54,857 nucleotides of DNA, taken from the IMG/VR virus record IMGVR_UViG_3300037635_001739, positions 1-54,857 of that record; one strand, given 5' to 3'. Source of the DNA: a virus. Its lineage: Duplodnaviria; Caudoviricetes. Position numbers and translations under genes: made by a program. Under the pieces are notes generated by a model, which made no database searches, was not told the DNA's origin, and saw nothing but the letters and a program-made list of their open reading frames with translations. Shown piece after piece: positions 1 to 54,857 of this stretch; within the stretch, counting starts at the first letter, position 1, and every line of letters starts with the position of its first letter.

Positions 1-1
1 T

Positions 2-58
2 ATGGAAGAAGGAGCTCATAACTTACCTTGGGAAGCCGAGGCATATAAAAAACAATAA
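2..58 (+). CDS. 3' end of a truncated gene, possibly a zincin-like metallopeptidase
   Basis: Reads MEEGAHNLPWEAEAYKKQ*. The PWExEAY ending resembles the third-ligand region of small phage zincins. The 5' part lies outside the window. Confidence 0.4.
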   Translation: MEEGAHNLPWEAEAYKKQ

Positions 59-59
59 G

Positions 60-872
60 ATGTATAAATCCACACCAATAACAAAAAAAGCTAAAACTGC
101 TGGAGAGTATAACTCTGCGTTAAAGCAGGCTGATTTAGTAAAAGGAGCAGGCGACGCTTACCGTACGACTTACAAAGAGGAAGGAAGCCCCGGCGAAACC
201 ATTACCGGTAGGAGAGAAAAAACTAAAACAGTAAACACTGACGATTATGATGGATCCGGAGGGTATATGGATAATGACAAATGGGAAGCATGGCTAAAAA
301 CTGAGGCCGGAAAAGCGTACACCGCTAAGAACACTAAAGAAGTGGGTACTGGGGAATTTGAGACATTCACTGAACAAAAACCTGGTACTGATGATTTTAT
401 AGGGGATATACAGGAATATAAAAAACAAAAGCGTAGAGTTCTTGGAGATCTTGAAACTAGAGAATTGAATCGTACTACCAAGAAAACAGAAAAAGATCTT
501 AGAAGAGTTAAAATAAAAGAAGCTAGAGAAGCTAGAAAACAAGCTAAAGCTGACGGTACATCAAGAAAAGAAAGAAGAAAAGCTTTTAATCAGTCTAAGC
601 GCACAGCTAAGCAAGAAGAAATAGCAAATGAAAGAGCGGCTTTTGAAACAAGATCAAAACTAAATCGAGAAGCTCAAGCGTTCGGAAGGAAAGCAGGAGA
701 AGCTTATGAGGTTGATGTTTTGAAAACGCAAGGTGATTACACTAAAAAAGAATTGATAGATGACGCAAAAAATAAAAGGAATAAAAACAGATTAGCTGCG
801 CAGAGTATAGGCCAAATACTTACTGGCTTTCCTATGCGAGCTCCTATGAAGAAAAACTATTTTAAAAAGTAA
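60..872 (+). CDS. Lys/Arg-rich hypothetical protein, possibly virion-associated
   Basis: 270-aa ORF with N-terminal TPITKK and C-terminal PMKKNYFKK, motifs echoed in neighbouring ORFs. Confidence 0.7.
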   Translation: MYKSTPITKKAKTAGEYNSALKQADLVKGAGDAYRTTYKEEGSPGETITGRREKTKTVNTDDYDGSGGYMDNDKWEAWLKTEAGKAYTAKNTKEVGTGEFETFTEQKPGTDDFIGDIQEYKKQKRRVLGDLETRELNRTTKKTEKDLRRVKIKEAREARKQAKADGTSRKERRKAFNQSKRTAKQEEIANERAAFETRSKLNREAQAFGRKAGEAYEVDVLKTQGDYTKKELIDDAKNKRNKNRLAAQSIGQILTGFPMRAPMKKNYFKK

Positions 873-877
873 TAATT

Positions 878-1276
878 ATGGCATACTCACAATCACCAAA
901 ATCACCATTGGCAAAAGCTTTAAAAGGCAAGCAACATAATTTGCCAGAGCATTTAAAAGCTAAAATAGAAGCAGCTCCCGAATCCCCAGTTAAAAAAAAA
1001 GGGGATGCTCCATCTCGTAAAAAATCTTTAGGGTATTATAATAAAGCTAACAAAACAGGAACTGGGGCAGCAGCAGGGGGAGGTATGACTGCTAAAGGAA
1101 CTGCCGAGTATAGACGAAAGAATCCGGGTAGTAAATTAAAAACAGCTGTTACTAAAGATCCTTCTAAATTAAAAAAAGGGGGTAAAGCTGCAAAACGTAG
1201 AAAAGCATTTTGTGCTAGATCTAAAAGTTGGACTTCAGAAAGAGGTAGAGCGGCTAGACGTAGATGGAATTGTTAA
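878..1276 (+). CDS. Basic protein with DUF6321-like C-terminal domain
   Basis: RRKAFCARS...AARRRWNC motif typical of a widespread marine-phage family; SPxK motifs. Confidence 0.65.
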   Translation: MAYSQSPKSPLAKALKGKQHNLPEHLKAKIEAAPESPVKKKGDAPSRKKSLGYYNKANKTGTGAAAGGGMTAKGTAEYRRKNPGSKLKTAVTKDPSKLKKGGKAAKRRKAFCARSKSWTSERGRAARRRWNC

Positions 1277-1280
1277 TATT

Positions 1281-1427
1281 ATGAAATCAAAAGGCTTAGG
1301 AGATTCAATAGAAAAATTTACAAAAGCAACTGGCATAAAAAGATTAGCTGATAAAATACCAGGTGGCTGCGGCTGTAACAGAAGAAAAGAAACATTAAAC
1401 AAATTATTACCATATAAAAACAAATAA
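1281..1427 (+). CDS. Small conserved phage protein (KGLGD...CGC motif)
   Basis: MKSKGLGDSIEKFTKATGIK...GCGCNRRKETLN. ATG 1281 follows the previous stop and is preferred over 1212. Confidence 0.7.
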   Translation: MKSKGLGDSIEKFTKATGIKRLADKIPGGCGCNRRKETLNKLLPYKNK

Positions 1428-1428
1428 G

Positions 1429-2238
1429 ATGGCATACAAACAAAAAGGCTGTACTCCGATTACAGCAAAGATTCAAAAGACTACCAAAGGCGGAGTTACA
1501 AACCCTCTGTTGAAATCGATGGGTGTGCCCATGAAGAAAAATCCTTCAATGGCAAAGCAAACAGAACCTGGCCCAAGAAAGCGTAAGGAAGGCGATGGGA
1601 TTATAGCGAATTTTCTAAAAGACGCAGTGTATAACTCTACGAGCGAGGGTAAAGCTTATAACAAAAATAAGCGCGAAAGCAGAAAAGCAAAAAATAAAAA
1701 AGAGTTATTAGAGGCAAGGGCTAAAGTGCCTAACAAAAGTAGAAATGCGGAAGTACCTAATAAAAATAAAAGCACCAAATCTGACTCAAAGCCAAAAGCA
1801 AATGATTTAAGCAAAATGAAGCAGGGATCTAAAGAAAGATACGATGAGTATACCAGACGAGGCTGGGCTCAAGATGCTACTACTAAAGGCTATGTTGCTA
1901 GCAAAAAACCGGTAAGTAAGGTTAAGACACAAACAATCAAAAAAGCCAAAGTAGAAAAAACTCCAGAAATAAAAATATCTGCCAAGGCAACCGCTAAACC
2001 AACTCCTAAGACTAAAAAAGATATTAGAGTTGAAAACAGAACTAACAAAAAGTCTGCTAGAGAAGAAAACAGAGCTAACAGAAAAGCAACGAGAGAAGAA
2101 AACAAAGCCAACAGAAAAGCTGCTAGAAATGCTTCACCGGCTAAGCAAACAATGCAACAGCAAACCAGAAAAAAAAGAAGAGAAGATAATAAAAAAAGTC
2201 CTGTAAAAAATTATAAGAAAGGTTATTACGGAAAATAA
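1429..2238 (+). CDS. Lys-rich hypothetical protein
   Basis: 269 aa; TPITAK, SPAK and SPVK motifs; short REEN(R/K)ANRKA repeat. Confidence 0.7.
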   Translation: MAYKQKGCTPITAKIQKTTKGGVTNPLLKSMGVPMKKNPSMAKQTEPGPRKRKEGDGIIANFLKDAVYNSTSEGKAYNKNKRESRKAKNKKELLEARAKVPNKSRNAEVPNKNKSTKSDSKPKANDLSKMKQGSKERYDEYTRRGWAQDATTKGYVASKKPVSKVKTQTIKKAKVEKTPEIKISAKATAKPTPKTKKDIRVENRTNKKSAREENRANRKATREENKANRKAARNASPAKQTMQQQTRKKRREDNKKSPVKNYKKGYYGK

Positions 2239-2639
2239 TGGATAAAATATGGTCATGGCTTACCGGGAACGTTATCAAAGAAGTTGGAGGCGTTCTCGAT
2301 AACCTTATAACAAGTAAGGAAGAAAAGCTAGAAGCTAAAAAAGCAATAGAGGTTATATTGCAACAAGCGGAGGCAGATGCGCAAAAGCAAGTAACTAGAA
2401 GATGGGAGTCAGATATGAAGTCTGATTCTTTTTTATCAAAGAATATAAGACCTATGGTGCTTATATATTTAACAGTTATATTTACAGCTTGTGCATTTTT
2501 TGATGGTAATATAGGTGAGTTTAAAGTAGCTGAAGAGTATATACCTATATTTCAAACTTTACTAGTTACTGTCTATGGCGCTTATTTTGTTGGGCGTTCG
2601 TATGAAAAAGCAAAATCAATAAGTAACAAAAACGCGTAA
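2238..2639 (+). CDS. Holin, 3TM/GTA-holin-like
   Basis: RWESDM-x4-LSKNIRP followed by hydrophobic helices and YFVGRSYEK, characteristic of the GTA_holin_3TM family. Confidence 0.75.
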   Translation: MDKIWSWLTGNVIKEVGGVLDNLITSKEEKLEAKKAIEVILQQAEADAQKQVTRRWESDMKSDSFLSKNIRPMVLIYLTVIFTACAFFDGNIGEFKVAEEYIPIFQTLLVTVYGAYFVGRSYEKAKSISNKNA

Positions 2640-2678
2640 TAAATAAAATAACGGAATATTAATTTTAAATTTAATCAA

Positions 2679-2954
2679 ATGGCAAAAAAGAAAACAAAAA
2701 AAGAAGTACCTGTAATAGGTAAAAGATTCATTACAAGCGATGAATTAACTGGGGTTAAATCCGCAGTTGAAGCTGTTAACCGATTGCAAATGCAAGTTGG
2801 AGGTATTGAGCTACAAAAGCATGACTTAATGCACACCATGAAAATGAAAACAGATGTGCTAGAGTCAGTGCAAAAAGCACTAGAAGAAAAATACGGAGAT
2901 GTATCTATAGATATAGTTACCGGAGAAATGAAAGATAATGCACCTAGTACGTAA
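2679..2954 (+). CDS. Hypothetical coiled-coil protein
   Basis: 91-aa ORF in operon; ends LEEKYGDVSIDIVTGE. Confidence 0.65.
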   Translation: MAKKKTKKEVPVIGKRFITSDELTGVKSAVEAVNRLQMQVGGIELQKHDLMHTMKMKTDVLESVQKALEEKYGDVSIDIVTGEMKDNAPST

Positions 2955-3156
2955 GATAAGTATAGGTAGAGACTATAAAAATGACGCCATGCACTATTCT
3001 GTAGGTCAGGAAGTGTATGGTGGTCATATTATAGATAGTATAATTGAAGAAGAAGATAAGTATTCAATATATATAACTAAAAATAATGAAGTATTGCCTT
3101 GGAAAGATTTTAATAAAAATATGGCAATAGCAATAGAATATAATTTAGAGTATTAA
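2938..3156 (+). CDS. Conserved hypothetical protein
   Basis: 72-aa ORF overlapping both neighbours (RKISIGRDYKNDAMHYSVGQ). Confidence 0.7.
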   Translation: MHLVRKISIGRDYKNDAMHYSVGQEVYGGHIIDSIIEEEDKYSIYITKNNEVLPWKDFNKNMAIAIEYNLEY

Positions 3157-3755
3157 TGAAAGGATATACCGATTTTGTGGTAAGGCCATTGGAGGGTCGT
3201 TATCAAAACAAATTAAATATAGACGGTACAGAATTTATATTAAACACAGAATTACAGAATCATTCTTATGTGTCAAGAATAGGGCTAGTTATTTCAGAGC
3301 CCTATTTCAACGACACTAAAATACGTAAAGACGACATAATAATAATACATCACAATGTATTCAGAAGGTTTAGAGACATACGTGGTAAAGAAAAAAATTC
3401 AAGAAGTTTTTACGAAGAAGATAAATATTTTGTGCAACCTAATCAAATATTTGCTTACAAGCGAGATAACAAATGGCTGGCTTGCGAAGGATTTAATTTC
3501 GTGCAACCTATTAAAGAAACAAAAATGTTTTCTAGTTCTTTTGAAAAAGAAGGAATAGGCATAATAAAGTATAAAGATCCTGCGCTTAAATCTATAAAAG
3601 CGAATGACCTTATAGGGTTTAGACCCGGAGCTGAATACGAATTTATTGTGGAAGGCAAAAAAATGTATCGAGTTCCTACCAATCAAATCACAATTAAATA
3701 TGAATATAAAGGAAACGAAGAAGAATATAATCCAGGCTGGGCACAAAGCAGTTGA
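3156..3755 (+). CDS. GroES-like co-chaperonin-fold protein
   Basis: FVVRP...GLVISEP...IRKDDIIIIHHNVF pattern with a second similar unit; position upstream of terminase. Confidence 0.5.
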   Translation: MKGYTDFVVRPLEGRYQNKLNIDGTEFILNTELQNHSYVSRIGLVISEPYFNDTKIRKDDIIIIHHNVFRRFRDIRGKEKNSRSFYEEDKYFVQPNQIFAYKRDNKWLACEGFNFVQPIKETKMFSSSFEKEGIGIIKYKDPALKSIKANDLIGFRPGAEYEFIVEGKKMYRVPTNQITIKYEYKGNEEEYNPGWAQSS

Positions 3756-3975
3756 AGAATTAATTAAAGTAGCAAAAGAAGCTATTGTAGATTCAGACGA
3801 TGACATTTCTGCTGATAGACTTAAAAACGCAGCAGCTACAAAAAAGCTAGCTATATTTGACGCGTTTGAAATACTAAATAGAATACAAGCGGAAGAGGAT
3901 ATACTAAATGAAAAGCCTAAAGAAGAGTCTAAGGAAAAAACTTACAAAGGCTTTGCAGAAAGAAGAGCTAAGTAA
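3700..3975 (+). CDS. Putative terminase small subunit
   Basis: Small helical protein immediately upstream of and coupled to terL. Assignment is positional; likely start ATG 3700. Confidence 0.45.
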   Translation: MNIKETKKNIIQAGHKAVEELIKVAKEAIVDSDDDISADRLKNAAATKKLAIFDAFEILNRIQAEEDILNEKPKEESKEKTYKGFAERRAK

Positions 3976-6191
3976 TGTACAAGCAAGATCTATACTCAGT
4001 TATAACTCCTGTAAAAGGCAATGTGCTATCTAAGCGCAACAGCTTAAAAAACTGGAAATACGGATACGATAAAGATAACGACATAATTGTTATTAGTAAT
4101 ACCGGACAAATAGGGGAAATATATAATATACAAGGTTTAAAAATAGCTTTACCTAAGACGCCCAAAAAACTAACTAAAGGTAATAATTTATGGAAACCTG
4201 AAGAATACCCTAAAGAACTTAAAAGAATACAAAGCATATTTGAGTGGAAAGACTATCCGGATAGCTTTAAAGAAAAATGGGAACCCTATATAGATGAGCA
4301 ATTTGAAAGAAGAGAAAATGGTTACTGGTTTCTTAACAACAATATACCTACTTATATTACTGGTACTCACTACATGTATTTGCAGTGGTCAAAAATCGAT
4401 GTGGGGTTACCCGACTTTCGTGAATCAAACAGGTTATTCTATATATTCTGGGAAGCGTGCAAGGCAGACGCACGTTGTTACGGTATTTGTTACCTTAAAA
4501 ACAGACGTTCCGGATTTTCATTCATGGCGTCGGGAGAAACAATTAACCAAGCTACGGTGTCGAGTGATTCCAGATTTGGTATACTATCGAAATCGGGTGC
4601 TGATGCGAAGAAGATGTTCACGGATAAAGTCGTACCCATATCTATCAACTATCCGTTTTTCTTTAAACCGATCCAGGACGGTATGGATCGACCAAAGCAA
4701 GAATTAGCTTATAGGGTCCCGGCTTCTAGATTAACAAAAAGATCTATACAAAACACTGATTCGGATCAGATAATATTAGAGGGACTAGACACTACTATAG
4801 ATTACAAAAACACAGGGGACAATAGTTATGACGGTGAAAAGTTAAAACTTTTAGTTCACGATGAATCGGGTAAGTGGGAAAGACCTAACAATATATTAAA
4901 CAACTGGGGGGTTACCAAAACATGTTTACGTTTAGGTAGTAGAATTATCGGTAAGTGTATGATGGGGTCTACCTCGAACGCATTAGACAAAGGGGGTAGC
5001 AATTTTAAAAAATTATATCAAGCATCGAATATAGCTAAAAGAAATAAGAATGGACAAACCAAATCTGGACTATATAGTCTGTTCATTCCTATGGAATGGA
5101 ATTATGAAGGATTCATTGACAAATACGGAATGCCCGTATTCGATACTCCTGAAAAACCTTTAGAAGATCCATACGGCGACCCTATCGAGCTCGGAGTCAT
5201 TGAGCATTGGAATAATGAGGCAGATGGATTAAAAGGCGACCAGGACGGCTTAAATGAGCATTACAGGCAGTTTCCGCGTACAACAGAACATGCTTTCAGG
5301 GACGAGACTCAAAACAGCTTGTATAATTTAGTAAAGATATACGAGCAAATAGATTACAACGAAGACTTAAAACATTCAGGAGTATTAACGCGTGGAAGTT
5401 TTAGTTGGGAAAACGGAATAAAAGACACTAAAGTTAAATTTACACCTAATCCACAAGGAAGATTTAATATTTCTTGGGTGCCAAGTTTAAATTTACAAAA
5501 CAAGCAATATGTTAAGAATGGCTTTAAGTCGCCAGGCAATGATCACATTGGTGCTTTTGGCTGTGATAGTTATGATATTAGTGGTACAACAGATGGTAGA
5601 GGGTCTAAAGGCGCTCTTCATGGACTTACAAAGTTTTCAATGGAAGATGCTCCCCCTAATACCTTTTTTCTTGAATACCTAGCTAGACCTCAAACAGCGG
5701 AAATGTTTTTCGAAGATGTATTGATGGCTTTAGTGTTTTACGGTATGCCTTTGTTATGTGAAAATAACAAGCCTAGACTTTTGTATTATTTAAAAAGAAG
5801 AGGGTATAGAGGTTATTCAATGAATAGGCCGGATAGGCTTTGGAATAAATTATCTAAAACAGAAAAAGAAATTGGAGGAATACCAAACTCTAGTGAAGAT
5901 ATAAAGCAGGCACATGCCGCTGCAATTGAATCTTACATAGATAGATATGTGGGACTAAAAGAAGATGGACAGTATGGAGGAATGTATTTTAATACAACGC
6001 TAAATGATTGGGCTAAGTTCGATATTAATAACAGAACTAAATTTGATGCGGCTATAAGCTCAGGGTTAGCTATAATGGCTGTTAATAGAAATTTATATAG
6101 TCCAGCCGCTGAAAGGCAAAAGCAAAAACTAAATTTAAAAATAAGCAGATACTCCAACACAGGAAGTGTTTCGAAATTAATAGAAAAATAA
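3975..6191 (+). CDS. terL: Terminase large subunit
   Basis: Walker A-like KNRRSGFS, Walker B LLVHDESGKW, coupling motif GSTSN, RNase H-like nuclease FGCDSYD...ENN...FDAAISSG. Confidence 0.9.
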   Translation: MYKQDLYSVITPVKGNVLSKRNSLKNWKYGYDKDNDIIVISNTGQIGEIYNIQGLKIALPKTPKKLTKGNNLWKPEEYPKELKRIQSIFEWKDYPDSFKEKWEPYIDEQFERRENGYWFLNNNIPTYITGTHYMYLQWSKIDVGLPDFRESNRLFYIFWEACKADARCYGICYLKNRRSGFSFMASGETINQATVSSDSRFGILSKSGADAKKMFTDKVVPISINYPFFFKPIQDGMDRPKQELAYRVPASRLTKRSIQNTDSDQIILEGLDTTIDYKNTGDNSYDGEKLKLLVHDESGKWERPNNILNNWGVTKTCLRLGSRIIGKCMMGSTSNALDKGGSNFKKLYQASNIAKRNKNGQTKSGLYSLFIPMEWNYEGFIDKYGMPVFDTPEKPLEDPYGDPIELGVIEHWNNEADGLKGDQDGLNEHYRQFPRTTEHAFRDETQNSLYNLVKIYEQIDYNEDLKHSGVLTRGSFSWENGIKDTKVKFTPNPQGRFNISWVPSLNLQNKQYVKNGFKSPGNDHIGAFGCDSYDISGTTDGRGSKGALHGLTKFSMEDAPPNTFFLEYLARPQTAEMFFEDVLMALVFYGMPLLCENNKPRLLYYLKRRGYRGYSMNRPDRLWNKLSKTEKEIGGIPNSSEDIKQAHAAAIESYIDRYVGLKEDGQYGGMYFNTTLNDWAKFDINNRTKFDAAISSGLAIMAVNRNLYSPAAERQKQKLNLKISRYSNTGSVSKLIEK

Positions 6192-6195
6192 AAAT

Positions 6196-8622
6196 ATGGC
6201 TGAGTCAGTTATAACAAGTTATTTTCCGAGCCAAATAGCTAGCGATTCTGAAAAGATGAGTCTAGACTATGGAACTAGAGTAGGTAGAGCGATAGAGAAC
6301 GAGTGGTTTCGTTCTGATAATGGTATTGGTCGTTTTAAAAGTAATCAAAACACTTTTCATAATTTAAGATTATACGCAAGAGGAGAGCAAGGGGTGCAAA
6401 AGTATAAAGATGAATTATCTATAAATGGGGATTTATCCTATCTTAATTTAGATTGGAAACCTGTACCTATAATACCTAAATTTGTAGACATACTAGTTAA
6501 TGGAATATCAGAGAGAATGTTTGATGTTAAAGCTTATTCTCAAGATCCTTATGGTGTAGACAAAAGAACTAAGTATATGGAATCTATACTTAGAGATATG
6601 CAAACGAAAGAACTAGGCGAATACGTAGAAGCTGAATTTGGTGTTAATTTATTTGAAAATAACCCAGACGATTTACCAAAGAACAAAGAGGAACTTAATT
6701 TGCACATGCAACTGTCTTATAAGCAAGAAGTTGAATTAGCTGAAGAGCAAGCCATAAATACATTGCTTCAGGGCAATAATTACGACCTAATCAAAAAAAG
6801 ATGCACGTACGACCTAGCTACTATAGGAATTGCTGCAGTTAAAAATGGATTTAGTAAATCCGAAGGAGCTACTATCGACTACGTAGATCCCGTTAATTTA
6901 ATATGGTCATACACCGAATCTCCCTATTTTGACGATATATATTATGTAGGAGAAGTTAAAAGTGTTCACATAAATGAATTAAAGAAACAATTTCCGTTTT
7001 TGACTAATGAAGATCTAAAAGAAATATCTAGTCAGTCATATCAAAATAATGGCTTTTACGATAGAACTTTAACTAATTACGACGAAGACGATTCTAATAC
7101 TGTTCAGGTTTTATATTATAACTATAAAACTTATGCTAATGAAGTGTATAAAGTAAAAGAGTCTGCTACAGGCGCTGCAAAATTAATACCGAAAGACGAT
7201 CAGTTTAATCCGCCTGAGGAATTATATGTTGAATATGGTATACAAAAATTGTCTAGATCATTAGAAGTTTTATATGAAGGAGTTAAAATATTAGGAGGTA
7301 AAACATTAAAGTGGGAAATGGCGGCTAATATGATACGTCCAAAAAGTGATTATACTAAAGTAAAAATGAATTATAGTATAGTCGCTCCAAGAATGTATAA
7401 AGGGCGTATAGAAAGTATTGTGTCAAGAATAACGGGGTTTGCTGACATGATTCAGTTAACACATTTGAAGTTACAACAAGTATTATCTAGGATGGTGCCG
7501 GATGGGGTTTATCTCGATGCAGACGGCCTGGCTGAAGTAGATTTGGGTAACGGAACAAACTATAACCCGCAGGAAGCGTTAAATATGTTCTTTCAAACAG
7601 GTTCTGTAATAGGTAGGTCATTTACACAAGAAGGAGATATGAATCCCGGTAAAGTACCTATTCAAGAATTACAATCTGGATCTGGGGGGGCTAAGTTGCA
7701 ATCATTAATTCAAACATATAATTATTATATGCAAATGATTAGAGACGTCACCGGGTTGAATGAAGCGAGAGACGGAAGTACTCCGGATGCTAGAGCTTTA
7801 GTGGGTGTGCAAAAATTAGCAGCTGCAAATTCTAATACGGCTACTAGGCATATATTAGACTCTACTTTGTTTTTAGCTCAAGATCTTTGCGAAAATTTGT
7901 CCTTGAGAATATCAGACATAATAGAATATTCCCCAACCAAAGAAGCATTTATACATAAAATAGGCAATCAAAATGTAGCAGTGTTAGAAGAAATGAGCGA
8001 TTTGTATTTATATGATTTTGGTATATTTATAGAATTACAGCCTGATGAGGAACAGAAAGCTGTATTAGAAAACAATATACAAACAGCATTACAAGCAGGC
8101 TTAATAGATCTTACTGACGCTATAGATATAAGGGAAATAAAAAACATAAACTTAGCTAATCAGCTTTTAAAAATAAGAAGAGTTGAGAAACAAGAAAGAG
8201 ATCAGCAAATGCAACAGCAAAATATTGAGGCGCAGTCTCAAGCTAATGCTCAAGCTCAACAAGTAGCTGCTCAAGCTGAGATTCAAAAGCAGCAAGCGTT
8301 AACTCAGCAAAAAATGGAATTAGCTCAGATGCAGGCTCAAATTGATTCGCAAAAAATGCAAGCTGAAGTTGCTGCTAAAAAAGAATTAATGAGTCTCGAG
8401 TTTCAAATGAACATGCAACTTAAAGGTATGGAGGTGCAAGGCAAAAAATCAGAGCTAACAGAGAGAGAAGACAGAAAAGACGAAAGAACTAAAATACAAG
8501 CAACGCAACAAAGCGAGTTAATAGATCAAAGGAAAAACGATTCAATGCCTAAAAACTTTGAATCATCAGGCAATGATGTACTTAACGGTAATTTCAATTT
8601 AGGATCAGGTGATCCTAGGTAA
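6196..8622 (+). CDS. Portal protein
   Basis: 808 aa directly after terL; PIIPKFVDI motif; Q-rich C-terminal coiled coil typical of podovirus portals. Confidence 0.85.
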   Translation: MAESVITSYFPSQIASDSEKMSLDYGTRVGRAIENEWFRSDNGIGRFKSNQNTFHNLRLYARGEQGVQKYKDELSINGDLSYLNLDWKPVPIIPKFVDILVNGISERMFDVKAYSQDPYGVDKRTKYMESILRDMQTKELGEYVEAEFGVNLFENNPDDLPKNKEELNLHMQLSYKQEVELAEEQAINTLLQGNNYDLIKKRCTYDLATIGIAAVKNGFSKSEGATIDYVDPVNLIWSYTESPYFDDIYYVGEVKSVHINELKKQFPFLTNEDLKEISSQSYQNNGFYDRTLTNYDEDDSNTVQVLYYNYKTYANEVYKVKESATGAAKLIPKDDQFNPPEELYVEYGIQKLSRSLEVLYEGVKILGGKTLKWEMAANMIRPKSDYTKVKMNYSIVAPRMYKGRIESIVSRITGFADMIQLTHLKLQQVLSRMVPDGVYLDADGLAEVDLGNGTNYNPQEALNMFFQTGSVIGRSFTQEGDMNPGKVPIQELQSGSGGAKLQSLIQTYNYYMQMIRDVTGLNEARDGSTPDARALVGVQKLAAANSNTATRHILDSTLFLAQDLCENLSLRISDIIEYSPTKEAFIHKIGNQNVAVLEEMSDLYLYDFGIFIELQPDEEQKAVLENNIQTALQAGLIDLTDAIDIREIKNINLANQLLKIRRVEKQERDQQMQQQNIEAQSQANAQAQQVAAQAEIQKQQALTQQKMELAQMQAQIDSQKMQAEVAAKKELMSLEFQMNMQLKGMEVQGKKSELTEREDRKDERTKIQATQQSELIDQRKNDSMPKNFESSGNDVLNGNFNLGSGDPR

Positions 8623-8654
8623 TAATAATAGTAATAATTATATAATATTTTATC

Positions 8655-9836
8655 ATGGAAGAAGAAGTAAAAACCGAGGTTGAGAAAACTGAAGAAACCC
8701 AACCTCAAGAAGCGTCTCCTATTACACAGGAAGATAGCGGATTAATTAAAGTAGACTTAGGTCAATTAAACAAAGTAGAAGCAAATGCCATTCCAGAGCA
8801 AGAAACAAATGCAAGCGATGTTCCTGTCAGAGAATCCGAAAACACGGAAAGTAGCGAAGAAGTGGTTCCAGAAGTACGGGAGCCCGTTTCAAATGAAGAG
8901 CAACCCGTTTTACAAGAAATAACAAACGAGGAAGTACAAGAAAAAGTAGAGGAAGTAAAAGAACAAGTTGCGGAGGCTATTGAAAATCAGGAGCCTGGAA
9001 TAGACCTACCTGAGAATATTCAAAAAGTCGTAGACTTTATGAATGATACAGGCGGAAGTTTGAAAGACTACGTGAATCTAAACACAGATTATGCGTCTTT
9101 AAACGAAGATCAGTTACTACGAGAGTATTACGAAAACACTAAGCCTCACTTAGATTCTGAAGAAATAGGGTTTGTTATGGAAGACAAATTCAGTTTTGAC
9201 GAAGACATGGACGAGGATAGAGATATACGCAGAAAAAAATTAGCTAGAAAAGAAGAGTTGGCAAAAGCTAAAAATCATCTAGAGAGTTTAAAAGACAAAT
9301 ATTACGAAGAGATAAAAGCTGGGTCTCGGTTAAATCCAGAACAAAAAAAGGCGGTTGAATTTTTCAATCGTTATAACCAAGATAGCGAGAAGTTGACAGA
9401 GGATAGAGAAAAGCAAGTTTCTATATTTAACGAAAAAACTGAAAAAGTATTTTCTAATGAATTCAAAGGTTTTGATTTCGAAGTTGGAGAAAAAAAGTTC
9501 AGGTATAAAGTTAATGATGTAGAGGGAGTTAAATCTAAGCAAGGAGACATTTCAAATTTTGTTAAGAAGTTCTTAAACGATAAAAACGAAATGGCAGATG
9601 CTAAAGGTTATCATAAATCTTTATTCACAGCAATGAACCCTGACGCAATTGCAAATCACTTTTACCAGCAAGGTAAAGCGGACGCAATGAAATCAAGCAT
9701 GGAAAAAGCTAAAAATATTGACATGGATCCGAGAGGGACTCATGAAGATGTTAAGCCACCTAACGGGTGGAAGGTTAGATCCGTACCGGGAAGTAATGAC
9801 TCAACTACTAAGCTTAGAATTAAAAAGAGAAAATAA
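8655..9836 (+). CDS. Putative capsid scaffolding protein
   Basis: Very acidic N-half and helical C-half; lies between portal and major capsid genes. Confidence 0.6.
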   Translation: MEEEVKTEVEKTEETQPQEASPITQEDSGLIKVDLGQLNKVEANAIPEQETNASDVPVRESENTESSEEVVPEVREPVSNEEQPVLQEITNEEVQEKVEEVKEQVAEAIENQEPGIDLPENIQKVVDFMNDTGGSLKDYVNLNTDYASLNEDQLLREYYENTKPHLDSEEIGFVMEDKFSFDEDMDEDRDIRRKKLARKEELAKAKNHLESLKDKYYEEIKAGSRLNPEQKKAVEFFNRYNQDSEKLTEDREKQVSIFNEKTEKVFSNEFKGFDFEVGEKKFRYKVNDVEGVKSKQGDISNFVKKFLNDKNEMADAKGYHKSLFTAMNPDAIANHFYQQGKADAMKSSMEKAKNIDMDPRGTHEDVKPPNGWKVRSVPGSNDSTTKLRIKKRK

Positions 9837-9858
9837 TAATTACTAAACTTTACAAATA

Positions 9859-11301
9859 ATGGCAAATGGATCATTTACTGGGAGTGCAGCGGCTTTAGCG
9901 CACTTAACTCCTAGACCAACACAAACGTTGTTTAACGACAACTACCTGGCCCTTGGGGACATGGATTTTACACAACAATTCTTACCAGAAGTATACGAAA
10001 AAGAAGTAGAGCGTTACGGAAACCGTACAATCTCTGGATTCTTACGTATGGTAGGAGCTGAAATGCCTATGGCATCTGATCAAGTAGTATGGTCTGAGCA
10101 AGGGCGTTTACACATTGCTTATGACGACGTTACTGTTGTATCAGCAACCTCAATTACAATTCCAGCAGGAGCTGGAGCTACTAGCAAAAACCTAATCGGA
10201 CCTGGAGATACTATCGTTATCGCTGATTCTACTGGATTAACAGTTGAAAAAGCTTACGTTAGCGAAGTGGCTGTTGCAGGAAACGGAGTAGCTACTTTAA
10301 CAATTGCAGGATACGCAGGAGCTGTTACAGTTACTGGTACTGGAAATGTAAAAGTATTCGTATACGGATCTGAATATGCAAAAGGAACTTCAAATGCAGG
10401 AACTTCTATTGATGCTGCTTTCGAACAGTTCAGCAACAAACCAATCATTTTACGTAATAAGTACGCGGTAAACGGGTCTGATACGGCACAGATTGGATGG
10501 GTAGAAGTAACTACTGAAGCTGGAACTTCAGGGTACTTATGGTATCTAAAGTCTGAGCACGAATCTCGTATACGTTTTGAAGATCACTTAGAAATGTCTA
10601 TGATTGAAGCTGAAAAAGCTGCGGCACCAATTACGCCAGCTGCTGGATTAGGAGGAGGAACTGAAATCACAGGTTCTGACGGACTTTTTGCTGCTTTAGA
10701 AAACCGAGGTCTTGTATATACAGACGCGGATTTTGGGAGCGGAGCTGATTTAGGATTAAGCGATTTTGACGCTATCCTAGGAGAACTTGACAAGCAAGGA
10801 GCTATCGAAGAGAACATGTTGTTCTTAGATCGTTCAACTTCTTTAGGTATTGACAATATGTTAGCGGCCCAAAATTCTTACGGAACTGGAGGAACATCTT
10901 ACGGTGTATTCGAAAATTCAGAAGATATGGCACTTAACTTAGGATTCAGTGGTTTCCGTAGAGGATCTTATGATTTCTACAAAACAGACTGGAAATACTT
11001 AAACGACGCTACAACTAGAGGATTAGTTGGAGATATTGAAGGTGTGGTTGTTCCTGCTGGAACTTCAACAGTTTACGATCAAATGTTAGGTAAAAACATC
11101 TCAAGACCTTTCTTACACATCCGTTACAGAGCTTCTGAAGCAGATGATAGAAAAATGAAGTCTTGGATCACAGGATCTGTAGGTGGAAACTTTACAAGCG
11201 ACGAGGATGCAATGAACGTTCACTTCTTATCAGAAAGATGTTTATGTGTACAAGCTGCAAACAACTTCATATTATTGAAGAATACTGCAACTACACCATA
11301 A
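9859..11301 (+). CDS. Major capsid protein
   Basis: 480 aa; position after scaffold; codon usage of a highly expressed gene; followed by a terminator. Confidence 0.8.
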   Translation: MANGSFTGSAAALAHLTPRPTQTLFNDNYLALGDMDFTQQFLPEVYEKEVERYGNRTISGFLRMVGAEMPMASDQVVWSEQGRLHIAYDDVTVVSATSITIPAGAGATSKNLIGPGDTIVIADSTGLTVEKAYVSEVAVAGNGVATLTIAGYAGAVTVTGTGNVKVFVYGSEYAKGTSNAGTSIDAAFEQFSNKPIILRNKYAVNGSDTAQIGWVEVTTEAGTSGYLWYLKSEHESRIRFEDHLEMSMIEAEKAAAPITPAAGLGGGTEITGSDGLFAALENRGLVYTDADFGSGADLGLSDFDAILGELDKQGAIEENMLFLDRSTSLGIDNMLAAQNSYGTGGTSYGVFENSEDMALNLGFSGFRRGSYDFYKTDWKYLNDATTRGLVGDIEGVVVPAGTSTVYDQMLGKNISRPFLHIRYRASEADDRKMKSWITGSVGGNFTSDEDAMNVHFLSERCLCVQAANNFILLKNTATTP

Positions 11302-11310
11302 TTAATTTAT

Positions 11311-11349
11311 TAGTGTGCTGGGGATCATTGGTCCCTGGCCACTATTTTT
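11311..11349 (+). terminator. Rho-independent terminator after the capsid gene
   Basis: Hairpin TAGTG.GCTGGGGATC-ATT-GGTCCCTGGC.CACTA followed by a T-run. Confidence 0.75.
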
Positions 11350-11371
11350 ATCAATTTTATAATATTATATC

Positions 11372-12232
11372 ATGGCAAACAAGAAAAAGCCCGTAGCTAA
11401 AAAAGCTGCACCACAAGAACCTATCACAGATGGGTTACCAGTACAAATAGAAAAAGCAGAACCCGTGACAGTTAAGCCATCAAAACCGGCAAAACCAACG
11501 TGGGAATACAGAGATCGAACTTATGTTTTAAAAACCGGTAAGTCTCCGCTTTTATATACATTACCTTCTAAACATTCTCAAAGAAAACCTTTATTATGGT
11601 TTGACCCAGAAAAAGGATTTCAAAGGGAATTACGTTACGCTACTAATCAGAAGTCTCCCTTTGTAGATGAACAAAAGGGATCTGCAACATTAGGTAGAAT
11701 ATCTATGCGGAACGGTTTAATCAAAGTAAAAAAGGAAGATGTATCTTTACAAAAATTATTATCTTTATATCATCCACTGAAAGATAAAGTATATTACGAA
11801 TTTGATCCAGTGCAAGTTTCTGTAAATGAACTAGATTGGATTGAGTTAGAACTTGAAGCATTAACTTTAGCTAAGGATATGGAAATTGACACAGCTGAAG
11901 GAATATTAAGAGCTGAATACGGTAGTGCAGTTAATGATTTATCATCTAGTGAATTAAAAAGAGATCTAATGATATTTGCCAAAAGGCAACCTGCGTTATT
12001 TATAGAATTAGCTAATGACGACAACGTTCAATTACGTAATGTAGGTATTAAAGCTGTAGAAGCTAGAATAATAAACTTATCCGCTGATCAAAGAACGTTC
12101 ACTTACGGCGAAGGTAATAGAAAGTTAATGACTGTACCTTTTGACGAGCACCCTTATAGCGCTTTAGCTTCATTCTTTAAGACAGATGAAGGTATGGAGG
12201 TTTATAAGGTAATATTAAAGAGACTTTACTAA
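11372..12232 (+). CDS. Conserved hypothetical protein, probably structural or assembly-related
   Basis: 286-aa ORF after the capsid gene (RELRYATNQKSPFVDEQ). Confidence 0.65.
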   Translation: MANKKKPVAKKAAPQEPITDGLPVQIEKAEPVTVKPSKPAKPTWEYRDRTYVLKTGKSPLLYTLPSKHSQRKPLLWFDPEKGFQRELRYATNQKSPFVDEQKGSATLGRISMRNGLIKVKKEDVSLQKLLSLYHPLKDKVYYEFDPVQVSVNELDWIELELEALTLAKDMEIDTAEGILRAEYGSAVNDLSSSELKRDLMIFAKRQPALFIELANDDNVQLRNVGIKAVEARIINLSADQRTFTYGEGNRKLMTVPFDEHPYSALASFFKTDEGMEVYKVILKRLY

Positions 12233-12240
12233 GTTACTTT

Positions 12241-12283
12241 TTATAGCGATTAAGCCGCTTTAAATGTGGCTTAATCACTATAA
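12241..12283 (+). terminator. Long intergenic hairpin, probable terminator
   Basis: TTATAGCGATTAAGCCGC / GTGGCTTAATCACTATAA imperfect inverted repeat. Confidence 0.6.
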
Positions 12284-12300
12284 ATTTAAAAAATTAAAAA

Positions 12301-12999
12301 ATGGCTGGAACTATAAATATTAATTCAGTTTATAAAACTGTTCTAGTTATATTAGAACAAGAGAAAAGAGGCGCACTAATGCCTTCGGAGTTTAATAGGA
12401 TGGCCACTCAGGCTCAACAAGAAATATACACTCAATACTTTGACGACTTCAACCAAGTACTTAGGTTGCCGCAAACTAGTTTAGCTTATGCTGACAGATT
12501 TGCTCTGTTAGATGAAAAAATATCTTTATTTAAAAGGCTTGAAGCGTTTACATTAGATCAAGACCAAGAAGTCACTCTTCCTTCTAATGTTCAGGAGTTA
12601 GGAGTGGTTGTATATAATAATAGGGAAGCAGAAAGGATACAAACTCACGAAGTATACACAACAAACCTTTCGCCTTTAACTGCACCTACGGAATACTACC
12701 CAGTTTATACGTATGAAAATAATACATTAAAAATTTATCCCGAAACTGCATCTGGTAAAGTTTCTGTGAATTATTTAAAATATCCCGCCGACGTTAAATG
12801 GGGATTTACTATTGATAAAGAATTAGGAAACTACGTGTATAACGAATCTGATTCAACTTCTTTTGAAATACACCAGTTAGATCAACCGTTGCTTATTTCA
12901 AAAATACTTGGATTTGCAGGGGTTGTAACAAAAGATCAATTTGTTGGTGGCATAGCTCAACAAAAGGAGGTACAAATTAACGGAGATAACGTAAAATAA
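12301..12999 (+). CDS. Tail ring/adaptor protein A1
   Basis: Paralogous to 13631..14320; position between head and tail genes. Confidence 0.6.
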   Translation: MAGTININSVYKTVLVILEQEKRGALMPSEFNRMATQAQQEIYTQYFDDFNQVLRLPQTSLAYADRFALLDEKISLFKRLEAFTLDQDQEVTLPSNVQELGVVVYNNREAERIQTHEVYTTNLSPLTAPTEYYPVYTYENNTLKIYPETASGKVSVNYLKYPADVKWGFTIDKELGNYVYNESDSTSFEIHQLDQPLLISKILGFAGVVTKDQFVGGIAQQKEVQINGDNVK

Positions 13000-13005
13000 T
13001 AATAA

Positions 13006-13611
13006 ATGGCAGATACACAATTAATCAATGCGTTTATATCTTTAAATGATATAATAAATAACTTCCTTATATCTTATACCGGACCTGGAAGAATGATACC
13101 TGACGCAGATAGGACAGAGGTTATACTACACGCTAGAAGGTGTTTGCAAGAATTTGCTTTTGAAACATTAAAAAGTCAATTTAATAAAACAACAACTATT
13201 CCTGCGAATGGCGAATATGAACAGCCGGACGACAACGTGGCTATCATTAGTATATTTAGAAGCGCTTCACCTGGAGGTGTCACTTATACAGTAGAAATGA
13301 GTGAGACAAAAGAATTAGCTAATATAGATGGTACAAACTATTATGTTGACTATAATAATAAAAAAATAATATTTGATACTTCCTTGGATGGGTATGGCTT
13401 ATCATACACGTATTTATCAAACGCATTAACTATTGATGAAACAGCAGCAGTTCCTAAATTAGCCGAAGAGGCTTTATACGCTTGTATGATATATGCAATA
13501 TTAGCAAATAGAGGAAGTACAGATCCAAACACACTCCAAAGACTTTTAATGGAAAAAATGCTAAAATTAGAAAAATCTAAATCTAGGCTGGTTTTTACAA
13601 ACTTCGAATAA
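13006..13611 (+). CDS. Tail ring/adaptor protein B1
   Basis: Paralogous to 14324..15229 (DIINNF-ISY...RTEV--HA-R--QEF). Confidence 0.6.
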   Translation: MADTQLINAFISLNDIINNFLISYTGPGRMIPDADRTEVILHARRCLQEFAFETLKSQFNKTTTIPANGEYEQPDDNVAIISIFRSASPGGVTYTVEMSETKELANIDGTNYYVDYNNKKIIFDTSLDGYGLSYTYLSNALTIDETAAVPKLAEEALYACMIYAILANRGSTDPNTLQRLLMEKMLKLEKSKSRLVFTNFE

Positions 13612-13630
13612 TAAAGTAAAGTACATATAT

Positions 13631-14320
13631 ATGAGTATAAGCATAGATACAGTATATCAAAGAGTATTGAGTATACTTAATAAAGAACAACGAGGGTATG
13701 TTACGCCTCAGGAATTTAACTTATTTGCAAATCAAGCACAACTAGATTTATTTGAGCAATATTTTTATGATATAGGTCAATTTTTAAGGTTGCCTGCTAA
13801 TGGACACGCAAACGCCAGCATACCAAATCTAATTGAGGAAAAAATTTCTTTGTTTGAAAAAGAATTAAATGTCTCTATTAATAATGGCTATTATTTGCTG
13901 CCCTCTGATTTATACCGTTTAAATAATGTAGTTGTTCAAACTTCTGAAAATGAAGCCGAACAGGTAAGCTACCAGCATTTTTTAAAGTTAAATAAATCGG
14001 ATTTAACAGCGCCTTCGGAAACATATCCCGTATATATACAAAATGACAATAAAATTAATTTATTCCCAAATACTATAGTTCAAGATGTAACACTATACTA
14101 TGTTAAAAAACCCGCGGAGGTTGAATGGAAATATCAGATTGTATTTGGGGAGCCTTTATACGATTCATCGTCCTCGATAGACTTTGAATTACACGAGTCC
14201 GAAGAAACTGAGTTAGTTATAAAAATACTAGAGCTTTGTGGTATATTAATAAAAGATTTAAGTTTATACCAAGCTTTTGACAAGGAAGATCAAGAAACAA
14301 TACAACAACAAAAATTATAA
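13631..14320 (+). CDS. Tail ring/adaptor protein A2
   Basis: VYQRVLSILNKEQRGYVTPQEFN; paralog of A1. Confidence 0.6.
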   Translation: MSISIDTVYQRVLSILNKEQRGYVTPQEFNLFANQAQLDLFEQYFYDIGQFLRLPANGHANASIPNLIEEKISLFEKELNVSINNGYYLLPSDLYRLNNVVVQTSENEAEQVSYQHFLKLNKSDLTAPSETYPVYIQNDNKINLFPNTIVQDVTLYYVKKPAEVEWKYQIVFGEPLYDSSSSIDFELHESEETELVIKILELCGILIKDLSLYQAFDKEDQETIQQQKL

Positions 14321-14323
14321 TAT

Positions 14324-15229
14324 ATGGGCTTAATAACACAAACTGACGAACAATACTATTTAGGCCCTGACGGAGTATGGAATAGCTTTGACGAAAATTA
14401 TGGTAGTTATCAATTCATTTTATTAAAAGATATAATAAATAATTTCATGATTTCCTATGTGGGATTAGAAAAAAATATATCCAAAGTAAAAAGAACCGAA
14501 GTAGCCTTTCATGCTAAAAGAGGCATACAGGAATTTAGCTTTGACACGTTACCTTCTATAAAATCTCAAGAGATTGAGATAGGGCCCACCTTAAACTTTA
14601 TTTTACCTAAAGACTACGTAAACTATGTAAAATTAGTTTGGGTTGATTCTAAGGGCATAGAACGGATCATATACCCCACCAGTAAGACTTCCAATCCACT
14701 GCCTATACTCCAAGATGCTGAATTTGAGTATTTATTTGACGAGCAAACAGGAGAGATGTTAACAGCTGAAGAATCAGAAACTAGAAAAAAATTTCAAGCT
14801 CAGAATAATACAGGTGATAATAATAAAGAAGATTTAAGTGATCGATTAAATCAAGGTGGTTGGGGCAGACGTTACGGGCTTTCTCCTGAGCAAGCACAAT
14901 CGAATGGTGTGTTTTATATAGACCGAGTTGCTGGTATAATATATTTTGACTCTAGCTTTGTAGGGCAAGTTGTTACGCTAAAATACATATCCGATGGATT
15001 AGCCACCGATGAGGAAATGGTGGTTCATAAGTTTGCAGAAGAAGCAATATATAAATATATAGCTTACGGAATTTTATCTACAAAAGCGAACACTCCAGAA
15101 TATTTAGTTGCTAGGTACAAAAAAGAATTAGCGGCTACCAAAAGAAACACCAAATTAAGATTATCAAATATTAAAATAGAAGAGCTTACGCAGGTTATGC
15201 GTAACAAATCTAAAATTATAAAACACTAG
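14324..15229 (+). CDS. Tail ring/adaptor protein B2
   Basis: Paralog of B1; directly precedes the muzzle/stabilization gene. Confidence 0.6.
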   Translation: MGLITQTDEQYYLGPDGVWNSFDENYGSYQFILLKDIINNFMISYVGLEKNISKVKRTEVAFHAKRGIQEFSFDTLPSIKSQEIEIGPTLNFILPKDYVNYVKLVWVDSKGIERIIYPTSKTSNPLPILQDAEFEYLFDEQTGEMLTAEESETRKKFQAQNNTGDNNKEDLSDRLNQGGWGRRYGLSPEQAQSNGVFYIDRVAGIIYFDSSFVGQVVTLKYISDGLATDEEMVVHKFAEEAIYKYIAYGILSTKANTPEYLVARYKKELAATKRNTKLRLSNIKIEELTQVMRNKSKIIKH

Positions 15230-15232
15230 TAT

Positions 15233-18200
15233 ATGGGTGAATTTGTACATGTTTTCCAAAAAGGAAAGATGAACAAAGATCTTGACGAAAGACTTGTTCC
15301 TAATGGTGAATACCGAGATGCGTTAAATTTAGATTTAGCAAACTCAGACAACGGCAACATGGGTTCTTTGCAAAGTGTGAAGGGTAACCAACAGCTAAGA
15401 GGTAAGCCTCAATGGACAAGCGATTATATAGATTCCTTAACTAATGCAAAGTGTATAGGATCTTTTGTTGACGATAAATCAGATAAAATATATTGGTTTA
15501 TAACCTCTACAGAAGCTGATTGTATTGCTGAATACAATTTTGCAGGTGGCCAAATAAAACCGGTTATAGTAGACACTAATAATGTCTTAAATTTTTCTAC
15601 ACAATATTTAATTACAGGCATAAATATTATTGACAATCTATTGTTTTGGACAGATAACAATTCTGAACCGAAAACAATAAATATTGATAAATTTAAAAGA
15701 GGATCTGTAAACTTTGTAACGCATACTAAGATACCCGATTACGACAGTACAAGCCAAACATATAGCGCTAATTTAACAGGCAGACCCGATTTTAATGAAG
15801 CGGATGTAACTGTTATTAAAAAATCGCCTCTTACCGCGCTTACTTTAGATATGGCTGCAAGTAAGTACGGTAATTCACCTGGCACTGGAACTTCTGAAGT
15901 TCAATTTATTCCTGGCGGGGTATATAATCCAACGGGTAATAATGAAAAAAGAATTAATTTTACTTATGCAGAAGACACCGCTAGTCCTGAGATTAGAAGG
16001 TCTTTACCCACTAGATTTCAATGGGAAGATAATATAAGTAATGATCCTGATTATTATGACGAAACCAGTATAGAGGGATGGAACGGTTACTTGGAACTTG
16101 AATTCGGGTCTCCACTACCTTTAAATTGGCAGACAGGGGACATAGTAAATATAAATGCTGACTATGAAGACACTAATTTTACAGATTACGAATACGGGCT
16201 ATCTATAAGATTAGTAGAACCTCTAAATAGCACTAATATTAAATGGAAATGCGAAATACAATCTATATCATCTGATATAGGTACATTTATAGATGCTAAT
16301 GGAAATATAATTAAATTCGAATGGGAGTGCTTGTTAGAAGAAGATGATGCAATGTTTGAAGATGTATTTCCTAGGTTTGCTTATAGATGGAAGTTTATAG
16401 ACAACGAATACTCTACATTTTCGCCATTTTCAGAGGTAGCTTTTTTAGCGGGAGATTTTAGCTATGAGTCTAGAGAAGGCTACAATACAGGAATGATCAA
16501 TAGCATAAGAAAGCTTATACTTAAAGATATAAGCTGGGGGCATGTGGATGTTACCGAAGTGGACATATTATACAAAGAATCTAACAGCTCTGCAGTATAT
16601 GTTGTAGACACTTTAGTTAAAGATGAATCGTATGATACGTCCGGAAATCTCATAACTGAGTTTGAAGTTAAAACAGAATTAATAGGAGCCTTGATAGAAG
16701 GAAACCAAATATTAAGACCCTGGGATAATGTGCCTAGAAAAGCTCAAGCTCAGGAGATAATTGGAAATAGAATAGTTTACGGAAATTATCTACAAAACTA
16801 TAATGTGCCTACCTCTGAAATAACATTAAGTTCTATATCAAATCAATACACTGTGCCGATGATAGTTGGCGAGCCCACTTTTTCTGTAAAGTCCATCAGA
16901 ACATATCAAGCGGGAGTAGTTTATTTAGATAAATACGGAAGAGAAACGCCGGTGTTTACGAGTAAAGAAGCTGGTACTAAACTAAACATATCTAGTTCGA
17001 GTACATTCAATAGGCTCATAGCTCAACCCACAAATACCCCGCCCGACTGGGCTACCCATTATAAAATATTCATAAAAGAAAATTCTAATGAATACTATAA
17101 TTTAGCCCTAGACAGATATTATGATGCTGAGGATGGCAACGTATGGTTATCTTTTCCCTCTTCTGAAAGAAACAAAATATCAGAAGAATCGTATTTAATA
17201 TCAAAAAAACAGCACGATAATAACACACCTATAGAGTCACTTTCAAGGTATAGAGTTCTGTCTATATCTAATGAAGCCCCTGATTTTATAAGAACTGTAG
17301 ATAAAAATTTAGGTACCGAAGCTGTTGAAAATATATCTTTGATTAGCGTTGGTTCGCTAGGTTTCGCTTTTAAAGGGCCTTCTCCTAGTGCTAATCCTGA
17401 GTTTGCCCCAAATTTTGCAGGAAATAGTGTAATTTTTGCTTTAGGAGCTTTTAAATCCGAAAAGTATAAGGTTATAGATTATAAAGTTGTTAACACAGTA
17501 GGAGATGAAACTAATTATGAATTAACTATAGGCAGAGGGTTAGGAGCAGATGCTACTTTTTTAGAAGTAGTAGGCGTTGGTCAGAACTTTGACATAACAG
17601 TTGTAGCTGAGCAGGAAGAAACAAAACCTGAGTATCAAGGTAGATTTTTTGTAAAAATACCAAGAGACGCAGCTTTTGACACTCACATAATGACCTCATT
17701 CCAAGCTTTAGATCCTCAATTTTCTATACTTGGAAGTATATCTTTTACGGAAAGTGGTACACGGGGACTAGTAGGAGAAAATGGGACTGGTCGTACCGGG
17801 GAGCCGGGGTATTATTGGATTGATTGGGGGTTCAAAGGAGACGGTGCTGAAACAGAAACTCCTACTGAAATGTTTGTAGCTGGCACAGGCGTTTGGATGA
17901 ACGGGGTTCCGTATGGAGGGGCTAATCCATCTAATGGCCCCATAGGTCGTAGGCTTAATGACATACAGCCTCAAAGGGCTTTTTTCCAAAATTTTGGACC
18001 TATAACTAAAAACAACAGATTTGTTGGTTTTTCTTATGTTAAAGTAAAACAACGTACTAATGGGGTGCCTACCTATATAGATGCAATGTCGGGAACAGTA
18101 CCCACCCCTTTTGACCCGGATATTGAAGACGGAAGGGCTACACGGCCCGTAACCCCTAATGGATTTATAACAACCGGAGGATCTGTAAGGTTTGAACATA

Positions 18201-21200
18201 CTCCTACTGGGGAACTTTCGCCTGTTTATCAAATAGTTAAAGCTCAAGCTTTTCACCATAGAAGAGCGCAAGACGATAATGAAGGAGACGCTCGTAATTA
18301 TGCTTATGTTATATTATTAGAGCTAAATGAAGACGTGGATTGGGAGTATGCTCCTGATTCTAACGTTTATACAACAAGATTATCACAAGCGGCTGATATA
18401 GCAATACAAGCAATAAAGCCGGTTGTACCCCAAGGGAATAGACTTCTTACGTCTAATAATCCAGCTATATTTGAAACGGAGCCTAAAGAAGCTGTAGACC
18501 TAGATTTATATTATCAAGCAAGTAATGCATTGCCTATATCTGGATATAATGACCCAGTTCAACTAGATTGGTATAACTGCTTTAGCTTCGGTAATGGAGT
18601 AGAGTCAAACAGAATTAGAGATGATTACAATGCGGTCACCATGGATAAAGGGGCTACCGTATCATCCATATTAGCAGACCCTTATGGAGAAGAGAGAAGG
18701 GGTAGTGGCTATATATTTTCTCAAATATACAATTCCACATCGGGAATAAATAGATTAAATCAATTCATACAAGCATTGCCTATAACAAAGGATCTCAATC
18801 CTATATATGGCACCATACAAAAATTACATGCTAGAGATACCGATTTAATAACTTTCTGCGAAGACAAGTGTTTTAGAGTACTAGCTAATAAAGACGCTTT
18901 ATTTAATGCAGACGGCAACGCTAATGTTACATCGAATAATAACGTTTTAGGGCAGGCTACGCCTTATGCAGGAGAGTTTGGAATATCTAAAAACCCAGAA
19001 TCTTTTGCGGATTATGGTTTTAGACTATATTTTACCGACAAAAATAGAGGTAGCGTTATGAGATTATCAAGAGACGGCTTAACACAAATATCTGAAAAAG
19101 GTATGAGTAGTTTCTTTGCTGATAATTTAAAAGCTAATAATAAATTAATAGGATCTTATGATGCAGATAAAGGGTTATATAATCTAACTTTAAATAGTCT
19201 TACTTCCGATTGGCAAACTAAATTTAACCCTATCCAAGCGGATAACTTAGCTATTGCCTGCGAAGACAATATACAAAACCCGCCTTTTCAAGAAAATTAT
19301 ATAAGCACCACCGTATCTTTTAAAGAATCCGTAGACGGTTGGACTAGTAGAAAATCATTCGTTCCTGAATCGGGAGTTTCTTTAAATGACAGGTATTTTA
19401 CATTTAAAGATGGGTTAATGTGGGCTCATAATGAAAATCCTATATATAACAAATTTTATGGCGAACAATACATTAGTTCTTTTAATGTTCTTATAAACGA
19501 ACTACCTAACTCTGTCAAAGGTTATACCGCTTTAAATTATACCGGTACAAAATCTAGAGTTTTAGAATATGAAAAAGCAAGTAGTAACAAATGGTATTCT
19601 ATAGCTGAGGTGAACGCGGGTGGTTGGCTGCCAACATCTTTAAGGATAAAAAACCCAGGATGGTATGTAAACTATATAAGAACAAATTTAGAAGGAGGAG
19701 AAGTAAAAGAATTTGAAGACAAAGAAGGTAAGTATTTTAATTATATAAAAGCACTAGCGGTATGTAACGAAGCCTTTGGTATAGGTTATCCTACTGGAAC
19801 AGATTCTGGCTCTCAAAATTATCTATTAACTACTTTTATAGATCTCACTTGCAGCAACACAGGCTCTACTACGGATCCAGATGCGGATCTATTCTTATGG
19901 ACTAATTGGGATGAGATTATAGGTAACAATGATGTTACAATAGCTAATGAAACAACCGCTCTTTCCGCTAAGTGTATAATAGAAGGATTTTATAATACTC
20001 TAAGCGATTACACTAACATAGATAAATCAGGGGTTGAGTTTAAATATTTTGCTACAGCTGGATTAGTTGTGGGAACTCAATTATATGATTATAACACTGA
20101 AGAACCTTTAACTTCCGCTGGACTTGGGCTTTACGTGCCTAGTAATTTAGGGGAGCCTAATGATTCCGGCTTAGATCCCAATAATCTTGCTACTGTCCTA
20201 GACAGTTATGATATAATAATATATAATTCTAGTGGGGTTATAACAGATATAATTCAATACAACACTATAACAGGGTCTTGTGGGGATGCTCCCTTAACAA
20301 ATCCACTTACTTTTGAAGTTACTACAACAGTAAATTCTACAAGTGTAGAGTTACCTTATGATGCTTCGGGGACATATTCAGGCACTATTAATTGGGGAGA
20401 TGGAAATACCTCTGTTAATTCTTACGCTAATAGAACCCACACATATACGGCGGCAGGTGTTTATACAATAGAAATATCCGGTAGATCATCAAGAATAATA
20501 TTCAGTAATCTATCTAATTCTATAGCGGCACTTTATACTAAGTTGGTAAAATTTGGATCTCCTATGGATTTTGAAAGGTTAAGCTTTGGAGCTAGTTCGT
20601 CTGTTATTGATGGGGCAGTTAACATGGATTTTTCTACGGTAGAAGATGTACCTAGTTTTATTTTTAATGCTCATATAGAGAATCTCACGAGAGGCTTATC
20701 TATTAACAACTTTAATAATATAAGTAATTGGGATGTGAGTAATGTGACTGGTATGGAGGCCGCATTCCGTGATAATACTTCTTTTAATCAGAACATCGGT
20801 TCATGGGACGTTAGTAGTGTTACCGCAACGGAGAGTATGTTTCACAATGCCGCAGCTTTCAATCAAAACATAAATTCTTGGGACATGAGTAGTGCTGTTA
20901 ATGTAACTACTATGTTTTATCAGGCAACGTCGTTTAATCAGCCATTAAACTCATGGAATATGAGTAGTGTTAAATATACTAGTAGTATGTTTAGGGATGC
21001 AATCGCTTTTAACCAACCTCTAAATAACTGGGATGTGAGTAATGTGATTAGCATGAGCTTTATGTTTGCAGCCAATAGTGCTTCTTCGCCGACTATATTT
21101 AATCAAGATATAAGTTCTTGGGATGTGAGTAATGTAACTATTATGCAGAGGATGTTTTTACATAATCATTATTTCAATCAGAATATAAATTCTTGGAATA

Positions 21201-22075
21201 CCAGCAGCTTAACGTCCCTATCATGGGCGTTTTACGACGCTCGCGCATTTAATCAACCTCTTAATAGCTGGAACACTAGTAACCTTAACAATTTAACATC
21301 CACATTTACTGATGCTATTGTTTTTAACCAACCTCTAAATAACTGGGATGTGAGTAGTGTGACCACTATGTACGGAACGTTTAATAATGCCGAGGCTTTT
21401 AACCAACCTCTAAACAGCTGGGACGTGAGCAGTGTGGCTAGTATGGAAAGCATGTTTGAAGACACCCTTTCTTTTAATCAAGATATAAACTCATGGAATG
21501 TTAGTAGTGTAACTTCTATGAAAAAAATGTTTAGGGCCGCAACCGCTTTTAATAAGCCTTTATACAATTGGAACACTAGCAATGTTACCACTATGAATAG
21601 TATGTTCTCAAGCAACAGTATATTTAATCAACCATTAAACACTCAATCAGTTACAGCTGGAGGAAGTACTTACACTGCTTGGGATGTGAGTAATGTGACC
21701 GATATGAACAGTATGTTTAGTTTTTGCAGTGCTTTTGATGGTAATATAGTCAATTGGGATGTGAGCAGTGTTACTAATATGAGTAGTGTGTTTTTAAGTG
21801 CGACTGCTTTTAATCAAGATATTGGCTCTTGGAATGTCAGCAGTGTTACTAATATGAATAAAATGTTTCAAGATGCTAATTCTTTTAATCAAAATATTAG
21901 CTCTTGGAACGTGAGCAGTGTGACTAATATGGAACGCATGTTTCGTGGTGTAAGTTCGTTTAATCAAAATCTAAGTGGCTGGAACGTTGTTAATGTAACA
22001 GCTTGTTTAAATTTTAGTTTACTATCAACCGGATGGACATTAGCAAAACCTAACTTTACAAATTGTACTCCATAA
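15233..22075 (+). CDS. Tail stabilization/muzzle protein with C-terminal PKD-like domain and DUF285 (BspA-type) repeats
   Basis: N-terminal GKMNKDLDERLVPNGEYRDALN typical of crAss-like stabilization proteins; INWGDG...HTYTAAGVYTIEI (PKD); many ~25-aa FNQxxxSWDVSxVTxMxxMF repeats. Confidence 0.75.
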   Translation: MGEFVHVFQKGKMNKDLDERLVPNGEYRDALNLDLANSDNGNMGSLQSVKGNQQLRGKPQWTSDYIDSLTNAKCIGSFVDDKSDKIYWFITSTEADCIAEYNFAGGQIKPVIVDTNNVLNFSTQYLITGINIIDNLLFWTDNNSEPKTINIDKFKRGSVNFVTHTKIPDYDSTSQTYSANLTGRPDFNEADVTVIKKSPLTALTLDMAASKYGNSPGTGTSEVQFIPGGVYNPTGNNEKRINFTYAEDTASPEIRRSLPTRFQWEDNISNDPDYYDETSIEGWNGYLELEFGSPLPLNWQTGDIVNINADYEDTNFTDYEYGLSIRLVEPLNSTNIKWKCEIQSISSDIGTFIDANGNIIKFEWECLLEEDDAMFEDVFPRFAYRWKFIDNEYSTFSPFSEVAFLAGDFSYESREGYNTGMINSIRKLILKDISWGHVDVTEVDILYKESNSSAVYVVDTLVKDESYDTSGNLITEFEVKTELIGALIEGNQILRPWDNVPRKAQAQEIIGNRIVYGNYLQNYNVPTSEITLSSISNQYTVPMIVGEPTFSVKSIRTYQAGVVYLDKYGRETPVFTSKEAGTKLNISSSSTFNRLIAQPTNTPPDWATHYKIFIKENSNEYYNLALDRYYDAEDGNVWLSFPSSERNKISEESYLISKKQHDNNTPIESLSRYRVLSISNEAPDFIRTVDKNLGTEAVENISLISVGSLGFAFKGPSPSANPEFAPNFAGNSVIFALGAFKSEKYKVIDYKVVNTVGDETNYELTIGRGLGADATFLEVVGVGQNFDITVVAEQEETKPEYQGRFFVKIPRDAAFDTHIMTSFQALDPQFSILGSISFTESGTRGLVGENGTGRTGEPGYYWIDWGFKGDGAETETPTEMFVAGTGVWMNGVPYGGANPSNGPIGRRLNDIQPQRAFFQNFGPITKNNRFVGFSYVKVKQRTNGVPTYIDAMSGTVPTPFDPDIEDGRATRPVTPNGFITTGGSVRFEHTPTGELSPVYQIVKAQAFHHRRAQDDNEGDARNYAYVILLELNEDVDWEYAPDSNVYTTRLSQAADIAIQAIKPVVPQGNRLLTSNNPAIFETEPKEAVDLDLYYQASNALPISGYNDPVQLDWYNCFSFGNGVESNRIRDDYNAVTMDKGATVSSILADPYGEERRGSGYIFSQIYNSTSGINRLNQFIQALPITKDLNPIYGTIQKLHARDTDLITFCEDKCFRVLANKDALFNADGNANVTSNNNVLGQATPYAGEFGISKNPESFADYGFRLYFTDKNRGSVMRLSRDGLTQISEKGMSSFFADNLKANNKLIGSYDADKGLYNLTLNSLTSDWQTKFNPIQADNLAIACEDNIQNPPFQENYISTTVSFKESVDGWTSRKSFVPESGVSLNDRYFTFKDGLMWAHNENPIYNKFYGEQYISSFNVLINELPNSVKGYTALNYTGTKSRVLEYEKASSNKWYSIAEVNAGGWLPTSLRIKNPGWYVNYIRTNLEGGEVKEFEDKEGKYFNYIKALAVCNEAFGIGYPTGTDSGSQNYLLTTFIDLTCSNTGSTTDPDADLFLWTNWDEIIGNNDVTIANETTALSAKCIIEGFYNTLSDYTNIDKSGVEFKYFATAGLVVGTQLYDYNTEEPLTSAGLGLYVPSNLGEPNDSGLDPNNLATVLDSYDIIIYNSSGVITDIIQYNTITGSCGDAPLTNPLTFEVTTTVNSTSVELPYDASGTYSGTINWGDGNTSVNSYANRTHTYTAAGVYTIEISGRSSRIIFSNLSNSIAALYTKLVKFGSPMDFERLSFGASSSVIDGAVNMDFSTVEDVPSFIFNAHIENLTRGLSINNFNNISNWDVSNVTGMEAAFRDNTSFNQNIGSWDVSSVTATESMFHNAAAFNQNINSWDMSSAVNVTTMFYQATSFNQPLNSWNMSSVKYTSSMFRDAIAFNQPLNNWDVSNVISMSFMFAANSASSPTIFNQDISSWDVSNVTIMQRMFLHNHYFNQNINSWNTSSLTSLSWAFYDARAFNQPLNSWNTSNLNNLTSTFTDAIVFNQPLNNWDVSSVTTMYGTFNNAEAFNQPLNSWDVSSVASMESMFEDTLSFNQDINSWNVSSVTSMKKMFRAATAFNKPLYNWNTSNVTTMNSMFSSNSIFNQPLNTQSVTAGGSTYTAWDVSNVTDMNSMFSFCSAFDGNIVNWDVSSVTNMSSVFLSATAFNQDIGSWNVSSVTNMNKMFQDANSFNQNISSWNVSSVTNMERMFRGVSSFNQNLSGWNVVNVTACLNFSLLSTGWTLAKPNFTNCTP
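20720..22020 (+). repeat. Coding tandem repeats (~75 bp, DUF285 units)
   Basis: Recurring tttaa(t/c)caa...tggga(t/c)gtgag(t/c)a; 35 bp identical between 21007-21041 and 21322-21356. Confidence 0.9.
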
Positions 22076-22093
22076 TTAATTAAAAAATAAAAA

Positions 22094-23932
22094 ATGGCAG
22101 AAGATTTATCATCAGAATTTAATTACACCGCTACGGTAGTACAATATACTATATTAGAAGGGACTAATATTTCTAGTCAACACCCTACGGCAGTTATAAA
22201 AATAACAGCTAACCCGGGGTATACAGTAACAGCTGGAGACTTTTCTTGGAATGGCCCTTTAGCAGGGGTTACTAGCGTAGCTTTTACTCAGGATGGAGAG
22301 TTTGTTTTGTGTACAGTTACGTATGATACTACGTCTGTAATGCCTGCCTATAATGTGAATATAGGTCTGTGTATAATAGGAGACGCTGTTCTAGCAGGAG
22401 TAAATATAGCAGGTACGTTAACGACATTAGTGGATCCTAACACAGTAACGACTACGCCGTCTGAAACTAACACCCCGTATAGTGCGTCAGGAGCAGAAGG
22501 AGCTACCTCTGGAACATTGTTTACTAGAACTTACACTGCGGCATCTGGTAATTATTGGCCTGATAACAATAGTCCCAGCATACAGCTTACCAATGGCAAT
22601 TTGGGTCAATATAATATTACTCAGACACCTACCTATACGGCTAACGATGAGCTTATAGCTATAACCTATACGGTAACTTATATATTTACAGATCAAGATG
22701 TAGCTGGAGATAGTTTTGATATAGTAATTCCTAAACAAGTATTAATTTTAGTACCAGCTACCGGAATCACAGCATTTTTGGGAGACAACCGAACCGTATC
22801 AGCTGATGGAACTAATTATATAATGAGAGTGCAAGGTGCTCCCGGAGCTACGTATAGCATTTCCATGAGCGACGGAACAACCTCCGCCGCTGTAGTAACT
22901 AATGTAGTAATGGGAGATGCTGGTAGTGCTCAACATAATTTTATAATACCTAATAATACCGGCGCTTCAAACATAACTTGGACAGCAACTATATCTGGGG
23001 ATATAGAACCTGGAGTCCCAACTACTATAATATTCGATCAAGCACATCCAGTAGCTCCAGCCCCACCTATTGATGTGTGTACAACGTTTAGCTCTACTTC
23101 AGCAACATTATCGTCTAATATAATATCTCCACTAGCGGTGGCAGAGAGACAGCTATTTATGAGAGCTGACGGATTGGCATTTTATGTACAAAGATTCGGA
23201 GATCAATCAGTGTCTCAAGCGAGTTTAGCAGTTGCTAATGATCCTACATCTACAATATCTTACGTGAATGTTTCGCCTACATTAACCAGTATACCCCTAT
23301 ATAAATCGGAGGGTCTTAGGTTTTCTTCAGACGGGAGCAAAATGTTTATAGGTGACACCTCTTCAGCAAATTTTAAAATACATAGGTTTATATTGTCAAC
23401 ACCTTGGGATATATCTACCGCTTCTAGCACTTCTGACCAACAAGTTTCTTTTACTAATGGGGGAGGGGGAACTTATGACAATGTTACCTTTGTACTTAGC
23501 GCCGATGGCACAAAAATATTTGGCTTTATGAGAGATGCGGCTAGTGTCAATACTTATGAATCCATTAAGATCGTATTGACAACCCCTTACGATCTTTCTA
23601 CAGCGCAGGCTCCTGTAAACACAGTTCTTGATAGTTTGTTTGCGCTACCGGGTATGTCCTCTCCCTTAGGAGCATCCGGGTCTGCGTATTTTCCCGCTTC
23701 TGCCTTAGGGGGTGATGATTACATACTTTTTGGAAGAGCAAGTTCTATAACAGCGTTTGCTAATGACGTAACAATACCTGATTTTGCAAGTAATAGCGGG
23801 ACTGCAAGCTGTGGTAGTTCAGCAATTTCTCCAGCTTGGAATAGCTCAGATGAAAGTTATCTGTTTACAATCCTTAGAACCGGACAATCACCATATACAT
23901 ATACTTTATCAAAATATACATTAGGACCGTAA
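22094..23932 (+). CDS. Putative tail fibre/appendage protein (Ig-like N-part, beta-propeller-like C-part)
   Basis: Thr/Ser-rich beta-strand composition; repeated FSSDGSKMFI...LSTPWDISTA / LSADGTKIF...LTTPYDLSTA blades. Confidence 0.55.
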   Translation: MAEDLSSEFNYTATVVQYTILEGTNISSQHPTAVIKITANPGYTVTAGDFSWNGPLAGVTSVAFTQDGEFVLCTVTYDTTSVMPAYNVNIGLCIIGDAVLAGVNIAGTLTTLVDPNTVTTTPSETNTPYSASGAEGATSGTLFTRTYTAASGNYWPDNNSPSIQLTNGNLGQYNITQTPTYTANDELIAITYTVTYIFTDQDVAGDSFDIVIPKQVLILVPATGITAFLGDNRTVSADGTNYIMRVQGAPGATYSISMSDGTTSAAVVTNVVMGDAGSAQHNFIIPNNTGASNITWTATISGDIEPGVPTTIIFDQAHPVAPAPPIDVCTTFSSTSATLSSNIISPLAVAERQLFMRADGLAFYVQRFGDQSVSQASLAVANDPTSTISYVNVSPTLTSIPLYKSEGLRFSSDGSKMFIGDTSSANFKIHRFILSTPWDISTASSTSDQQVSFTNGGGGTYDNVTFVLSADGTKIFGFMRDAASVNTYESIKIVLTTPYDLSTAQAPVNTVLDSLFALPGMSSPLGASGSAYFPASALGGDDYILFGRASSITAFANDVTIPDFASNSGTASCGSSAISPAWNSSDESYLFTILRTGQSPYTYTLSKYTLGP

Positions 23933-23966
23933 AAAACATAATTTGCACAACATAAATAAATAAAAT

Positions 23967-24317
23967 ATGGCAGCAGGAATACCTATACAAATAAACTTTG
24001 CAAATCATCTTCCAATAGGATTAGATTTAAACGACATAATATGGTACTTAGACGCGTCTACAGAAGAGGACGTAATGATGGGCCCAGTAACTACAATAGT
24101 AAACAACGATGAGACTTCTACATATTATATAATAGTAGATGCGGGAGCGGGCGTTTCTGCCCCTACTACAGAAGATTTTGTTTACTACAAGAAAAACCCA
24201 ATAGGATATGCTAGCTCTTTAAAAGGATATTTTGCAGAGGCACAGTTTGTAAACACAGAAACTAAATACGCGGAATTGTTTTCAGTTGGCGCTGAAGTAT
24301 TTGAGAGCAGTAAATAA
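23967..24317 (+). CDS. Small tail-associated protein
   Basis: 116 aa ending SSLKGYFAEAQF...AELFSVGAEVFESSK; tail operon position. Confidence 0.55.
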   Translation: MAAGIPIQINFANHLPIGLDLNDIIWYLDASTEEDVMMGPVTTIVNNDETSTYYIIVDAGAGVSAPTTEDFVYYKKNPIGYASSLKGYFAEAQFVNTETKYAELFSVGAEVFESSK

Positions 24318-24347
24318 TGTGTAATAATATAATATAAAACATAAGAA

Positions 24348-25004
24348 ATGATAGGAATGATAACAGGCAGCGTAAGCGGCTTAGCAAACATAGCGGGAGG
24401 TATAATAGGGTCTAGAAAAAGAAAGCGAGAACAAAGGGAGGCTCAAAAGCAAATGAATATGCGTATGGCGCAGTTTGAAATGGCTGATACCTCTAATTTA
24501 TATAAGGACATGGAAAATACCATGGAAGATTTAACAGTAAATACTCAGCAAGCGGATTTCCAGGCACAGCAAGCAAATCAAGGTATTGCAAATACTATGA
24601 ACACAATGCAAGGAGCTGCGGGGGGTAGCGGTATTGCAGCTATGGCTCAAGCTATGGCAGGTCAACAAGCTCAAAACATGCGTCAAGCCAGCATATCTAT
24701 AGGGCAGCAGGAGCAAGCTAACCAAATGGCTGAAAGACAACAAGCGGACGCGTTAGCTATGAGAGAACGTAGAGGCGAAGAAGATTCCAGAAGGCTAGAA
24801 AGACAAAAAACTAATACATTACTTGGGATGTCTCAGCAAAGACTTTCTGCTGCTAATGCCGCTAGAGAGCAAGCTAAACAAAGCATTATGTCAGGTGTAG
24901 GAGATATATTTAGCGGAGCAATGTCAGGTGCCGCTAGTGGAATAATGGGGCCAGGTGTAGAGAAGCTTTTAGGTAAAACAGGTGACTTACCAGTAGAACA
25001 ATAA
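24348..25004 (+). CDS. Putative ejection (pilot) protein 1
   Basis: Gly/Ala-rich hydrophobic N-terminus and Q/A/M-rich coiled coil typical of podovirus DNA-ejection proteins. Confidence 0.6.
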   Translation: MIGMITGSVSGLANIAGGIIGSRKRKREQREAQKQMNMRMAQFEMADTSNLYKDMENTMEDLTVNTQQADFQAQQANQGIANTMNTMQGAAGGSGIAAMAQAMAGQQAQNMRQASISIGQQEQANQMAERQQADALAMRERRGEEDSRRLERQKTNTLLGMSQQRLSAANAAREQAKQSIMSGVGDIFSGAMSGAASGIMGPGVEKLLGKTGDLPVEQ

Positions 25005-25013
25005 AAAATAAAG

Positions 25014-26342
25014 ATGGCAAATTCAGATTTAATAAAAGGAGCAGGTCAGCTGTATGCTACAGAAACCGGGGACATGGGAGCGTCTTTAGTTAAAAGTATA
25101 AAGCAAGGAGCACAACAGGCGCAATCAGCTGCTGCAGCTAGGAAGCGAGAAAAAGCTAATATAAATGCAAAAACAGCAAATTATATAAACAGGTTACAAT
25201 CTAGTGTTGACGTTAGCGAGCTAGATCAAAACCAGCAAAATTCCGTAACTGAATTTTTACTTAAAGGTAGAAATGACTATGCTTATTCTGCCAGTACAAT
25301 AGCTAAATTAGACGCAGATGATCCTAGGTATATGGAGGAAGTTACTAAAATGAACGACATACAAATGAGCTTCCGTAACTTAGCTAATAATATAAACACG
25401 TTTAAAAAAGACAAATCTGAGTTTTTGCAGGACTTTGATAATGGAATGTTATCTGAAGGTAACGAGGTAAACACATTAGGTGAAGCCTCTAATATATATA
25501 CCACAGGCGGTGATTTCAAAGTAGGCAATGGAGGAGTACTAGAGTTTTTTGATGCTGCTTCAGGTTCTCTAAAAAGTTATTCTGATATAAATAAACCATT
25601 CCTTAAAGATTTCGCGGCTGCCGACGCAATACTACAAATGAATGAAAGTCTATATAAATCAGGACAATCATTAACAGGAGCTAGAAGAAACATGATAGCG
25701 CAAAAACTAAAAAACTTAATAAGCAAAGGAGGCAGAAACACTCTTATGTCTTTAGCATCGGATGATTTTATCATGGAGGGCGGTTTAGGATTGCAAGATC
25801 CTATGTTATTTGAGCCAGAAAATCAAGACGCTTTAAAACAAGCTGTACTGGATGGTTACATGAACGTGTTAGATGCATCCGCTGCTCAAGGGGCTGCAGA
25901 TAAAGCGCCTAAAACTTCAAAAAACTCAGGGCTGTCAATGACCCCTGGCCTTAGACAAGAACTTGCTTTACAAGGAACAGATGTTGTGGAAAGAGCAAAT
26001 TCTTTTGTGTCTACGAACGATCCGGTAGAATTAGTAGAAATTCTTAATGGCGGAGCTCTTAAAACAGAGTTTTTTACGCCTGAAGATTTTATAAAACAAG
26101 TGCCCGACGATGAGGTTGGAAACAAAGAAAAATGGCTTGAAGAACATAAAGATAAAATAATATACGACCCAGGGTCAGGTGGCAGACCTATAAAAGTGGA
26201 CCTTTCGGACCCCAATGCTAAATATAAGTTTTTCATAAAAGAAATTTCGGGGTTAAGCGATAATGCTAAAGGTTATATTCTACAACAATACCAGCCTCAA
26301 ACTACTGAAAGTACAGGAGGAGCATCTCAATTTAATAAATAA
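25014..26342 (+). CDS. Putative ejection/internal virion protein 2
   Basis: 442-aa helical protein between the pilot and giant protein genes. Confidence 0.5.
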   Translation: MANSDLIKGAGQLYATETGDMGASLVKSIKQGAQQAQSAAAARKREKANINAKTANYINRLQSSVDVSELDQNQQNSVTEFLLKGRNDYAYSASTIAKLDADDPRYMEEVTKMNDIQMSFRNLANNINTFKKDKSEFLQDFDNGMLSEGNEVNTLGEASNIYTTGGDFKVGNGGVLEFFDAASGSLKSYSDINKPFLKDFAAADAILQMNESLYKSGQSLTGARRNMIAQKLKNLISKGGRNTLMSLASDDFIMEGGLGLQDPMLFEPENQDALKQAVLDGYMNVLDASAAQGAADKAPKTSKNSGLSMTPGLRQELALQGTDVVERANSFVSTNDPVELVEILNGGALKTEFFTPEDFIKQVPDDEVGNKEKWLEEHKDKIIYDPGSGGRPIKVDLSDPNAKYKFFIKEISGLSDNAKGYILQQYQPQTTESTGGASQFNK

Positions 26343-26348
26343 TAAAGC

Positions 26349-29300
26349 ATGAACGAAGAAGCATTAAAGTACTCATTTGATCTGTTTGTGAAAGATGGAT
26401 ACAATGGCACCATAGACGATTATAAAGAGCTTATTAAAACAAATGATAAGGCTAGATCAGTTTCTTATAATTTGTTCACCAGTGATGGCTATAATGGCTC
26501 TGACGCTGACTTCAATAATTTAATGGGTATAGATAACACTATAATGTTATCAGATGAAGAATTGGGAAAGACAAACGACTCTGCGAATGTGGATCCAAGT
26601 GTGGAGTCAGACACTACGGGATCTGGATTGGACGATGGTTTTTCGGAGTCTCAAGAAAAAGATACGGGAATTGAAAGATTATTCGGTAAGAACGAAGTTA
26701 CTGATTTTTTCGGGGATATAGCTAGGGCTTGGCAATCAGGTACAGCTCAAGGAAGATCTTTAGATTCCGCTATAGAAATATTTAAGAGTGGCAAAGACAT
26801 GACTGAAGATCAGTATGTTGAATTTGTTGAGCAAGCTCGGGCTATGGAAGATGCTGGTCAAACAGATGAAATGATAGAATTTGGCAAGCAATATGCTAAA
26901 GATAAAGAAGAATATGGAAGTGTAGGTGGGTTTTTTACAAGTTGGTGGAAAAATCCAACAGTAATGACTCAATACACTGCACAGTCATTAGCTAATATGG
27001 CTTCTAGCGCAAGAAACAGTGAAGAAGCTGCCTTAATGGCTGCTGGCGGTGTTGTAACCGGAGCAGGAATTGGTTCTGCTATTCCAGTTGTTGGGACTAT
27101 TTTAGGAGGACTATCAGGCGGGATGGGGGCTTTGTCTGGAACTATGGAAGTAGGTTTTACTACCGCCCAGTTATTACAAGAAGCTGCAATCGATGCCGGT
27201 AAAGATTGGAATACTATGTCCAACAAAGAGCGAATAGACTGGACTAAAGAAGTTGTAAATAATGAAGAACTATATAACGATCTAACCAACAAGGCTTTAA
27301 GAAGAGGTATTGCTATAGGATCTATAGATGCGGTTACCGGAGCTTTGACTGGCGGTATAGGTGGAGCTGCTAGAACAGGTGTTACTGCAACAACTAAAAG
27401 TGCTCTTGCTGGAGCTGCTGAAGTTGCTGCTGTTGCTGCTACTGAAACAGCTGGAGGATTAGCTAGTGAAATAGCTGGACAGTTAGCCGCTGAACAAGAA
27501 TTAGATGCTCAAGAAATACTTACTGAAGGATTTGCAGATAAAACGTTTACACTTGTAAATGTAGCTAGAGGAGGTTTAAAAGGCCCTAAGTATACATTAG
27601 AAGGTGAAAAAATGAATGGTAAAAGATTCAGAGAGGCTGTTCAAACAATGGACGATGCTACCGTTGCTACTGTGAAGTTTGAAATATCTAATGACCCTTT
27701 AATGGAGAAGATAATTCAGAACAGAAAACAAGATATAAAAATAGATCAAGAGATCGATGCCACTATAAGCGGAGTTGATGATAGAGCTGAAATAATTAAG
27801 CTACAAAAAAAATTAAACAAATTAAAAGGTAACGACAGTGTAACTGCGAGCAATACTAAAAAAGAAATACGATCTCAAATAACTGAAATACAAGATAAGT
27901 ATAAAGGCTCTGAAGTTGATGTAACTATTAAGCAACGCCAAGAAGCGGTGGCTAAGGCGGTTGATACTAAATTTGAAGAAAACTTTAATAAATACTATAA
28001 AGGGGCTAAGCAAGCAGCTAAAGATTTAGGATTTAAGCAAGGTCCTAAAATTTACAAAACAACTAAGGGGTACGAAAAAGCTATAGCTGCCAAAGAGGGA
28101 TTTGACTCTTTTGATAAATATATAGCTGATGTAGCTAAAAGAAAAAACATATCTATTGAAAAAGCCGCTGAAATATCAAGAGGATCAGATGGTGTATTCT
28201 TAGGTGAGGGCGTTATGTTCATTGATAAACAAAAAGCTAAAGAAGTAGGTGCTATTACAGTTGCTTCTCACGAACTATTACACCCTGTGTTTAATGCAGC
28301 TATTGGTGATGCTAAAGCACAAGGTAAAATAGTTAGAGAGTTTAAGAAGGCAATGACTTCTAAACAAAAAAGATTTGTTAGGAATAAACTTAAAGCTAAT
28401 GTGAATCCAGCAGACTGGAACACAGAATATCTAAATTACTTTTCTGATGCAATATTAAAAGGAGAGATCAATTACGACAAAACTCTATTTGAAAAACTAA
28501 AAGATGTTGTCTTAAGAGTATTAAAAGGAGCTGGATTTGAAAATGTTTCTTTTGATAGCGGTAGAGAAGTATATAACTTTTTAAAAGAATACAATACTAG
28601 CTTAAAAGAAACTGGACAGGTAAGTGAAAAAGCAGTTGAAGCTATTAAGACTGCAGAAACAAAACGTACTACTAAGCTTAGAAAAGAAAATGCAGATGCT
28701 CCTGAAGTAAAAGCAGCTACTATAAATAGATCAGGAGATATACAAAAATCGGTTAATCAAGAAATACTAGATTTAACGGAGGCATTAGATGCCGCGGAAG
28801 ACGCTTATGCAGCGGATCCAAATAATCCTACATTGGAAAAAAATGTAGAGCTAGCTGAAAAAGCTTTAGACGAAGCTGAAGAAAGAGCTATATCTGGTGC
28901 TCCAAAACCTAAAGTTGTAGCTCCTAAACCTAAGAAAGAAGTTAAAAAAGAAGTTAAGAAAGAGGATAAGCCTAAAGCTAAAAAAGAAACAACTAGCAAG
29001 CAAAAAGAACTTAATGAAAAAGTTGATAAGCTAGCTGGTAAAAAAGACGAAGACGGTAATTACGTAATGTCTAAAAAAGAATGGGATAGAACTGGTATAG
29101 GTAAAGCTAGTCAATCCATTATTTATGGTGACATATTAAATCCGTTAATAACAAGAGGTATAACTGGAGAAGGAGTACAAGGAAAGTCTTTACAGGACTT
29201 CATACAGGCTGTTAAAGATGAATTATTACCTGTGCTAATGAATTTTAATCCTGAGAAAAACAACAGTTTAATAGGGTGGATTAATAGTCAATTACGTTTC

Positions 29301-32300
29301 AAAAAAGGTAATGTACTAAAAAGATTCAAGAAAGAGGCTGATCTTGGAGGTAAATCTTTAGACGTAGAAGCTGGAGAAACAGGTTTTGCAGGAAATATAT
29401 CAGGAGACGCTGGTGTTATTAGAAACTTTGCAGATGAAAAGCAAATTGCGCCAGACAAACTTGTAAAAGCATCGAAAGTAATAACCTCTAAAGTTAGAGC
29501 GGACTTAGCGAACATGCTAAAAACTTGGGCTAGCCAAAATAATATAGATTTCGATACATTTAGATTTGGAGATGTAGATGCTAATGCTACTGTTAAAATA
29601 GACGGCAAAGATGTTAAAGTATTAAACGAAGTATTAAAAGAATTATTCCCAGGCGTTGATCCTGAAAAGTTTTTAGATAGTCGTACTATGTTCACCAGTG
29701 GAGAAGCCTCTATTGTTCTAGGTAAATTAGCTGAGAACGATCAAGAATTAATAGAACTATTTATAAATCTTCTGCCTAGAGGGGCGGTAATGCCTAAAGG
29801 CAAGAATAAAGCTGTAGTTAAAGACGATAATTATGGTAAATCTACTAAGCTAGATGGTTCCATATTGAAAAACTTTTACGATAAAGGTACAGAAAGATTC
29901 ACTAAAAAAGCTGGACTTACACCATTTATATTGAAAGATAATATTCGTTACAGTGACGTACACAAAGCTTTTGGAATGGATTCATCCGGTAATAAACTAA
30001 ATTACCAAAGAGCCAAATCTGGGATTGTATTATCTTCTGCTTACAAAATGTTAGGTAAACTAATAATGAATGAAGTTATTAGAACAGACTTAGGGTTAAC
30101 CGCTGAGCAGAAAATGAATGTGGGCGCTGGTAAAAGTGATTTACAATTTAGTAAAAGTGCGAGTGTCCTTGAGGCTTTAAATGTTGAGGGAACTGAAAGT
30201 TTTAGAAATAACTTTTACCATACACGCGAAAAATATAGAAAAGCAGGCCAAGATTTATTAATTGAATTATCTTTTAGGTTTACTCCAGAAGAAGTTAGAG
30301 ATTACATACTGCCTTTAATTTCTGATGTAGACGGCTCTAACTATAAGCAAGAAGCAAGGTTACTTTTTAGAAACAAAACTCATTTTTTTAGAAAACTAAA
30401 AGAGCAAGCAAAAAGTAAATTTGGAGATTACAAGCCTAATCAACGAAGAATATCTGTTGAAGGCGGAGCCGAGTTAAAATTAGCAAAAGTTACTAGCGAA
30501 TATTACCAGGGAGCTTCTTTTATACAAGACATTAAGGCTTTTGTAGGAAATATAAAAGATAGACAAACATTTGCAAAAGAGCAGCAAAAAGGGTTACTTA
30601 AAATAGTTAAAACATTGTCAGAAATTTTAGATGAAACTTCTTCTAAAAAAGGAGGGTTTGATCGTAAAGATTTTGAGAATATATCATTAGGTATATTTGC
30701 TTATTTTAACTATTTAAACACTAAAAATAAGAACGGAATACTTCGTACCTCAGCTGTTCCTACGCAAATGGCTATAATTCCAAGGCTTTTAGGATTTAAA
30801 GATACACCTGTAAAATATATTTACGAACATACTCAAACCGCTTCCGATACATCGGGAGAATTAATGCAATTAGTCTTTAATAAATTTGCGAAAAATCAAA
30901 AATTTGGCAAAAACCCAAATATTGAAAAAGAATTTAAGGAAATTATGGATGGGTATACGGTTGCGTTGATACCAAAAATCTATGATAAATTATTAAATAC
31001 AATAGCTAAAGAAAACGGAGACAGAGAAGGTACTAAAACTAGGAAAGATTACATTAAAAAATTATTGAAGCCAGGAAAAGACGGCATTCCCACTAGGTAT
31101 AAAATACCTGCTTTTGAAAAGCTACTGGAAGAGAACGGGTTAGAACCTTTACAGAATATACTTACGCCTATTGATCAAGCTAATTACGACGCTATCGTAA
31201 ATGGGAGAGAAGCTCAGTTTTCTATAAATAGAGTAGAAGTTACTGAAACCTTAAACAAGGCTAACAATAACGCTAATAATATCAATGCTAAACCTAAAGG
31301 TATAAGTGTTTGGGATTTTGACGATACACTAGCTAAGACTAAAAGTAATGTATTATATACAATGCCCGGGGAAATTAGAATATTCCACGGCGGTGATATA
31401 AAATCAGTCAAAGACATTGCTGGATTTGTATATTTTTCAGAAGATAAAAAACAAGCTGCAGCCTACGCTAAAGGCAATCAAGGAGAGATTAGTAGTTTTA
31501 AGATAGACGAAGCATCTATTGCAACAGAAGATCAAGTGTTTGATGTTATTAACAACTTAGATATTAAGCCAAGAGCTGGTTATGCGGTAGACGAATCTAA
31601 CTTATATGAACTTATTGATCCTAGATTTGAGCAATCATTTTCTAAAAAAGATCTTGAAAAACTAGCAGTAGCGCTTAAAAGAAAAGGAATAAAGGCTGCA
31701 CGATTTACAGATACCAATATTAGCCAAGGTAAAAATGAAGGAAGAGAAACTGAGAACGTTGTGGTATTTGACAAGAAAGTTGTGCAGGAACAAAATAAAC
31801 TAGATGCTGAACAGTTTGCAAAAGAAGGCGATAAGTTAATGGCTGAGGGGGCTGATTTTGACTTTAGTGAATTCAGTAAAGTTGTTAATGGAAGCAAGGG
31901 GCCTTTCTTTGAAAAGGCTATGGCTAGAAATAAAAAGTTTGGAAACAAAAATGTTTTTATACTTACAGCTAGACCGGCAAACAGCGCAAATGCTATACAC
32001 GAGTTTTTAAAAGGTATTGGATTAAACATACCTTTAGAAAATATTACTGGCTTAGCTAATTCATCACCTCAAGCTAAAGCTGATTGGGTTGTAGGAAAAG
32101 CTGCAGAAGGTTATAATGACTTTTATTTTGCAGACGACGCCATTCAAAATGTTAAAGCAGTAGCTAAGGCATTAGAGGTGCTAGACGTTAAGAGTAAGGT
32201 TAGACAAGCGAATGTACAGTTTTCTAAAAGCATGAACAGTGAGTTCAATCAAATGATTGAAAAGAAAAGCGGTATTGATGCTAGAGGTACTATATCTAAA

Positions 32301-34250
32301 TACAAAGCATCGGTAATGGGCCGTAAAAAAGGTCGATTCCAGTTCTTTATACCACCTGGAGCCGAAGATTTTGAAGGTCTAATGTATAAGTTACTAGATA
32401 AGGGAAAGATTGGGGAGCAACAAAAAGAGTGGTTTAAGAAAGCATTGTTTGATCCTTTTGCTAGAGGAATAAACGAATTTGACACATATAAGCTGCAAGT
32501 AGCTAATGCTGTTAGGCAACTTAAAAAGTCTTTAAAGAATATACCTAAAGAATTAGGAAAAAGAGATCCTAAGACAGATTTTAAATATGAAGATGCGGTT
32601 AGAGTATATCTTTGGCAATTAAACGGCCACGAAATAAAGGGAATATCCGAATCCGACATTAAGGCTTTAGTAGACATTGTTAAAAATTCTCCTAACTTAA
32701 AAAGATTTGCAAGACAACTAAATAAAACCATGGGTGGCTACCCCGCTCCTCAAGAAAGTTGGTTAGCTGGTACTATTACAACTGACGCTATAAATATGGT
32801 TAACACCATAAAAAGAAAAGAGTTTTTAGAAACTTGGCAGCAGAATGCAGACATAATATTTTCAGAAGATAATCTAAATAAACTAGAAGCTACTTTTGGA
32901 GAAGATTATGTTGAAGCTTTAAAAGATTCTTTATATAGAATGAAATCTGGGCGTAACAGGCCATCTGGAGCCAACAAGTTAACCAATAGATTTATGAATT
33001 GGGTTAATGATTCTGTAGCAACCATAATGTTCTTTAATACAAGATCGGCATTGCTACAAACATTGTCAACCGTAAACTTTATAAACTGGGGTGATAATAA
33101 TCCATTATTAGCAGCTAAAGCTTTTAGTAATCAAAAACAATTTTGGAGTGATTTTTCAATGTTATTCAATTCTGACTTTTTAAAATCTAGACGTACAGGA
33201 TTAAAGAACGATGTAAATGCCGATGAAATTGCTAATGCTGCTGCTACACAAACTAATAAAGCTAAAGCCGTCTTAGCTGTTTTACTTAAAGCCGGGTTTT
33301 TACCCACACAAATGGCAGATAGTTTCGCTATTGCAATGGGTGGAGCATCTTTTTACAGGAATAGAGTTAATACTTATATGCAAAAAGGTGAAGGTAAACC
33401 GGGTATGGGTAGACTAGCAGCAGAGGAACAAGCATTTTTAGATTTTCAAGAAATAGCTGAAGCTACTCAGCAATCATCTAGACCTGATAGAGTATCACAA
33501 CAACAAGCTAGTCCGCTGGGACGTATTATATTAGCTTTTGCGAATACACCTATGCAATACATGAGATTAACTAAAAAAGCTTTCTTGGATCTTAAGAATG
33601 GGCGTGGCAGTGCTAAAGAGAATATTACTAAAATGCTTTATTATGCGGCAATACAAAATGTTATATTTAGTAGTTTACAAGCTGCTTTGTTTGCGATGCT
33701 ATTTGACGACGAAGAAGAAGAAGAAACTAAAAAGAAAGGAACTAGGGTGGCTAATACCATGTTGGATTCCATGCTTAGAGGTTTAGGTATATACGGAGCT
33801 GTAGCTTCTACGGTAAAAAACATTGCGCTCGAGATTGATAAGCAATCTAAAAAAGATCGCCCTGACTATTCAGAAGCAGCGGTAAAAGCATTAGATTTAT
33901 CTCCGCCTATATCTTCTAAAATAAGAAAAGGCAGGAGTGCCGGTAGAGCTTTTAGCTATAAAAAAACTAGAGAAAAAATGGTTGGGTTTGGGTTAGACAA
34001 TCCTGCTTACTACGCAGTAGGTCAAATAACTTCGGCAACTGCTAACATACCATTAGATAGAGCAATAGGAAAAGCAAATCATGTTAGACTAGCATTTGCT
34101 CAGGAAACTAAATTTTGGCAATCGGTATCTTTATTATTAGGATTTAGCGAATGGGATCTTAATATGATAGAAAAAGATAAAAAGAAAACTAAATTTGGAA
34201 AAAAAATGAAGTGGAAAAAAAGAAAACTTAAGAAAAGAAAACTTAAATAA
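26349..34250 (+). CDS. Giant polyvalent internal virion protein (membrane-like segment, zincin protease, sigma2-like segment, HAD phosphatase with ART insertion, helical C-terminus)
   Basis: 2633 aa; Gly/Ala hydrophobic stretch; HELLH at 28269-28283; DFDDT...LTAR...K...FADD; FHGG...YFS-x4-A-x2-YA...ENVVVFD. Confidence 0.75.
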   Translation: MNEEALKYSFDLFVKDGYNGTIDDYKELIKTNDKARSVSYNLFTSDGYNGSDADFNNLMGIDNTIMLSDEELGKTNDSANVDPSVESDTTGSGLDDGFSESQEKDTGIERLFGKNEVTDFFGDIARAWQSGTAQGRSLDSAIEIFKSGKDMTEDQYVEFVEQARAMEDAGQTDEMIEFGKQYAKDKEEYGSVGGFFTSWWKNPTVMTQYTAQSLANMASSARNSEEAALMAAGGVVTGAGIGSAIPVVGTILGGLSGGMGALSGTMEVGFTTAQLLQEAAIDAGKDWNTMSNKERIDWTKEVVNNEELYNDLTNKALRRGIAIGSIDAVTGALTGGIGGAARTGVTATTKSALAGAAEVAAVAATETAGGLASEIAGQLAAEQELDAQEILTEGFADKTFTLVNVARGGLKGPKYTLEGEKMNGKRFREAVQTMDDATVATVKFEISNDPLMEKIIQNRKQDIKIDQEIDATISGVDDRAEIIKLQKKLNKLKGNDSVTASNTKKEIRSQITEIQDKYKGSEVDVTIKQRQEAVAKAVDTKFEENFNKYYKGAKQAAKDLGFKQGPKIYKTTKGYEKAIAAKEGFDSFDKYIADVAKRKNISIEKAAEISRGSDGVFLGEGVMFIDKQKAKEVGAITVASHELLHPVFNAAIGDAKAQGKIVREFKKAMTSKQKRFVRNKLKANVNPADWNTEYLNYFSDAILKGEINYDKTLFEKLKDVVLRVLKGAGFENVSFDSGREVYNFLKEYNTSLKETGQVSEKAVEAIKTAETKRTTKLRKENADAPEVKAATINRSGDIQKSVNQEILDLTEALDAAEDAYAADPNNPTLEKNVELAEKALDEAEERAISGAPKPKVVAPKPKKEVKKEVKKEDKPKAKKETTSKQKELNEKVDKLAGKKDEDGNYVMSKKEWDRTGIGKASQSIIYGDILNPLITRGITGEGVQGKSLQDFIQAVKDELLPVLMNFNPEKNNSLIGWINSQLRFKKGNVLKRFKKEADLGGKSLDVEAGETGFAGNISGDAGVIRNFADEKQIAPDKLVKASKVITSKVRADLANMLKTWASQNNIDFDTFRFGDVDANATVKIDGKDVKVLNEVLKELFPGVDPEKFLDSRTMFTSGEASIVLGKLAENDQELIELFINLLPRGAVMPKGKNKAVVKDDNYGKSTKLDGSILKNFYDKGTERFTKKAGLTPFILKDNIRYSDVHKAFGMDSSGNKLNYQRAKSGIVLSSAYKMLGKLIMNEVIRTDLGLTAEQKMNVGAGKSDLQFSKSASVLEALNVEGTESFRNNFYHTREKYRKAGQDLLIELSFRFTPEEVRDYILPLISDVDGSNYKQEARLLFRNKTHFFRKLKEQAKSKFGDYKPNQRRISVEGGAELKLAKVTSEYYQGASFIQDIKAFVGNIKDRQTFAKEQQKGLLKIVKTLSEILDETSSKKGGFDRKDFENISLGIFAYFNYLNTKNKNGILRTSAVPTQMAIIPRLLGFKDTPVKYIYEHTQTASDTSGELMQLVFNKFAKNQKFGKNPNIEKEFKEIMDGYTVALIPKIYDKLLNTIAKENGDREGTKTRKDYIKKLLKPGKDGIPTRYKIPAFEKLLEENGLEPLQNILTPIDQANYDAIVNGREAQFSINRVEVTETLNKANNNANNINAKPKGISVWDFDDTLAKTKSNVLYTMPGEIRIFHGGDIKSVKDIAGFVYFSEDKKQAAAYAKGNQGEISSFKIDEASIATEDQVFDVINNLDIKPRAGYAVDESNLYELIDPRFEQSFSKKDLEKLAVALKRKGIKAARFTDTNISQGKNEGRETENVVVFDKKVVQEQNKLDAEQFAKEGDKLMAEGADFDFSEFSKVVNGSKGPFFEKAMARNKKFGNKNVFILTARPANSANAIHEFLKGIGLNIPLENITGLANSSPQAKADWVVGKAAEGYNDFYFADDAIQNVKAVAKALEVLDVKSKVRQANVQFSKSMNSEFNQMIEKKSGIDARGTISKYKASVMGRKKGRFQFFIPPGAEDFEGLMYKLLDKGKIGEQQKEWFKKALFDPFARGINEFDTYKLQVANAVRQLKKSLKNIPKELGKRDPKTDFKYEDAVRVYLWQLNGHEIKGISESDIKALVDIVKNSPNLKRFARQLNKTMGGYPAPQESWLAGTITTDAINMVNTIKRKEFLETWQQNADIIFSEDNLNKLEATFGEDYVEALKDSLYRMKSGRNRPSGANKLTNRFMNWVNDSVATIMFFNTRSALLQTLSTVNFINWGDNNPLLAAKAFSNQKQFWSDFSMLFNSDFLKSRRTGLKNDVNADEIANAAATQTNKAKAVLAVLLKAGFLPTQMADSFAIAMGGASFYRNRVNTYMQKGEGKPGMGRLAAEEQAFLDFQEIAEATQQSSRPDRVSQQQASPLGRIILAFANTPMQYMRLTKKAFLDLKNGRGSAKENITKMLYYAAIQNVIFSSLQAALFAMLFDDEEEEETKKKGTRVANTMLDSMLRGLGIYGAVASTVKNIALEIDKQSKKDRPDYSEAAVKALDLSPPISSKIRKGRSAGRAFSYKKTREKMVGFGLDNPAYYAVGQITSATANIPLDRAIGKANHVRLAFAQETKFWQSVSLLLGFSEWDLNMIEKDKKKTKFGKKMKWKKRKLKKRKLK

Positions 34251-34257
34251 TAAAACT

Positions 34258-34500
34258 ATGAAACCTATAACAACTAGAGTTAAAGAAAGTAGAAGCAGAA
34301 CTTTATATCCTGCTAATCAAGAAGTAACTATGAATGCAGATGGTAGTGGCGGACCTATAGATACCTGCGGTTGTAGCTCTCCAGCTAAACTGAAGGATGC
34401 TTGCTACCGCAAAGCCAAAGCTAAATACGATAAATTTCCGTCCGCTTATGCTTCTGGGTACATAGCTAAATGTAGGAAACGTAAAGGCAACATAAAGTAA
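34258..34500 (+). CDS. Small basic protein (KDACY...PSAYASG motif)
   Basis: Motif typical of DUF5872-related marine-virus proteins; SPAK motif. Confidence 0.6.
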   Translation: MKPITTRVKESRSRTLYPANQEVTMNADGSGGPIDTCGCSSPAKLKDACYRKAKAKYDKFPSAYASGYIAKCRKRKGNIK

Positions 34501-34757
34501 TGGGATTTAAAATGAGATCTTCGCCGTTTAAGGTAAGAAAAACTAAAGAAGGATTAGCTTTAAAGCGCTGGTTCAAAGAAGACTGGAAAACTCCTGAAGG
34601 TAATGAGGACTATAGTAAAGGAGGAAATACCTTTAGACCAACCAAAAGGGTTTCGAAAGATACTCCTGCTACGTGGGACGAGCTTACTCCTGCTGAAAAA
34701 GCAAGAGGTCAAAGAGAAAAAAATACAAAAGGAAGAGTTAGTAAATATAAAAAATAA
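34500..34757 (+). CDS. Small basic protein, DUF5872-like
   Basis: LKRWFKEDW...RPTKRVSKDTPATWDEL. Confidence 0.6.
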   Translation: MGFKMRSSPFKVRKTKEGLALKRWFKEDWKTPEGNEDYSKGGNTFRPTKRVSKDTPATWDELTPAEKARGQREKNTKGRVSKYKK

Positions 34758-34761
34758 AACT

Positions 34762-34908
34762 ATGAGCCTACAAGAAATAAAACTATACTTAATTAACGGC
34801 AGCACATTAAGTATAACTACCTTTACTCACATAGAAGACTGGTTAAAAATAATACTTTTACTAGTAACTATTGGCTATACTATCTCTAAGTGGAATAAAA
34901 TAAAATAA
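34762..34908 (+). CDS. Small membrane protein, holin-like
   Basis: 48 aa with hydrophobic helix WLKIILLLVTIGYTI and basic tail; directly upstream of the endolysin. Confidence 0.55.
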   Translation: MSLQEIKLYLINGSTLSITTFTHIEDWLKIILLLVTIGYTISKWNKIK

Positions 34909-34909
34909 T

Positions 34910-35236
34910 ATGAGTATATATTTTAAAGAGTGTGAAAAAAACATGGACGAAGACTTCCTAGCTAAACTAGACAACGCTAGAGTTATAGCTGATATGCCGT
35001 TCATAATAAATTCAGCATGGCGAAGCCCCGAACACAACAAAGATGTTGGAGGGAAACCTAATTCTTCACATTTAAAGGGTTTAGCTGTAGACATAAAAAT
35101 AGAAAACAGCAGACAAAGATTTATTGTATTACAATCTTTAATAGCTGCAGGATTTAATAGAATAGGAATTGCAAAAACATTTATTCACGTCGACGGAGAT
35201 AAAGATAAAGATCCGCGAGTAACTTGGTTATATTAA
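34910..35236 (+). CDS. Endolysin, peptidase M15A family
   Basis: INSAWRSPEHN..VGG...SSHLKGLAVDI...FIHVD zinc-binding motifs. Confidence 0.9.
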   Translation: MSIYFKECEKNMDEDFLAKLDNARVIADMPFIINSAWRSPEHNKDVGGKPNSSHLKGLAVDIKIENSRQRFIVLQSLIAAGFNRIGIAKTFIHVDGDKDKDPRVTWLY

Positions 35237-35246
35237 AGCAAAAATT

Positions 35247-35348
35247 ATGAAAAACAAAAAAGATTCTAAATTTAGAAAATTACTTATAGTATTAATGAAA
35301 AAATGGAATTCGTTTCTTTACTTATTAATGTTTAAAAAGTATGATTAA
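35247..35348 (+). CDS. Possible 33-aa basic amphipathic peptide
   Basis: MKNKKDSKFRKLLIVLMKKWNSFLYLLMFKKYD*, filling the gap before the terminator. Confidence 0.35.
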   Translation: MKNKKDSKFRKLLIVLMKKWNSFLYLLMFKKYD

Positions 35349-35352
35349 AATT

Positions 35353-35384
35353 AAAGCCGCTACAATTAAGTAACGGCTTTTTTT
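35353..35384. terminator. Bidirectional terminator between the convergent arms
   Basis: AAAGCCGCTAC-aattaa-GTAACGGCTTTTTTT hairpin at the point where gene orientation switches. Confidence 0.75.
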
Positions 35385-35386
35385 AT

Positions 35387-37249
35387 TTAAGTAATTTCAC
35401 AAGCTCCTCCAGCGCAGGCAAGTTCTCCTGACAAATCAGTTTCGTCATCGTCTTCTTCAATCTTTGCGATGTCAACTAGCCGCAAGGTTTCCATCATTTC
35501 ATTATACTTAGACTCATCTATATCTTCAAAGGGCGCTTGTACATAAGTGCCTCCATTGTAAGGCAATACAGATAGACCGTTATAAAACTTCTTATTATCC
35601 CACATCCATTCACCAATCATATCCCACTCATCTTCTTTAATAGATACAGTAGCAGATATATTGTGTGTGTTCCTGCCATCTCTGTGTCCTGGTTTAACCC
35701 ACATCTCAGATACAAACTTTACCCGCTCTAATAATTCTACAGGGTGCTCTGTTCTAAGCATAGATCCTTTTGGTGCTTTTTGCGGTATAGATATTACAGC
35801 TGTGTCGTGAGGTCTAAAGTATTCATCTTCAACTAACTCAGGATGGTTTTCAGCAAGGAACTTATACATTGACTCGTTCTTACCTACACGTATTCTTCTT
35901 ACATAATAATCATTATGCCAAGCGTGAATACCAGATGACGTTCCTAGCGTCAATGATGTAGTCCCTGCTGGTTTAACCGTTGTCGATCTAGCTGATGGAT
36001 TAATACCTATTAATTTTGCAACACGTTTATTCTCTGCTTTAACAAGTAAAGCCGCTTTATCCATGTCTAATTTTAAAACCTTCCCTGATCCAATTCCTGT
36101 TATTGAAACTCCAATTAAAGCATCTTTTTCTGTTGTAGTTCTCCATATATCTCTAAGATAATGAAAGCTCGTGTACGAGGCTTGTAATGTCCCTATGAGG
36201 GCTGCATTAGTTACACGCCTGTCAAACTCTTCTTGAGTATCTAAGTCCGATCCATTTACTTCACATAAATTACAAAATTGATAAGGTCTAAGTGCAATTT
36301 CACAACAAGGATTAGTACCCCAATCTTTATCATTAGTTAAATAAAAACCTGGCTCACCAGATCCGGATAACTCAATACGTTTCCACAAATCCATAAAGTA
36401 GGACTTAGTAAGCTTCTGTCGCATAAGCACAGCTGAATTATTAGCTCTACCACGCTGTGGATTTTTCTCCCACCAATCTCCTGACTTACAACCAATCATT
36501 TCAACATCATCAGATGAGAATAAAGATATTAAAGCTGCTCTTCTTATTCCTCCAGCTAAAACTGAATCGGCAATGTGACATATAATATCATGTGCTTGCA
36601 CTGTACTTAAGTAATCCCCGTCTTTTAATGAATCCAATATACCTGTTATTTTAACTATAGCTTCTTTAAGAGGTTGTGGTCCAGGTGCTTTACCACCTGA
36701 TGTTACAAGCCTTGCTCCTTTAGCGCGAATGTCAGAATAATCAAAGTCAATTCTAGAACTCCGTTTGTTACCTAAATATGATTTCATTAATACTTTAATA
36801 GCATCGGCCCAGCCCTCAATAGAATCCATAACTAAGAATCTTCTTGTGCGTTTTTCAAACGGCACGGTTACGGATGGCAACTTAGCTACATGATGCTTTT
36901 GCACTGAATAACCCACGCCTGTTCCACCTAATAATAAAAACATTGTTTCGCTAAATGCCGCTACAGATTCTACTGGCAAATAAGCGCAATTATATATCCT
37001 ATTAGGAGATATCTCGATAGGCTTGCCACCAAATTGTAGGCTACGCATGCTTGGTAATATATTTTTGCTATACACATCTTCATAAGCTGCTCTTATTTCT
37101 TTTTCTAAATTTGGAAACTTTTTTATATGCATTGATTCATTTCTAAACACAAGTTGATCCCATGTTTCTCTACGCTTTGTCTCTGGTATATATTTAGCAT
37201 ATTTCATAAATACCGTTATGTCACTTAATATTCTGTTAGATTTGTTCAT
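35387..37249 (-). CDS. nrdJ: Class II (adenosylcobalamin-dependent) ribonucleotide reductase
   Basis: YNCAY, TNPCCEI, CNLCEVN, TTVKPAGT and C-terminal CAGGAC; no beta subunit gene seen. Confidence 0.9.
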   Translation of the reverse strand: MNKSNRILSDITVFMKYAKYIPETKRRETWDQLVFRNESMHIKKFPNLEKEIRAAYEDVYSKNILPSMRSLQFGGKPIEISPNRIYNCAYLPVESVAAFSETMFLLLGGTGVGYSVQKHHVAKLPSVTVPFEKRTRRFLVMDSIEGWADAIKVLMKSYLGNKRSSRIDFDYSDIRAKGARLVTSGGKAPGPQPLKEAIVKITGILDSLKDGDYLSTVQAHDIICHIADSVLAGGIRRAALISLFSSDDVEMIGCKSGDWWEKNPQRGRANNSAVLMRQKLTKSYFMDLWKRIELSGSGEPGFYLTNDKDWGTNPCCEIALRPYQFCNLCEVNGSDLDTQEEFDRRVTNAALIGTLQASYTSFHYLRDIWRTTTEKDALIGVSITGIGSGKVLKLDMDKAALLVKAENKRVAKLIGINPSARSTTVKPAGTTSLTLGTSSGIHAWHNDYYVRRIRVGKNESMYKFLAENHPELVEDEYFRPHDTAVISIPQKAPKGSMLRTEHPVELLERVKFVSEMWVKPGHRDGRNTHNISATVSIKEDEWDMIGEWMWDNKKFYNGLSVLPYNGGTYVQAPFEDIDESKYNEMMETLRLVDIAKIEEDDDETDLSGELACAGGACEIT

Positions 37250-37399
37250 TTATAATACTCTAATTTTAAATTCATCTTGTTTTTTAACTAATTCTTTCCA
37301 TGAGATTTTACCCTTATTATTCCAGGACCATTTAACCCATTTAGCTATTTGTCTTTCGGCATAAGCTTTACGAGCTAATCGTTTATTGTTTCCTACCAT
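37250..37399 (-). CDS. Small hypothetical protein (49 aa)
   Basis: MVGNNKRLARKAYAERQIAKWVKWSW...; exactly fills the gap between neighbours. Confidence 0.5.
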   Translation of the reverse strand: MVGNNKRLARKAYAERQIAKWVKWSWNNKGKISWKELVKKQDEFKIRVL

Positions 37400-37835
37400 C
37401 TAATATAAGTTTAATCATTAATGCTACATCTTTTTGGTTTTGAGGTTTGTATAAAGTTCGTTTTTCATTATTAAGTGTACACCAAAGTTTAAATAACTTC
37501 CAGCGAAGCGGAAATTGTTCATTGGCTCTTCCTTTACATTCTATTATATAATCTTTACCTGTAAAGTCAGGAGTATATTTAATACCTAGTATTTTTTTCT
37601 GTCCTCTGTCTTTCATATCGCCTTTACCGTTTGATTGTTTCTCAAATGATATATTTGGAAAACGAAAACCTTCTAGCGTTTGAAATACTTCATCTTCATA
37701 CTTTTCAAATAACCCAGCCTCTTTCAAGGCTAAGTATGTATGTTTTTCTAAACCTGATCGAAAGCTGATCCCATCCGCAGTAGCTTTTTTAGCGCGGACA
37801 GGACCTTTTTTCTTTGATCTTTTAAAGCGTTTCAT
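37383..37835 (-). CDS. T7 endonuclease I-like Holliday junction resolvase
   Basis: FRSGLE...YTPDF...IIECKGR. Confidence 0.8.
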   Translation of the reverse strand: MKRFKRSKKKGPVRAKKATADGISFRSGLEKHTYLALKEAGLFEKYEDEVFQTLEGFRFPNISFEKQSNGKGDMKDRGQKKILGIKYTPDFTGKDYIIECKGRANEQFPLRWKLFKLWCTLNNEKRTLYKPQNQKDVALMIKLILDGRKQ

Positions 37836-38775
37836 TCTTTACAAATGATCCGTTAATCATAGAGCCCTTACGCTTGCTTATAACATCGTAAGCGGTAGAA
37901 ATACAATCTTCTATATTGTGTCCTGCTAAATGAGCTAGGTTTGTTAGTACAATAACAATATCACCTATTGCATCGACAATCTCAGGCTCATCTGCTTTAA
38001 TGATTGCTCTTGCAAGTTCGCCAGCTTCTTCTTGCATTTTTATGAATTGCGTCTTAATATCACCCTCTTCATATAAACCGCGCTCATTAGCCCATTCACG
38101 TATTGCAGGAAATATACATTGCTCACAGTTAGTTTCAGGCTTAACAAGATCATATATAACATCCCCGTCAATGTATGAATCACTTGTTGAGATATGACTA
38201 AGGGCGGGATGGCTAATAGATGGGCTTTGGAATAAAACAGGAGGTTCGGGTAATACACTTGACCTATTAATGTATTGCTTTAAGTTGCCAGTGAGCTTCA
38301 TTGCTTTAGTTAATGCTTTATTATATACATAACACCTGCTACTGTTGTACATCGATGTTCTAACATGCTCCTTGCACCAGCTAATTAAATCGTCGTCAAC
38401 AACAACTACTGCTCCGTCGTTTAAAGTAATCTGTTCGCCTCTGTTGTTCATAAGATATGCTGCTAGCTCTCTTGCATAACAAGGAAATGTTGTAGTCATA
38501 TCGGTAACATTAATTTTAAATTCAGTCATAGTTTTTGGTTTTTGTTTTTTCATTAAGTCTTTGTAGCTTTGCCTATCTACAGTGTAACCGTAAAATTTTT
38601 GGTATTCTATTTCTTTAATAGAAGCTGCTTCTAAATCTCTAGATACAAAAAGCAACTCAACTTCGTCGGGTTCATATCCTTGTTGTTCAAATACTCGATC
38701 TCCTAAATCTTTTGTCATACCTACTTTTATTTTAGGTATATGATAAACGTAATACATTGGTTTTGTTTTACTCAT
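37822..38775 (-). CDS. MazG-like NTP pyrophosphohydrolase with N-terminal GIY-YIG-like segment
   Basis: C-terminal KMQEEAGELA...DAIGD...AYDVISKRKG; N-terminal YYVYHIP..KVGMTKDL..R. Confidence 0.75.
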   Translation of the reverse strand: MSKTKPMYYVYHIPKIKVGMTKDLGDRVFEQQGYEPDEVELLFVSRDLEAASIKEIEYQKFYGYTVDRQSYKDLMKKQKPKTMTEFKINVTDMTTTFPCYARELAAYLMNNRGEQITLNDGAVVVVDDDLISWCKEHVRTSMYNSSRCYVYNKALTKAMKLTGNLKQYINRSSVLPEPPVLFQSPSISHPALSHISTSDSYIDGDVIYDLVKPETNCEQCIFPAIREWANERGLYEEGDIKTQFIKMQEEAGELARAIIKADEPEIVDAIGDIVIVLTNLAHLAGHNIEDCISTAYDVISKRKGSMINGSFVKNETL

Positions 38776-38786
38776 AGGGTTTTGTT

Positions 38787-39614
38787 TTATTTACCTACAC
38801 TCAGCGGGGCTGATATAGCAGGCAAAGGATTATAATTTTTTATTCTTATTTCATTTAATTCAGGTATATGTAATATAAATTTCGAATCTATAAATATACC
38901 ATAGTCTAATTCTAATTCAGCACATTTAGGATTGTTATGTCTGTATAAAAATTCATTAGCTTGATCTATATGATTATTATATAAATGACAATCACCTAAC
39001 TGCCCTATTAACCTACCCGGCTTTAAACCAGCGCCTTTAGCTAACATTTCTAACAACATTCCATACATTGCAATATCATAAGGCAATCCTAAGAATACAT
39101 CAGCAGATCGTTGCTGCCACATTAAATCTAGCTTACCATCATTAATATATACTTGAAACGCATAATGACAGGGGGGTAAAGCCATTTCCGGCATATCAAT
39201 TGGATTCCACGCACTAACCAATAATCTTCTTGACTTGGGATTATAATTTATATCATGTACTAACTTGTAAAACTGATCAAGTCCTCCAAAATCTCGCCAT
39301 TGCTTACCATATACTGGGCCTAATGTTTCATCCGTACGGCTAGATCTTTCATAGTCTGGCCTCCAATATTTAACACCATTATCTTCAAGATATTTTAAGT
39401 CTGTCCTACCGTTAAGAATCCATAATAATTCAGTTCTTGCTGCGTTGAAACTAATACGCTTTGCATTAATGATAGGGAACCCAAGAGACATGTCGTGTTC
39501 AATACTCCTTCCGAAGACTGATCTAGTTCCAGTTCCCGTACGATCTGCTTTAGCTTTTCCTCCATGCAATATAGCTGATAGTAACGCTCTGTATTCATCT
39601 TGTATATTATTCAT
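38787..39614 (-). CDS. thyA: Thymidylate synthase-family protein with Asp at the Asn177 position (possible dCMP methylase)
   Basis: DRTGTGT, ELLW, LGPVYG, SRR, LPPCH (Cys149), QRSADVFLGLPYD (Asp180), DCHLYNNH. Confidence 0.85.
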   Translation of the reverse strand: MNNIQDEYRALLSAILHGGKAKADRTGTGTRSVFGRSIEHDMSLGFPIINAKRISFNAARTELLWILNGRTDLKYLEDNGVKYWRPDYERSSRTDETLGPVYGKQWRDFGGLDQFYKLVHDINYNPKSRRLLVSAWNPIDMPEMALPPCHYAFQVYINDGKLDLMWQQRSADVFLGLPYDIAMYGMLLEMLAKGAGLKPGRLIGQLGDCHLYNNHIDQANEFLYRHNNPKCAELELDYGIFIDSKFILHIPELNEIRIKNYNPLPAISAPLSVGK

Positions 39615-39819
39615 TGCTTAGTACTGATTTAATTTTCTCAACGTAATTAGCCGCATCTAACAGCTCTTCTTGCAAATGTTGTAACCAAGTTAATAAACTT
39701 GAATTGTCGCCATCTAATGTGACCTTGTACTTATTAAAGCCAACATCTGATCTACTAACTAATTGATCAACGACCTTCTCAATTATTGGGTCTCTAAATT
39801 CTATTTCTTTTTTTGTCAT
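39607..39819 (-). CDS. Small all-alpha NTP pyrophosphatase-like protein
   Basis: G..KY..TL...WLQHLQEELLDAANY with an EExxD motif. Confidence 0.5.
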   Translation of the reverse strand: MTKKEIEFRDPIIEKVVDQLVSRSDVGFNKYKVTLDGDNSSLLTWLQHLQEELLDAANYVEKIKSVLSNE

Positions 39820-40070
39820 TTATTATATTTTTTATAGTAATAGTTATAAAATTCATACATCTTTTGCCATACTTTATTTCTAGGATATTCTTCTGGCGAT
39901 TGGTTAACGCGTTTATTAACTTCAATTATCAACCACCATTTAGTAGGTGTTCCTCTAACAGTAGGCTTAGGATAAATCCTTATTCCGTTCTTGTTACACC
40001 ATATTCTGGCAGCCTCTTCATAATCTTCTGCATTATACATACCCATCATTGATGTTTTTTTTCTAGGCAT
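39816..40070 (-). CDS. Hypothetical protein
   Basis: 84-aa ORF coupled to both neighbours. Confidence 0.6.
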   Translation of the reverse strand: MPRKKTSMMGMYNAEDYEEAARIWCNKNGIRIYPKPTVRGTPTKWWLIIEVNKRVNQSPEEYPRNKVWQKMYEFYNYYYKKYNK

Positions 40071-41780
40071 CTATTCCCAAGGCATTGATTGATCTTCAGC
40101 AGGCACATGAGGAATGTAACAGCCACTGTTTCTATCCCAAGTAAAGTGGCATTCAGCTCCGTTGGTTCCTAAGTTTTGAAACTTACATTTTAGTATCTTA
40201 ACTTTAACGGTATTAAGATCATAATTTCTATGAACTAATAAACCGTGATAACTTGCATCATACCATTCACCTCCACCTTTAATAGAATACATTGTTGGTT
40301 CGTCAATCTCACCGGTCTTTTGATTCTTATACATTTTAGTAGGGTGAGCAACAACAAAAACTAACACATCGTACTTCTTAGCAAAGACTTCAATCTTTGT
40401 TAAGTAATCCATAGTATATCTATTAACGTCGTCAGATTCAGCGTTAATATCTCTTACTTTGTTAAATGGATCAATAACCAGGCATTTAATACCTTTTCTT
40501 TTCACCAGCTCGGCTCCTTTCTTCAAGACAGCTTCAAGTGAATAGCGCTCCATATCAATGTGAAAGTAGTTGTCATTGCAATGATCTGCAATATGATTCC
40601 ATTTTTCTGTGTCAATATCTTCTTTAGCTGGCATACCTTGCCAGTGCTTACGCATTAATTTATGTGCGTGGAGAAACGTTGGTACATTTTCAGGCGAAGC
40701 ATAAGCTGTTTTCCAACCATACTTTTGATTATAGCCGACAACCATTTGATCGACAAAATCAGATTTACCGGAACTAGGTATGCCAGTGACAGTAATGAAC
40801 TGACCAGTATAAGTTGAAAATATGTCATCAAAGTTATCAAGGCCGATTTGAAATCCTGGTGTAAAACCATTGCGAACAAAGTCCGTAACCTCATCTTCAA
40901 TATCCCGGAACGTTGTAACGTTCTCCATTGGTACAGGTTTTGCCCCTGTAATACGCTTTGATAATTCTTCTTTTCCATATTTTATTAAGTATTCGTTTGC
41001 ATCTTTACAATCGTCGAATGTTGTTATATAACATACTTCAGATCCTAAACGTCTGATCATTTCATTTTGCAATGCTAAACCAGCATCGTCGGTATCTACT
41101 GCTAAGATTATCCTTTCTTTATCATCAAAGTAATCAATACAGTTATCTAAATAATCTAGGTTGTTTTGACCCAGTGTTGCACCGTTAGGCACAGATATTA
41201 CATTAGTTATGCCAGCTTCATGTAGTGCTAAAGCATCCATTTCACCTTCCACAATTACACAATAGCTATATCCAACTATCGAATCAATATTATAAAATAC
41301 TTTCTCAGCTCCTTTAACTAACTTAAAGTTTTTACGCCCGTCTCTGTATTTGACGTTTGTTAGCTTGCCACCCATGAAGTAATTGAAATGTATAGCATTT
41401 TCTTCCTTCTGTGTTTGAGGCATCCATTCCTTGCCCTCTGTAACTTTCATATCTACTAGTGTAGACTTTGATATTCCTCTACCTTTAAACCATTCAACAA
41501 CCGCATCTGACACTGCGTATTGTGAATCCTCTTTAAAAGGCTTAGGCATTTCATATACTTTCTCGGCCTTACCTTTTCTTTTATATGTGTGTAATTGAAA
41601 TGGCGTATTACAGTTATGGCATGTGCCAATACCCCTCTCCCAATCATAAGAGGCACACTTTGCTTTTTGATTTTTAGGTTTTCGATCATGAGAACACAGC
41701 GGGCATATACCTTGACTCTTCTCGTCTAGCTTATGCTGATTGTATACATCAATCTGAAAGCCGTTTATTTCGGTGATCAT
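40071..41780 (-). CDS. Primase-helicase (T7 gp4/Twinkle-like)
   Basis: Zn finger CPLC...CHNC; TOPRIM EGEMD...DTDDAG; KDANE; Walker A GIPSSGKS; LVIDP; VAHPTK. Confidence 0.92.
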   Translation of the reverse strand: MITEINGFQIDVYNQHKLDEKSQGICPLCSHDRKPKNQKAKCASYDWERGIGTCHNCNTPFQLHTYKRKGKAEKVYEMPKPFKEDSQYAVSDAVVEWFKGRGISKSTLVDMKVTEGKEWMPQTQKEENAIHFNYFMGGKLTNVKYRDGRKNFKLVKGAEKVFYNIDSIVGYSYCVIVEGEMDALALHEAGITNVISVPNGATLGQNNLDYLDNCIDYFDDKERIILAVDTDDAGLALQNEMIRRLGSEVCYITTFDDCKDANEYLIKYGKEELSKRITGAKPVPMENVTTFRDIEDEVTDFVRNGFTPGFQIGLDNFDDIFSTYTGQFITVTGIPSSGKSDFVDQMVVGYNQKYGWKTAYASPENVPTFLHAHKLMRKHWQGMPAKEDIDTEKWNHIADHCNDNYFHIDMERYSLEAVLKKGAELVKRKGIKCLVIDPFNKVRDINAESDDVNRYTMDYLTKIEVFAKKYDVLVFVVAHPTKMYKNQKTGEIDEPTMYSIKGGGEWYDASYHGLLVHRNYDLNTVKVKILKCKFQNLGTNGAECHFTWDRNSGCYIPHVPAEDQSMPWE

Positions 41781-41802
41781 ATATTATTTAATTATTTGAG
41801 TT

Positions 41803-41837
41803 AAAAAAAGGAGAGCACACATTTCTATATACTCTCC
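41803..41837 (-). terminator. Rho-independent terminator
   Basis: On - strand: GGAGAGTATAT...GTGTGCTCTCC followed by TTTTTTT. Confidence 0.75.
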
Positions 41838-41866
41838 GATAAATTTAATTAGATTAGTTAAAATCT

Positions 41867-42181
41867 TTAGAATGGTAGATCATCTTCTACCGCCGCAGGT
41901 GCTGCTGCTGCTGGTGCAGCCGGAGCGCCTTCTCTTGGTGCAGTCGCAACGTTTGTTCCGTTGGTCCATACAACTTTTACATTTCCTAAGTAAACTTTAT
42001 CTACTTTTGCTTCTCGCTCTTCTTTAGATTGTTCTACAATGATAGGTCCGTTATCGCCATAGTTACCAAGCTCGTCATTGATTGTAATTGTTATTGGTAA
42101 ATAAGACCCTTTCTTTCCTTTGTAAATCTTGTCTTTAGGAATTGCTGCTAAGTTTAGATTAGCTTTAATAATTGATGCCAT
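41867..42181 (-). CDS. Putative single-stranded DNA-binding protein
   Basis: Small beta-rich protein with Pro/Ala linker and acidic EDDLPF C-terminus. Confidence 0.7.
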   Translation of the reverse strand: MASIIKANLNLAAIPKDKIYKGKKGSYLPITITINDELGNYGDNGPIIVEQSKEEREAKVDKVYLGNVKVVWTNGTNVATAPREGAPAAPAAAAPAAVEDDLPF

Positions 42182-42184
42182 AAA

Positions 42185-42346
42185 TTAATAAGTTTGTAAT
42201 TGGTTAAACATTCGTGTTAATTGTTCTTTTGTCGCGCCCGTGGTTCGTCGAATGTTATCGACCGCTTTGACGTGGTTCTGGTTTGTGTAAAAGTTACTAG
42301 CTTTTGTTTTCATTCCGGTAACTGTACAGGTTCTTTTGTTTGTCAT
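42185..42346 (-). CDS. Small hypothetical protein (53 aa)
   Basis: MTNKRTCTVTG...; ATG at 42346 has an A-rich leader and is preferred over 42478. Confidence 0.55.
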   Translation of the reverse strand: MTNKRTCTVTGMKTKASNFYTNQNHVKAVDNIRRTTGATKEQLTRMFNQLQTY

Positions 42347-42437
42347 TTTTAAAAATTTAATTAGATTCAATATTATTATCATTTTGTATGCGTGTTTAAT
42401 CTGCAACTTATAATGTCCCAGAATATAAATAATAAAA

Positions 42438-42608
42438 TTACTCTCGGTAATCGTTGTAAACTTCAATCGTGTCACCATTAAAAACCACCTGATTAAATCT
42501 GAAAATAACTTTTTCTAATTCTTTTAAGGTTATTTCTTTTCCTTTCCATTCTTTTACTAATGCAGGTCGGATTTGATCGTTTGTAAAAATTATTTTATAT
42601 TTTTTCAT
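42438..42608 (-). CDS. Small hypothetical protein (56 aa)
   Basis: MKKYKIIFTND...TIEVYNDYRE*; starts immediately after the exonuclease stop. Confidence 0.6.
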   Translation of the reverse strand: MKKYKIIFTNDQIRPALVKEWKGKEITLKELEKVIFRFNQVVFNGDTIEVYNDYRE

Positions 42609-42609
42609 A

Positions 42610-43359
42610 TTATAATGTTCCAGACTTTACGTAATCCTTTAAATCGAATAGTGGATCAGCTATTAAGGTTTCGTATGCGTCCATAGCCCAAGCTACTTTG
42701 GCCTCACCTCTTTCATAAAATTCATCAGAGCAATCATATATTCCTATTTGATGTGTCTTTTTACATATAACTAAGAACACCAAGTCATAACCAAATATTT
42801 CTTTATAAATGTATGCTTGACTGTCATAATTATATATATTTGCGCTCTTTTTAAATTTGTTAATATCACCAGTTGTTTTTATATCTATGATCAGGCCTTG
42901 ATCTTTGTTAATACAATCGGCTTTACCTTTCCACCAAGTACCATTAATTTCTTTGATACCAGGCTCTTCGTTAATTGTGTCACCTTTTAAAAGCGAAGTA
43001 CAAACATCGTTGTTCAAGATTTTACTTATCATCTCTTCACATTTGTCGACTTCTTTTTTAAGTAGTAACATTTCTTTACCTGATTCTTTTAGCGCTTCCT
43101 TATATAATTTAGTTGTTCTTGTCGTTGCATCAACATAAGGGTAATTAGCTTTTAGTTTTTCAGGTTCGAGTATTGCTGTGTGGAGATATCCACCGATAAG
43201 AAAATTAATATTCGTACCGGTCGATTTTCCAAATTGCTCAGGATCGTTTAGTAATTTATATATGTCACTATTAGATCTATATTGTCTTCCCACTCCATTA
43301 TAATACTCTTCATCATTGCGTAGTAATTCAACTACTTTTTTTTGTTCTGCTTTAGTCAT
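42610..43359 (-). CDS. PD-(D/E)XK exonuclease, RecE/ExoVIII (DUF3799)-like
   Basis: SNSDI, G..LHTAILEP, KGKAD...IIDIKTT, YDSQAYIY. Confidence 0.8.
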   Translation of the reverse strand: MTKAEQKKVVELLRNDEEYYNGVGRQYRSNSDIYKLLNDPEQFGKSTGTNINFLIGGYLHTAILEPEKLKANYPYVDATTRTTKLYKEALKESGKEMLLLKKEVDKCEEMISKILNNDVCTSLLKGDTINEEPGIKEINGTWWKGKADCINKDQGLIIDIKTTGDINKFKKSANIYNYDSQAYIYKEIFGYDLVFLVICKKTHQIGIYDCSDEFYERGEAKVAWAMDAYETLIADPLFDLKDYVKSGTL

Positions 43360-43931
43360 TAAAGTGTTTCAGTTGTAACTGGTTTTGCCGCTTCTAAGGC
43401 TTTCTTAATTGCAGCTGTCATATCATACTTACTGGCTATTGCGCTCACGTCACCTCCTGATTCTACAAATTTCAACGCCTTCTTATATAAAGCTGAGGTC
43501 TTACTTGTTATTTGCTCCTTTGCTTTCTTACCAGAGTGATCGTTGGAAGCGTCCGCATCTGCAGTGTCGTCGATTAGGAATAAATTACCTAAAGCGTATT
43601 TCTTTGCATAACTGGAGGCTGCTCCATATCTTTGTGGCATACTCATGCCTTTAATTAATAGGTCGACACCAACGATCGCTACAGCTTGTATAGAGACTTC
43701 CTCTTCTCCGTCCATAATTTTTGCAGTTGATTGCATGACCGGAGGATCAATACTAACCATCTCTTCAGATACAGTTACCGTTACATTGTGTTTAACGCAA
43801 AACGGTTTTACAGCCTCCAGTATATCTTCTGCTGCTCGGTAGTAATATTTACCGAAGCCATTGTATCTGGATTTTTTAGCTTTCATTTCTGCCTGAATTG
43901 TTGCTAATTTAGTTATTAAATTTGATTTCAT
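43359..43931 (-). CDS. ERF-family ssDNA-annealing protein
   Basis: N.FGKYYYRAAEDILEAVKP...Q.YGAASSYAKKYALGNLFLIDD. Confidence 0.85.
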   Translation of the reverse strand: MKSNLITKLATIQAEMKAKKSRYNGFGKYYYRAAEDILEAVKPFCVKHNVTVTVSEEMVSIDPPVMQSTAKIMDGEEEVSIQAVAIVGVDLLIKGMSMPQRYGAASSYAKKYALGNLFLIDDTADADASNDHSGKKAKEQITSKTSALYKKALKFVESGGDVSAIASKYDMTAAIKKALEAAKPVTTETL

Positions 43932-44016
43932 TTATATAGGGTTTATTGGTTTATAATTTGTGAACTTTGGTACATTATAATTATTACACATTTTTACAAT
44001 TAATTAAGCGTGTAAC

Positions 44017-44769
44017 TTACAGATAATCAACCACTTGCGACGGTGAAACATTAGCTATTAATTTATCTATTGCTTCCTTTTTTATTTGCGAAATTCTTAC
44101 GTTAGCGGTATTAACTTGAATGCCTAAAAATTTAGCGATTTCGTTAGCTCGCATTTTATCGCAGTCAAGCCCGTAAAATAATCTTATTACCTGAAATTGT
44201 GTATCATCTAAATGGGATTTCATTATGCTCATTAAATAAGCGTTTAATATATTTAAGTTATATTTTGGATGGTTATCCTCTATCTGGTGGTATATATTTT
44301 CTCCATTAGAATCTACACCTGTTTCCAGCTTATTAAATATAGAATTAAAGAACATTGACACAATAGCCTCATCATTGGGATTTTTGCGTATTTCGTTTAT
44401 CTTATGCTCAGGGATTCTCATATCGCCTCTATTAATGTCTATAGCTCTTCGTATGGCTCCTTTGATTCTTTTGCTAAAGAAACTTTTTAATGTTTTTTCT
44501 ATATCCCCGGATTTATTAAGAGATTCCCAATCTAATTTATCAACTGCTTGTATTAACCCTGCGCTTCCTTCCTGAATAAGATCATTTATAGTCATTACAC
44601 CGGACGCTTGCTGTGATGTAGAAAATTTTCTAGCTAAATTCTCTACAAGATACATGAATTTAATTATAAGCTCATCTCTAGTGTACTCATCCCAAAATTT
44701 ACCTTCAGGCATAGATAGTTTTAAATCTTCTTTATATCTTACGTAATTTTGTACGTTGTATTTTTTCAT
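44017..44769 (-). CDS. Phage RNA polymerase sigma-70-family factor
   Basis: Region 2 LVENLARKF...DLIQEGSAGLIQAVDK...RIKGAIRRAI; MRIPEH; region 4 helix-turn-helix EIAKFLG...RISQIKKEAIDKL. Confidence 0.85.
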   Translation of the reverse strand: MKKYNVQNYVRYKEDLKLSMPEGKFWDEYTRDELIIKFMYLVENLARKFSTSQQASGVMTINDLIQEGSAGLIQAVDKLDWESLNKSGDIEKTLKSFFSKRIKGAIRRAIDINRGDMRIPEHKINEIRKNPNDEAIVSMFFNSIFNKLETGVDSNGENIYHQIEDNHPKYNLNILNAYLMSIMKSHLDDTQFQVIRLFYGLDCDKMRANEIAKFLGIQVNTANVRISQIKKEAIDKLIANVSPSQVVDYL

Positions 44770-44983
44770 GTTATTGTATTAATACGGATAGTAGCACCAT
44801 CCCTGTTAGCGTAAATAACATGATCCATTGCCATGCTATTATATTTTTTTCGGTAGGATTTTTTTTATCCCACCACTTTTTTATTTTCTTCATCTGTTTC
44901 AGTTTTACATAAGCAATATCCTTTGTCCAGCGTGCAATCGCATAGCCTCCATTGCATATTCTTATTTATTATATCTTCTTGCT

Positions 44984-45607
44984 TCAATTCAATTGTTTAT
45001 TAAGTAATTTATACTCTTTTTTAAGTTCATTAGTAATATTTCTGTATATGGTTCTAGTGGAACAATCAAGTATATTAGCCAATTTATTTATAGTTATCTT
45101 TTCTTTATTGTCATGCAGCAATAGCATAGTCTCATATATTTCTGAGTCAGTAACTTTTGATCTACCAATTAGTTTACCTACAATAGAAAGCTTTTCACTA
45201 GTAGTTAATCCTGTATTATCCTTAAAAATAATTTTACGTATTTTATTAGGAGGAGGAGTATCTAATTCCTTCATTGAAACATCATATATTATACTTTCCA
45301 TAATATGATCGGATATATTAAACGTTGTAAACCCATTAGATTTATTACATATAAATCTTGCAATGCGATTAAACTCTTCTGGATCCATATTTGGATTCAA
45401 GTACCATAACACATACAAATGCCATTTAAGACTTTTGTAAGTAGTTATTTTAGCTTTAGATCCGAAAAGTGTATAGCATTCGCGAGTACCCTCTTCATAA
45501 AACCAGCCCCAAGAATGTTCTTCAGTAGGTTTATCGTTTACTGGGTTGTTCCTATATATTATACGATGTTTCACTAGATATTTTATGTTTCTTTCTATAT
45601 GCGACAT
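44984..45607 (-). CDS. DNA-binding protein with C-terminal helix-turn-helix (candidate initiator or regulator)
   Basis: KITINKLANILDCSTRTIYRN. Confidence 0.6.
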   Translation of the reverse strand: MSHIERNIKYLVKHRIIYRNNPVNDKPTEEHSWGWFYEEGTRECYTLFGSKAKITTYKSLKWHLYVLWYLNPNMDPEEFNRIARFICNKSNGFTTFNISDHIMESIIYDVSMKELDTPPPNKIRKIIFKDNTGLTTSEKLSIVGKLIGRSKVTDSEIYETMLLLHDNKEKITINKLANILDCSTRTIYRNITNELKKEYKLLNKQLN

Positions 45608-45749
45608 TAGCCTCTTACTATAATATATTAACTATCTTTTGTCGCGTTTCGGTTTACTGTTTCTTTTAGAAACAAATGGCTTCCTGTATTTATTTATCTT
45701 AGTAGCTATATTTAAAAAGTCTACTGAAATCATGTGTTCATAAAGTTTT

Positions 45750-46058
45750 TTACTCATCTTGCTTATTTTTTAGTTGTCTTTCTATTTCAGTTATTTTTTC
45801 TTTAATCTGAGATGCTGCTATATAATTTTCATCATCTATAGCTTGCTGTAACTCATTCTCTAAGTATTTTTTAGATATAACAAGACCTTCTTGTGTAGGT
45901 CCTGGTTCTGTTATGTGTAGATCAACACCATCTTGATCTTCTACGACACCTCCAGCAGCAACCCACTTACCAATAAATTCCTCATCTAATTCTTTTTGTT
46001 TGTTTACAATTTTTTTTACTATTAGCTCAGCTAATTTTTCAATTTCTTGTTCAGTCAT
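45750..46058 (-). CDS. Hypothetical protein with UVR-like coiled-coil motif
   Basis: LQQAIDDENYIAASQIKEKI. Confidence 0.6.
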   Translation of the reverse strand: MTEQEIEKLAELIVKKIVNKQKELDEEFIGKWVAAGGVVEDQDGVDLHITEPGPTQEGLVISKKYLENELQQAIDDENYIAASQIKEKITEIERQLKNKQDE

Positions 46059-46398
46059 TTCTATTTTTGTTTAGTGATATTTTAACATTTCTCCACTTGC
46101 CTAAGACGATCTCATTATCTACAAGAAAGTCTATAGCAAATACAAATCTTTTATTCATTCGGTCTTCTACAGTCCAAATTCCATTCATCTCACCTGCATT
46201 CTCAACACAAACCTCAGCGCCAAAAGTAAAGCCAAAAGCTTCAAGATCCCGTGATACAGCCAGCCACCGGTGTTTACCTGGGTTATCAGCATCGATCTTT
46301 TTGTTTGACGCCGTGATTAGAGGTGTCGAGTCAGTTTGTGAGGGTACAGCGTTGTAAACCGTAGCGTGTACGAGTATGTATAGCAACAGCGTTTTCAT
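46051..46398 (-). CDS. 3D-domain protein (MltA-like fold)
   Basis: ATVYNAVPSQTDSTPLITAS...AVSRD...VEDRM...IDFL; hydrophobic N-terminus. Confidence 0.75.
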   Translation of the reverse strand: MKTLLLYILVHATVYNAVPSQTDSTPLITASNKKIDADNPGKHRWLAVSRDLEAFGFTFGAEVCVENAGEMNGIWTVEDRMNKRFVFAIDFLVDNEIVLGKWRNVKISLNKNRND

Positions 46399-46685
46399 CG
46401 ATCTAGTTGGTATATTAGATTATTAATTACTTCTCTTGAAACATATCCAGCAACCATATCGCCATGACAATTTATAAACTGAGGAGTAATGAACTCACCT
46501 TTAATATCCAGTAATGCGACTTCAAATGCAGTATATGAATACAGCTCTAGATCATTCTCACGAGGTATAGAGTATAAACCCTCACCCGCTTGAATGCTTA
46601 TGGTTACTTTACTTTTAGTTTTTAGCACGGATCCAATACCACCGTGCGTCTGTTTTCTGAATCTTAAATCATCAAATGTTATCAT
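46395..46685 (-). CDS. Hypothetical protein
   Basis: 96-aa ORF in operon. Confidence 0.6.
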   Translation of the reverse strand: MITFDDLRFRKQTHGGIGSVLKTKSKVTISIQAGEGLYSIPRENDLELYSYTAFEVALLDIKGEFITPQFINCHGDMVAGYVSREVINNLIYQLDR

Positions 46686-46695
46686 AGTTTTAGTT

Positions 46696-47301
46696 TTAGT
46701 GGAATATTAATCCAATTTTATTATTAGTGTTATACCATTTAGTCGCTTTTAGATCATACTCACTGCTATCGATATAGCCAGCACTGTTGAGATCGTCAGC
46801 AGAGCTAAAAATTCGGGTGTGACGGTCGGTTTTTTCATTGATTAAATGTTTTTGTTTACCTGAGTCGCTGTATATAATGTCATAGTTATCAGGCAGTTGT
46901 ACTTCTTTAGTTAATTGTACCATATTGGTATAAGAATAAAACTTAACATCTGGATTATCTTTAGCAATTTGAATCCATTTGTTTAAGTATGCACGGCTGT
47001 AATAATCGCCACTATCATGTACTCTTACAAAGTCAGGTTTCTTACGTCTGATCTCATCATTCATGGTTGGTATGAATTCATCAGTTTTACTTAACTCATA
47101 TCGCTTTTCAAAAGCGGGTTGGACGTTGGACCAAATGTAAGCGCCTTTCTTAGCATAACAGAACTTAACACACTCATCAGCCATAGGACAAGTAAGCTTA
47201 CCTGATGCAGATTTGTACGCGGGAATACCGAAGTTCATTAGCTTAACACCGAAGTATTTACTAGTCTTTTTGATTTTAGAATTTTGTGTAAGTAAGTTCA
47301 T
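46696..47301 (-). CDS. Gp88-like protein (radical-SAM-like Cys motif)
   Basis: TCPMADECVKFCYA...VRVHDSGDYY...FYSYT. Confidence 0.7.
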   Translation of the reverse strand: MNLLTQNSKIKKTSKYFGVKLMNFGIPAYKSASGKLTCPMADECVKFCYAKKGAYIWSNVQPAFEKRYELSKTDEFIPTMNDEIRRKKPDFVRVHDSGDYYSRAYLNKWIQIAKDNPDVKFYSYTNMVQLTKEVQLPDNYDIIYSDSGKQKHLINEKTDRHTRIFSSADDLNSAGYIDSSEYDLKATKWYNTNNKIGLIFH

Positions 47302-47319
47302 ATTGTTATTATTTAGTTA

Positions 47320-47352
47320 TATTATCTTTATAGTTACGTATTCTATCTGCAA
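47320..47352 (-). promoter_or_regulatory. Class 1 phage promoter TTGCA-N5-AAYACG-N10-GATAATA
   Basis: One of 4 intergenic copies with identical spacing; upstream of ATG 47301. Confidence 0.75.
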
Positions 47353-47418
47353 CTAGACATCATCCATCCAAAGCCATATAGCCAAGGAAATCATAGCTAA
47401 TACTATTCCTATTAACAT
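47353..47418 (-). CDS. Possible 21-aa membrane peptide
   Basis: MLIGIVLAMISLAIWLWMDDV*; start overlaps the upstream stop. Confidence 0.4.
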   Translation of the reverse strand: MLIGIVLAMISLAIWLWMDDV

Positions 47419-47675
47419 TAGTCTAGTAGTACCATGTAAGCTTCCGGATTTGTTTTGCGGAACCAACTACATGCTTTGTTAAATTGGTTAATAAGTTTGT
47501 TATCTCTGTTGGTGTACATTACTACTTCGCATCCTTTTATGAAATCATACATAGATAACTCTAGGTTATTTAATCTTATAGATTCTCCAGAAAACGGGTT
47601 TTCCACATCAGCGCCATGGGGATATAACTTACCCCCACCTTTAGTAAACCATTTAGGTAATTCTTGATCTTTCAT
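47418..47675 (-). CDS. Hypothetical protein
   Basis: 85 aa (NPFSGE...ELSMYD...WFRKTNPEAYMVLLD). Confidence 0.7.
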   Translation of the reverse strand: MKDQELPKWFTKGGGKLYPHGADVENPFSGESIRLNNLELSMYDFIKGCEVVMYTNRDNKLINQFNKACSWFRKTNPEAYMVLLD

Positions 47676-47676
47676 A

Positions 47677-47904
47677 TTATAGTTTTGTAAAATTAAAGTT
47701 TAAAGTTTTTATTATGGTATTTATAAAGTTACCGGCTGAGGGGGCAGCTCTTAGTCCTTCCCATACAAATTTGGGTACGTCGTAATAGTCATAAGCATAG
47801 CCGTTAGTAAACATTACAAATAATGTTTTAGTTCTGTGGTAGTACGTCGCATATTGGATCGCACTGGATTCGACAATAAAGTCTTCTTTTAGTATTGTAC
47901 TCAT
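47677..47904 (-). CDS. KTSC-domain protein
   Basis: VESSAI...Y...TLFVMF.NG..YDYYDVP...L..APSAGNFIN..IK. Confidence 0.85.
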   Translation of the reverse strand: MSTILKEDFIVESSAIQYATYYHRTKTLFVMFTNGYAYDYYDVPKFVWEGLRAAPSAGNFINTIIKTLNFNFTKL

Positions 47905-47907
47905 AGG

Positions 47908-48390
47908 TTATTCGAATTGCGAAGCGCAGGTGTATAGCACTTCTTTGTTAGTATTAGCACAGTGTGCTTTCTCATTAATATAATAGTTACGGTATGCAGC
48001 AACAGAATCGTTTTCAACTTTGTATTCATCAGGCATACATTGAGGCATTTCAGTAGGACCAATATTAAATATAGGACCGGGTGTTTGTGACAATACGTCG
48101 CGACATTTAGCTATAGTTAAGTGTTCTTTACCATAACGCTTTTTGTATTCTTCACCAAGAGCCATCATGTGAAAGTACAACCAAGCGTAATTAGATCTTG
48201 ATGTTCGTACCCACACGGCAGATGGATGGTTTTTATGCGTTAACTTGTAAGGAACATCGATTTCACTGTCAAGCATTATATGTGCAGAACAGAGTAGTTG
48301 AGCTGACTCAAGGATCATTTTAACAACGTGCTTGTTGTATTGTAATTGTGCAGCACGCTCAGGGTCGGAGTTTAAATAAAATATATTCAT
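47908..48390 (-). CDS. Pyrimidine-dimer DNA glycosylase (DenV/Pyr_excise-like)
   Basis: MNIFYL..DP..AA....KHVVKMILESAQLL...THKNHPSAVW...EYKKRYGK.H. Confidence 0.8.
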   Translation of the reverse strand: MNIFYLNSDPERAAQLQYNKHVVKMILESAQLLCSAHIMLDSEIDVPYKLTHKNHPSAVWVRTSRSNYAWLYFHMMALGEEYKKRYGKEHLTIAKCRDVLSQTPGPIFNIGPTEMPQCMPDEYKVENDSVAAYRNYYINEKAHCANTNKEVLYTCASQFE

Positions 48391-48395
48391 ACAGT

Positions 48396-48428
48396 TATTA
48401 TCTTTAGAGTTACGTATTTAGTCTGCAA
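48396..48428 (-). promoter_or_regulatory. Class 1 phage promoter
   Basis: TTGCA-GACTA-AATACG-N10-GATAATA; ends 5 nt before ATG 48390, so the transcript may be nearly leaderless. Confidence 0.75.
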
Positions 48429-48429
48429 C

Positions 48430-49008
48430 TTAAACAGTTGGTTTTGGTAATGGATTATCAGGATCGATATTTAATTGCTCTTTAGTAAGAGTTATTTGAT
48501 CCAGTAACTCATTGTATTTACCATCATCATTGTGGCGCATTATAGCTTCCTGACACATATCTAACATACGTACTACTTTAATTGGCCAGGCATAACCGGC
48601 TTCAATCAAATTATTTTCAACTTCGGCGTATACATCGTCGTATACTGTTTCACACATATCTTCGATAGCCTCGTTGATCGTAGCTTCTTCGTCGCAGTAT
48701 ATAGACAGACCGTTGCGTATAGCATCTTGTACTTCGCTAACAATATAGGTATTGTGTTCGGAGTAATAAACATCCTCAGCAATGTTTATACTATTAGGAT
48801 TGTGTGTACATATCCATACAGAATAGCCATCACGTGTAGATTCTTCATACACATATAGATCTTGATCAGTCCAGTGGTCGTCAACACGTGCACCGTAATG
48901 ATCTAGCACAAGTTGTTTGAAGTCACCATCTTGTTCGCTTATTTGTTTTTCGCTAAAGCCTAACTCGTGTAGCTTAGCTTCCATTAATTCAGGGGTAATT
49001 AGTTTCAT
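48430..49008 (-). CDS. Acidic hypothetical protein
   Basis: 192-aa ORF downstream of a class 1 promoter. Confidence 0.7.
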   Translation of the reverse strand: MKLITPELMEAKLHELGFSEKQISEQDGDFKQLVLDHYGARVDDHWTDQDLYVYEESTRDGYSVWICTHNPNSINIAEDVYYSEHNTYIVSEVQDAIRNGLSIYCDEEATINEAIEDMCETVYDDVYAEVENNLIEAGYAWPIKVVRMLDMCQEAIMRHNDDGKYNELLDQITLTKEQLNIDPDNPLPKPTV

Positions 49009-49033
49009 ATTTATTATATTTAAAGGTTTATTA

Positions 49034-49066
49034 TATTATCTTTTGGTTGTCGTGTTCTGTCTGCAA
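49034..49066 (-). promoter_or_regulatory. Class 1 phage promoter
   Basis: TTGCA-GACAG-AACACG-N10-GATAATA. Confidence 0.7.
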
Positions 49067-49125
49067 AGAATGACTTATCATACCTTATCGGGTATAATAC
49101 GGGTTAATGTATCATATATTATACC

Positions 49126-49449
49126 CTATTGGGTATGAGCATTATCTTGCAGTATATCGATAGCGCGATCAAAGCCTACGCCCGTGTAACCAGACCTACC
49201 TGGTAACATTGATAAATTAGTGTTATTAAAATTATCAAGTGCATCAAGTATGTACTCGTATATTTCTTTTTCTTTTTGTTCGCTATCAAGTATTAATCGC
49301 TGTTCTTCTTCAGTTATACCGCCATATATTCTATTTTTTAACGCTTTTTTAGCATCTTCAATAGAGAACATAATGTTTACCAGTTTGGCTTCGATCTTGT
49401 CGGTGGCCAAAGTGTGTATAGCAGGGTAGAAATTATTTTCTTCATTCAT
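49126..49449 (-). CDS. Hypothetical protein
   Basis: 107-aa ORF with A-rich leader. Confidence 0.6.
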   Translation of the reverse strand: MNEENNFYPAIHTLATDKIEAKLVNIMFSIEDAKKALKNRIYGGITEEEQRLILDSEQKEKEIYEYILDALDNFNNTNLSMLPGRSGYTGVGFDRAIDILQDNAHTQ

Positions 49450-49725
49450 AGGTTTATTTGTTATTATTTTGGTTAATAATTTGTAAAATTTGGTTGAAGT
49501 AGCGATCTGCTAATTCGTCAGTTTCGTAATTCATAATATTATTTATTTAGTTGTTAAAAATTTTATATATTAAGTATATACTACTTATATATGATATTGT
49601 TATCGTTAGTATTATTATTGTATCCATAGTTATTTATTTAATTGGTTTTAATAATATTTTCAATACACCCGCGTTATCATGGGTTATCGCCCGTAGCCTA
49701 AAAGGTTAACGAGTGTATTGATTAG

Positions 49726-49835
49726 TGGATAGCGGGGGAATCGAACCCCCATACTTTTTAGTAGTAAGTGCTTCAGGTCTCTGGCTTTGAACAGTATTCA
49801 AAGGTGCTTGTACCAATAGCGCTCCATACCTATCC
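49726..49835 (-). ncRNA. Oversized tRNA-like RNA (~110 nt)
   Basis: 5' GGATAG pairs with 3' CTATCC-A; perfect T-arm GGGGG-TTCGATT-CCCCC; D-like loop with GG; hairpin CTTTGA-ATACTGT-TCAAAG. Confidence 0.6.
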
Positions 49836-50098
49836 GATCGTAGACATTTGCTAGCAGCTTAAAGAAAGCGCTCGGTTATTTATTCGCTACGATAATGTGT
49901 GGCTGGTTTCTTCTTAAGACATTTAATAAACACTAATCCCAGTGTATCACCACTTAATATTTTATGTACTACACGGCAATGTACATTGATCACATTTTCG
50001 CCGAACCACAAAGGGCTGTGAACTAACTAATAAATAATAAACTATAGGGTTATTTGCGTATAGCATACGCCGCCGCCCGGGCACAGTCAGTTAAAAAT

Positions 50099-50290
50099 TT
50101 ATTTAATTTCTTCATATTCATTTATTGATTCGGTTAATGTATTCATTCGTCTTCTTAAGTACTTAAGATCTATCTCGCTAATAATGTTATCAGGGTTAGC
50201 TAATATGTCTTTGGTTATGTAGTCTAATAAAAACTTACCGCGATAAACAGATTGTAGTAATGTAGTGTATTCTTTAGTTGTAATTTGCAT
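50099..50290 (-). CDS. Hypothetical protein
   Basis: 63 aa; AACTATG start; downstream of a class 1 promoter. Confidence 0.6.
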   Translation of the reverse strand: MQITTKEYTTLLQSVYRGKFLLDYITKDILANPDNIISEIDLKYLRRRMNTLTESINEYEEIK

Positions 50291-50315
50291 AGTTATATTA
50301 TTTTAAATTCATATA

Positions 50316-50348
50316 TATTATCTTATGTAGTACGTATTCAAATTGCAA
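50316..50348 (-). promoter_or_regulatory. Class 1 phage promoter
   Basis: TTGCA-ATTTG-AATACG-N10-GATAATA. Confidence 0.75.
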
Positions 50349-50350
50349 CG

Positions 50351-50542
50351 CTATAGATCTTTCTTGCGTATCCAGGTTAAACCTTTGTAATTGAACCACT
50401 TAGTTATACCGTCTCGATCTTCAGCGTCGTCGTATATATAGGCAAACTTGTTTGGTAGGTTAGCTAGATCGAAGCCAACGTGAATATCACCGTTTAATTT
50501 TAACTCTTTTTTAGTGCGTGAGAATTTTATAGTATTTTCCAT
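50351..50542 (-). CDS. Hypothetical early protein
   Basis: 63 aa; AAACTATG start. Confidence 0.65.
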   Translation of the reverse strand: MENTIKFSRTKKELKLNGDIHVGFDLANLPNKFAYIYDDAEDRDGITKWFNYKGLTWIRKKDL

Positions 50543-50545
50543 AGT

Positions 50546-50884
50546 TTATTTTAGTTCTTCGTTAATAATGTCTTTGAATTTATTAGATACTCTGAGTTCA
50601 ATTAATTTTTCGGCTTCGGTACATACATCCTTTTGAAGTTTATGAAGTTTATCTTCACCATATAGTTTAGTATATAGATCGCGGAATCCCTCGGATTTAA
50701 CGGGTTCACCGTTTAATAGCCAATCAATTTCACAATCCATAGCGTCAGTTTTAAAACCACCATCTTTTGTTGGATATACGTAAGTATATACAGTTATATT
50801 TGCGGATATTAGAGAATCGACGTGTATAGCAACGTTAGCGTTAACGTTAAAACTTATATAGTCATTTAAGTGTACTGCTTTCAT
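50546..50884 (-). CDS. Hypothetical early protein
   Basis: 112 aa; AAACTATG start. Confidence 0.65.
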   Translation of the reverse strand: MKAVHLNDYISFNVNANVAIHVDSLISANITVYTYVYPTKDGGFKTDAMDCEIDWLLNGEPVKSEGFRDLYTKLYGEDKLHKLQKDVCTEAEKLIELRVSNKFKDIINEELK

Positions 50885-50887
50885 AGT

Positions 50888-51094
50888 TTATTTATTTAAA
50901 GTGTTTATAATATTTTTTATAGTTTTATTAGTAATTAATTCTAGCATGTCATAGTAGTCGTCGCCATCAAGGTCGATGCCTGCATATTCCAGTTGATGAC
51001 TTATAGTATAAACCATATAATCTATGGTTACTTCAGCGATTTGTTGCGCTAAAATACCTGCGTTGTTGGATAATTGCTCGTTAGTTGTAGTCAT
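50888..51094 (-). CDS. Hypothetical early protein
   Basis: 68-aa ORF in a tightly packed operon. Confidence 0.6.
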   Translation of the reverse strand: MTTTNEQLSNNAGILAQQIAEVTIDYMVYTISHQLEYAGIDLDGDDYYDMLELITNKTIKNIINTLNK

Positions 51095-51218
51095 TATATT
51101 CGTTCATTACATTAGAAATTTGTTCTTTAGTTAGTGACCAATAGCTGATACCTGGGTATAGTCGGTCGGCGATTTGAAACATTTGTGTTGCGCTCATAGT
51201 TTTATTAGTTTTATAGGT

Positions 51219-51410
51219 TTATAATTCTTCAGTTAAGTGATCAAGGGCTAATTGGTAGCCATAGTTTTTTGCCATTTGCATTAGTAAAAAGTCGTTTGTA
51301 CCGTTATTTGCTTTAGCGAAGGCTTCTAGGTAATTTTCGGTTGGCGTGGCAACAATACCACGATCTAACATTTGTTGTTTGGTTGATATAAAGTCTTGTA
51401 TAATTTTCAT
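51219..51410 (-). CDS. Hypothetical early protein
   Basis: 63 aa; AAACTATG start. Confidence 0.6.
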   Translation of the reverse strand: MKIIQDFISTKQQMLDRGIVATPTENYLEAFAKANNGTNDFLLMQMAKNYGYQLALDHLTEEL

Positions 51411-51649
51411 AGTTTTATTGAGGTTTTAGGGTTAAAAAATTGCATTTTAGGTCGTATTTCATCTAGTATAACACCACATGGATCAGTTAATTGATGGTAG
51501 CACTGATCAAAACAGTCGCTTAAGTATTTAACTTGCTCAGGTGTGAATGGTGGATCAATTTGAGTGAGATCATCTTCAGGGTGAACAAAGGGGTAAAGGT
51601 GTTGCATTGTAGTTAAAAACTGAATGGCTTGGTTTTTTGTAGTAATCAT
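51407..51649 (-). CDS. Hypothetical early protein
   Basis: 80 aa; AAACTATG start; downstream of a class 2 promoter. Confidence 0.6.
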   Translation of the reverse strand: MITTKNQAIQFLTTMQHLYPFVHPEDDLTQIDPPFTPEQVKYLSDCFDQCYHQLTDPCGVILDEIRPKMQFFNPKTSIKL

Positions 51650-51683
51650 AGTTTATAGTATTTATTATTATTAATTTCAGTAT

Positions 51684-51706
51684 TATTATATATTATATGT
51701 CGTTTT
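51684..51706 (-). promoter_or_regulatory. Class 2 (early) promoter AAAACG-N10-TATAATA
   Basis: One of 6 intergenic copies with identical spacing. Confidence 0.7.
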
Positions 51707-52005
51707 TAATATTTCGCTCTAATTTGGTCAGCACTACAATATGCCCACATTACTTTGTTTATGAAGGACACACGGTCAACCGATTTTTGCTCGATCGGAA
51801 AGGTGTATAGCATGGTTTCATAAAATTCCATTAGTCCGGGGTCATTATCGGCATAGTTGTGTTTGAATACATCGTATTCGTCACCTTGCATGAAACTCAT
51901 ACCGAGTATTTTATAGTCTTCGTTGTATTCTAGGTATATCCACCGATCATTCTTTTCACACCAAATGTGTTCTACTTTAGTTACTTTATTATTCTTCATA
52001 TTCAT
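51706..52005 (-). CDS. Hypothetical early protein
   Basis: 99 aa; AAACTATG start. Confidence 0.65.
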   Translation of the reverse strand: MNMKNNKVTKVEHIWCEKNDRWIYLEYNEDYKILGMSFMQGDEYDVFKHNYADNDPGLMEFYETMLYTFPIEQKSVDRVSFINKVMWAYCSADQIRAKY

Positions 52006-52008
52006 AGT

Positions 52009-52170
52009 TTAATTATTTTTTATTTTAGTTCTTGCAGTATTCACCGCTTCCATTCTTAACTTGTAAGTGTCTTCGGTTATACAACCGTCTAGTTCGATAG
52101 CTTCAAGGTGTTCTTCCATGTGATCGAGTGCTACCAAGATCACATTTTGTTCATAGTTACTCAGTTTCAT
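52009..52170 (-). CDS. Small early protein (53 aa)
   Basis: MKLSNYEQNVILVALDHMEEHL...; fills the gap between neighbours. Confidence 0.6.
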   Translation of the reverse strand: MKLSNYEQNVILVALDHMEEHLEAIELDGCITEDTYKLRMEAVNTARTKIKNN

Positions 52171-52173
52171 AGT

Positions 52174-52452
52174 CTACTTATTTTGACAGTTTTTAAGGTC
52201 GAAGTTGTATAGCATACGTAGTCGATCTAGTCCGTTAGGTACTAATGTTCTAGTGTAATAGTAGTTATCACGGTTTTTATTATAGTGTTTAACTTTAGTG
52301 TTAATTTGGTAGAGTTTTACACCACGTCTTCTGAAGTGTGGTTGATCTTTGCAACTCACTCTAACGTAACCGGACTTGTAGGTGTAACCTAATCGACCGT
52401 CACTCATTTCACATTTAATTGTACCGTTTTTACTGATGTTTAATACTTTCAT
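52174..52452 (-). CDS. Basic hypothetical early protein
   Basis: 92 aa; AAACTATG start. Confidence 0.65.
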   Translation of the reverse strand: MKVLNISKNGTIKCEMSDGRLGYTYKSGYVRVSCKDQPHFRRRGVKLYQINTKVKHYNKNRDNYYYTRTLVPNGLDRLRMLYNFDLKNCQNK

Positions 52453-52484
52453 AGTTTATTATATTTAATTATTATTATTTACTT

Positions 52485-52507
52485 TATTATATATTTATTA
52501 TCGTTTT
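52485..52507 (-). promoter_or_regulatory. Class 2 promoter
   Basis: AAAACG-N10-TATAATA. Confidence 0.7.
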
Positions 52508-52509
52508 TA

Positions 52510-52665
52510 TTATATTATATTTAACTCCATTAATATGGATTCTTCTATATCTTCTTCAAGAAACATGTCACTATCATATTCTAGTTTCATAGTTTCTATT
52601 AATTCTTCTATCTCCCGTAATCTACCGGGATATTGTAGTTCGATTTGACTTTGTATTCTATTCAT
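52510..52665 (-). CDS. Small acidic early protein (51 aa)
   Basis: MNRIQSQIELQYPGRLREIEELIE... Confidence 0.5.
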   Translation of the reverse strand: MNRIQSQIELQYPGRLREIEELIETMKLEYDSDMFLEEDIEESILMELNII

Positions 52666-52834
52666 ATACTGTTTCTATTAGGTCATTTACTAAGTCTTCT
52701 TCAGTTTCCCCGTCTTCCGGTATACAGTCAAGTTCTACAAATTCTTTAATTCTTTGTTCGATCTTTTCTCTACCTTCATAGAAAGATTCGAATTTAAAGT
52801 GTTGCACCGTTTCTTCATTCCAATTGTACTTCAT
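52658..52834 (-). CDS. Small acidic early protein (58 aa)
   Basis: MKYNWNEETVQHF...PEDGETEEDLVNDLIETVYE*; AACTATG start. Confidence 0.6.
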   Translation of the reverse strand: MKYNWNEETVQHFKFESFYEGREKIEQRIKEFVELDCIPEDGETEEDLVNDLIETVYE

Positions 52835-52848
52835 AGTTATAGTTTTAA

Positions 52849-52989
52849 TTAATTAATAAATTCTTGTTCTTTAGCGTATTCTAGAGTATTTATAGCGATT
52901 TCTATATCGTCAGAGATCGGTTGACAACCCAATTCTTCGGTTGCATTCATACACATAGTTAATAAAGTTTTAATTTCAGAGTAATTCAT
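52849..52989 (-). CDS. Small early protein (46 aa)
   Basis: MNYSEIKTLLTMCMNATEELG...; AACTATG start. Confidence 0.55.
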   Translation of the reverse strand: MNYSEIKTLLTMCMNATEELGCQPISDDIEIAINTLEYAKEQEFIN

Positions 52990-53024
52990 AGTTATTATAT
53001 TTATAGTTATTAATTATTTAAATT

Positions 53025-53047
53025 TATTATATATTTATAGTCGTTTT
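53025..53047 (-). promoter_or_regulatory. Class 2 promoter
   Basis: AAAACG-N10-TATAATA. Confidence 0.7.
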
Positions 53048-53316
53048 TGTTATTTTACTTTGTGACAAGGCATTTGTAGTCACTTGTAAACACTTATATT
53101 CTCTTATTACCTAAAATAATTCTTTAAATACTGTAGTTTTACCCAAAAGTACGTAATTATAATAGTATTTATAAAAAACTCTAGTTATTAGTGTAACTTT
53201 ATTAGTATAGTTAAATTATAGTACACTACTAATAGAGAGTGTCTTCACTCTACTATCTTAAGTTTTAAACAACTATACTTTAGTTTATTACTTAAATTAC
53301 TCTAATGGGAACCGTT

Positions 53317-53532
53317 TTAACAACAATTACATCGATCCCACTCTTTACCGTTTCTACATGTTTCACCTAAGACTTCTAAATCTAAGAATTCACGGTGATA
53401 AAACTCTATTAACTCTGTTGTAGTGAACTTCTTCCTCCACTGGGTTGTCTGTTCGATCCAGTGATAGTCACCGCATTTCTCTACATTTCCGTCATTCATC
53501 CATTCTAACATTTCTTTAGTTACTTCATACAT
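53317..53532 (-). CDS. Hypothetical early protein with Cys-rich C-terminus
   Basis: 71 aa ending TCRNGKEWDRCNCC. Confidence 0.65.
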   Translation of the reverse strand: MYEVTKEMLEWMNDGNVEKCGDYHWIEQTTQWRKKFTTTELIEFYHREFLDLEVLGETCRNGKEWDRCNCC

Positions 53533-53573
53533 AGTTATATTATTTAATTATTAGTATTTATTAATTTCAATAT

Positions 53574-53596
53574 TATTATATATATTCTATCGTTTT
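53574..53596 (-). promoter_or_regulatory. Class 2 promoter abutting a GTGTATAGCA box (53597-53606)
   Basis: Contiguous GTGTATAGCA-AAAACG-N10-TATAATA. Confidence 0.7.
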
Positions 53597-53731
53597 TGCT
53601 ATACACACGTACTCTGTTTTGCGGTGGAATCTCGATCTTTTTAGCTAAAATACGGTGATTTTGACTAAAGAACATAGGTATGCTATACACGCGGTGTAGA
53701 TTACCGCATGTTACAGTCCGTTTTGGACTAC

Positions 53732-53863
53732 CTAGCCAATAATTAATTTATGGTGGTAGTCTCTGGCATACTCAATCATGCCCTCATCTGTAATATTACC
53801 CAGTAAATACTGGTTTAAGTTGTCAATCATAGCAATAGTTTCAATTTTGATCTGGTTATCCAT
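53732..53863 (-). CDS. Small early protein (43 aa)
   Basis: MDNQIKIETIAMIDNLNQYLLG... Confidence 0.45.
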   Translation of the reverse strand: MDNQIKIETIAMIDNLNQYLLGNITDEGMIEYARDYHHKLIIG

Positions 53864-53913
53864 AGGTATAGCATTTTAAGTTATTAATTATTAATTATTA
53901 GTTGGGCAAAAGC

Positions 53914-54231
53914 CTACTTTTCAGTAGACTTCTGTTCAACAATCTCAGCTAGATGTCTAACTGTGCTCGGTAGGTTAGTACTCTGCGACCAGTATTTGCG
54001 CTTAATCCAGCAGGCTTGCAGTTGTAGCTTAGGGAGCATAGCATTTAGTATTGTATCATGATTATAAGTAACTTTTTGATTTTTATTATTTATAAAAGTT
54101 ATTATTTGATTTCTACCGAGCCAACTTTCTCTCACTACAAAGTTTTTTCTTACAAGTGGCGGCCAGATTGCTGCTTTTTCTTTGTTTGACATTGTTTTTA
54201 GTGCTTTTTGCATAATTTCATTTGTGTTCAT
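53914..54231 (-). CDS. Hypothetical early protein
   Basis: 105 aa (RKNFVVRESWLGRNQIITF); downstream of two class 2 promoters. Confidence 0.7.
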   Translation of the reverse strand: MNTNEIMQKALKTMSNKEKAAIWPPLVRKNFVVRESWLGRNQIITFINNKNQKVTYNHDTILNAMLPKLQLQACWIKRKYWSQSTNLPSTVRHLAEIVEQKSTEK

Positions 54232-54278
54232 AATTTTTAGTTTTTAGTTTATTATTATTATTTAGTTATTTATATATA

Positions 54279-54301
54279 TATTATATTATATATATCGTTT
54301 T
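54279..54301 (-). promoter_or_regulatory. Class 2 promoter
   Basis: AAAACG-N10-TATAATA in an extremely AT-rich tract. Confidence 0.65.
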
Positions 54302-54391
54302 AGTTATTTTATATAAATTAATTAAATTTATTATTTTATTTTTTATAATTATTTTAATTATATTAATTATATTTATTATTAACTACATTTA

Positions 54392-54414
54392 TATTATATT
54401 TATAGTATCGTTTT
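54392..54414 (-). promoter_or_regulatory. Class 2 promoter abutting a GTGTATAGCA box
   Basis: Contiguous GTGTATAGCA-AAAACG-N10-TATAATA. Confidence 0.7.
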
Positions 54415-54461
54415 TGCTATACACAATGCTATACGCATTTGCCCACAAAAATGCTATACAC
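54415..54461 (-). repeat. Cluster of three GYGTATAGCA boxes
   Basis: TGCTATACAC 54415-54424, TGCTATACGC 54427-54436, TGCTATACAC 54452-54461. Confidence 0.85.
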
Positions 54462-54533
54462 GCCGGACCCCGGCTGGTTACCTCCGAGGTCAATTAGCTG
54501 AGATCATCCCATCTCACACCAAGGTCCGATGCG

Positions 54534-54686
54534 CTAGACTGAAGCCCAGAACAGATCTTGCTGGTCTGGAGTTAGTCCTTTTAGATTATCCTGACCAAAC
54601 ATATCTTGGCAGATTAGAGTTCTTCGATCCGATTCAGCTATGCCTCGCATAACCTCATCCCATACGTTATAATTTTTTTCGTACAT
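54534..54686 (-). CDS. Small early protein (50 aa)
   Basis: MYEKNYNVWDEVMRGIAESDRRTLICQDMFGQDNLKGLTPDQQDLFWASV*. Confidence 0.6.
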   Translation of the reverse strand: MYEKNYNVWDEVMRGIAESDRRTLICQDMFGQDNLKGLTPDQQDLFWASV

Positions 54687-54687
54687 A

Positions 54688-54792
54688 TTAATTTATTTGT
54701 GTTAGTGAGTTAAGATATTCTACTGCGAGCGCTAGCTCATAGTCATAGTTCAGTGCTTGTGTGTACAGGTACTCTTCATTGTAATTTTTCAT
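54688..54792 (-). CDS. Small early protein (34 aa)
   Basis: MKNYNEEYLYTQALNYDYELALAVEYLNSLTQIN*; abuts the next ORF. Confidence 0.45.
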   Translation of the reverse strand: MKNYNEEYLYTQALNYDYELALAVEYLNSLTQIN

Positions 54793-54857
54793 ATTAGTTT
54801 CGTATTGCGGCAGCTGCTGCAGCTCCCAGGTTAGACATTACTTCATTGATTTTAATT

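What the first reader, a model, noticed from the sequence alone, without database searches (positions are those of the whole stretch)
31991..54461. Strongly over-represented 10-bp motif GYGTATAGCA, enriched toward the early end and embedded in coding sequence
Seen (manual count, may be incomplete): + strand at 45469, 47930, 48715, 49414, 50056, 50822, 51803; - strand at 31991, 37066, 53597, 53681, 54415, 54427, 54452. Core GTATAGCA near-matches lie at about 22852, 41390, 46378, 52207 and 53866. A given 10-mer is expected well under once in this window. From 45 to 52 kb the copies share one orientation, are spaced roughly 0.4-1.6 kb apart counting near-matches, and sit in unrelated genes. Orientation flips near 53.6 kb, where two copies abut early promoters. 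No exact copy was noticed in the first 31 kb. Inference: a cis-acting DNA signal, such as binding sites for a phage or ejected protein on first-entering DNA, programmed nick sites as in T5/phiKMV/tf, or replication/recombination polarity sites.
Basis: partly seen in the sequence, partly recalled or inferred. Interest (0 to 1): 0.8.

Follow-up and report, generated by a model that had tools for sequence, protein, structure and literature searches.

The report
Likely programmed nick sites in phage
A ten-base word scattered through this marine phage's early genes is most likely the place where the phage cuts one strand of its own packaged DNA, a long-known but unexplained habit of a few phages, seen here in a new and abundant uncultured group.

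Summary
GYGTATAGCA occurs 14 times (7+/7-) against 0.18 expected, and the excess survives a codon-preserving shuffle. It is the most enriched strand-specific 10-mer in a family of ~60-kb uncultured marine phages whose nearest cultured kin infect Flavobacteriia.

There are two site classes:
- Single perfect copies antisense to early and replication genes, in all three frames.
- Tandem copies on the other strand just upstream of the outermost early promoters.

Site positions turn over between distant relatives but are conserved between close ones. Sampled host-class genomes are not enriched, which argues against a Chi-like signal. The HTH protein proposed as binder has the same recognition helix in relatives that lack the motif.

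The key evidence is that 8 of 178 distinct contig ends of family members start exactly at TGCT^ATACRC, always on the 5' side and never on the other half. That points to a fixed strand break after base 4, as in phage tf (TACT/RTGMC). A small basic protein ("gene X"), whose Cellulophaga phage homologue is annotated as structural, co-occurs with the motif.

Best reading: programmed nick sites, confidence about 0.6. This is a new variant of a known, unexplained kind.

The parts
45469..45478 (+). Single GTGTATAGCA copy, antisense inside the HTH gene (44984-45607, -). Predicted break on the - strand between 45475 and 45474 (TGCT^ATACAC).
   Evidence: The homologous site in relative G004 is where contig L027 begins.
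47930..47939 (+). Single copy, antisense near the 3' end of the 160-aa gene (47908-48390, -). Predicted - strand break between 47936 and 47935.
   Evidence: Intact at the same place in 3 of 4 orthologues.
48715..48724 (+). Single copy (GCG variant), antisense in the 192-aa gene. Predicted - strand break between 48721 and 48720.
   Evidence: Intact at the same place in 2 of 5 orthologues.
49414..49423 (+). Single copy, antisense near the 5' end of the 107-aa gene. Predicted - strand break between 49420 and 49419.
50056..50065 (+). Single copy (GCG variant), intergenic. Here it forms part of a 6-bp-stem, 3-base-loop palindrome. Predicted - strand break between 50062 and 50061.
   Evidence: Conserved in G001.
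50822..50831 (+). Single copy, antisense in the 112-aa gene. Predicted - strand break between 50828 and 50827.
   Evidence: Intact at the same place in 2 of 2 orthologues.
51803..51812 (+). Single copy, antisense in the 99-aa gene. Predicted - strand break between 51809 and 51808.
   Evidence: Intact at the same place in 2 of 3 orthologues.
53597..53606 (-). Promoter-proximal copy. It sits where relatives carry the -35-like block of the family promoter, 13 nt before the ACG block. Predicted + strand break between 53600 and 53601.
53681..53690 (-). Upstream partner copy, 84 bp from 53597, preceded by a GC hairpin. Predicted + strand break between 53684 and 53685.
54415..54461 (-). Array of three tandem copies (54452, 54427, 54415; spacing 25 and 12 bp) directly upstream of an early promoter. 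Predicted + strand breaks after 54455, 54430 and 54418.
   Evidence: Homologous arrays in relatives are where several contigs begin.
53568..53596 (-). Core of the early promoter after the 53597 copy: an AAAACGATA block, then TATAAT 16 nt after the motif.
   Evidence: family tripartite promoter
54386..54414 (-). Core of the early promoter after the 54415 copy, with the same architecture.
31991..32000 (-). Isolated copy, antisense in the 2633-aa late gene. Predicted + strand break between 31994 and 31995.
   Evidence: Intact at the same place in 3 of 22 orthologues. G002, G003 and G004 each carry an antisense copy in the giant gene, with near-identical flanks in G002 and G003.
37066..37075 (-). 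Isolated copy, sense in the ribonucleotide reductase gene; this is an exception to the polarity rule. Predicted + strand break between 37069 and 37070.
   Evidence: Intact at the same place in 2 of 41 orthologues.
22850..22859 (+). Near-match ACGTATAGCA (core only), sense in a late gene.
41388..41397 (+). Near-match ATGTATAGCA, antisense in the primase-helicase gene.
   Evidence: One contig (L253) begins with the matching variant half, ATACAT.
46376..46385 (+). Near-match ATGTATAGCA, antisense in the 115-aa gene.
52205..52214 (+). Near-match TTGTATAGCA, antisense in the 92-aa gene.
53864..53873 (+). Near-match AGGTATAGCA, intergenic. The homologous site in G001 is an exact copy.
47677..47904 (-). 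75-aa KTSC-domain gene that co-occurs with the motif: present in 5 of 6 motif-bearing genomes and 0 of 5 motif-free genomes. Its role is unknown.
35387..54686 (-). Leftward early and replication arm: RNR, MazG-like, ThyA, primase-helicase, exonuclease, Erf, sigma factor, HTH, then small ORFs. It carries 13 of the 14 exact copies.

Best explanation
GYGTATAGCA, read on the other strand as TGCT^ATACRC, is the recognition and cleavage site of a phage-specified site-specific nicking system. In virion DNA the strand that reads TGCTATACRC is interrupted after its fourth base, leaving a fixed 5' end at ATACRC.

Shown:
- The word is strongly enriched, also under a codon-preserving null.
- It is the top strand-specific 10-mer of a large phage family.
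- Isolated copies are perfect, polar, lie in any reading frame, turn over in position between distant relatives and are conserved between close ones.
- Assembled contigs of relatives end at exactly this phosphodiester, only on the 5' side, at both single and tandem sites.

Inferred:
- The break is a single-strand nick rather than a double-strand cut. The argument is that end-repair preserves a 5' end but not a 3' end (established enzymology).
- It is made by a phage protein.
- The small basic 'gene X' protein is the nickase or its specificity factor. Gene X is the first rightward gene next to the tandem arrays, and it lies in the part of the genome missing from this window.
- The tandem copies at the outermost early promoters are also cut. 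As arrays with a 12-bp period that abut or replace the -35-like block, they probably also bind the same protein and affect those promoters.

The biological purpose of the breaks is unknown here, as it is in T5, phiKMV-like and LUZ24-like phages.
For: - Enrichment: 14 against 0.18 expected. Codon shuffle: 10 in ORFs against a mean of 0.49 and a maximum of 4 in 500 runs.
- Family: in 80 loci (1.35 Mb) around the primase gene there are 156 copies antisense to the primase direction against 32 sense, with no conserved flanks. TGCTATACAC is the top word, 147 against 1.4 expected.
- Selection: between G000 and G001, 9 of 12 and 14 of 19 aligned sites are identical, against about 26% of all aligned 10-mers. 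At long range the same positions hold the motif in only 1 of 52, 1 of 80, 2 of 41 and 3 of 22 orthologues.
- Breaks: of 178 distinct contig ends, 6 start ATACAC and 2 start ATACGC; every other hexamer occurs at most twice. One more end has these bases after the 7 bases CCGATCT, one starts with the variant ATACAT, and 0 start AGCA.
- Seven of these end-contigs have spanning homologues, and 62 of 63 of those carry TGCT just before.
- Of 21 metagenome contigs holding the flank of the proximal site, 18 span it, 2 begin exactly at the cut and 1 has the 7-base prefix.
- Known nicked phages show the same hallmarks. tf has 14 nicks in TACT/RTGMC, cut after the fourth base. Rembedalsseter has 13 nicks in WACTRTGAC; the motif is enriched in 60 relatives, concentrated in one genome part and 88% inside CDS.
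- Gene X: all 10 genomes that have it (G001-G005, G314-G318) carry 2 to 22 copies. Of 9 genomes without it, 8 carry 0 and one carries 2.
- Its model shows two helices, a beta-hairpin and a short helix, with invariant D53, D55, H56, N67 and R68. The nearest Pfam-bearing ESM Atlas clusters are HNH_3 and HNH, with scores 0.92 and 0.91 and 182 and 183 shared features.
Against: - No physical measurement exists. Contig ends are indirect, and the library types behind them are unknown.
- A third set of loci gave 0 of 64 ends at the motif.
- Known nicked phages carry all sites on one strand and have no tandem arrays. Here two groups lie on opposite strands, and arrays sit at promoters, which by itself looks like an operator.
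- Gene X has no Pfam family, no PDB sequence match and no fold match (Foldseek 0 hits; best VIA Z 3.4). The HNH likeness is a lead only.
- Its homologue in Cellulophaga phage phi38:1 sits in a genome without the motif.
- The gene X association is confounded by phylogeny.
- The motif shares a 7-base run with a transposase adapter end (recalled), so an artefact had to be considered. It is judged unlikely because the bases after ATACRC are genomic, and one end carries what I recall to be a ligation-adapter tail.
Confidence: 0.6

Rival explanations
1. The motif is only a binding site for a sequence-specific phage or host regulator, with no cleavage. Tandem arrays act as operators or activator sites at the outermost early promoters. 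Single perfect sites act as polar roadblocks or as a sink.
For: - Arrays of 2-3 copies with a 12-bp period lie 2-17 nt upstream of the -35-like block, or exactly in its place, in every genome inspected that has arrays.
- Array copies are more degenerate than singles, as expected for cooperative binding.
- In 80 gene X loci the arrays lie within about 250-2700 bp of gene X.
Against: - It does not explain contig ends at one phosphodiester inside the motif at both single and array sites.
- It does not explain the uniform polarity of single copies in ORFs.
- The one clear DNA-binding candidate in the window, the HTH protein, has the same recognition helix in motif-free relatives.
- Binding and nicking by one protein are not mutually exclusive.
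Confidence: 0.15
2. The sites are double-strand cleavage or packaging sites (cos/pac-like, terminase with or without an HNH helper), so the contig ends are true genome termini.
For: - Sharp contig ends, most of them at the array site nearest gene X.
- Many contigs stop within about 600 bp of that site.
Against: - Ends occur at several different sites, including intragenic singles (L027, L075).
- Only the ATACRC side is ever seen: 8 of 178 ends against 0 of 178.
- No fixed second terminus exists downstream. Contigs stop 78, 153, 232 and 256 nt past the site.
- With 9 to 22 sites per genome, the sites cannot all delimit a unit genome.
- Records with direct terminal repeats (G003, G004) have their ends elsewhere.
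Confidence: 0.07
3. The word, read as TGCTATACAC, is a promoter element (extended -10-like) for the phage sigma factor (44017-44769) or another polymerase. It would drive transcription leftward in the early arm and rightward from the arrays toward the late genes.
For: - In that orientation most copies point along local transcription.
- The phage encodes a sigma factor.
- Some phage late promoters are single short words (recalled).
Against: - There is no conserved partner element or start context around 152 distinct sites.
- Sites are not enriched just upstream of gene starts: 5.7% within 60 nt against 9.8% for random positions.
- The sigma factor is present in 5 of 5 motif-free genomes, which show no substitute word.
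- A separate tripartite promoter already precedes early-arm genes in both groups.
- It does not explain the contig ends.
Confidence: 0.05
4. The word is a host-dictated polar signal (Chi-like, or translocase-orienting) that the phage copies to protect or orient its DNA.
For: - The distribution is polar and dispersed, with the orientation converging near 53 kb.
- That orientation would fit the Chi rule if a DNA end lay there (inference).
Against: - In 301 genomes of the class of a Flavobacteriales MAG the 10-mer occurs 0 to 42 times, close to the backwards control.
- In 81 of those genomes the 8-base core occurs 4 to 222 times, again close to control.
- 29 of 80 related loci, and 5 of 5 fetched whole genomes of gene X-free relatives, have no copy.
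- The true host is unknown, so these are 'not found in those searched'.
Confidence: 0.03
5. The signal acts in RNA. Early mRNAs carry UGCUAUACAC, and leader or trailer RNAs of the outermost units carry two or three complementary copies, allowing 10-bp pairing that regulates or cleaves early transcripts.
For: - Both classes lie on the transcribed strand of the same arm in complementary sense.
- A KTSC-domain gene co-occurs with the motif. Pfam's description of that domain as possibly RNA-binding is recalled.
Against: - G005 and G314 carry copies on one absolute strand through both arms, which does not fit a transcript-based rule.
- No Rfam family is found in the window.
- It does not explain the contig ends.
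Confidence: 0.03

Closest known systems
Localized single-strand interruptions of LUZ24-like (Bruynoghevirus) Pseudomonas phages: tf (TACT/RTGMC) and Rembedalsseter (WACTRTGAC)
   Same: - A 9-10-base asymmetric word, about 9-14 per genome.
- Enriched across a whole phage group while nucleotide similarity is low.
- Concentrated in one part of a genome with two convergent gene sets.
- Mostly inside coding sequence at any position.
- Cut after the fourth base, and even the local pattern T-N-C-T^R-T is shared.
(Passages and section 3.9 read.)
   Different: - The word, phage group and host phylum differ.
- Here there are two groups of sites on opposite strands and tandem arrays at early promoters, where tf and Rembedalsseter have all sites on one strand.
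- The nicks here are inferred from contig ends, not measured.
- No gene X homologue was found in Pseudomonas phages by tblastn.
Phage T5/BF23 nicks
   Same: Sequence-associated nicks in virion DNA, made late in infection, with unknown function. Two late genes (sciA, sciB) are implicated. This comes from the tf paper's discussion and the search-listing abstract of PMC10644984.
   Different: - T5 has a short, degenerate consensus (R/GCGCRGG) that also occurs un-nicked, plus major and minor nicks.
- All T5 nicks are on one strand.
- The phage is unrelated, with long terminal repeats.
phiKMV-like phage nicks (CGACxxxxxCCTA/CTCCGG)
   Same: Canonical nicks at a consensus sequence. They are repaired early in infection and reappear late (tf paper passages).
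   Different: There are about four sites per genome, with a long bipartite consensus, on the non-coding strand of a one-directional genome.
Chi / KOPS-type polar host sequences
   Same: A short, asymmetric, dispersed word whose orientation converges on one point.
   Different: Those words are abundant in the host chromosome. This one is at background level in the 301 and 81 genomes searched and is absent from sister phages.
Direct-repeat operator arrays of small phage regulators (for example P2 Cox boxes; recalled, not tested)
   Same: Head-to-tail repeats about one helical turn apart that cover a promoter.
   Different: Such systems have no perfect isolated copies spread through ORFs and no strand breaks in the site.

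Membership tests
Phage genomes with localized, sequence-specific single-strand interruptions | A physical break in one strand at defined sites (denaturing gel, primer extension, ligase repair, or strand-specific long-read coverage) | tested here: inconclusive
   Only indirect evidence. Of 178 distinct contig ends, 8 start at TGCT^ATACRC, one more does so after a 7-base prefix, and 0 hold the other half. 2 of 21 metagenome contigs begin at the cut.
Phage genomes with localized, sequence-specific single-strand interruptions | All breaks share a short consensus, cut at a fixed position | tested here: met
   Every such end begins at the fifth base of the word. Spanning homologues carry TGCT before it in 62 of 63 cases.
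Phage genomes with localized, sequence-specific single-strand interruptions | Sites confined to one DNA strand | tested here: not met
   Relatives G005 (11:0) and G314 (7:0) meet it. The window (7:7), G001 (10:12), G002 and G004 have a second group, the promoter arrays, on the other strand.
Phage genomes with localized, sequence-specific single-strand interruptions | Motif enriched across related phages, unevenly placed along the genome, mostly inside genes | tested here: met
   51 of 80 loci carry it. Density is 2-4 per 10 kb upstream of the primase gene and 0.3-0.8 per 10 kb downstream. 115 of 150 sites are inside ORFs.
Phage genomes with localized, sequence-specific single-strand interruptions | A phage-encoded nicking function | tested here: inconclusive
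   Gene X co-occurs with the motif: 10 of 10 genomes with it carry copies, against 1 of 9 without it. It has a beta-beta-alpha core with invariant D-x-D-H...N-R. No nuclease family was recognised. The ESM Atlas result is a lead to HNH only.
Chi-like host recombination hotspot | Strong over-representation in the host chromosome | tested here: not met
   The 10-mer occurs 0-42 times per genome in 301 genomes, and the 8-mer 4-222 times in 81 genomes, both near the control. The host itself is unknown.
Operator of the window's HTH protein (44984-45607) | Binder specificity tracks the presence of the site | tested here: not met
   The recognition helix (S-x-R-T-I-H/Y-R-N-M) is conserved alike in motif-bearing and motif-free loci. 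The gene is present in 34 of 51 motif-bearing loci and 20 of 29 motif-free loci.
HNH / beta-beta-alpha-metal nucleases (for gene X) | Recognisable HNH profile or fold with catalytic His and metal ligands | tested here: inconclusive
   Pfam gave 0 families, Foldseek 0 hits, and the best VIA Z was 3.4. The model has a hairpin plus helix with invariant D55-H56 and N67. The nearest Atlas clusters with a family are HNH_3 and HNH.

The most novel reading that the evidence does not exclude
The breaks are not only a packaging by-product but a bipolar priming and insulating device. In the window and its closest kin, the 3'-OH ends at single sites point leftward, along early and replication transcription. 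Those at the promoter arrays point rightward, toward gene X and the late genes. Nick-primed strand-displacement synthesis would therefore leave a boundary near 53 kb in both directions. No DNA polymerase gene was seen in the window or, in G001, in the region the window lacks. The array nicks lie in the template strand just upstream of each outermost early promoter, where they could stop read-through. A small basic protein, annotated as structural in a cultured relative, would make or hold these breaks.
Probability: 0.12. Interest if true: 0.85.

Novelty: new variant of a known kind. Interest (0 to 1): 0.66.

Why it matters
Site-specific nicks in phage DNA have been known for about fifty years (T5) and still have no accepted function. 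The nicking enzyme is unidentified in the LUZ24-like and phiKMV-like groups.

If the reading here is right, it adds three things:
- A third or fourth independent lineage: abundant, uncultured marine phages whose nearest cultured kin infect Flavobacteriia.
- A new, longer and cleaner word, with an unusual two-strand layout tied to early promoters.
- A concrete candidate protein whose presence tracks the motif.

It also shows that contig ends in public assemblies can reveal such breaks without any wet-lab work. That would make a survey across viromes possible. It also explains why assemblies of this family tend to break next to the early promoter region.

Tried and rejected
- Virion RNA polymerase promoter: the 2633-aa protein has no PDB sequence match and no D-x-D-x-D motif. 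The crAss-like phi14:2 preprint (passages read) reports no common motif for its early promoters.
- Second motif: GGCAACGTAGGTAT in G312 and G002 turned out to be a coding repeat of tail-fibre genes.
- Substitute motif in motif-free relatives, or in distant gene X loci: none was found beyond the shared promoter word.
- Elemovirus, the nearest cultured genome plan: no copy in the 34,000 of 61,691 bases fetched.
- Terminal repeat in G001: its two ends are a 96-98% identical overlap, which looks like an assembly wrap and not a defined end.
- tRNA or Rfam element near 50056: ARAGORN and Rfam were both negative.
- Gene X against an annotated Elemovirus HNH gene: no similarity.
- Longer fused forms of gene X carry only DUF6973.
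- KTSC protein as a probe for relatives: no loci were returned.
- Literature: the motif words matched only unrelated papers. A search combining nicks with Flavobacterium or Cellulophaga phage returned none of them among the 12 listed of 950. I therefore found no prior description in these two searches. Supplements were closed and were not seen.
- Sequencing runs: 24 were listed, all held as contigs, so none could show read starts.
- Adapter artefact: the motif shares a 7-base run with a transposase adapter end (recalled). I rejected this because the bases following ATACRC are genomic and match relatives.
Full report
**1. Observation**

Dinucleotide-preserving shuffles give 0.18 on average and never more than 2. 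The pattern read backwards occurs 0 times.

Permuting synonymous codons within each strand's genes, which keeps proteins and codon usage, gave a mean of 0.49 copies in ORFs and a maximum of 4 in 500 runs. The observed number is 10, of which 2 lie in a doubtful 48-aa ORF.

The seven + strand copies between 45 and 52 kb lie in or between genes that are all on the - strand. They are therefore antisense to those genes, and they fall in all three frames. The signal is in the DNA (or RNA), not in a peptide.

**2. Setting**

The window is a viral record, linear and estimated 86% complete.

- Positions 60-35236 carry + strand structural genes. These include the large terminase, the portal, a 2280-aa protein with crAss-muzzle and DUF285 matches, and a 2633-aa protein of unknown function.
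- Positions 35387-54686 carry - strand genes: ribonucleotide reductase, a MazG-like protein, thymidylate synthase, primase-helicase, a PDDEXK exonuclease, Erf, a sigma factor, an HTH protein, and then about 25 small ORFs.
- No DNA or RNA polymerase was found. In the closest relative, G001, the part missing from the window holds a tail spike, GroEL and a holin.
- The nearest cultured relatives all infect Flavobacteriia. The primase is 44.5% identical to that of Cellulophaga phage phi10:1, and the terminase 46% identical to that of Flavobacterium Elemovirus.

**3. Family**

The primase gene retrieves 147 related viral contigs, of which the best 80 were kept. In those 80 loci (1,346,863 bases, oriented with the primase on +) the word occurs 156 times antisense to that direction and 32 times sense. 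Nothing is conserved outside the ten bases.

Under a third-order Markov model TGCTATACAC is the most enriched strand-specific 10-mer, at 147 against 1.4 expected, in the 51 loci that have it. The other 29 loci have none, and no substitute word appears in them. Density is highest upstream of the primase, at 2-4 per 10 kb, and lower downstream, at 0.3-0.8 per 10 kb.

Whole genomes G001-G005 carry 9 to 22 copies.

**4. Two classes of site**

(a) Single copies are nearly always the perfect GTG form (95%). They are dispersed, never closer than about 300 bp to one another, and mostly inside ORFs.

(b) Tandem copies number two or three and are often 12 bp apart. They are more degenerate (GCG forms, or the core only). 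They lie on the opposite strand in the intergenic regions of the outermost early units.

The family's early-arm promoter is tripartite: TTACAA or TTGCAG, then N5, then ATACGA, then N9, then GATAATATA. It occurs in motif-bearing and motif-free genomes alike. This recalls the tripartite, host-polymerase middle promoters of Cellulophaga phage phi14:2 (passages read).

- In G002 and G004 the tandem copies end 2-17 nt upstream of the first block.
- In the window and G001 the proximal copy sits exactly where that block would be, 13 nt before ACG.

In 80 loci around gene X (section 7) the arrays lie about 250-2700 bp upstream of that gene. The single copies lie further out on the other strand, and almost none lie in the 6 kb of late genes downstream.

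Relative to the absolute strand, the single copies are uniform. In G005 (11:0) and G314 (7:0) they run through both arms on one strand.

**5. Evolution of the sites**

Between the window and G001 (about 80% identity in aligned parts), 9 of 12 aligned sites are identical, and 14 of 19 in the reverse comparison. Only about 26% of all aligned 10-mers are identical.

At longer range the positions are not kept. The motif is intact at the same codons in 1 of 52 orthologues of the HTH gene, 1 of 80 of the primase, 2 of 41 of the reductase and 3 of 22 of the giant gene.

So the word, its number and its polarity are maintained, while individual places are not. The same was reported for the nick-associated motif of LUZ24-like phages (section 3.9 of PMC11780129).

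**6. Not a host word**

A MAG that holds a close thymidylate synthase has 37 copies, but they lie on small contigs that are binned phage fragments.

- In 301 genomes drawn from the class of a Flavobacteriales MAG, the 10-mer occurs 0-42 times per genome, close to the backwards control.
- The three genomes I re-searched from among the highest scorers show only scattered single copies.
- The 8-base core occurs 4-222 times in 81 of those genomes, again near control.

The real host is unknown, so this means 'not found in those searched'.

**7. Who reads it**

Its recognition helix is the same in both groups. The sigma factor is also present in both groups.

I compared six motif-bearing with five motif-free whole genomes. 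Only two genes are confined to the former:

- A 75-aa KTSC-domain protein (47677-47904), present in 5 of 6 against 0 of 5.
- 'Gene X', a 97-aa very basic protein. It is the first rightward gene next to the arrays, at 2627-2920 in G001. That region lies just beyond the window's end. Gene X is present in 5 of 5 against 0 of 5.

I then extended the sample.

- Five more genomes with diverged gene X (46-62% identical) carry 7, 5, 2, 8 and 15 copies.
- Four more genomes without gene X carry 0, 2, 0 and 0 copies. The gene X profile search on them used G001 as a positive control, which scored E 2e-39.
- The first five motif-free genomes carry 0 copies.

Properties of gene X:

- It belongs to a very large family of small marine proteins with no Pfam domain.
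- Its AlphaFold model (mean pLDDT 71) has two helices, a beta-hairpin and a short helix.
- D53, D55, H56, N67, R68 and G72 are invariant in 39 sequences.
- I read that as a possible beta-beta-alpha-metal core. That is my inference. Neither Pfam, PDB sequences, Foldseek nor VIA-align supports it.
- The ESM Atlas places HNH_3 and HNH clusters nearest among clusters that have a family (0.92 with 182 shared features, and 0.91 with 183). This is a lead only.
- Its homologue in Cellulophaga phage phi38:1, gp080, matches with hhalign probability 98% and E 2e-13. That gene is annotated as a structural protein. phi38:1 itself lacks the motif.

**8. The breaks**

While inspecting why many contigs stop just upstream of gene X, I saw that several begin inside the motif. 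The counts over all contig ends in three sets of loci, 178 distinct ends in total, are as follows:

- 6 begin ATACAC and 2 begin ATACGC.
- No other hexamer occurs more than twice.
- One further end has ATACAC after the seven bases CCGATCT. I recall these as the tail of the Illumina ligation adapter, which would mean many fragments started there.
- One end begins with the variant ATACAT.
- None begins AGCA, which would be the other half of the word.
- From base composition, about 0.1 ends are expected to begin ATACRC.

By set, the first gave 7 of 57, the second 2 of 62 and the third 0 of 64.

Two of the ends (L027, L075) are at intragenic single sites. The rest are at array sites at various distances from gene X.

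Seven end-contigs have spanning homologues, and TGCT stands immediately before the start in 62 of 63 of them. The only spanning homologue of an eighth end-contig (L241) did not show TGCT immediately before; I attribute this to an alignment offset. Three end-contigs had no spanning homologue.

A scan of metagenome contigs for the flank of the proximal site found 21 contigs. Of these, 18 span it (all with TGCT before the start), 2 new ones begin exactly at the cut, and 1 is the adapter-prefixed one.

The break therefore lies after the fourth base of TGCT^ATACRC.

Only the 5' side is sharp. This is what end-repair of a nick predicts, because a 5' end is kept while a 3' end is extended or trimmed. 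That is established enzymology applied by inference. A double-strand cut should give both halves.

**9. Comparison**

- Phage tf has 14 nicks, all in one strand, in TACT/RTGMC, 'always after the fourth position'. Of these, 11 lie in one half of a genome with two convergent gene sets (passages read).
- Rembedalsseter has 13 nicks in WACTRTGAC. The word is enriched in 60 relatives, concentrated in one genome part, 88% inside CDS and mostly on the coding strand. Its function is unknown.
- T5 and phiKMV-like phages are the other known cases. In T5 two late genes are implicated, and nick-less mutants are viable.

The present case shares every sequence-level hallmark, including the position of the cut. 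It differs in three ways. It has a second group of sites on the other strand. Those sites are arranged as arrays at the outermost early promoters. It also offers a candidate protein.

**10. Mechanism and limits**

- Shown: enrichment, family conservation, polarity, turnover with short-range constraint, promoter-linked arrays, and contig ends at one phosphodiester.
- Inferred: that the ends reflect nicks in virion DNA; that a phage protein makes them; and that this protein is gene X, which would also bind the arrays.
- Not explained: why the arrays are on the other strand; the isolated exceptions at 31991 and 37066; the role of the KTSC gene; and the purpose of the breaks.
- One geometric note, which is inference only. 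In the window the 3'-OH ends at single sites face leftward, along early transcription. Those at the arrays face rightward, toward the late genes. G005 and G314 do not follow this pattern in their late genes.
- The main weakness is that no read-level or physical evidence could be obtained.

**11. Verdict**

The most likely explanation, at about 0.6, is a programmed nicking motif of a new phage lineage. This is a new variant of a known but unexplained kind.

Noticed in passing
window 47318, 49032, 50314 (- strand) and many sites in relatives: A conserved tripartite promoter precedes many early-arm genes in both motif-bearing and motif-free relatives: TTACAA/TTGCAG, N5, ATACGA, N9, GATAATATA. The window and G001 also have a variant with AAAACGAC and no first block.
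   Followed up: partly
window 49640-50050 (- strand), T-arm-like hairpin at 49734-49750: An ORF-free 650-bp stretch holds a GGGGGTTCGATTCCCCC hairpin followed by an acceptor-like 3' strand, so it looks tRNA- or tmRNA-like. ARAGORN and Rfam call nothing there.
   Followed up: partly
window 8641-8654 and 11358-11371: TATAATATT lies 5 nt before the ATG of two probably highly expressed structural genes, and the same arrangement occurs in G001 and G003. It may be a late promoter or a leaderless start signal.
   Followed up: no
window 26349-34250 and 15233-22075: Two giant virion-module proteins. The 2633-aa one has no Pfam or PDB match. The 2280-aa one has DUF285 repeats and a weak crAss muzzle C-terminal match. 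No DNA polymerase gene was seen in the window or, in G001, in the region the window lacks.
   Followed up: partly
L090 1-1472 versus G001 61193-62841: The two ends of relative G001 overlap by about 1.6 kb at 96-98% identity. This looks like a circular or redundant genome assembled across strain variants.
   Followed up: yes
G006 (MAG reached through L109): This Bacteroidetes MAG has 37 motif copies, nearly all on contigs of a few hundred to a few thousand bases, some in tandem. They look like fragments of this phage family binned with a bacterium.
   Followed up: partly
NC_021796.1 (phi38:1) 11965-33983: phi38:1 has its own strand-specific word, TTGATAGTGT (10 copies against 0 on the other strand). 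Most copies lie in stretches without a called ORF, in the region where the called ORFs are on the - strand; at 19234 the word sits directly upstream of an ATG on that strand. It is probably an expression signal, not an analogue of the motif.
   Followed up: partly
window 47908-48390 (- strand): A 160-aa protein with a weak match to pyrimidine-dimer DNA glycosylase (T4 endonuclease V family) and a strong match to a PHROG 'DNA binding protein' family. It is present in 5 of 6 motif-bearing and 2 of 5 motif-free genomes, and is a second, weaker nuclease candidate.
   Followed up: partly
gene X loci L212-L284: About 23 of 80 contigs stop within 650 bp upstream of gene X, so assemblies of this family break preferentially at the array region.
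   Followed up: yes

Follow-up and report, generated by a model that had tools for sequence, protein, structure and literature searches.

Within the thymidylate synthase (TS) family, residue 177 (numbering of E. coli ThyA) is treated as a switch between dUMP and dCMP, and replacement of its Asn by Asp moves TS to dCMP, giving 5-methyl-dCMP (5mdCMP); in the same study (MetaGPA), positions 177 and 147 give the best separation between TS homologs that come from modified and from unmodified contigs (PMC8670742). Domains found together with TS in modified contigs include PRA-PH. When expressed in E. coli, the homolog from Xanthomonas phage Xp12 and five of seven metagenomic Asp177 homologs made 5mdC (bioRxiv 10.1101/2024.12.05.627091). 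Hydroxymethylases are marked by Asp or Glu three residues ahead of the catalytic Cys, a Ser/Thr-x-Tyr segment and the lack of a C-terminal tail (PMC6400193); the rule that L143 goes with methyl rather than hydroxymethyl transfer is likewise found in PMC13326640, where 5-hydroxy-dCMP synthases are marked by D169N. The TS homologs of Xp12, Stenotrophomonas phage AXL1 (gp63) and Pseudomonas phage PaMx74 (gp52) are referred to below as the Xp12 group.

The window, that is, the whole stretch of 54,857 nucleotides analysed here (positions 1 to 54,857 of IMG/VR virus record IMGVR_UViG_3300037635_001739; Duplodnaviria; Caudoviricetes), carries a ThyA-family gene beside a MazG-type domain. Judged from its active site, the phage enzyme is most likely a 5mdCMP synthase like that of Xp12.

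Asp at the pyrimidine-specificity residue of a phage ThyA

The 275-aa protein encoded at 38787..39614 (minus strand) matches PF00303 (Thymidylat_synt; positions 2-266 of the 266 in the profile, E 5.4e-81), phrog_160 (E 2e-95), the NCBI thymidylate-synthase equivalog TIGR03284 (264 bits; cut-off 108) and 125 solved chains (best E 8e-70), with an identity of 43% to E. coli ThyA and 43-48% to solved bacterial enzymes. The motif QQRSADVFLGLPYDIAMY supplies the residue of interest, Asp180 (GAT codon at 39075..39077, minus), which stands opposite the Asn of ...GVPFNIASY in HMMER alignments with solved thymidylate synthases and at E. coli Asn177 in a MAFFT alignment with E. coli ThyA. It lies 31 residues past the catalytic Cys149 (TGT codon at 39168..39170, minus; E. 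coli Cys146; context ALPPCHY). The Asn177-to-Asp replacement read from the letters in the initial annotation is borne out by both alignments.

All catalytic residues except Asn177 are retained. The catalytic Cys146, the phosphate-binding Arg21, Arg126, Arg127 and Arg166, and Glu58, Tyr94, His207 and Tyr209 (E. coli numbering) are each present in 190 or 191 of the 191 sequences of the clade set, which combines 120 database proteins with the 71 distinct ORFs of 80 related IMG/VR loci; the two sets may overlap. Leu143 and His147 are kept beside the catalytic Cys. The His after this Cys, noted earlier as a caveat because true ThyA has it, is found in 191 of 191, unlike in the modified contigs of MetaGPA, where position 147 differs (PMC8670742); this counts against the 5mdCMP reading.

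The Asn that marks canonical, dUMP-specific TS is absent: Asp occupies position 177 in 191 of 191 sequences, including the best 120 of 120 database homologs (71-95% identical) and all 80 related loci, of which 74 use GAT and six GAC. That Asp is conserved across the clade was a check proposed with the initial annotation, and the answer is yes. Since Asp is invariant under both codons while Asn is one base away, it is held by selection. Contigs of four marine metagenome runs covering 39069-39109, runs that may be independent neither of each other nor of the source of the window, showed no other letter at 39075-39077. A sequencing error in the Asp codon is ruled out by the 80 loci, the 120 homologs and the contigs of the four runs taken together.

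Among the nearest cluster representatives, 134 of 150 have Asn at position 177, and in a FastTree phylogeny the Asp177 sequences form an Asp-only clade within Asn177 ThyA (13 rows; local support 99). The Asn-to-Asp lineage is independent, nested in ordinary ThyA and apart from both the Xp12 group and T4 gp42. The clade carries further fixed changes, namely C168A/V, F176Y, I79Y, the loss of Trp83 (missing in 191 of 191) and a C-terminal extension of two residues; because Trp83 is lost and two C-terminal residues are added, closure of the active site may differ from that in canonical TS.

The same alignments could also describe an enzyme that tolerates the Asp and still works as a TS, turning dUMP into dTMP, or that accepts both dUMP and dCMP; the MazG domain would then serve the nucleotide pool in general, as it does in numerous phages, and the DNA would carry no modification. 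This reading is consistent with the identity to E. coli ThyA, the passed equivalog cut-off and the retention of all the other catalytic and phosphate-binding residues, His147 and Leu143 included. It is also consistent with gene content: exactly one PF00303 gene is present in each of the 14 near-complete relatives, with no second TS or ThyX in the record or in any of these 14, so that the synthase, as the only TS of the phage, could still be needed for dTMP. The reading is nevertheless considered unlikely, as it sits poorly with an Asp invariant in 191 sequences under two codons one base from Asn, and with a supported Asp-only clade amid neighbours that mostly have Asn.

The group is large and abundant. 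In IMG/VR, 196 related stretches were found, with genomes of about 60-66 kb, and the word depth reached 400-500 in several marine metagenome runs. By primase-helicase, Cellulophaga phage phi10:1 is the closest cultured relative. With one homolog also bearing the label Polaribacter, the hosts are thus probably Flavobacteriia.

The conserved neighbourhood and its missing genes

The initial annotation had the synthase flanked by two NTP pyrophosphatases, of which one stood. The 317-aa protein encoded by the adjoining gene (37822..38775, minus) is MazG-like in its C-terminal third only (PF03819, 26.5 bits; cut-off 22), and all 61 members of its family match MazG and PRA-PH. For this domain, a MazG-type all-alpha NTP pyrophosphohydrolase (37825..38133, minus), Foldseek gave a probability of 1.0 to 2yxh, 1vmg and the mouse dCTPase 6sqw, and the 12 best chains in VIA, every one of them MazG/PRA-PH, had Z of 8-9.6; both sets of matches span residues about 215-317 of the 317. 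The profile score above cut-off is accompanied by the four-helix MazG fold and by conserved acidic metal-binding residues, with E249, E250, E253, D268 and D272 invariant.

The rest of the 317-aa protein consists of an N-terminal domain (residues about 1-70; 38566..38775, minus), a middle domain and then a disordered linker. The N-terminal domain has a beta-beta-alpha-beta-alpha order in its AF2 model (strands 8-13, 17-21 and 40-45; helices 24-31 and 48-61), and Y11, H12, K17, G19, T21, R27 and E55 are invariant. Fold searches with the 317-aa protein were filled by matches of the MazG domain. In profile searches, T5orf172 was matched by 34 and MUG113 by 29 of the 61 family members, all of them weakly (best E for T5orf172, 3.6e-4). 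The order of strands and helices fits the GIY-YIG core, and Y11, R27 and E55 could be its conserved Tyr, Arg and Glu; the N-terminal domain may thus be of the GIY-YIG (T5orf172/MUG113) type.

The second putative pyrophosphatase, a 70-aa protein termed p70 (39607..39819, minus) whose stop overlaps the synthase start, is a MazG-associated hairpin. The protein is all-alpha and its motif QEELxD is invariant; the AF2 model (pLDDT 91) contains two helices only (10-30 and 41-67). The 55 members of its family gave only weak DUF matches in Pfam at E up to 0.1, comparison with the MazG family by hhalign gave a probability of 0.15%, and Foldseek returned nothing below E 4. The gene is found in 70 of 80 loci; moreover, in 44 of 106 longer homologs the p70 domain is fused directly ahead of a MazG domain, a pattern that suggests a partner more than another enzyme. 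p70 is probably an accessory that works with the MazG domain.

Synteny around the synthase is conserved. In 79 of 80 loci MazG adjoins it; the remaining locus ends 64 bases beyond the synthase. The downstream neighbour, a DUF1064 / resolvase-like gene (37383..37835, minus; PF06356, E 1.6e-6), overlaps the end of the MazG gene and is kept in 76 of 80 loci, and a primase-helicase with Toprim and DnaB/KaiC-like ATPase domains (40071..41780, minus; PF13155, E 4e-13; phrog_239, E 1.7e-88) lies upstream within the same closely packed gene string and is found in 77 of 80. The pairing of a MazG-type pyrophosphatase with the synthase, as proposed initially, is thus a conserved trait of these phages. 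Phages that have no TS homolog can carry MazG as well, either alone or with the hairpin domain (three of three fusion loci, and phi10:1), so the presence of MazG is not specific, and its occurrence without TS in related and unrelated phages would suit an ordinary TS beside a general nucleotide-pool enzyme.

The nearby nrdJ, counted initially as part of the surroundings of the cassette, did not hold up as a member. The B12-type ribonucleotide reductase (35387..37249, minus; PF02867 and PF21995, the latter with E 1e-6; phrog_367, E 1.5e-122) has as its top NCBIfam match TIGR02505, the adenosylcobalamin ribonucleoside-triphosphate reductase (E 3.4e-72, under its cut-off), and appears closest to the triphosphate-reducing RTPR type. 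It is present in five of 80 flanks and in four of 14 near-complete relatives; hence, it is context only and no part of a conserved module.

No match to dCMP deaminase (PF00383), the thymidylate-kinase family or family A polymerase was found in the window or in five relatives that are 98-100% complete, and none to DHFR (PF00186) in the window or in four near-complete relatives. Walker A motifs were found only in the primase-helicase and in a 2633-aa protein, and no DNA methyltransferase families were found in the window; this last result, like the single PF00303 gene of each near-complete relative, is counted in favour of the 5mdCMP reading. The earlier remark that no dNMP kinase or DNA polymerase could be recognised therefore holds and widens to the five relatives and to dCMP deaminase, to DHFR in four relatives and to a second TS in 14. 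With no kinase, deaminase, DHFR, second TS or family A polymerase of its own recognised, any 5mC DNA made by the phage would depend on host enzymes; the same lack of a kinase, polymerase, deaminase and DHFR would be in keeping with a plain TS.

The missing genes also bear on a reading in which 5mdCMP is a route to thymidylate, being passed by host dCMP/dCTP deaminases to dTMP/dTTP with little 5mC left in the DNA. Formation of dTTP via deamination of 5mdCTP has been proposed for Xp12-type phages (bioRxiv 10.1101/2024.12.05.627091), and the phage lacks another TS and has an AT-rich genome (35% G+C). With no deaminase in the window or in five near-complete relatives, however, such a route would rest wholly on host enzymes, and it would offer no clear gain over the ordinary TS that the lineage evidently had before the switch; it is given a slim chance.

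Predicted product and its proposed path into phage DNA

Under the published active-site rules, Asp177 predicts that the synthase uses dCMP. Transfer of a methyl rather than a hydroxymethyl group is predicted from Leu143, the Pro-Val-Tyr94 segment and the C-terminal tail (I258, A260, L262, S263 and V264), all of which are kept, and a 5-hydroxy-dCMP product is not expected since Asp169 is kept; Leu143, W80, Y94, E58 and D169 are each present in 191 of 191 sequences. The enzyme shows none of the hydroxymethylase or 5-hydroxy-dCMP signatures given in PMC6400193 and PMC13326640. The product named initially, 5-methyl- or 5-hydroxymethyl-dCMP, is thereby kept as to dCMP and narrowed to the methyl form as a prediction. 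The Xp12 group itself has Asn143 in the alignment, and thus the rule of L143 and tail is a correlation.

A dCMP hydroxymethylase like T4 gp42, with DNA containing 5hmC or a derivative, would share Asp177; it would also fit the lost Trp83 and the C-terminus longer by two residues in 191 of 191 sequences, and the lack of an encoded DHFR, for which a hydroxymethylase would have no need. Such an activity is very unlikely here, as Leu (context ALPPCH) takes the place of Asp/Glu three residues ahead of Cys, Pro-Val-Tyr as in E. coli stands at Tyr94 instead of Ser/Thr-x-Tyr, and the C-terminal tail is there. Moreover, identity to gp42 is in the 24% class with gp42 on a far branch, and a scan of 27 window proteins revealed no recognisable glycosyltransferase and no further kind of tailoring enzyme. 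The enzyme can hardly be a 5-hydroxy-dCMP synthase of the RB69 gp48 / DLP3 gp80 kind, with which it shares Asp177 only: D169N, the mark given in PMC13326640, is absent, with Asp169 kept in all 191 sequences, and arabinosyl- or glycosyltransferase genes were not seen.

In the favoured scheme, the synthase would transfer a methyl group from 5,10-methylene-tetrahydrofolate to dCMP, giving 5mdCMP. The most likely substrate of the MazG domain is dCTP (or dNTPs more broadly), cleaved to the monophosphate; the synthase would thereby be supplied with substrate and face less competing dCTP. To bring 5mdCMP into its DNA, the phage would rely on the host for kinases, for folate recycling and for the replicase, which the phage primase-helicase would recruit. 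C would then be partly or fully replaced by 5mC, possibly with some protection from restriction. This reading as a whole, from the dUMP-to-dCMP switch with methyl transfer kept to MazG feeding and host-dependent 5mC DNA, is judged somewhat probable.

Restriction-type words in the genome give a mixed record. C/G-containing 4-mer palindromes are not depleted overall, with an observed/expected ratio of 0.96; the ratio is 0.68 in phi10:1, an unmodified relative, and ranges over 0.98-1.02 in the Xp12 group. This comparison lends weak support to modified DNA. Certain words are depleted: CATATG was seen 0 times in the window against 10.3 expected and GATATC twice against 12.3, and CATG has an observed/expected ratio of 0.58 across the clade loci. 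Their depletion counts against the 5mC reading and in favour of unmodified DNA.

T4 endonuclease II cuts unmodified (host) DNA. By a bolder and quite unlikely proposal, the Asp177 ThyA, the GIY-YIG-MazG fusion and the 70-aa hairpin would be a minimal set for 5mC DNA made with the host polymerase, sufficient although no nucleotide kinase, deaminase or DHFR of the phage was recognised. The GIY-YIG domain would cut unmodified (host) DNA as a source of dCMP, the hairpin-tuned MazG would destroy dCTP and spare 5-methyl-dCTP, and the set would have arisen by one Asn-to-Asp change in an ordinary phage ThyA and would characterise a clade of uncultured marine phages that is large and abundant.

If the 5mC reading is correct, 5mC-substituted DNA is found in a group of marine phages that is both widespread and abundant, which would bear on how they escape restriction and on how marine viromes behave in methylation-sensitive methods. 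Little equipment would be needed: one residue change in ThyA plus a pyrophosphatase, without an own polymerase, kinase, deaminase or DHFR.

Comparison with described systems

The principle has already been set out and applied in screens (MetaGPA 2021; the deaminase preprint of 2024; NAR 2026), and the finding accordingly adds to known biology; the kind of enzyme is known, and its occurrence in this phage group is a prediction. Canonical ThyA shares PF00303, TIGR03284 and the catalytic residues with the window enzyme but has Asn177, whereas every clade member has Asp. As the protein passes the NCBI equivalog model, pipelines name it 'thymidylate synthase', which would hide the switch.

T4 gp42 resembles the window enzyme in belonging to the TS superfamily, in its catalytic Cys and in Asp at the specificity position, and it acts alongside the dCTP pyrophosphatase gp56 (by annotation) much as the window synthase lies beside MazG. 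T4 also has a TS, a kinase, a polymerase and glucosyltransferases of its own. gp42 differs in having Asp143, Thr147 and no C-terminal tail, where the window enzyme has Leu143, His147 and the tail, and is 24% identical to E. coli ThyA as compared with 43% for the window protein.

The Xp12 group has in common with the window enzyme the ThyA fold, Asp177, Asp169 and a predicted 5mdCMP product, and likewise an all-alpha NTP pyrophosphatase adjoining the synthase (AXL1_64 and PaMx74 gp53 are PRA-PH). The two are only 26-29% identical (tblastn) and fall on separate branches (FastTree). The Xp12 group has Pro147, Asn143, a large insertion past position 83 and a shorter C-terminus, compared with His147, Leu143 and two extra C-terminal residues in the window enzyme. 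Its cassette includes dCMP deaminase and DHFR (both in AXL1 and PaMx74) and its phages have DNA polymerase I, none of which was found in the window's clade. The product of the Xp12 enzyme is reported from in vivo work in bioRxiv 10.1101/2024.12.05.627091.

Nearest in design are the laboratory mutants E. coli ThyA N177D and L. casei TS N229D, which became dCMP methylases by one substitution, as cited in PMC8670742 and PMC13326640. Like them, the window enzyme has Asp at the specificity residue in a canonical background (His147, Leu143, Asp169 and the tail). Unlike them, it belongs to a natural lineage with C168A/V, F176Y, I79Y, no Trp83 and two additional C-terminal residues. Judged by these residues, it is a natural counterpart of the N177D and N229D mutants, and it would offer enzymology a well-folded version of the classic N177D enzyme.

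Active site of the Asp177 enzyme and its predicted product

The ThyA homolog, a 275-residue ORF at 38787-39614 (− strand), is covered end to end by PF00303 (E 5.4e-81) and shares 43% identity with E. coli ThyA. In HMMER alignments to solved enzymes and in a MAFFT alignment with E. coli ThyA, its Asp180 (codon GAT, 39075-39077) aligns with E. coli Asn177; the catalytic Cys149 (TGT, 39168-39170) lies 31 residues upstream, and the Asp codon and this spacing are exactly as the initial annotation had given them. Related loci were found in 201 IMG/VR stretches, 196 of which encode a relative, and the best 80 (63-99% identity) were used. Asp177 is conserved across this clade: it is present in 80 of the 80 best loci (GAT in 74, GAC in 6) and in all of the best 120 of 8000 scored database proteins (71-95% identity). 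Since Asn is only one base away and Asp is kept throughout, the residue is taken to be maintained by selection. Contigs from four marine metagenome runs span the Asp codon and hold no variant of it, though the runs may stem from a single campaign or may themselves have yielded the window.

Over 38700-39900, word depth was ~400-500 in three of these runs and ~90 in the other one. Six differences within 39402-39535 mark a second variant, at about one-third of the depth, and substitutions relative to the window at 39110 (G>T) and 39114 (C>T) are common to the four runs. RNA sequencing runs contain 0.05-0.10 of the sampled window words.

According to PMC8670742, the change of Asn177 to Asp shifts thymidylate synthase to dCMP, yielding 5-methyl-dCMP (5mdCMP), and positions 177 and 147 are the best at telling whether a synthase homolog comes from a cytosine-modified or an unmodified contig. 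bioRxiv 10.1101/2024.12.05.627091 describes 5mdC in E. coli from the Xp12 homolog and from five of seven metagenomic Asp177 homologs, with T4 dNMP kinase co-expressed. For the product, PMC13326640 assigns a bulky hydrophobic residue at position 143 to methyl transfer and Asp or Glu there to hydroxymethyl transfer, and gives D169N as the mark of 5-hydroxy-dCMP synthases. PMC6400193 defines a hydroxymethylase signature, in which Asp or Glu lies three positions ahead of the Cys, a Ser/Thr-x-Tyr segment is present and the C-terminal tail is missing, and describes the tail of thymidylate synthase as sealing the site for hydride transfer.

These positions were tabulated (E. coli numbering) for 191 clade sequences, that is, the 120 database proteins and 71 distinct ORFs from the 80 loci, two sets that may overlap. 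Asp177, Leu143, His147, Asp169, Trp80, Tyr94 and Glu58 were each found in 191 of 191, and the C-terminal tail is present (Ile258, Ala260, Leu262, Ser263 and Val264). By the published residue rules, the enzyme is thus predicted to be a dCMP methylase and neither a hydroxymethylase nor a hydroxylase. A hydroxymethylase is improbable, as the retained Leu143 and tail are contrary to the PMC6400193 signature, and a 5-hydroxy-dCMP synthase is hardly credible, given that Asp169 is kept in every sequence instead of the D169N mark of PMC13326640. The initial annotation had rightly cautioned that the His after the catalytic Cys is retained; His147 is kept here, unlike in most homologs from modified contigs, and this counts against a dCMP methylase with 5mC DNA.

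Several deviations from E. coli ThyA are fixed in the clade. All 191 enzymes have no equivalent of Trp83 and carry a four-residue insertion at that place, Cys168 is replaced by Ala or Val, and one or two residues, mostly Gly-Lys, follow the usual final Val. Loss of Trp83, the insertion and the longer C-terminus may represent a co-adapted change in the closure of the active site. The motif 'LPYD' (F176Y plus N177D) was considered as a methylase signature that the clade would share with the Xp12 group (Xp12, AXL1 and PaMx74, phages with 5mC) and was rejected, as Tyr176 is also found in many Asn177 representatives.

Origin of the switch to Asp

Among representatives of 50%-identity clusters, the 150 best were compared at position 177; they carry Asn (134), Asp (14) or Ser (one, P0131), with one falling outside the motif pattern. 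The 14 Asp177 representatives are spread over several separate lineages, some with His147 and some with Pro or Trp. A FastTree tree of 120 rows was built from 105 of the 150 representatives (the 45 omitted have lengths outside 240-345 residues), 10 picked clade members, the window protein, E. coli ThyA, AXL1 gp63, PaMx74 gp52 and T4 gp42. The window clade and two more Asp representatives form an Asp-only group (13 rows; local support 99) nested in Asn177 enzymes and far removed from the Xp12 group and gp42, which have long branches. Parsimony requires 12 changes of the Asn/Asp state, well-supported branches imposing at least four of them. As this is a rapid tree without a root, the direction of change is read solely from the predominance of Asn. 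Judged from these sequence comparisons, the switch to Asp is one that arose independently in a canonical ThyA background.

The TIGR03284 equivalog model (cut-off 108) scores the window protein at 264 bits, AXL1 gp63 at 106 and gp42 at 31, so that no other Asp177 enzyme in the comparison comes close to the window protein in its likeness to ThyA; automatic annotation will therefore name this protein thymidylate synthase. It is also the only thymidylate synthase of the phage, with exactly one PF00303 gene in 14 of 14 near-complete relatives, which counts against a dCMP methylase with 5mC DNA. That the protein is an ordinary thymidylate synthase, or one of dual activity, is judged unlikely.

The MazG fusion protein and its probable hairpin partner

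The 317-residue protein encoded next to the synthase (37822-38775, −) is a three-part fusion in its AF2 model (mean pLDDT 81). Residues ~215-317 form a MazG domain: PF03819 exceeds its cut-off, every family member (61 of 61) has MazG and PRA-PH matches, the acidic residues never vary, Foldseek probability is 1.0, and the twelve top chains in VIA (Z 8-9.6) all belong to MazG, PRA-PH or a related pyrophosphatase. Mouse dCTPase takes ranks 10 and 14. Residues 1-70 (38566-38775, −) are modelled with a beta-beta-alpha-beta-alpha core and show weak matches to T5orf172 in 34 and to MUG113 in 29 of the 61 members, pointing to a possible domain of GIY-YIG type. A second structured domain at residues ~85-165 has no match. 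Hits to the MazG domain filled both fold searches (Foldseek and VIA), which bear little on either of the N-terminal domains. BLASTP of the whole protein against AXL1_64 and T4 gp56 gave nothing significant. The fusion gene adjoins the synthase in 79 of 80 loci; the remaining locus (L017) stops 64 bases past the synthase, and its record has terminal repeats.

The initial annotation had read the synthase as flanked by two NTP pyrophosphatases, which holds for the MazG domain of the 317-residue protein and is not supported for p70, the 70-residue protein on the other side (39607-39819, −). p70 is a two-helix hairpin (AF2 pLDDT 91) with invariant R8, D9, R22, S23, K29, Y30, W44, H47 and Q49-E-E-L-x-D54. 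Its gene occurs in 70 of 80 loci, where it either precedes the synthase or follows the MazG gene. No search supported p70 as a second pyrophosphatase: a Pfam scan of 55 family members gave no support, a profile search of solved structures reached at best E 0.038 (an unrelated ribosomal protein), Foldseek on the model found nothing below E 4, the protein atlas returned unnamed viral clusters only, and hhalign against the MazG family gave a probability of 0.15%. Among 106 longer homologs, the hairpin domain directly precedes a MazG domain in 44 (proteins of about 220 residues), and the MazG domain of these fusions is closely like that of the window. Other fusion partners are DUF1064, Fpg/Nei glycosylase, glycosyltransferase family 8 and pentapeptide repeats. 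The hairpin domain thus looks like a mobile accessory module, and p70, from its sequence relatives, reads as an accessory to the MazG enzyme rather than a second pyrophosphatase. In 3 of 3 other loci, hairpin and MazG occur with no synthase nearby, a point against a dCMP methylase with 5mC DNA.

Gene set, predicted pathway and relation to known phages

The window is an entire IMG/VR virus record of 54,857 bases (completeness estimate 86%), with terminase, portal and structural genes on the + strand and a close-packed string of early genes on the − strand, several overlapping by a few bases. Around the synthase, this string has a primase-helicase (40071-41780, −), followed by an 84-residue ORF (−), p70, the synthase, the MazG fusion and a DUF1064 protein (37383-37835, −); after a gap comes a B12-type ribonucleotide reductase (35387-37249, −). 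The nearest model of the reductase is the triphosphate-reducing RTPR, and such an enzyme would fit a need to lower dCTP to dCMP. The reductase gene, which the initial annotation had mentioned as a nearby nrdJ, is placed outside the module because no more than 5 of 80 flanks and 4 of 14 near-complete relatives contain it.

Elsewhere on the − strand, a 160-residue protein (47908-48390) matches Pyr_excise, a T4 endonuclease V-type pyrimidine-dimer DNA glycosylase family (PF03013, E 4e-5, slightly over the cut-off), and phrog_624 (E 1e-50), and a 250-residue protein (44017-44769) weakly resembles sigma-70 regions 2 and 4 in its profile matches and matches phrog_351 (RNA polymerase sigma factor; E 5.6e-22). 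Two giant + strand ORFs (15233-22075, 2280 residues; 26349-34250, 2633 residues) make up ~27% of the record; the former matches virion structural protein families, and the sole match of the latter is one family of unknown function. Where the late and early blocks meet, a 108-residue ORF (34910-35236, +) carries a motif resembling that of a peptidase M15/D-alanyl-D-alanine carboxypeptidase-type lysin.

The gene set is small. In the window, dCMP deaminase, ThyX, thymidylate kinase and the C5, N6/N4 and Dam-type DNA methyltransferases all go unmatched; five relatives (98-100% complete) have no match to a deaminase, the thymidylate kinase family or family A polymerase, and DHFR is found neither in the window nor in four near-complete relatives. 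Production of 5mdCMP only as a thymidylate precursor is considered a poor prospect. The initial caveat that no dNMP kinase or DNA polymerase is recognized stands, with PF02223 finding nothing in the window or the five relatives; absence by this probe is weak because it also returns no match in AXL1 or PaMx74 and gives a single weak, sub-threshold match in T4, which encodes the dNMP kinase gp1. A scan of the window alone located Walker A motifs in the primase-helicase and the 2633-residue protein and in no others.

From sequence signatures and by analogy, MazG, perhaps with the hairpin protein, would convert dCTP to dCMP and the Asp177 enzyme would methylate dCMP, the released dihydrofolate being recycled by host DHFR. 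We further infer that host kinases would raise 5mdCMP to the triphosphate and that the host replicase, loaded via the phage primase-helicase, would incorporate 5-methyl-dCTP, with any protection from restriction following from this. Overall, a dCMP methylase with 5mC DNA as the result is mildly favoured.

Palindrome statistics, considered as a read-out of modification, point both ways. The overall observed/expected ratio for C/G-containing 4-mers in the window, 0.96, is like that of the Xp12 group and unlike the 0.68 of the Cellulophaga phage phi10:1, but an 18-kb piece of fully modified T4 gives 0.82 and single sites (CATATG, GATATC and CATG) are depleted here. CATATG occurs 0 times (10.3 expected) and GATATC twice (12.3 expected) in the window, and GATC is over-represented (206 versus 152 expected); across the clade loci (777 kb of homologous stretches, not independent samples), the ratio is 0.58 for CATG and 0.29 for GGTACC. 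Depletion of several C-containing palindromes counts against a dCMP methylase with 5mC DNA, although the C/G-containing 4-mers overall are not depleted.

Prediction of cytosine-modified phage DNA from an Asp177 ThyA homolog with a PRA-PH/MazG gene next to it is already published and has been used for screening IMG/VR. The screen described in bioRxiv 10.1101/2024.12.05.627091 demanded a deaminase on the same contig, so that this clade, having none, would have been missed. No paper on the clade was found in the open-access library searched; Supplementary Figure 1E of this 2024 preprint and Figure 5B of PMC8670742 may include members. Megablast of 37000-41000 against phage records, from which those very close to the window may be missing, gave no match, and the best protein-level synthase matches are at most 46% identical. 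New here are a large uncultured marine clade, a switch that arose independently in canonical ThyA, a gene set of unusually small size, and the fusion of a GIY-YIG-like domain to MazG with a detachable hairpin partner.

Xp12-type phages with proven 5mC carry consecutive genes for DHFR, deaminase, synthase and PRA-PH and encode a polymerase of their own. The cultured relative phi10:1, whose primase-helicase is 44.5% identical to that of the window, differs in having no synthase, together with two DNA methyltransferases and a small MazG. The predicted nuclease-pyrophosphatase fusion beside a predicted dCMP-modifying enzyme recalls, by analogy, endonuclease II and dCTPase of T4.
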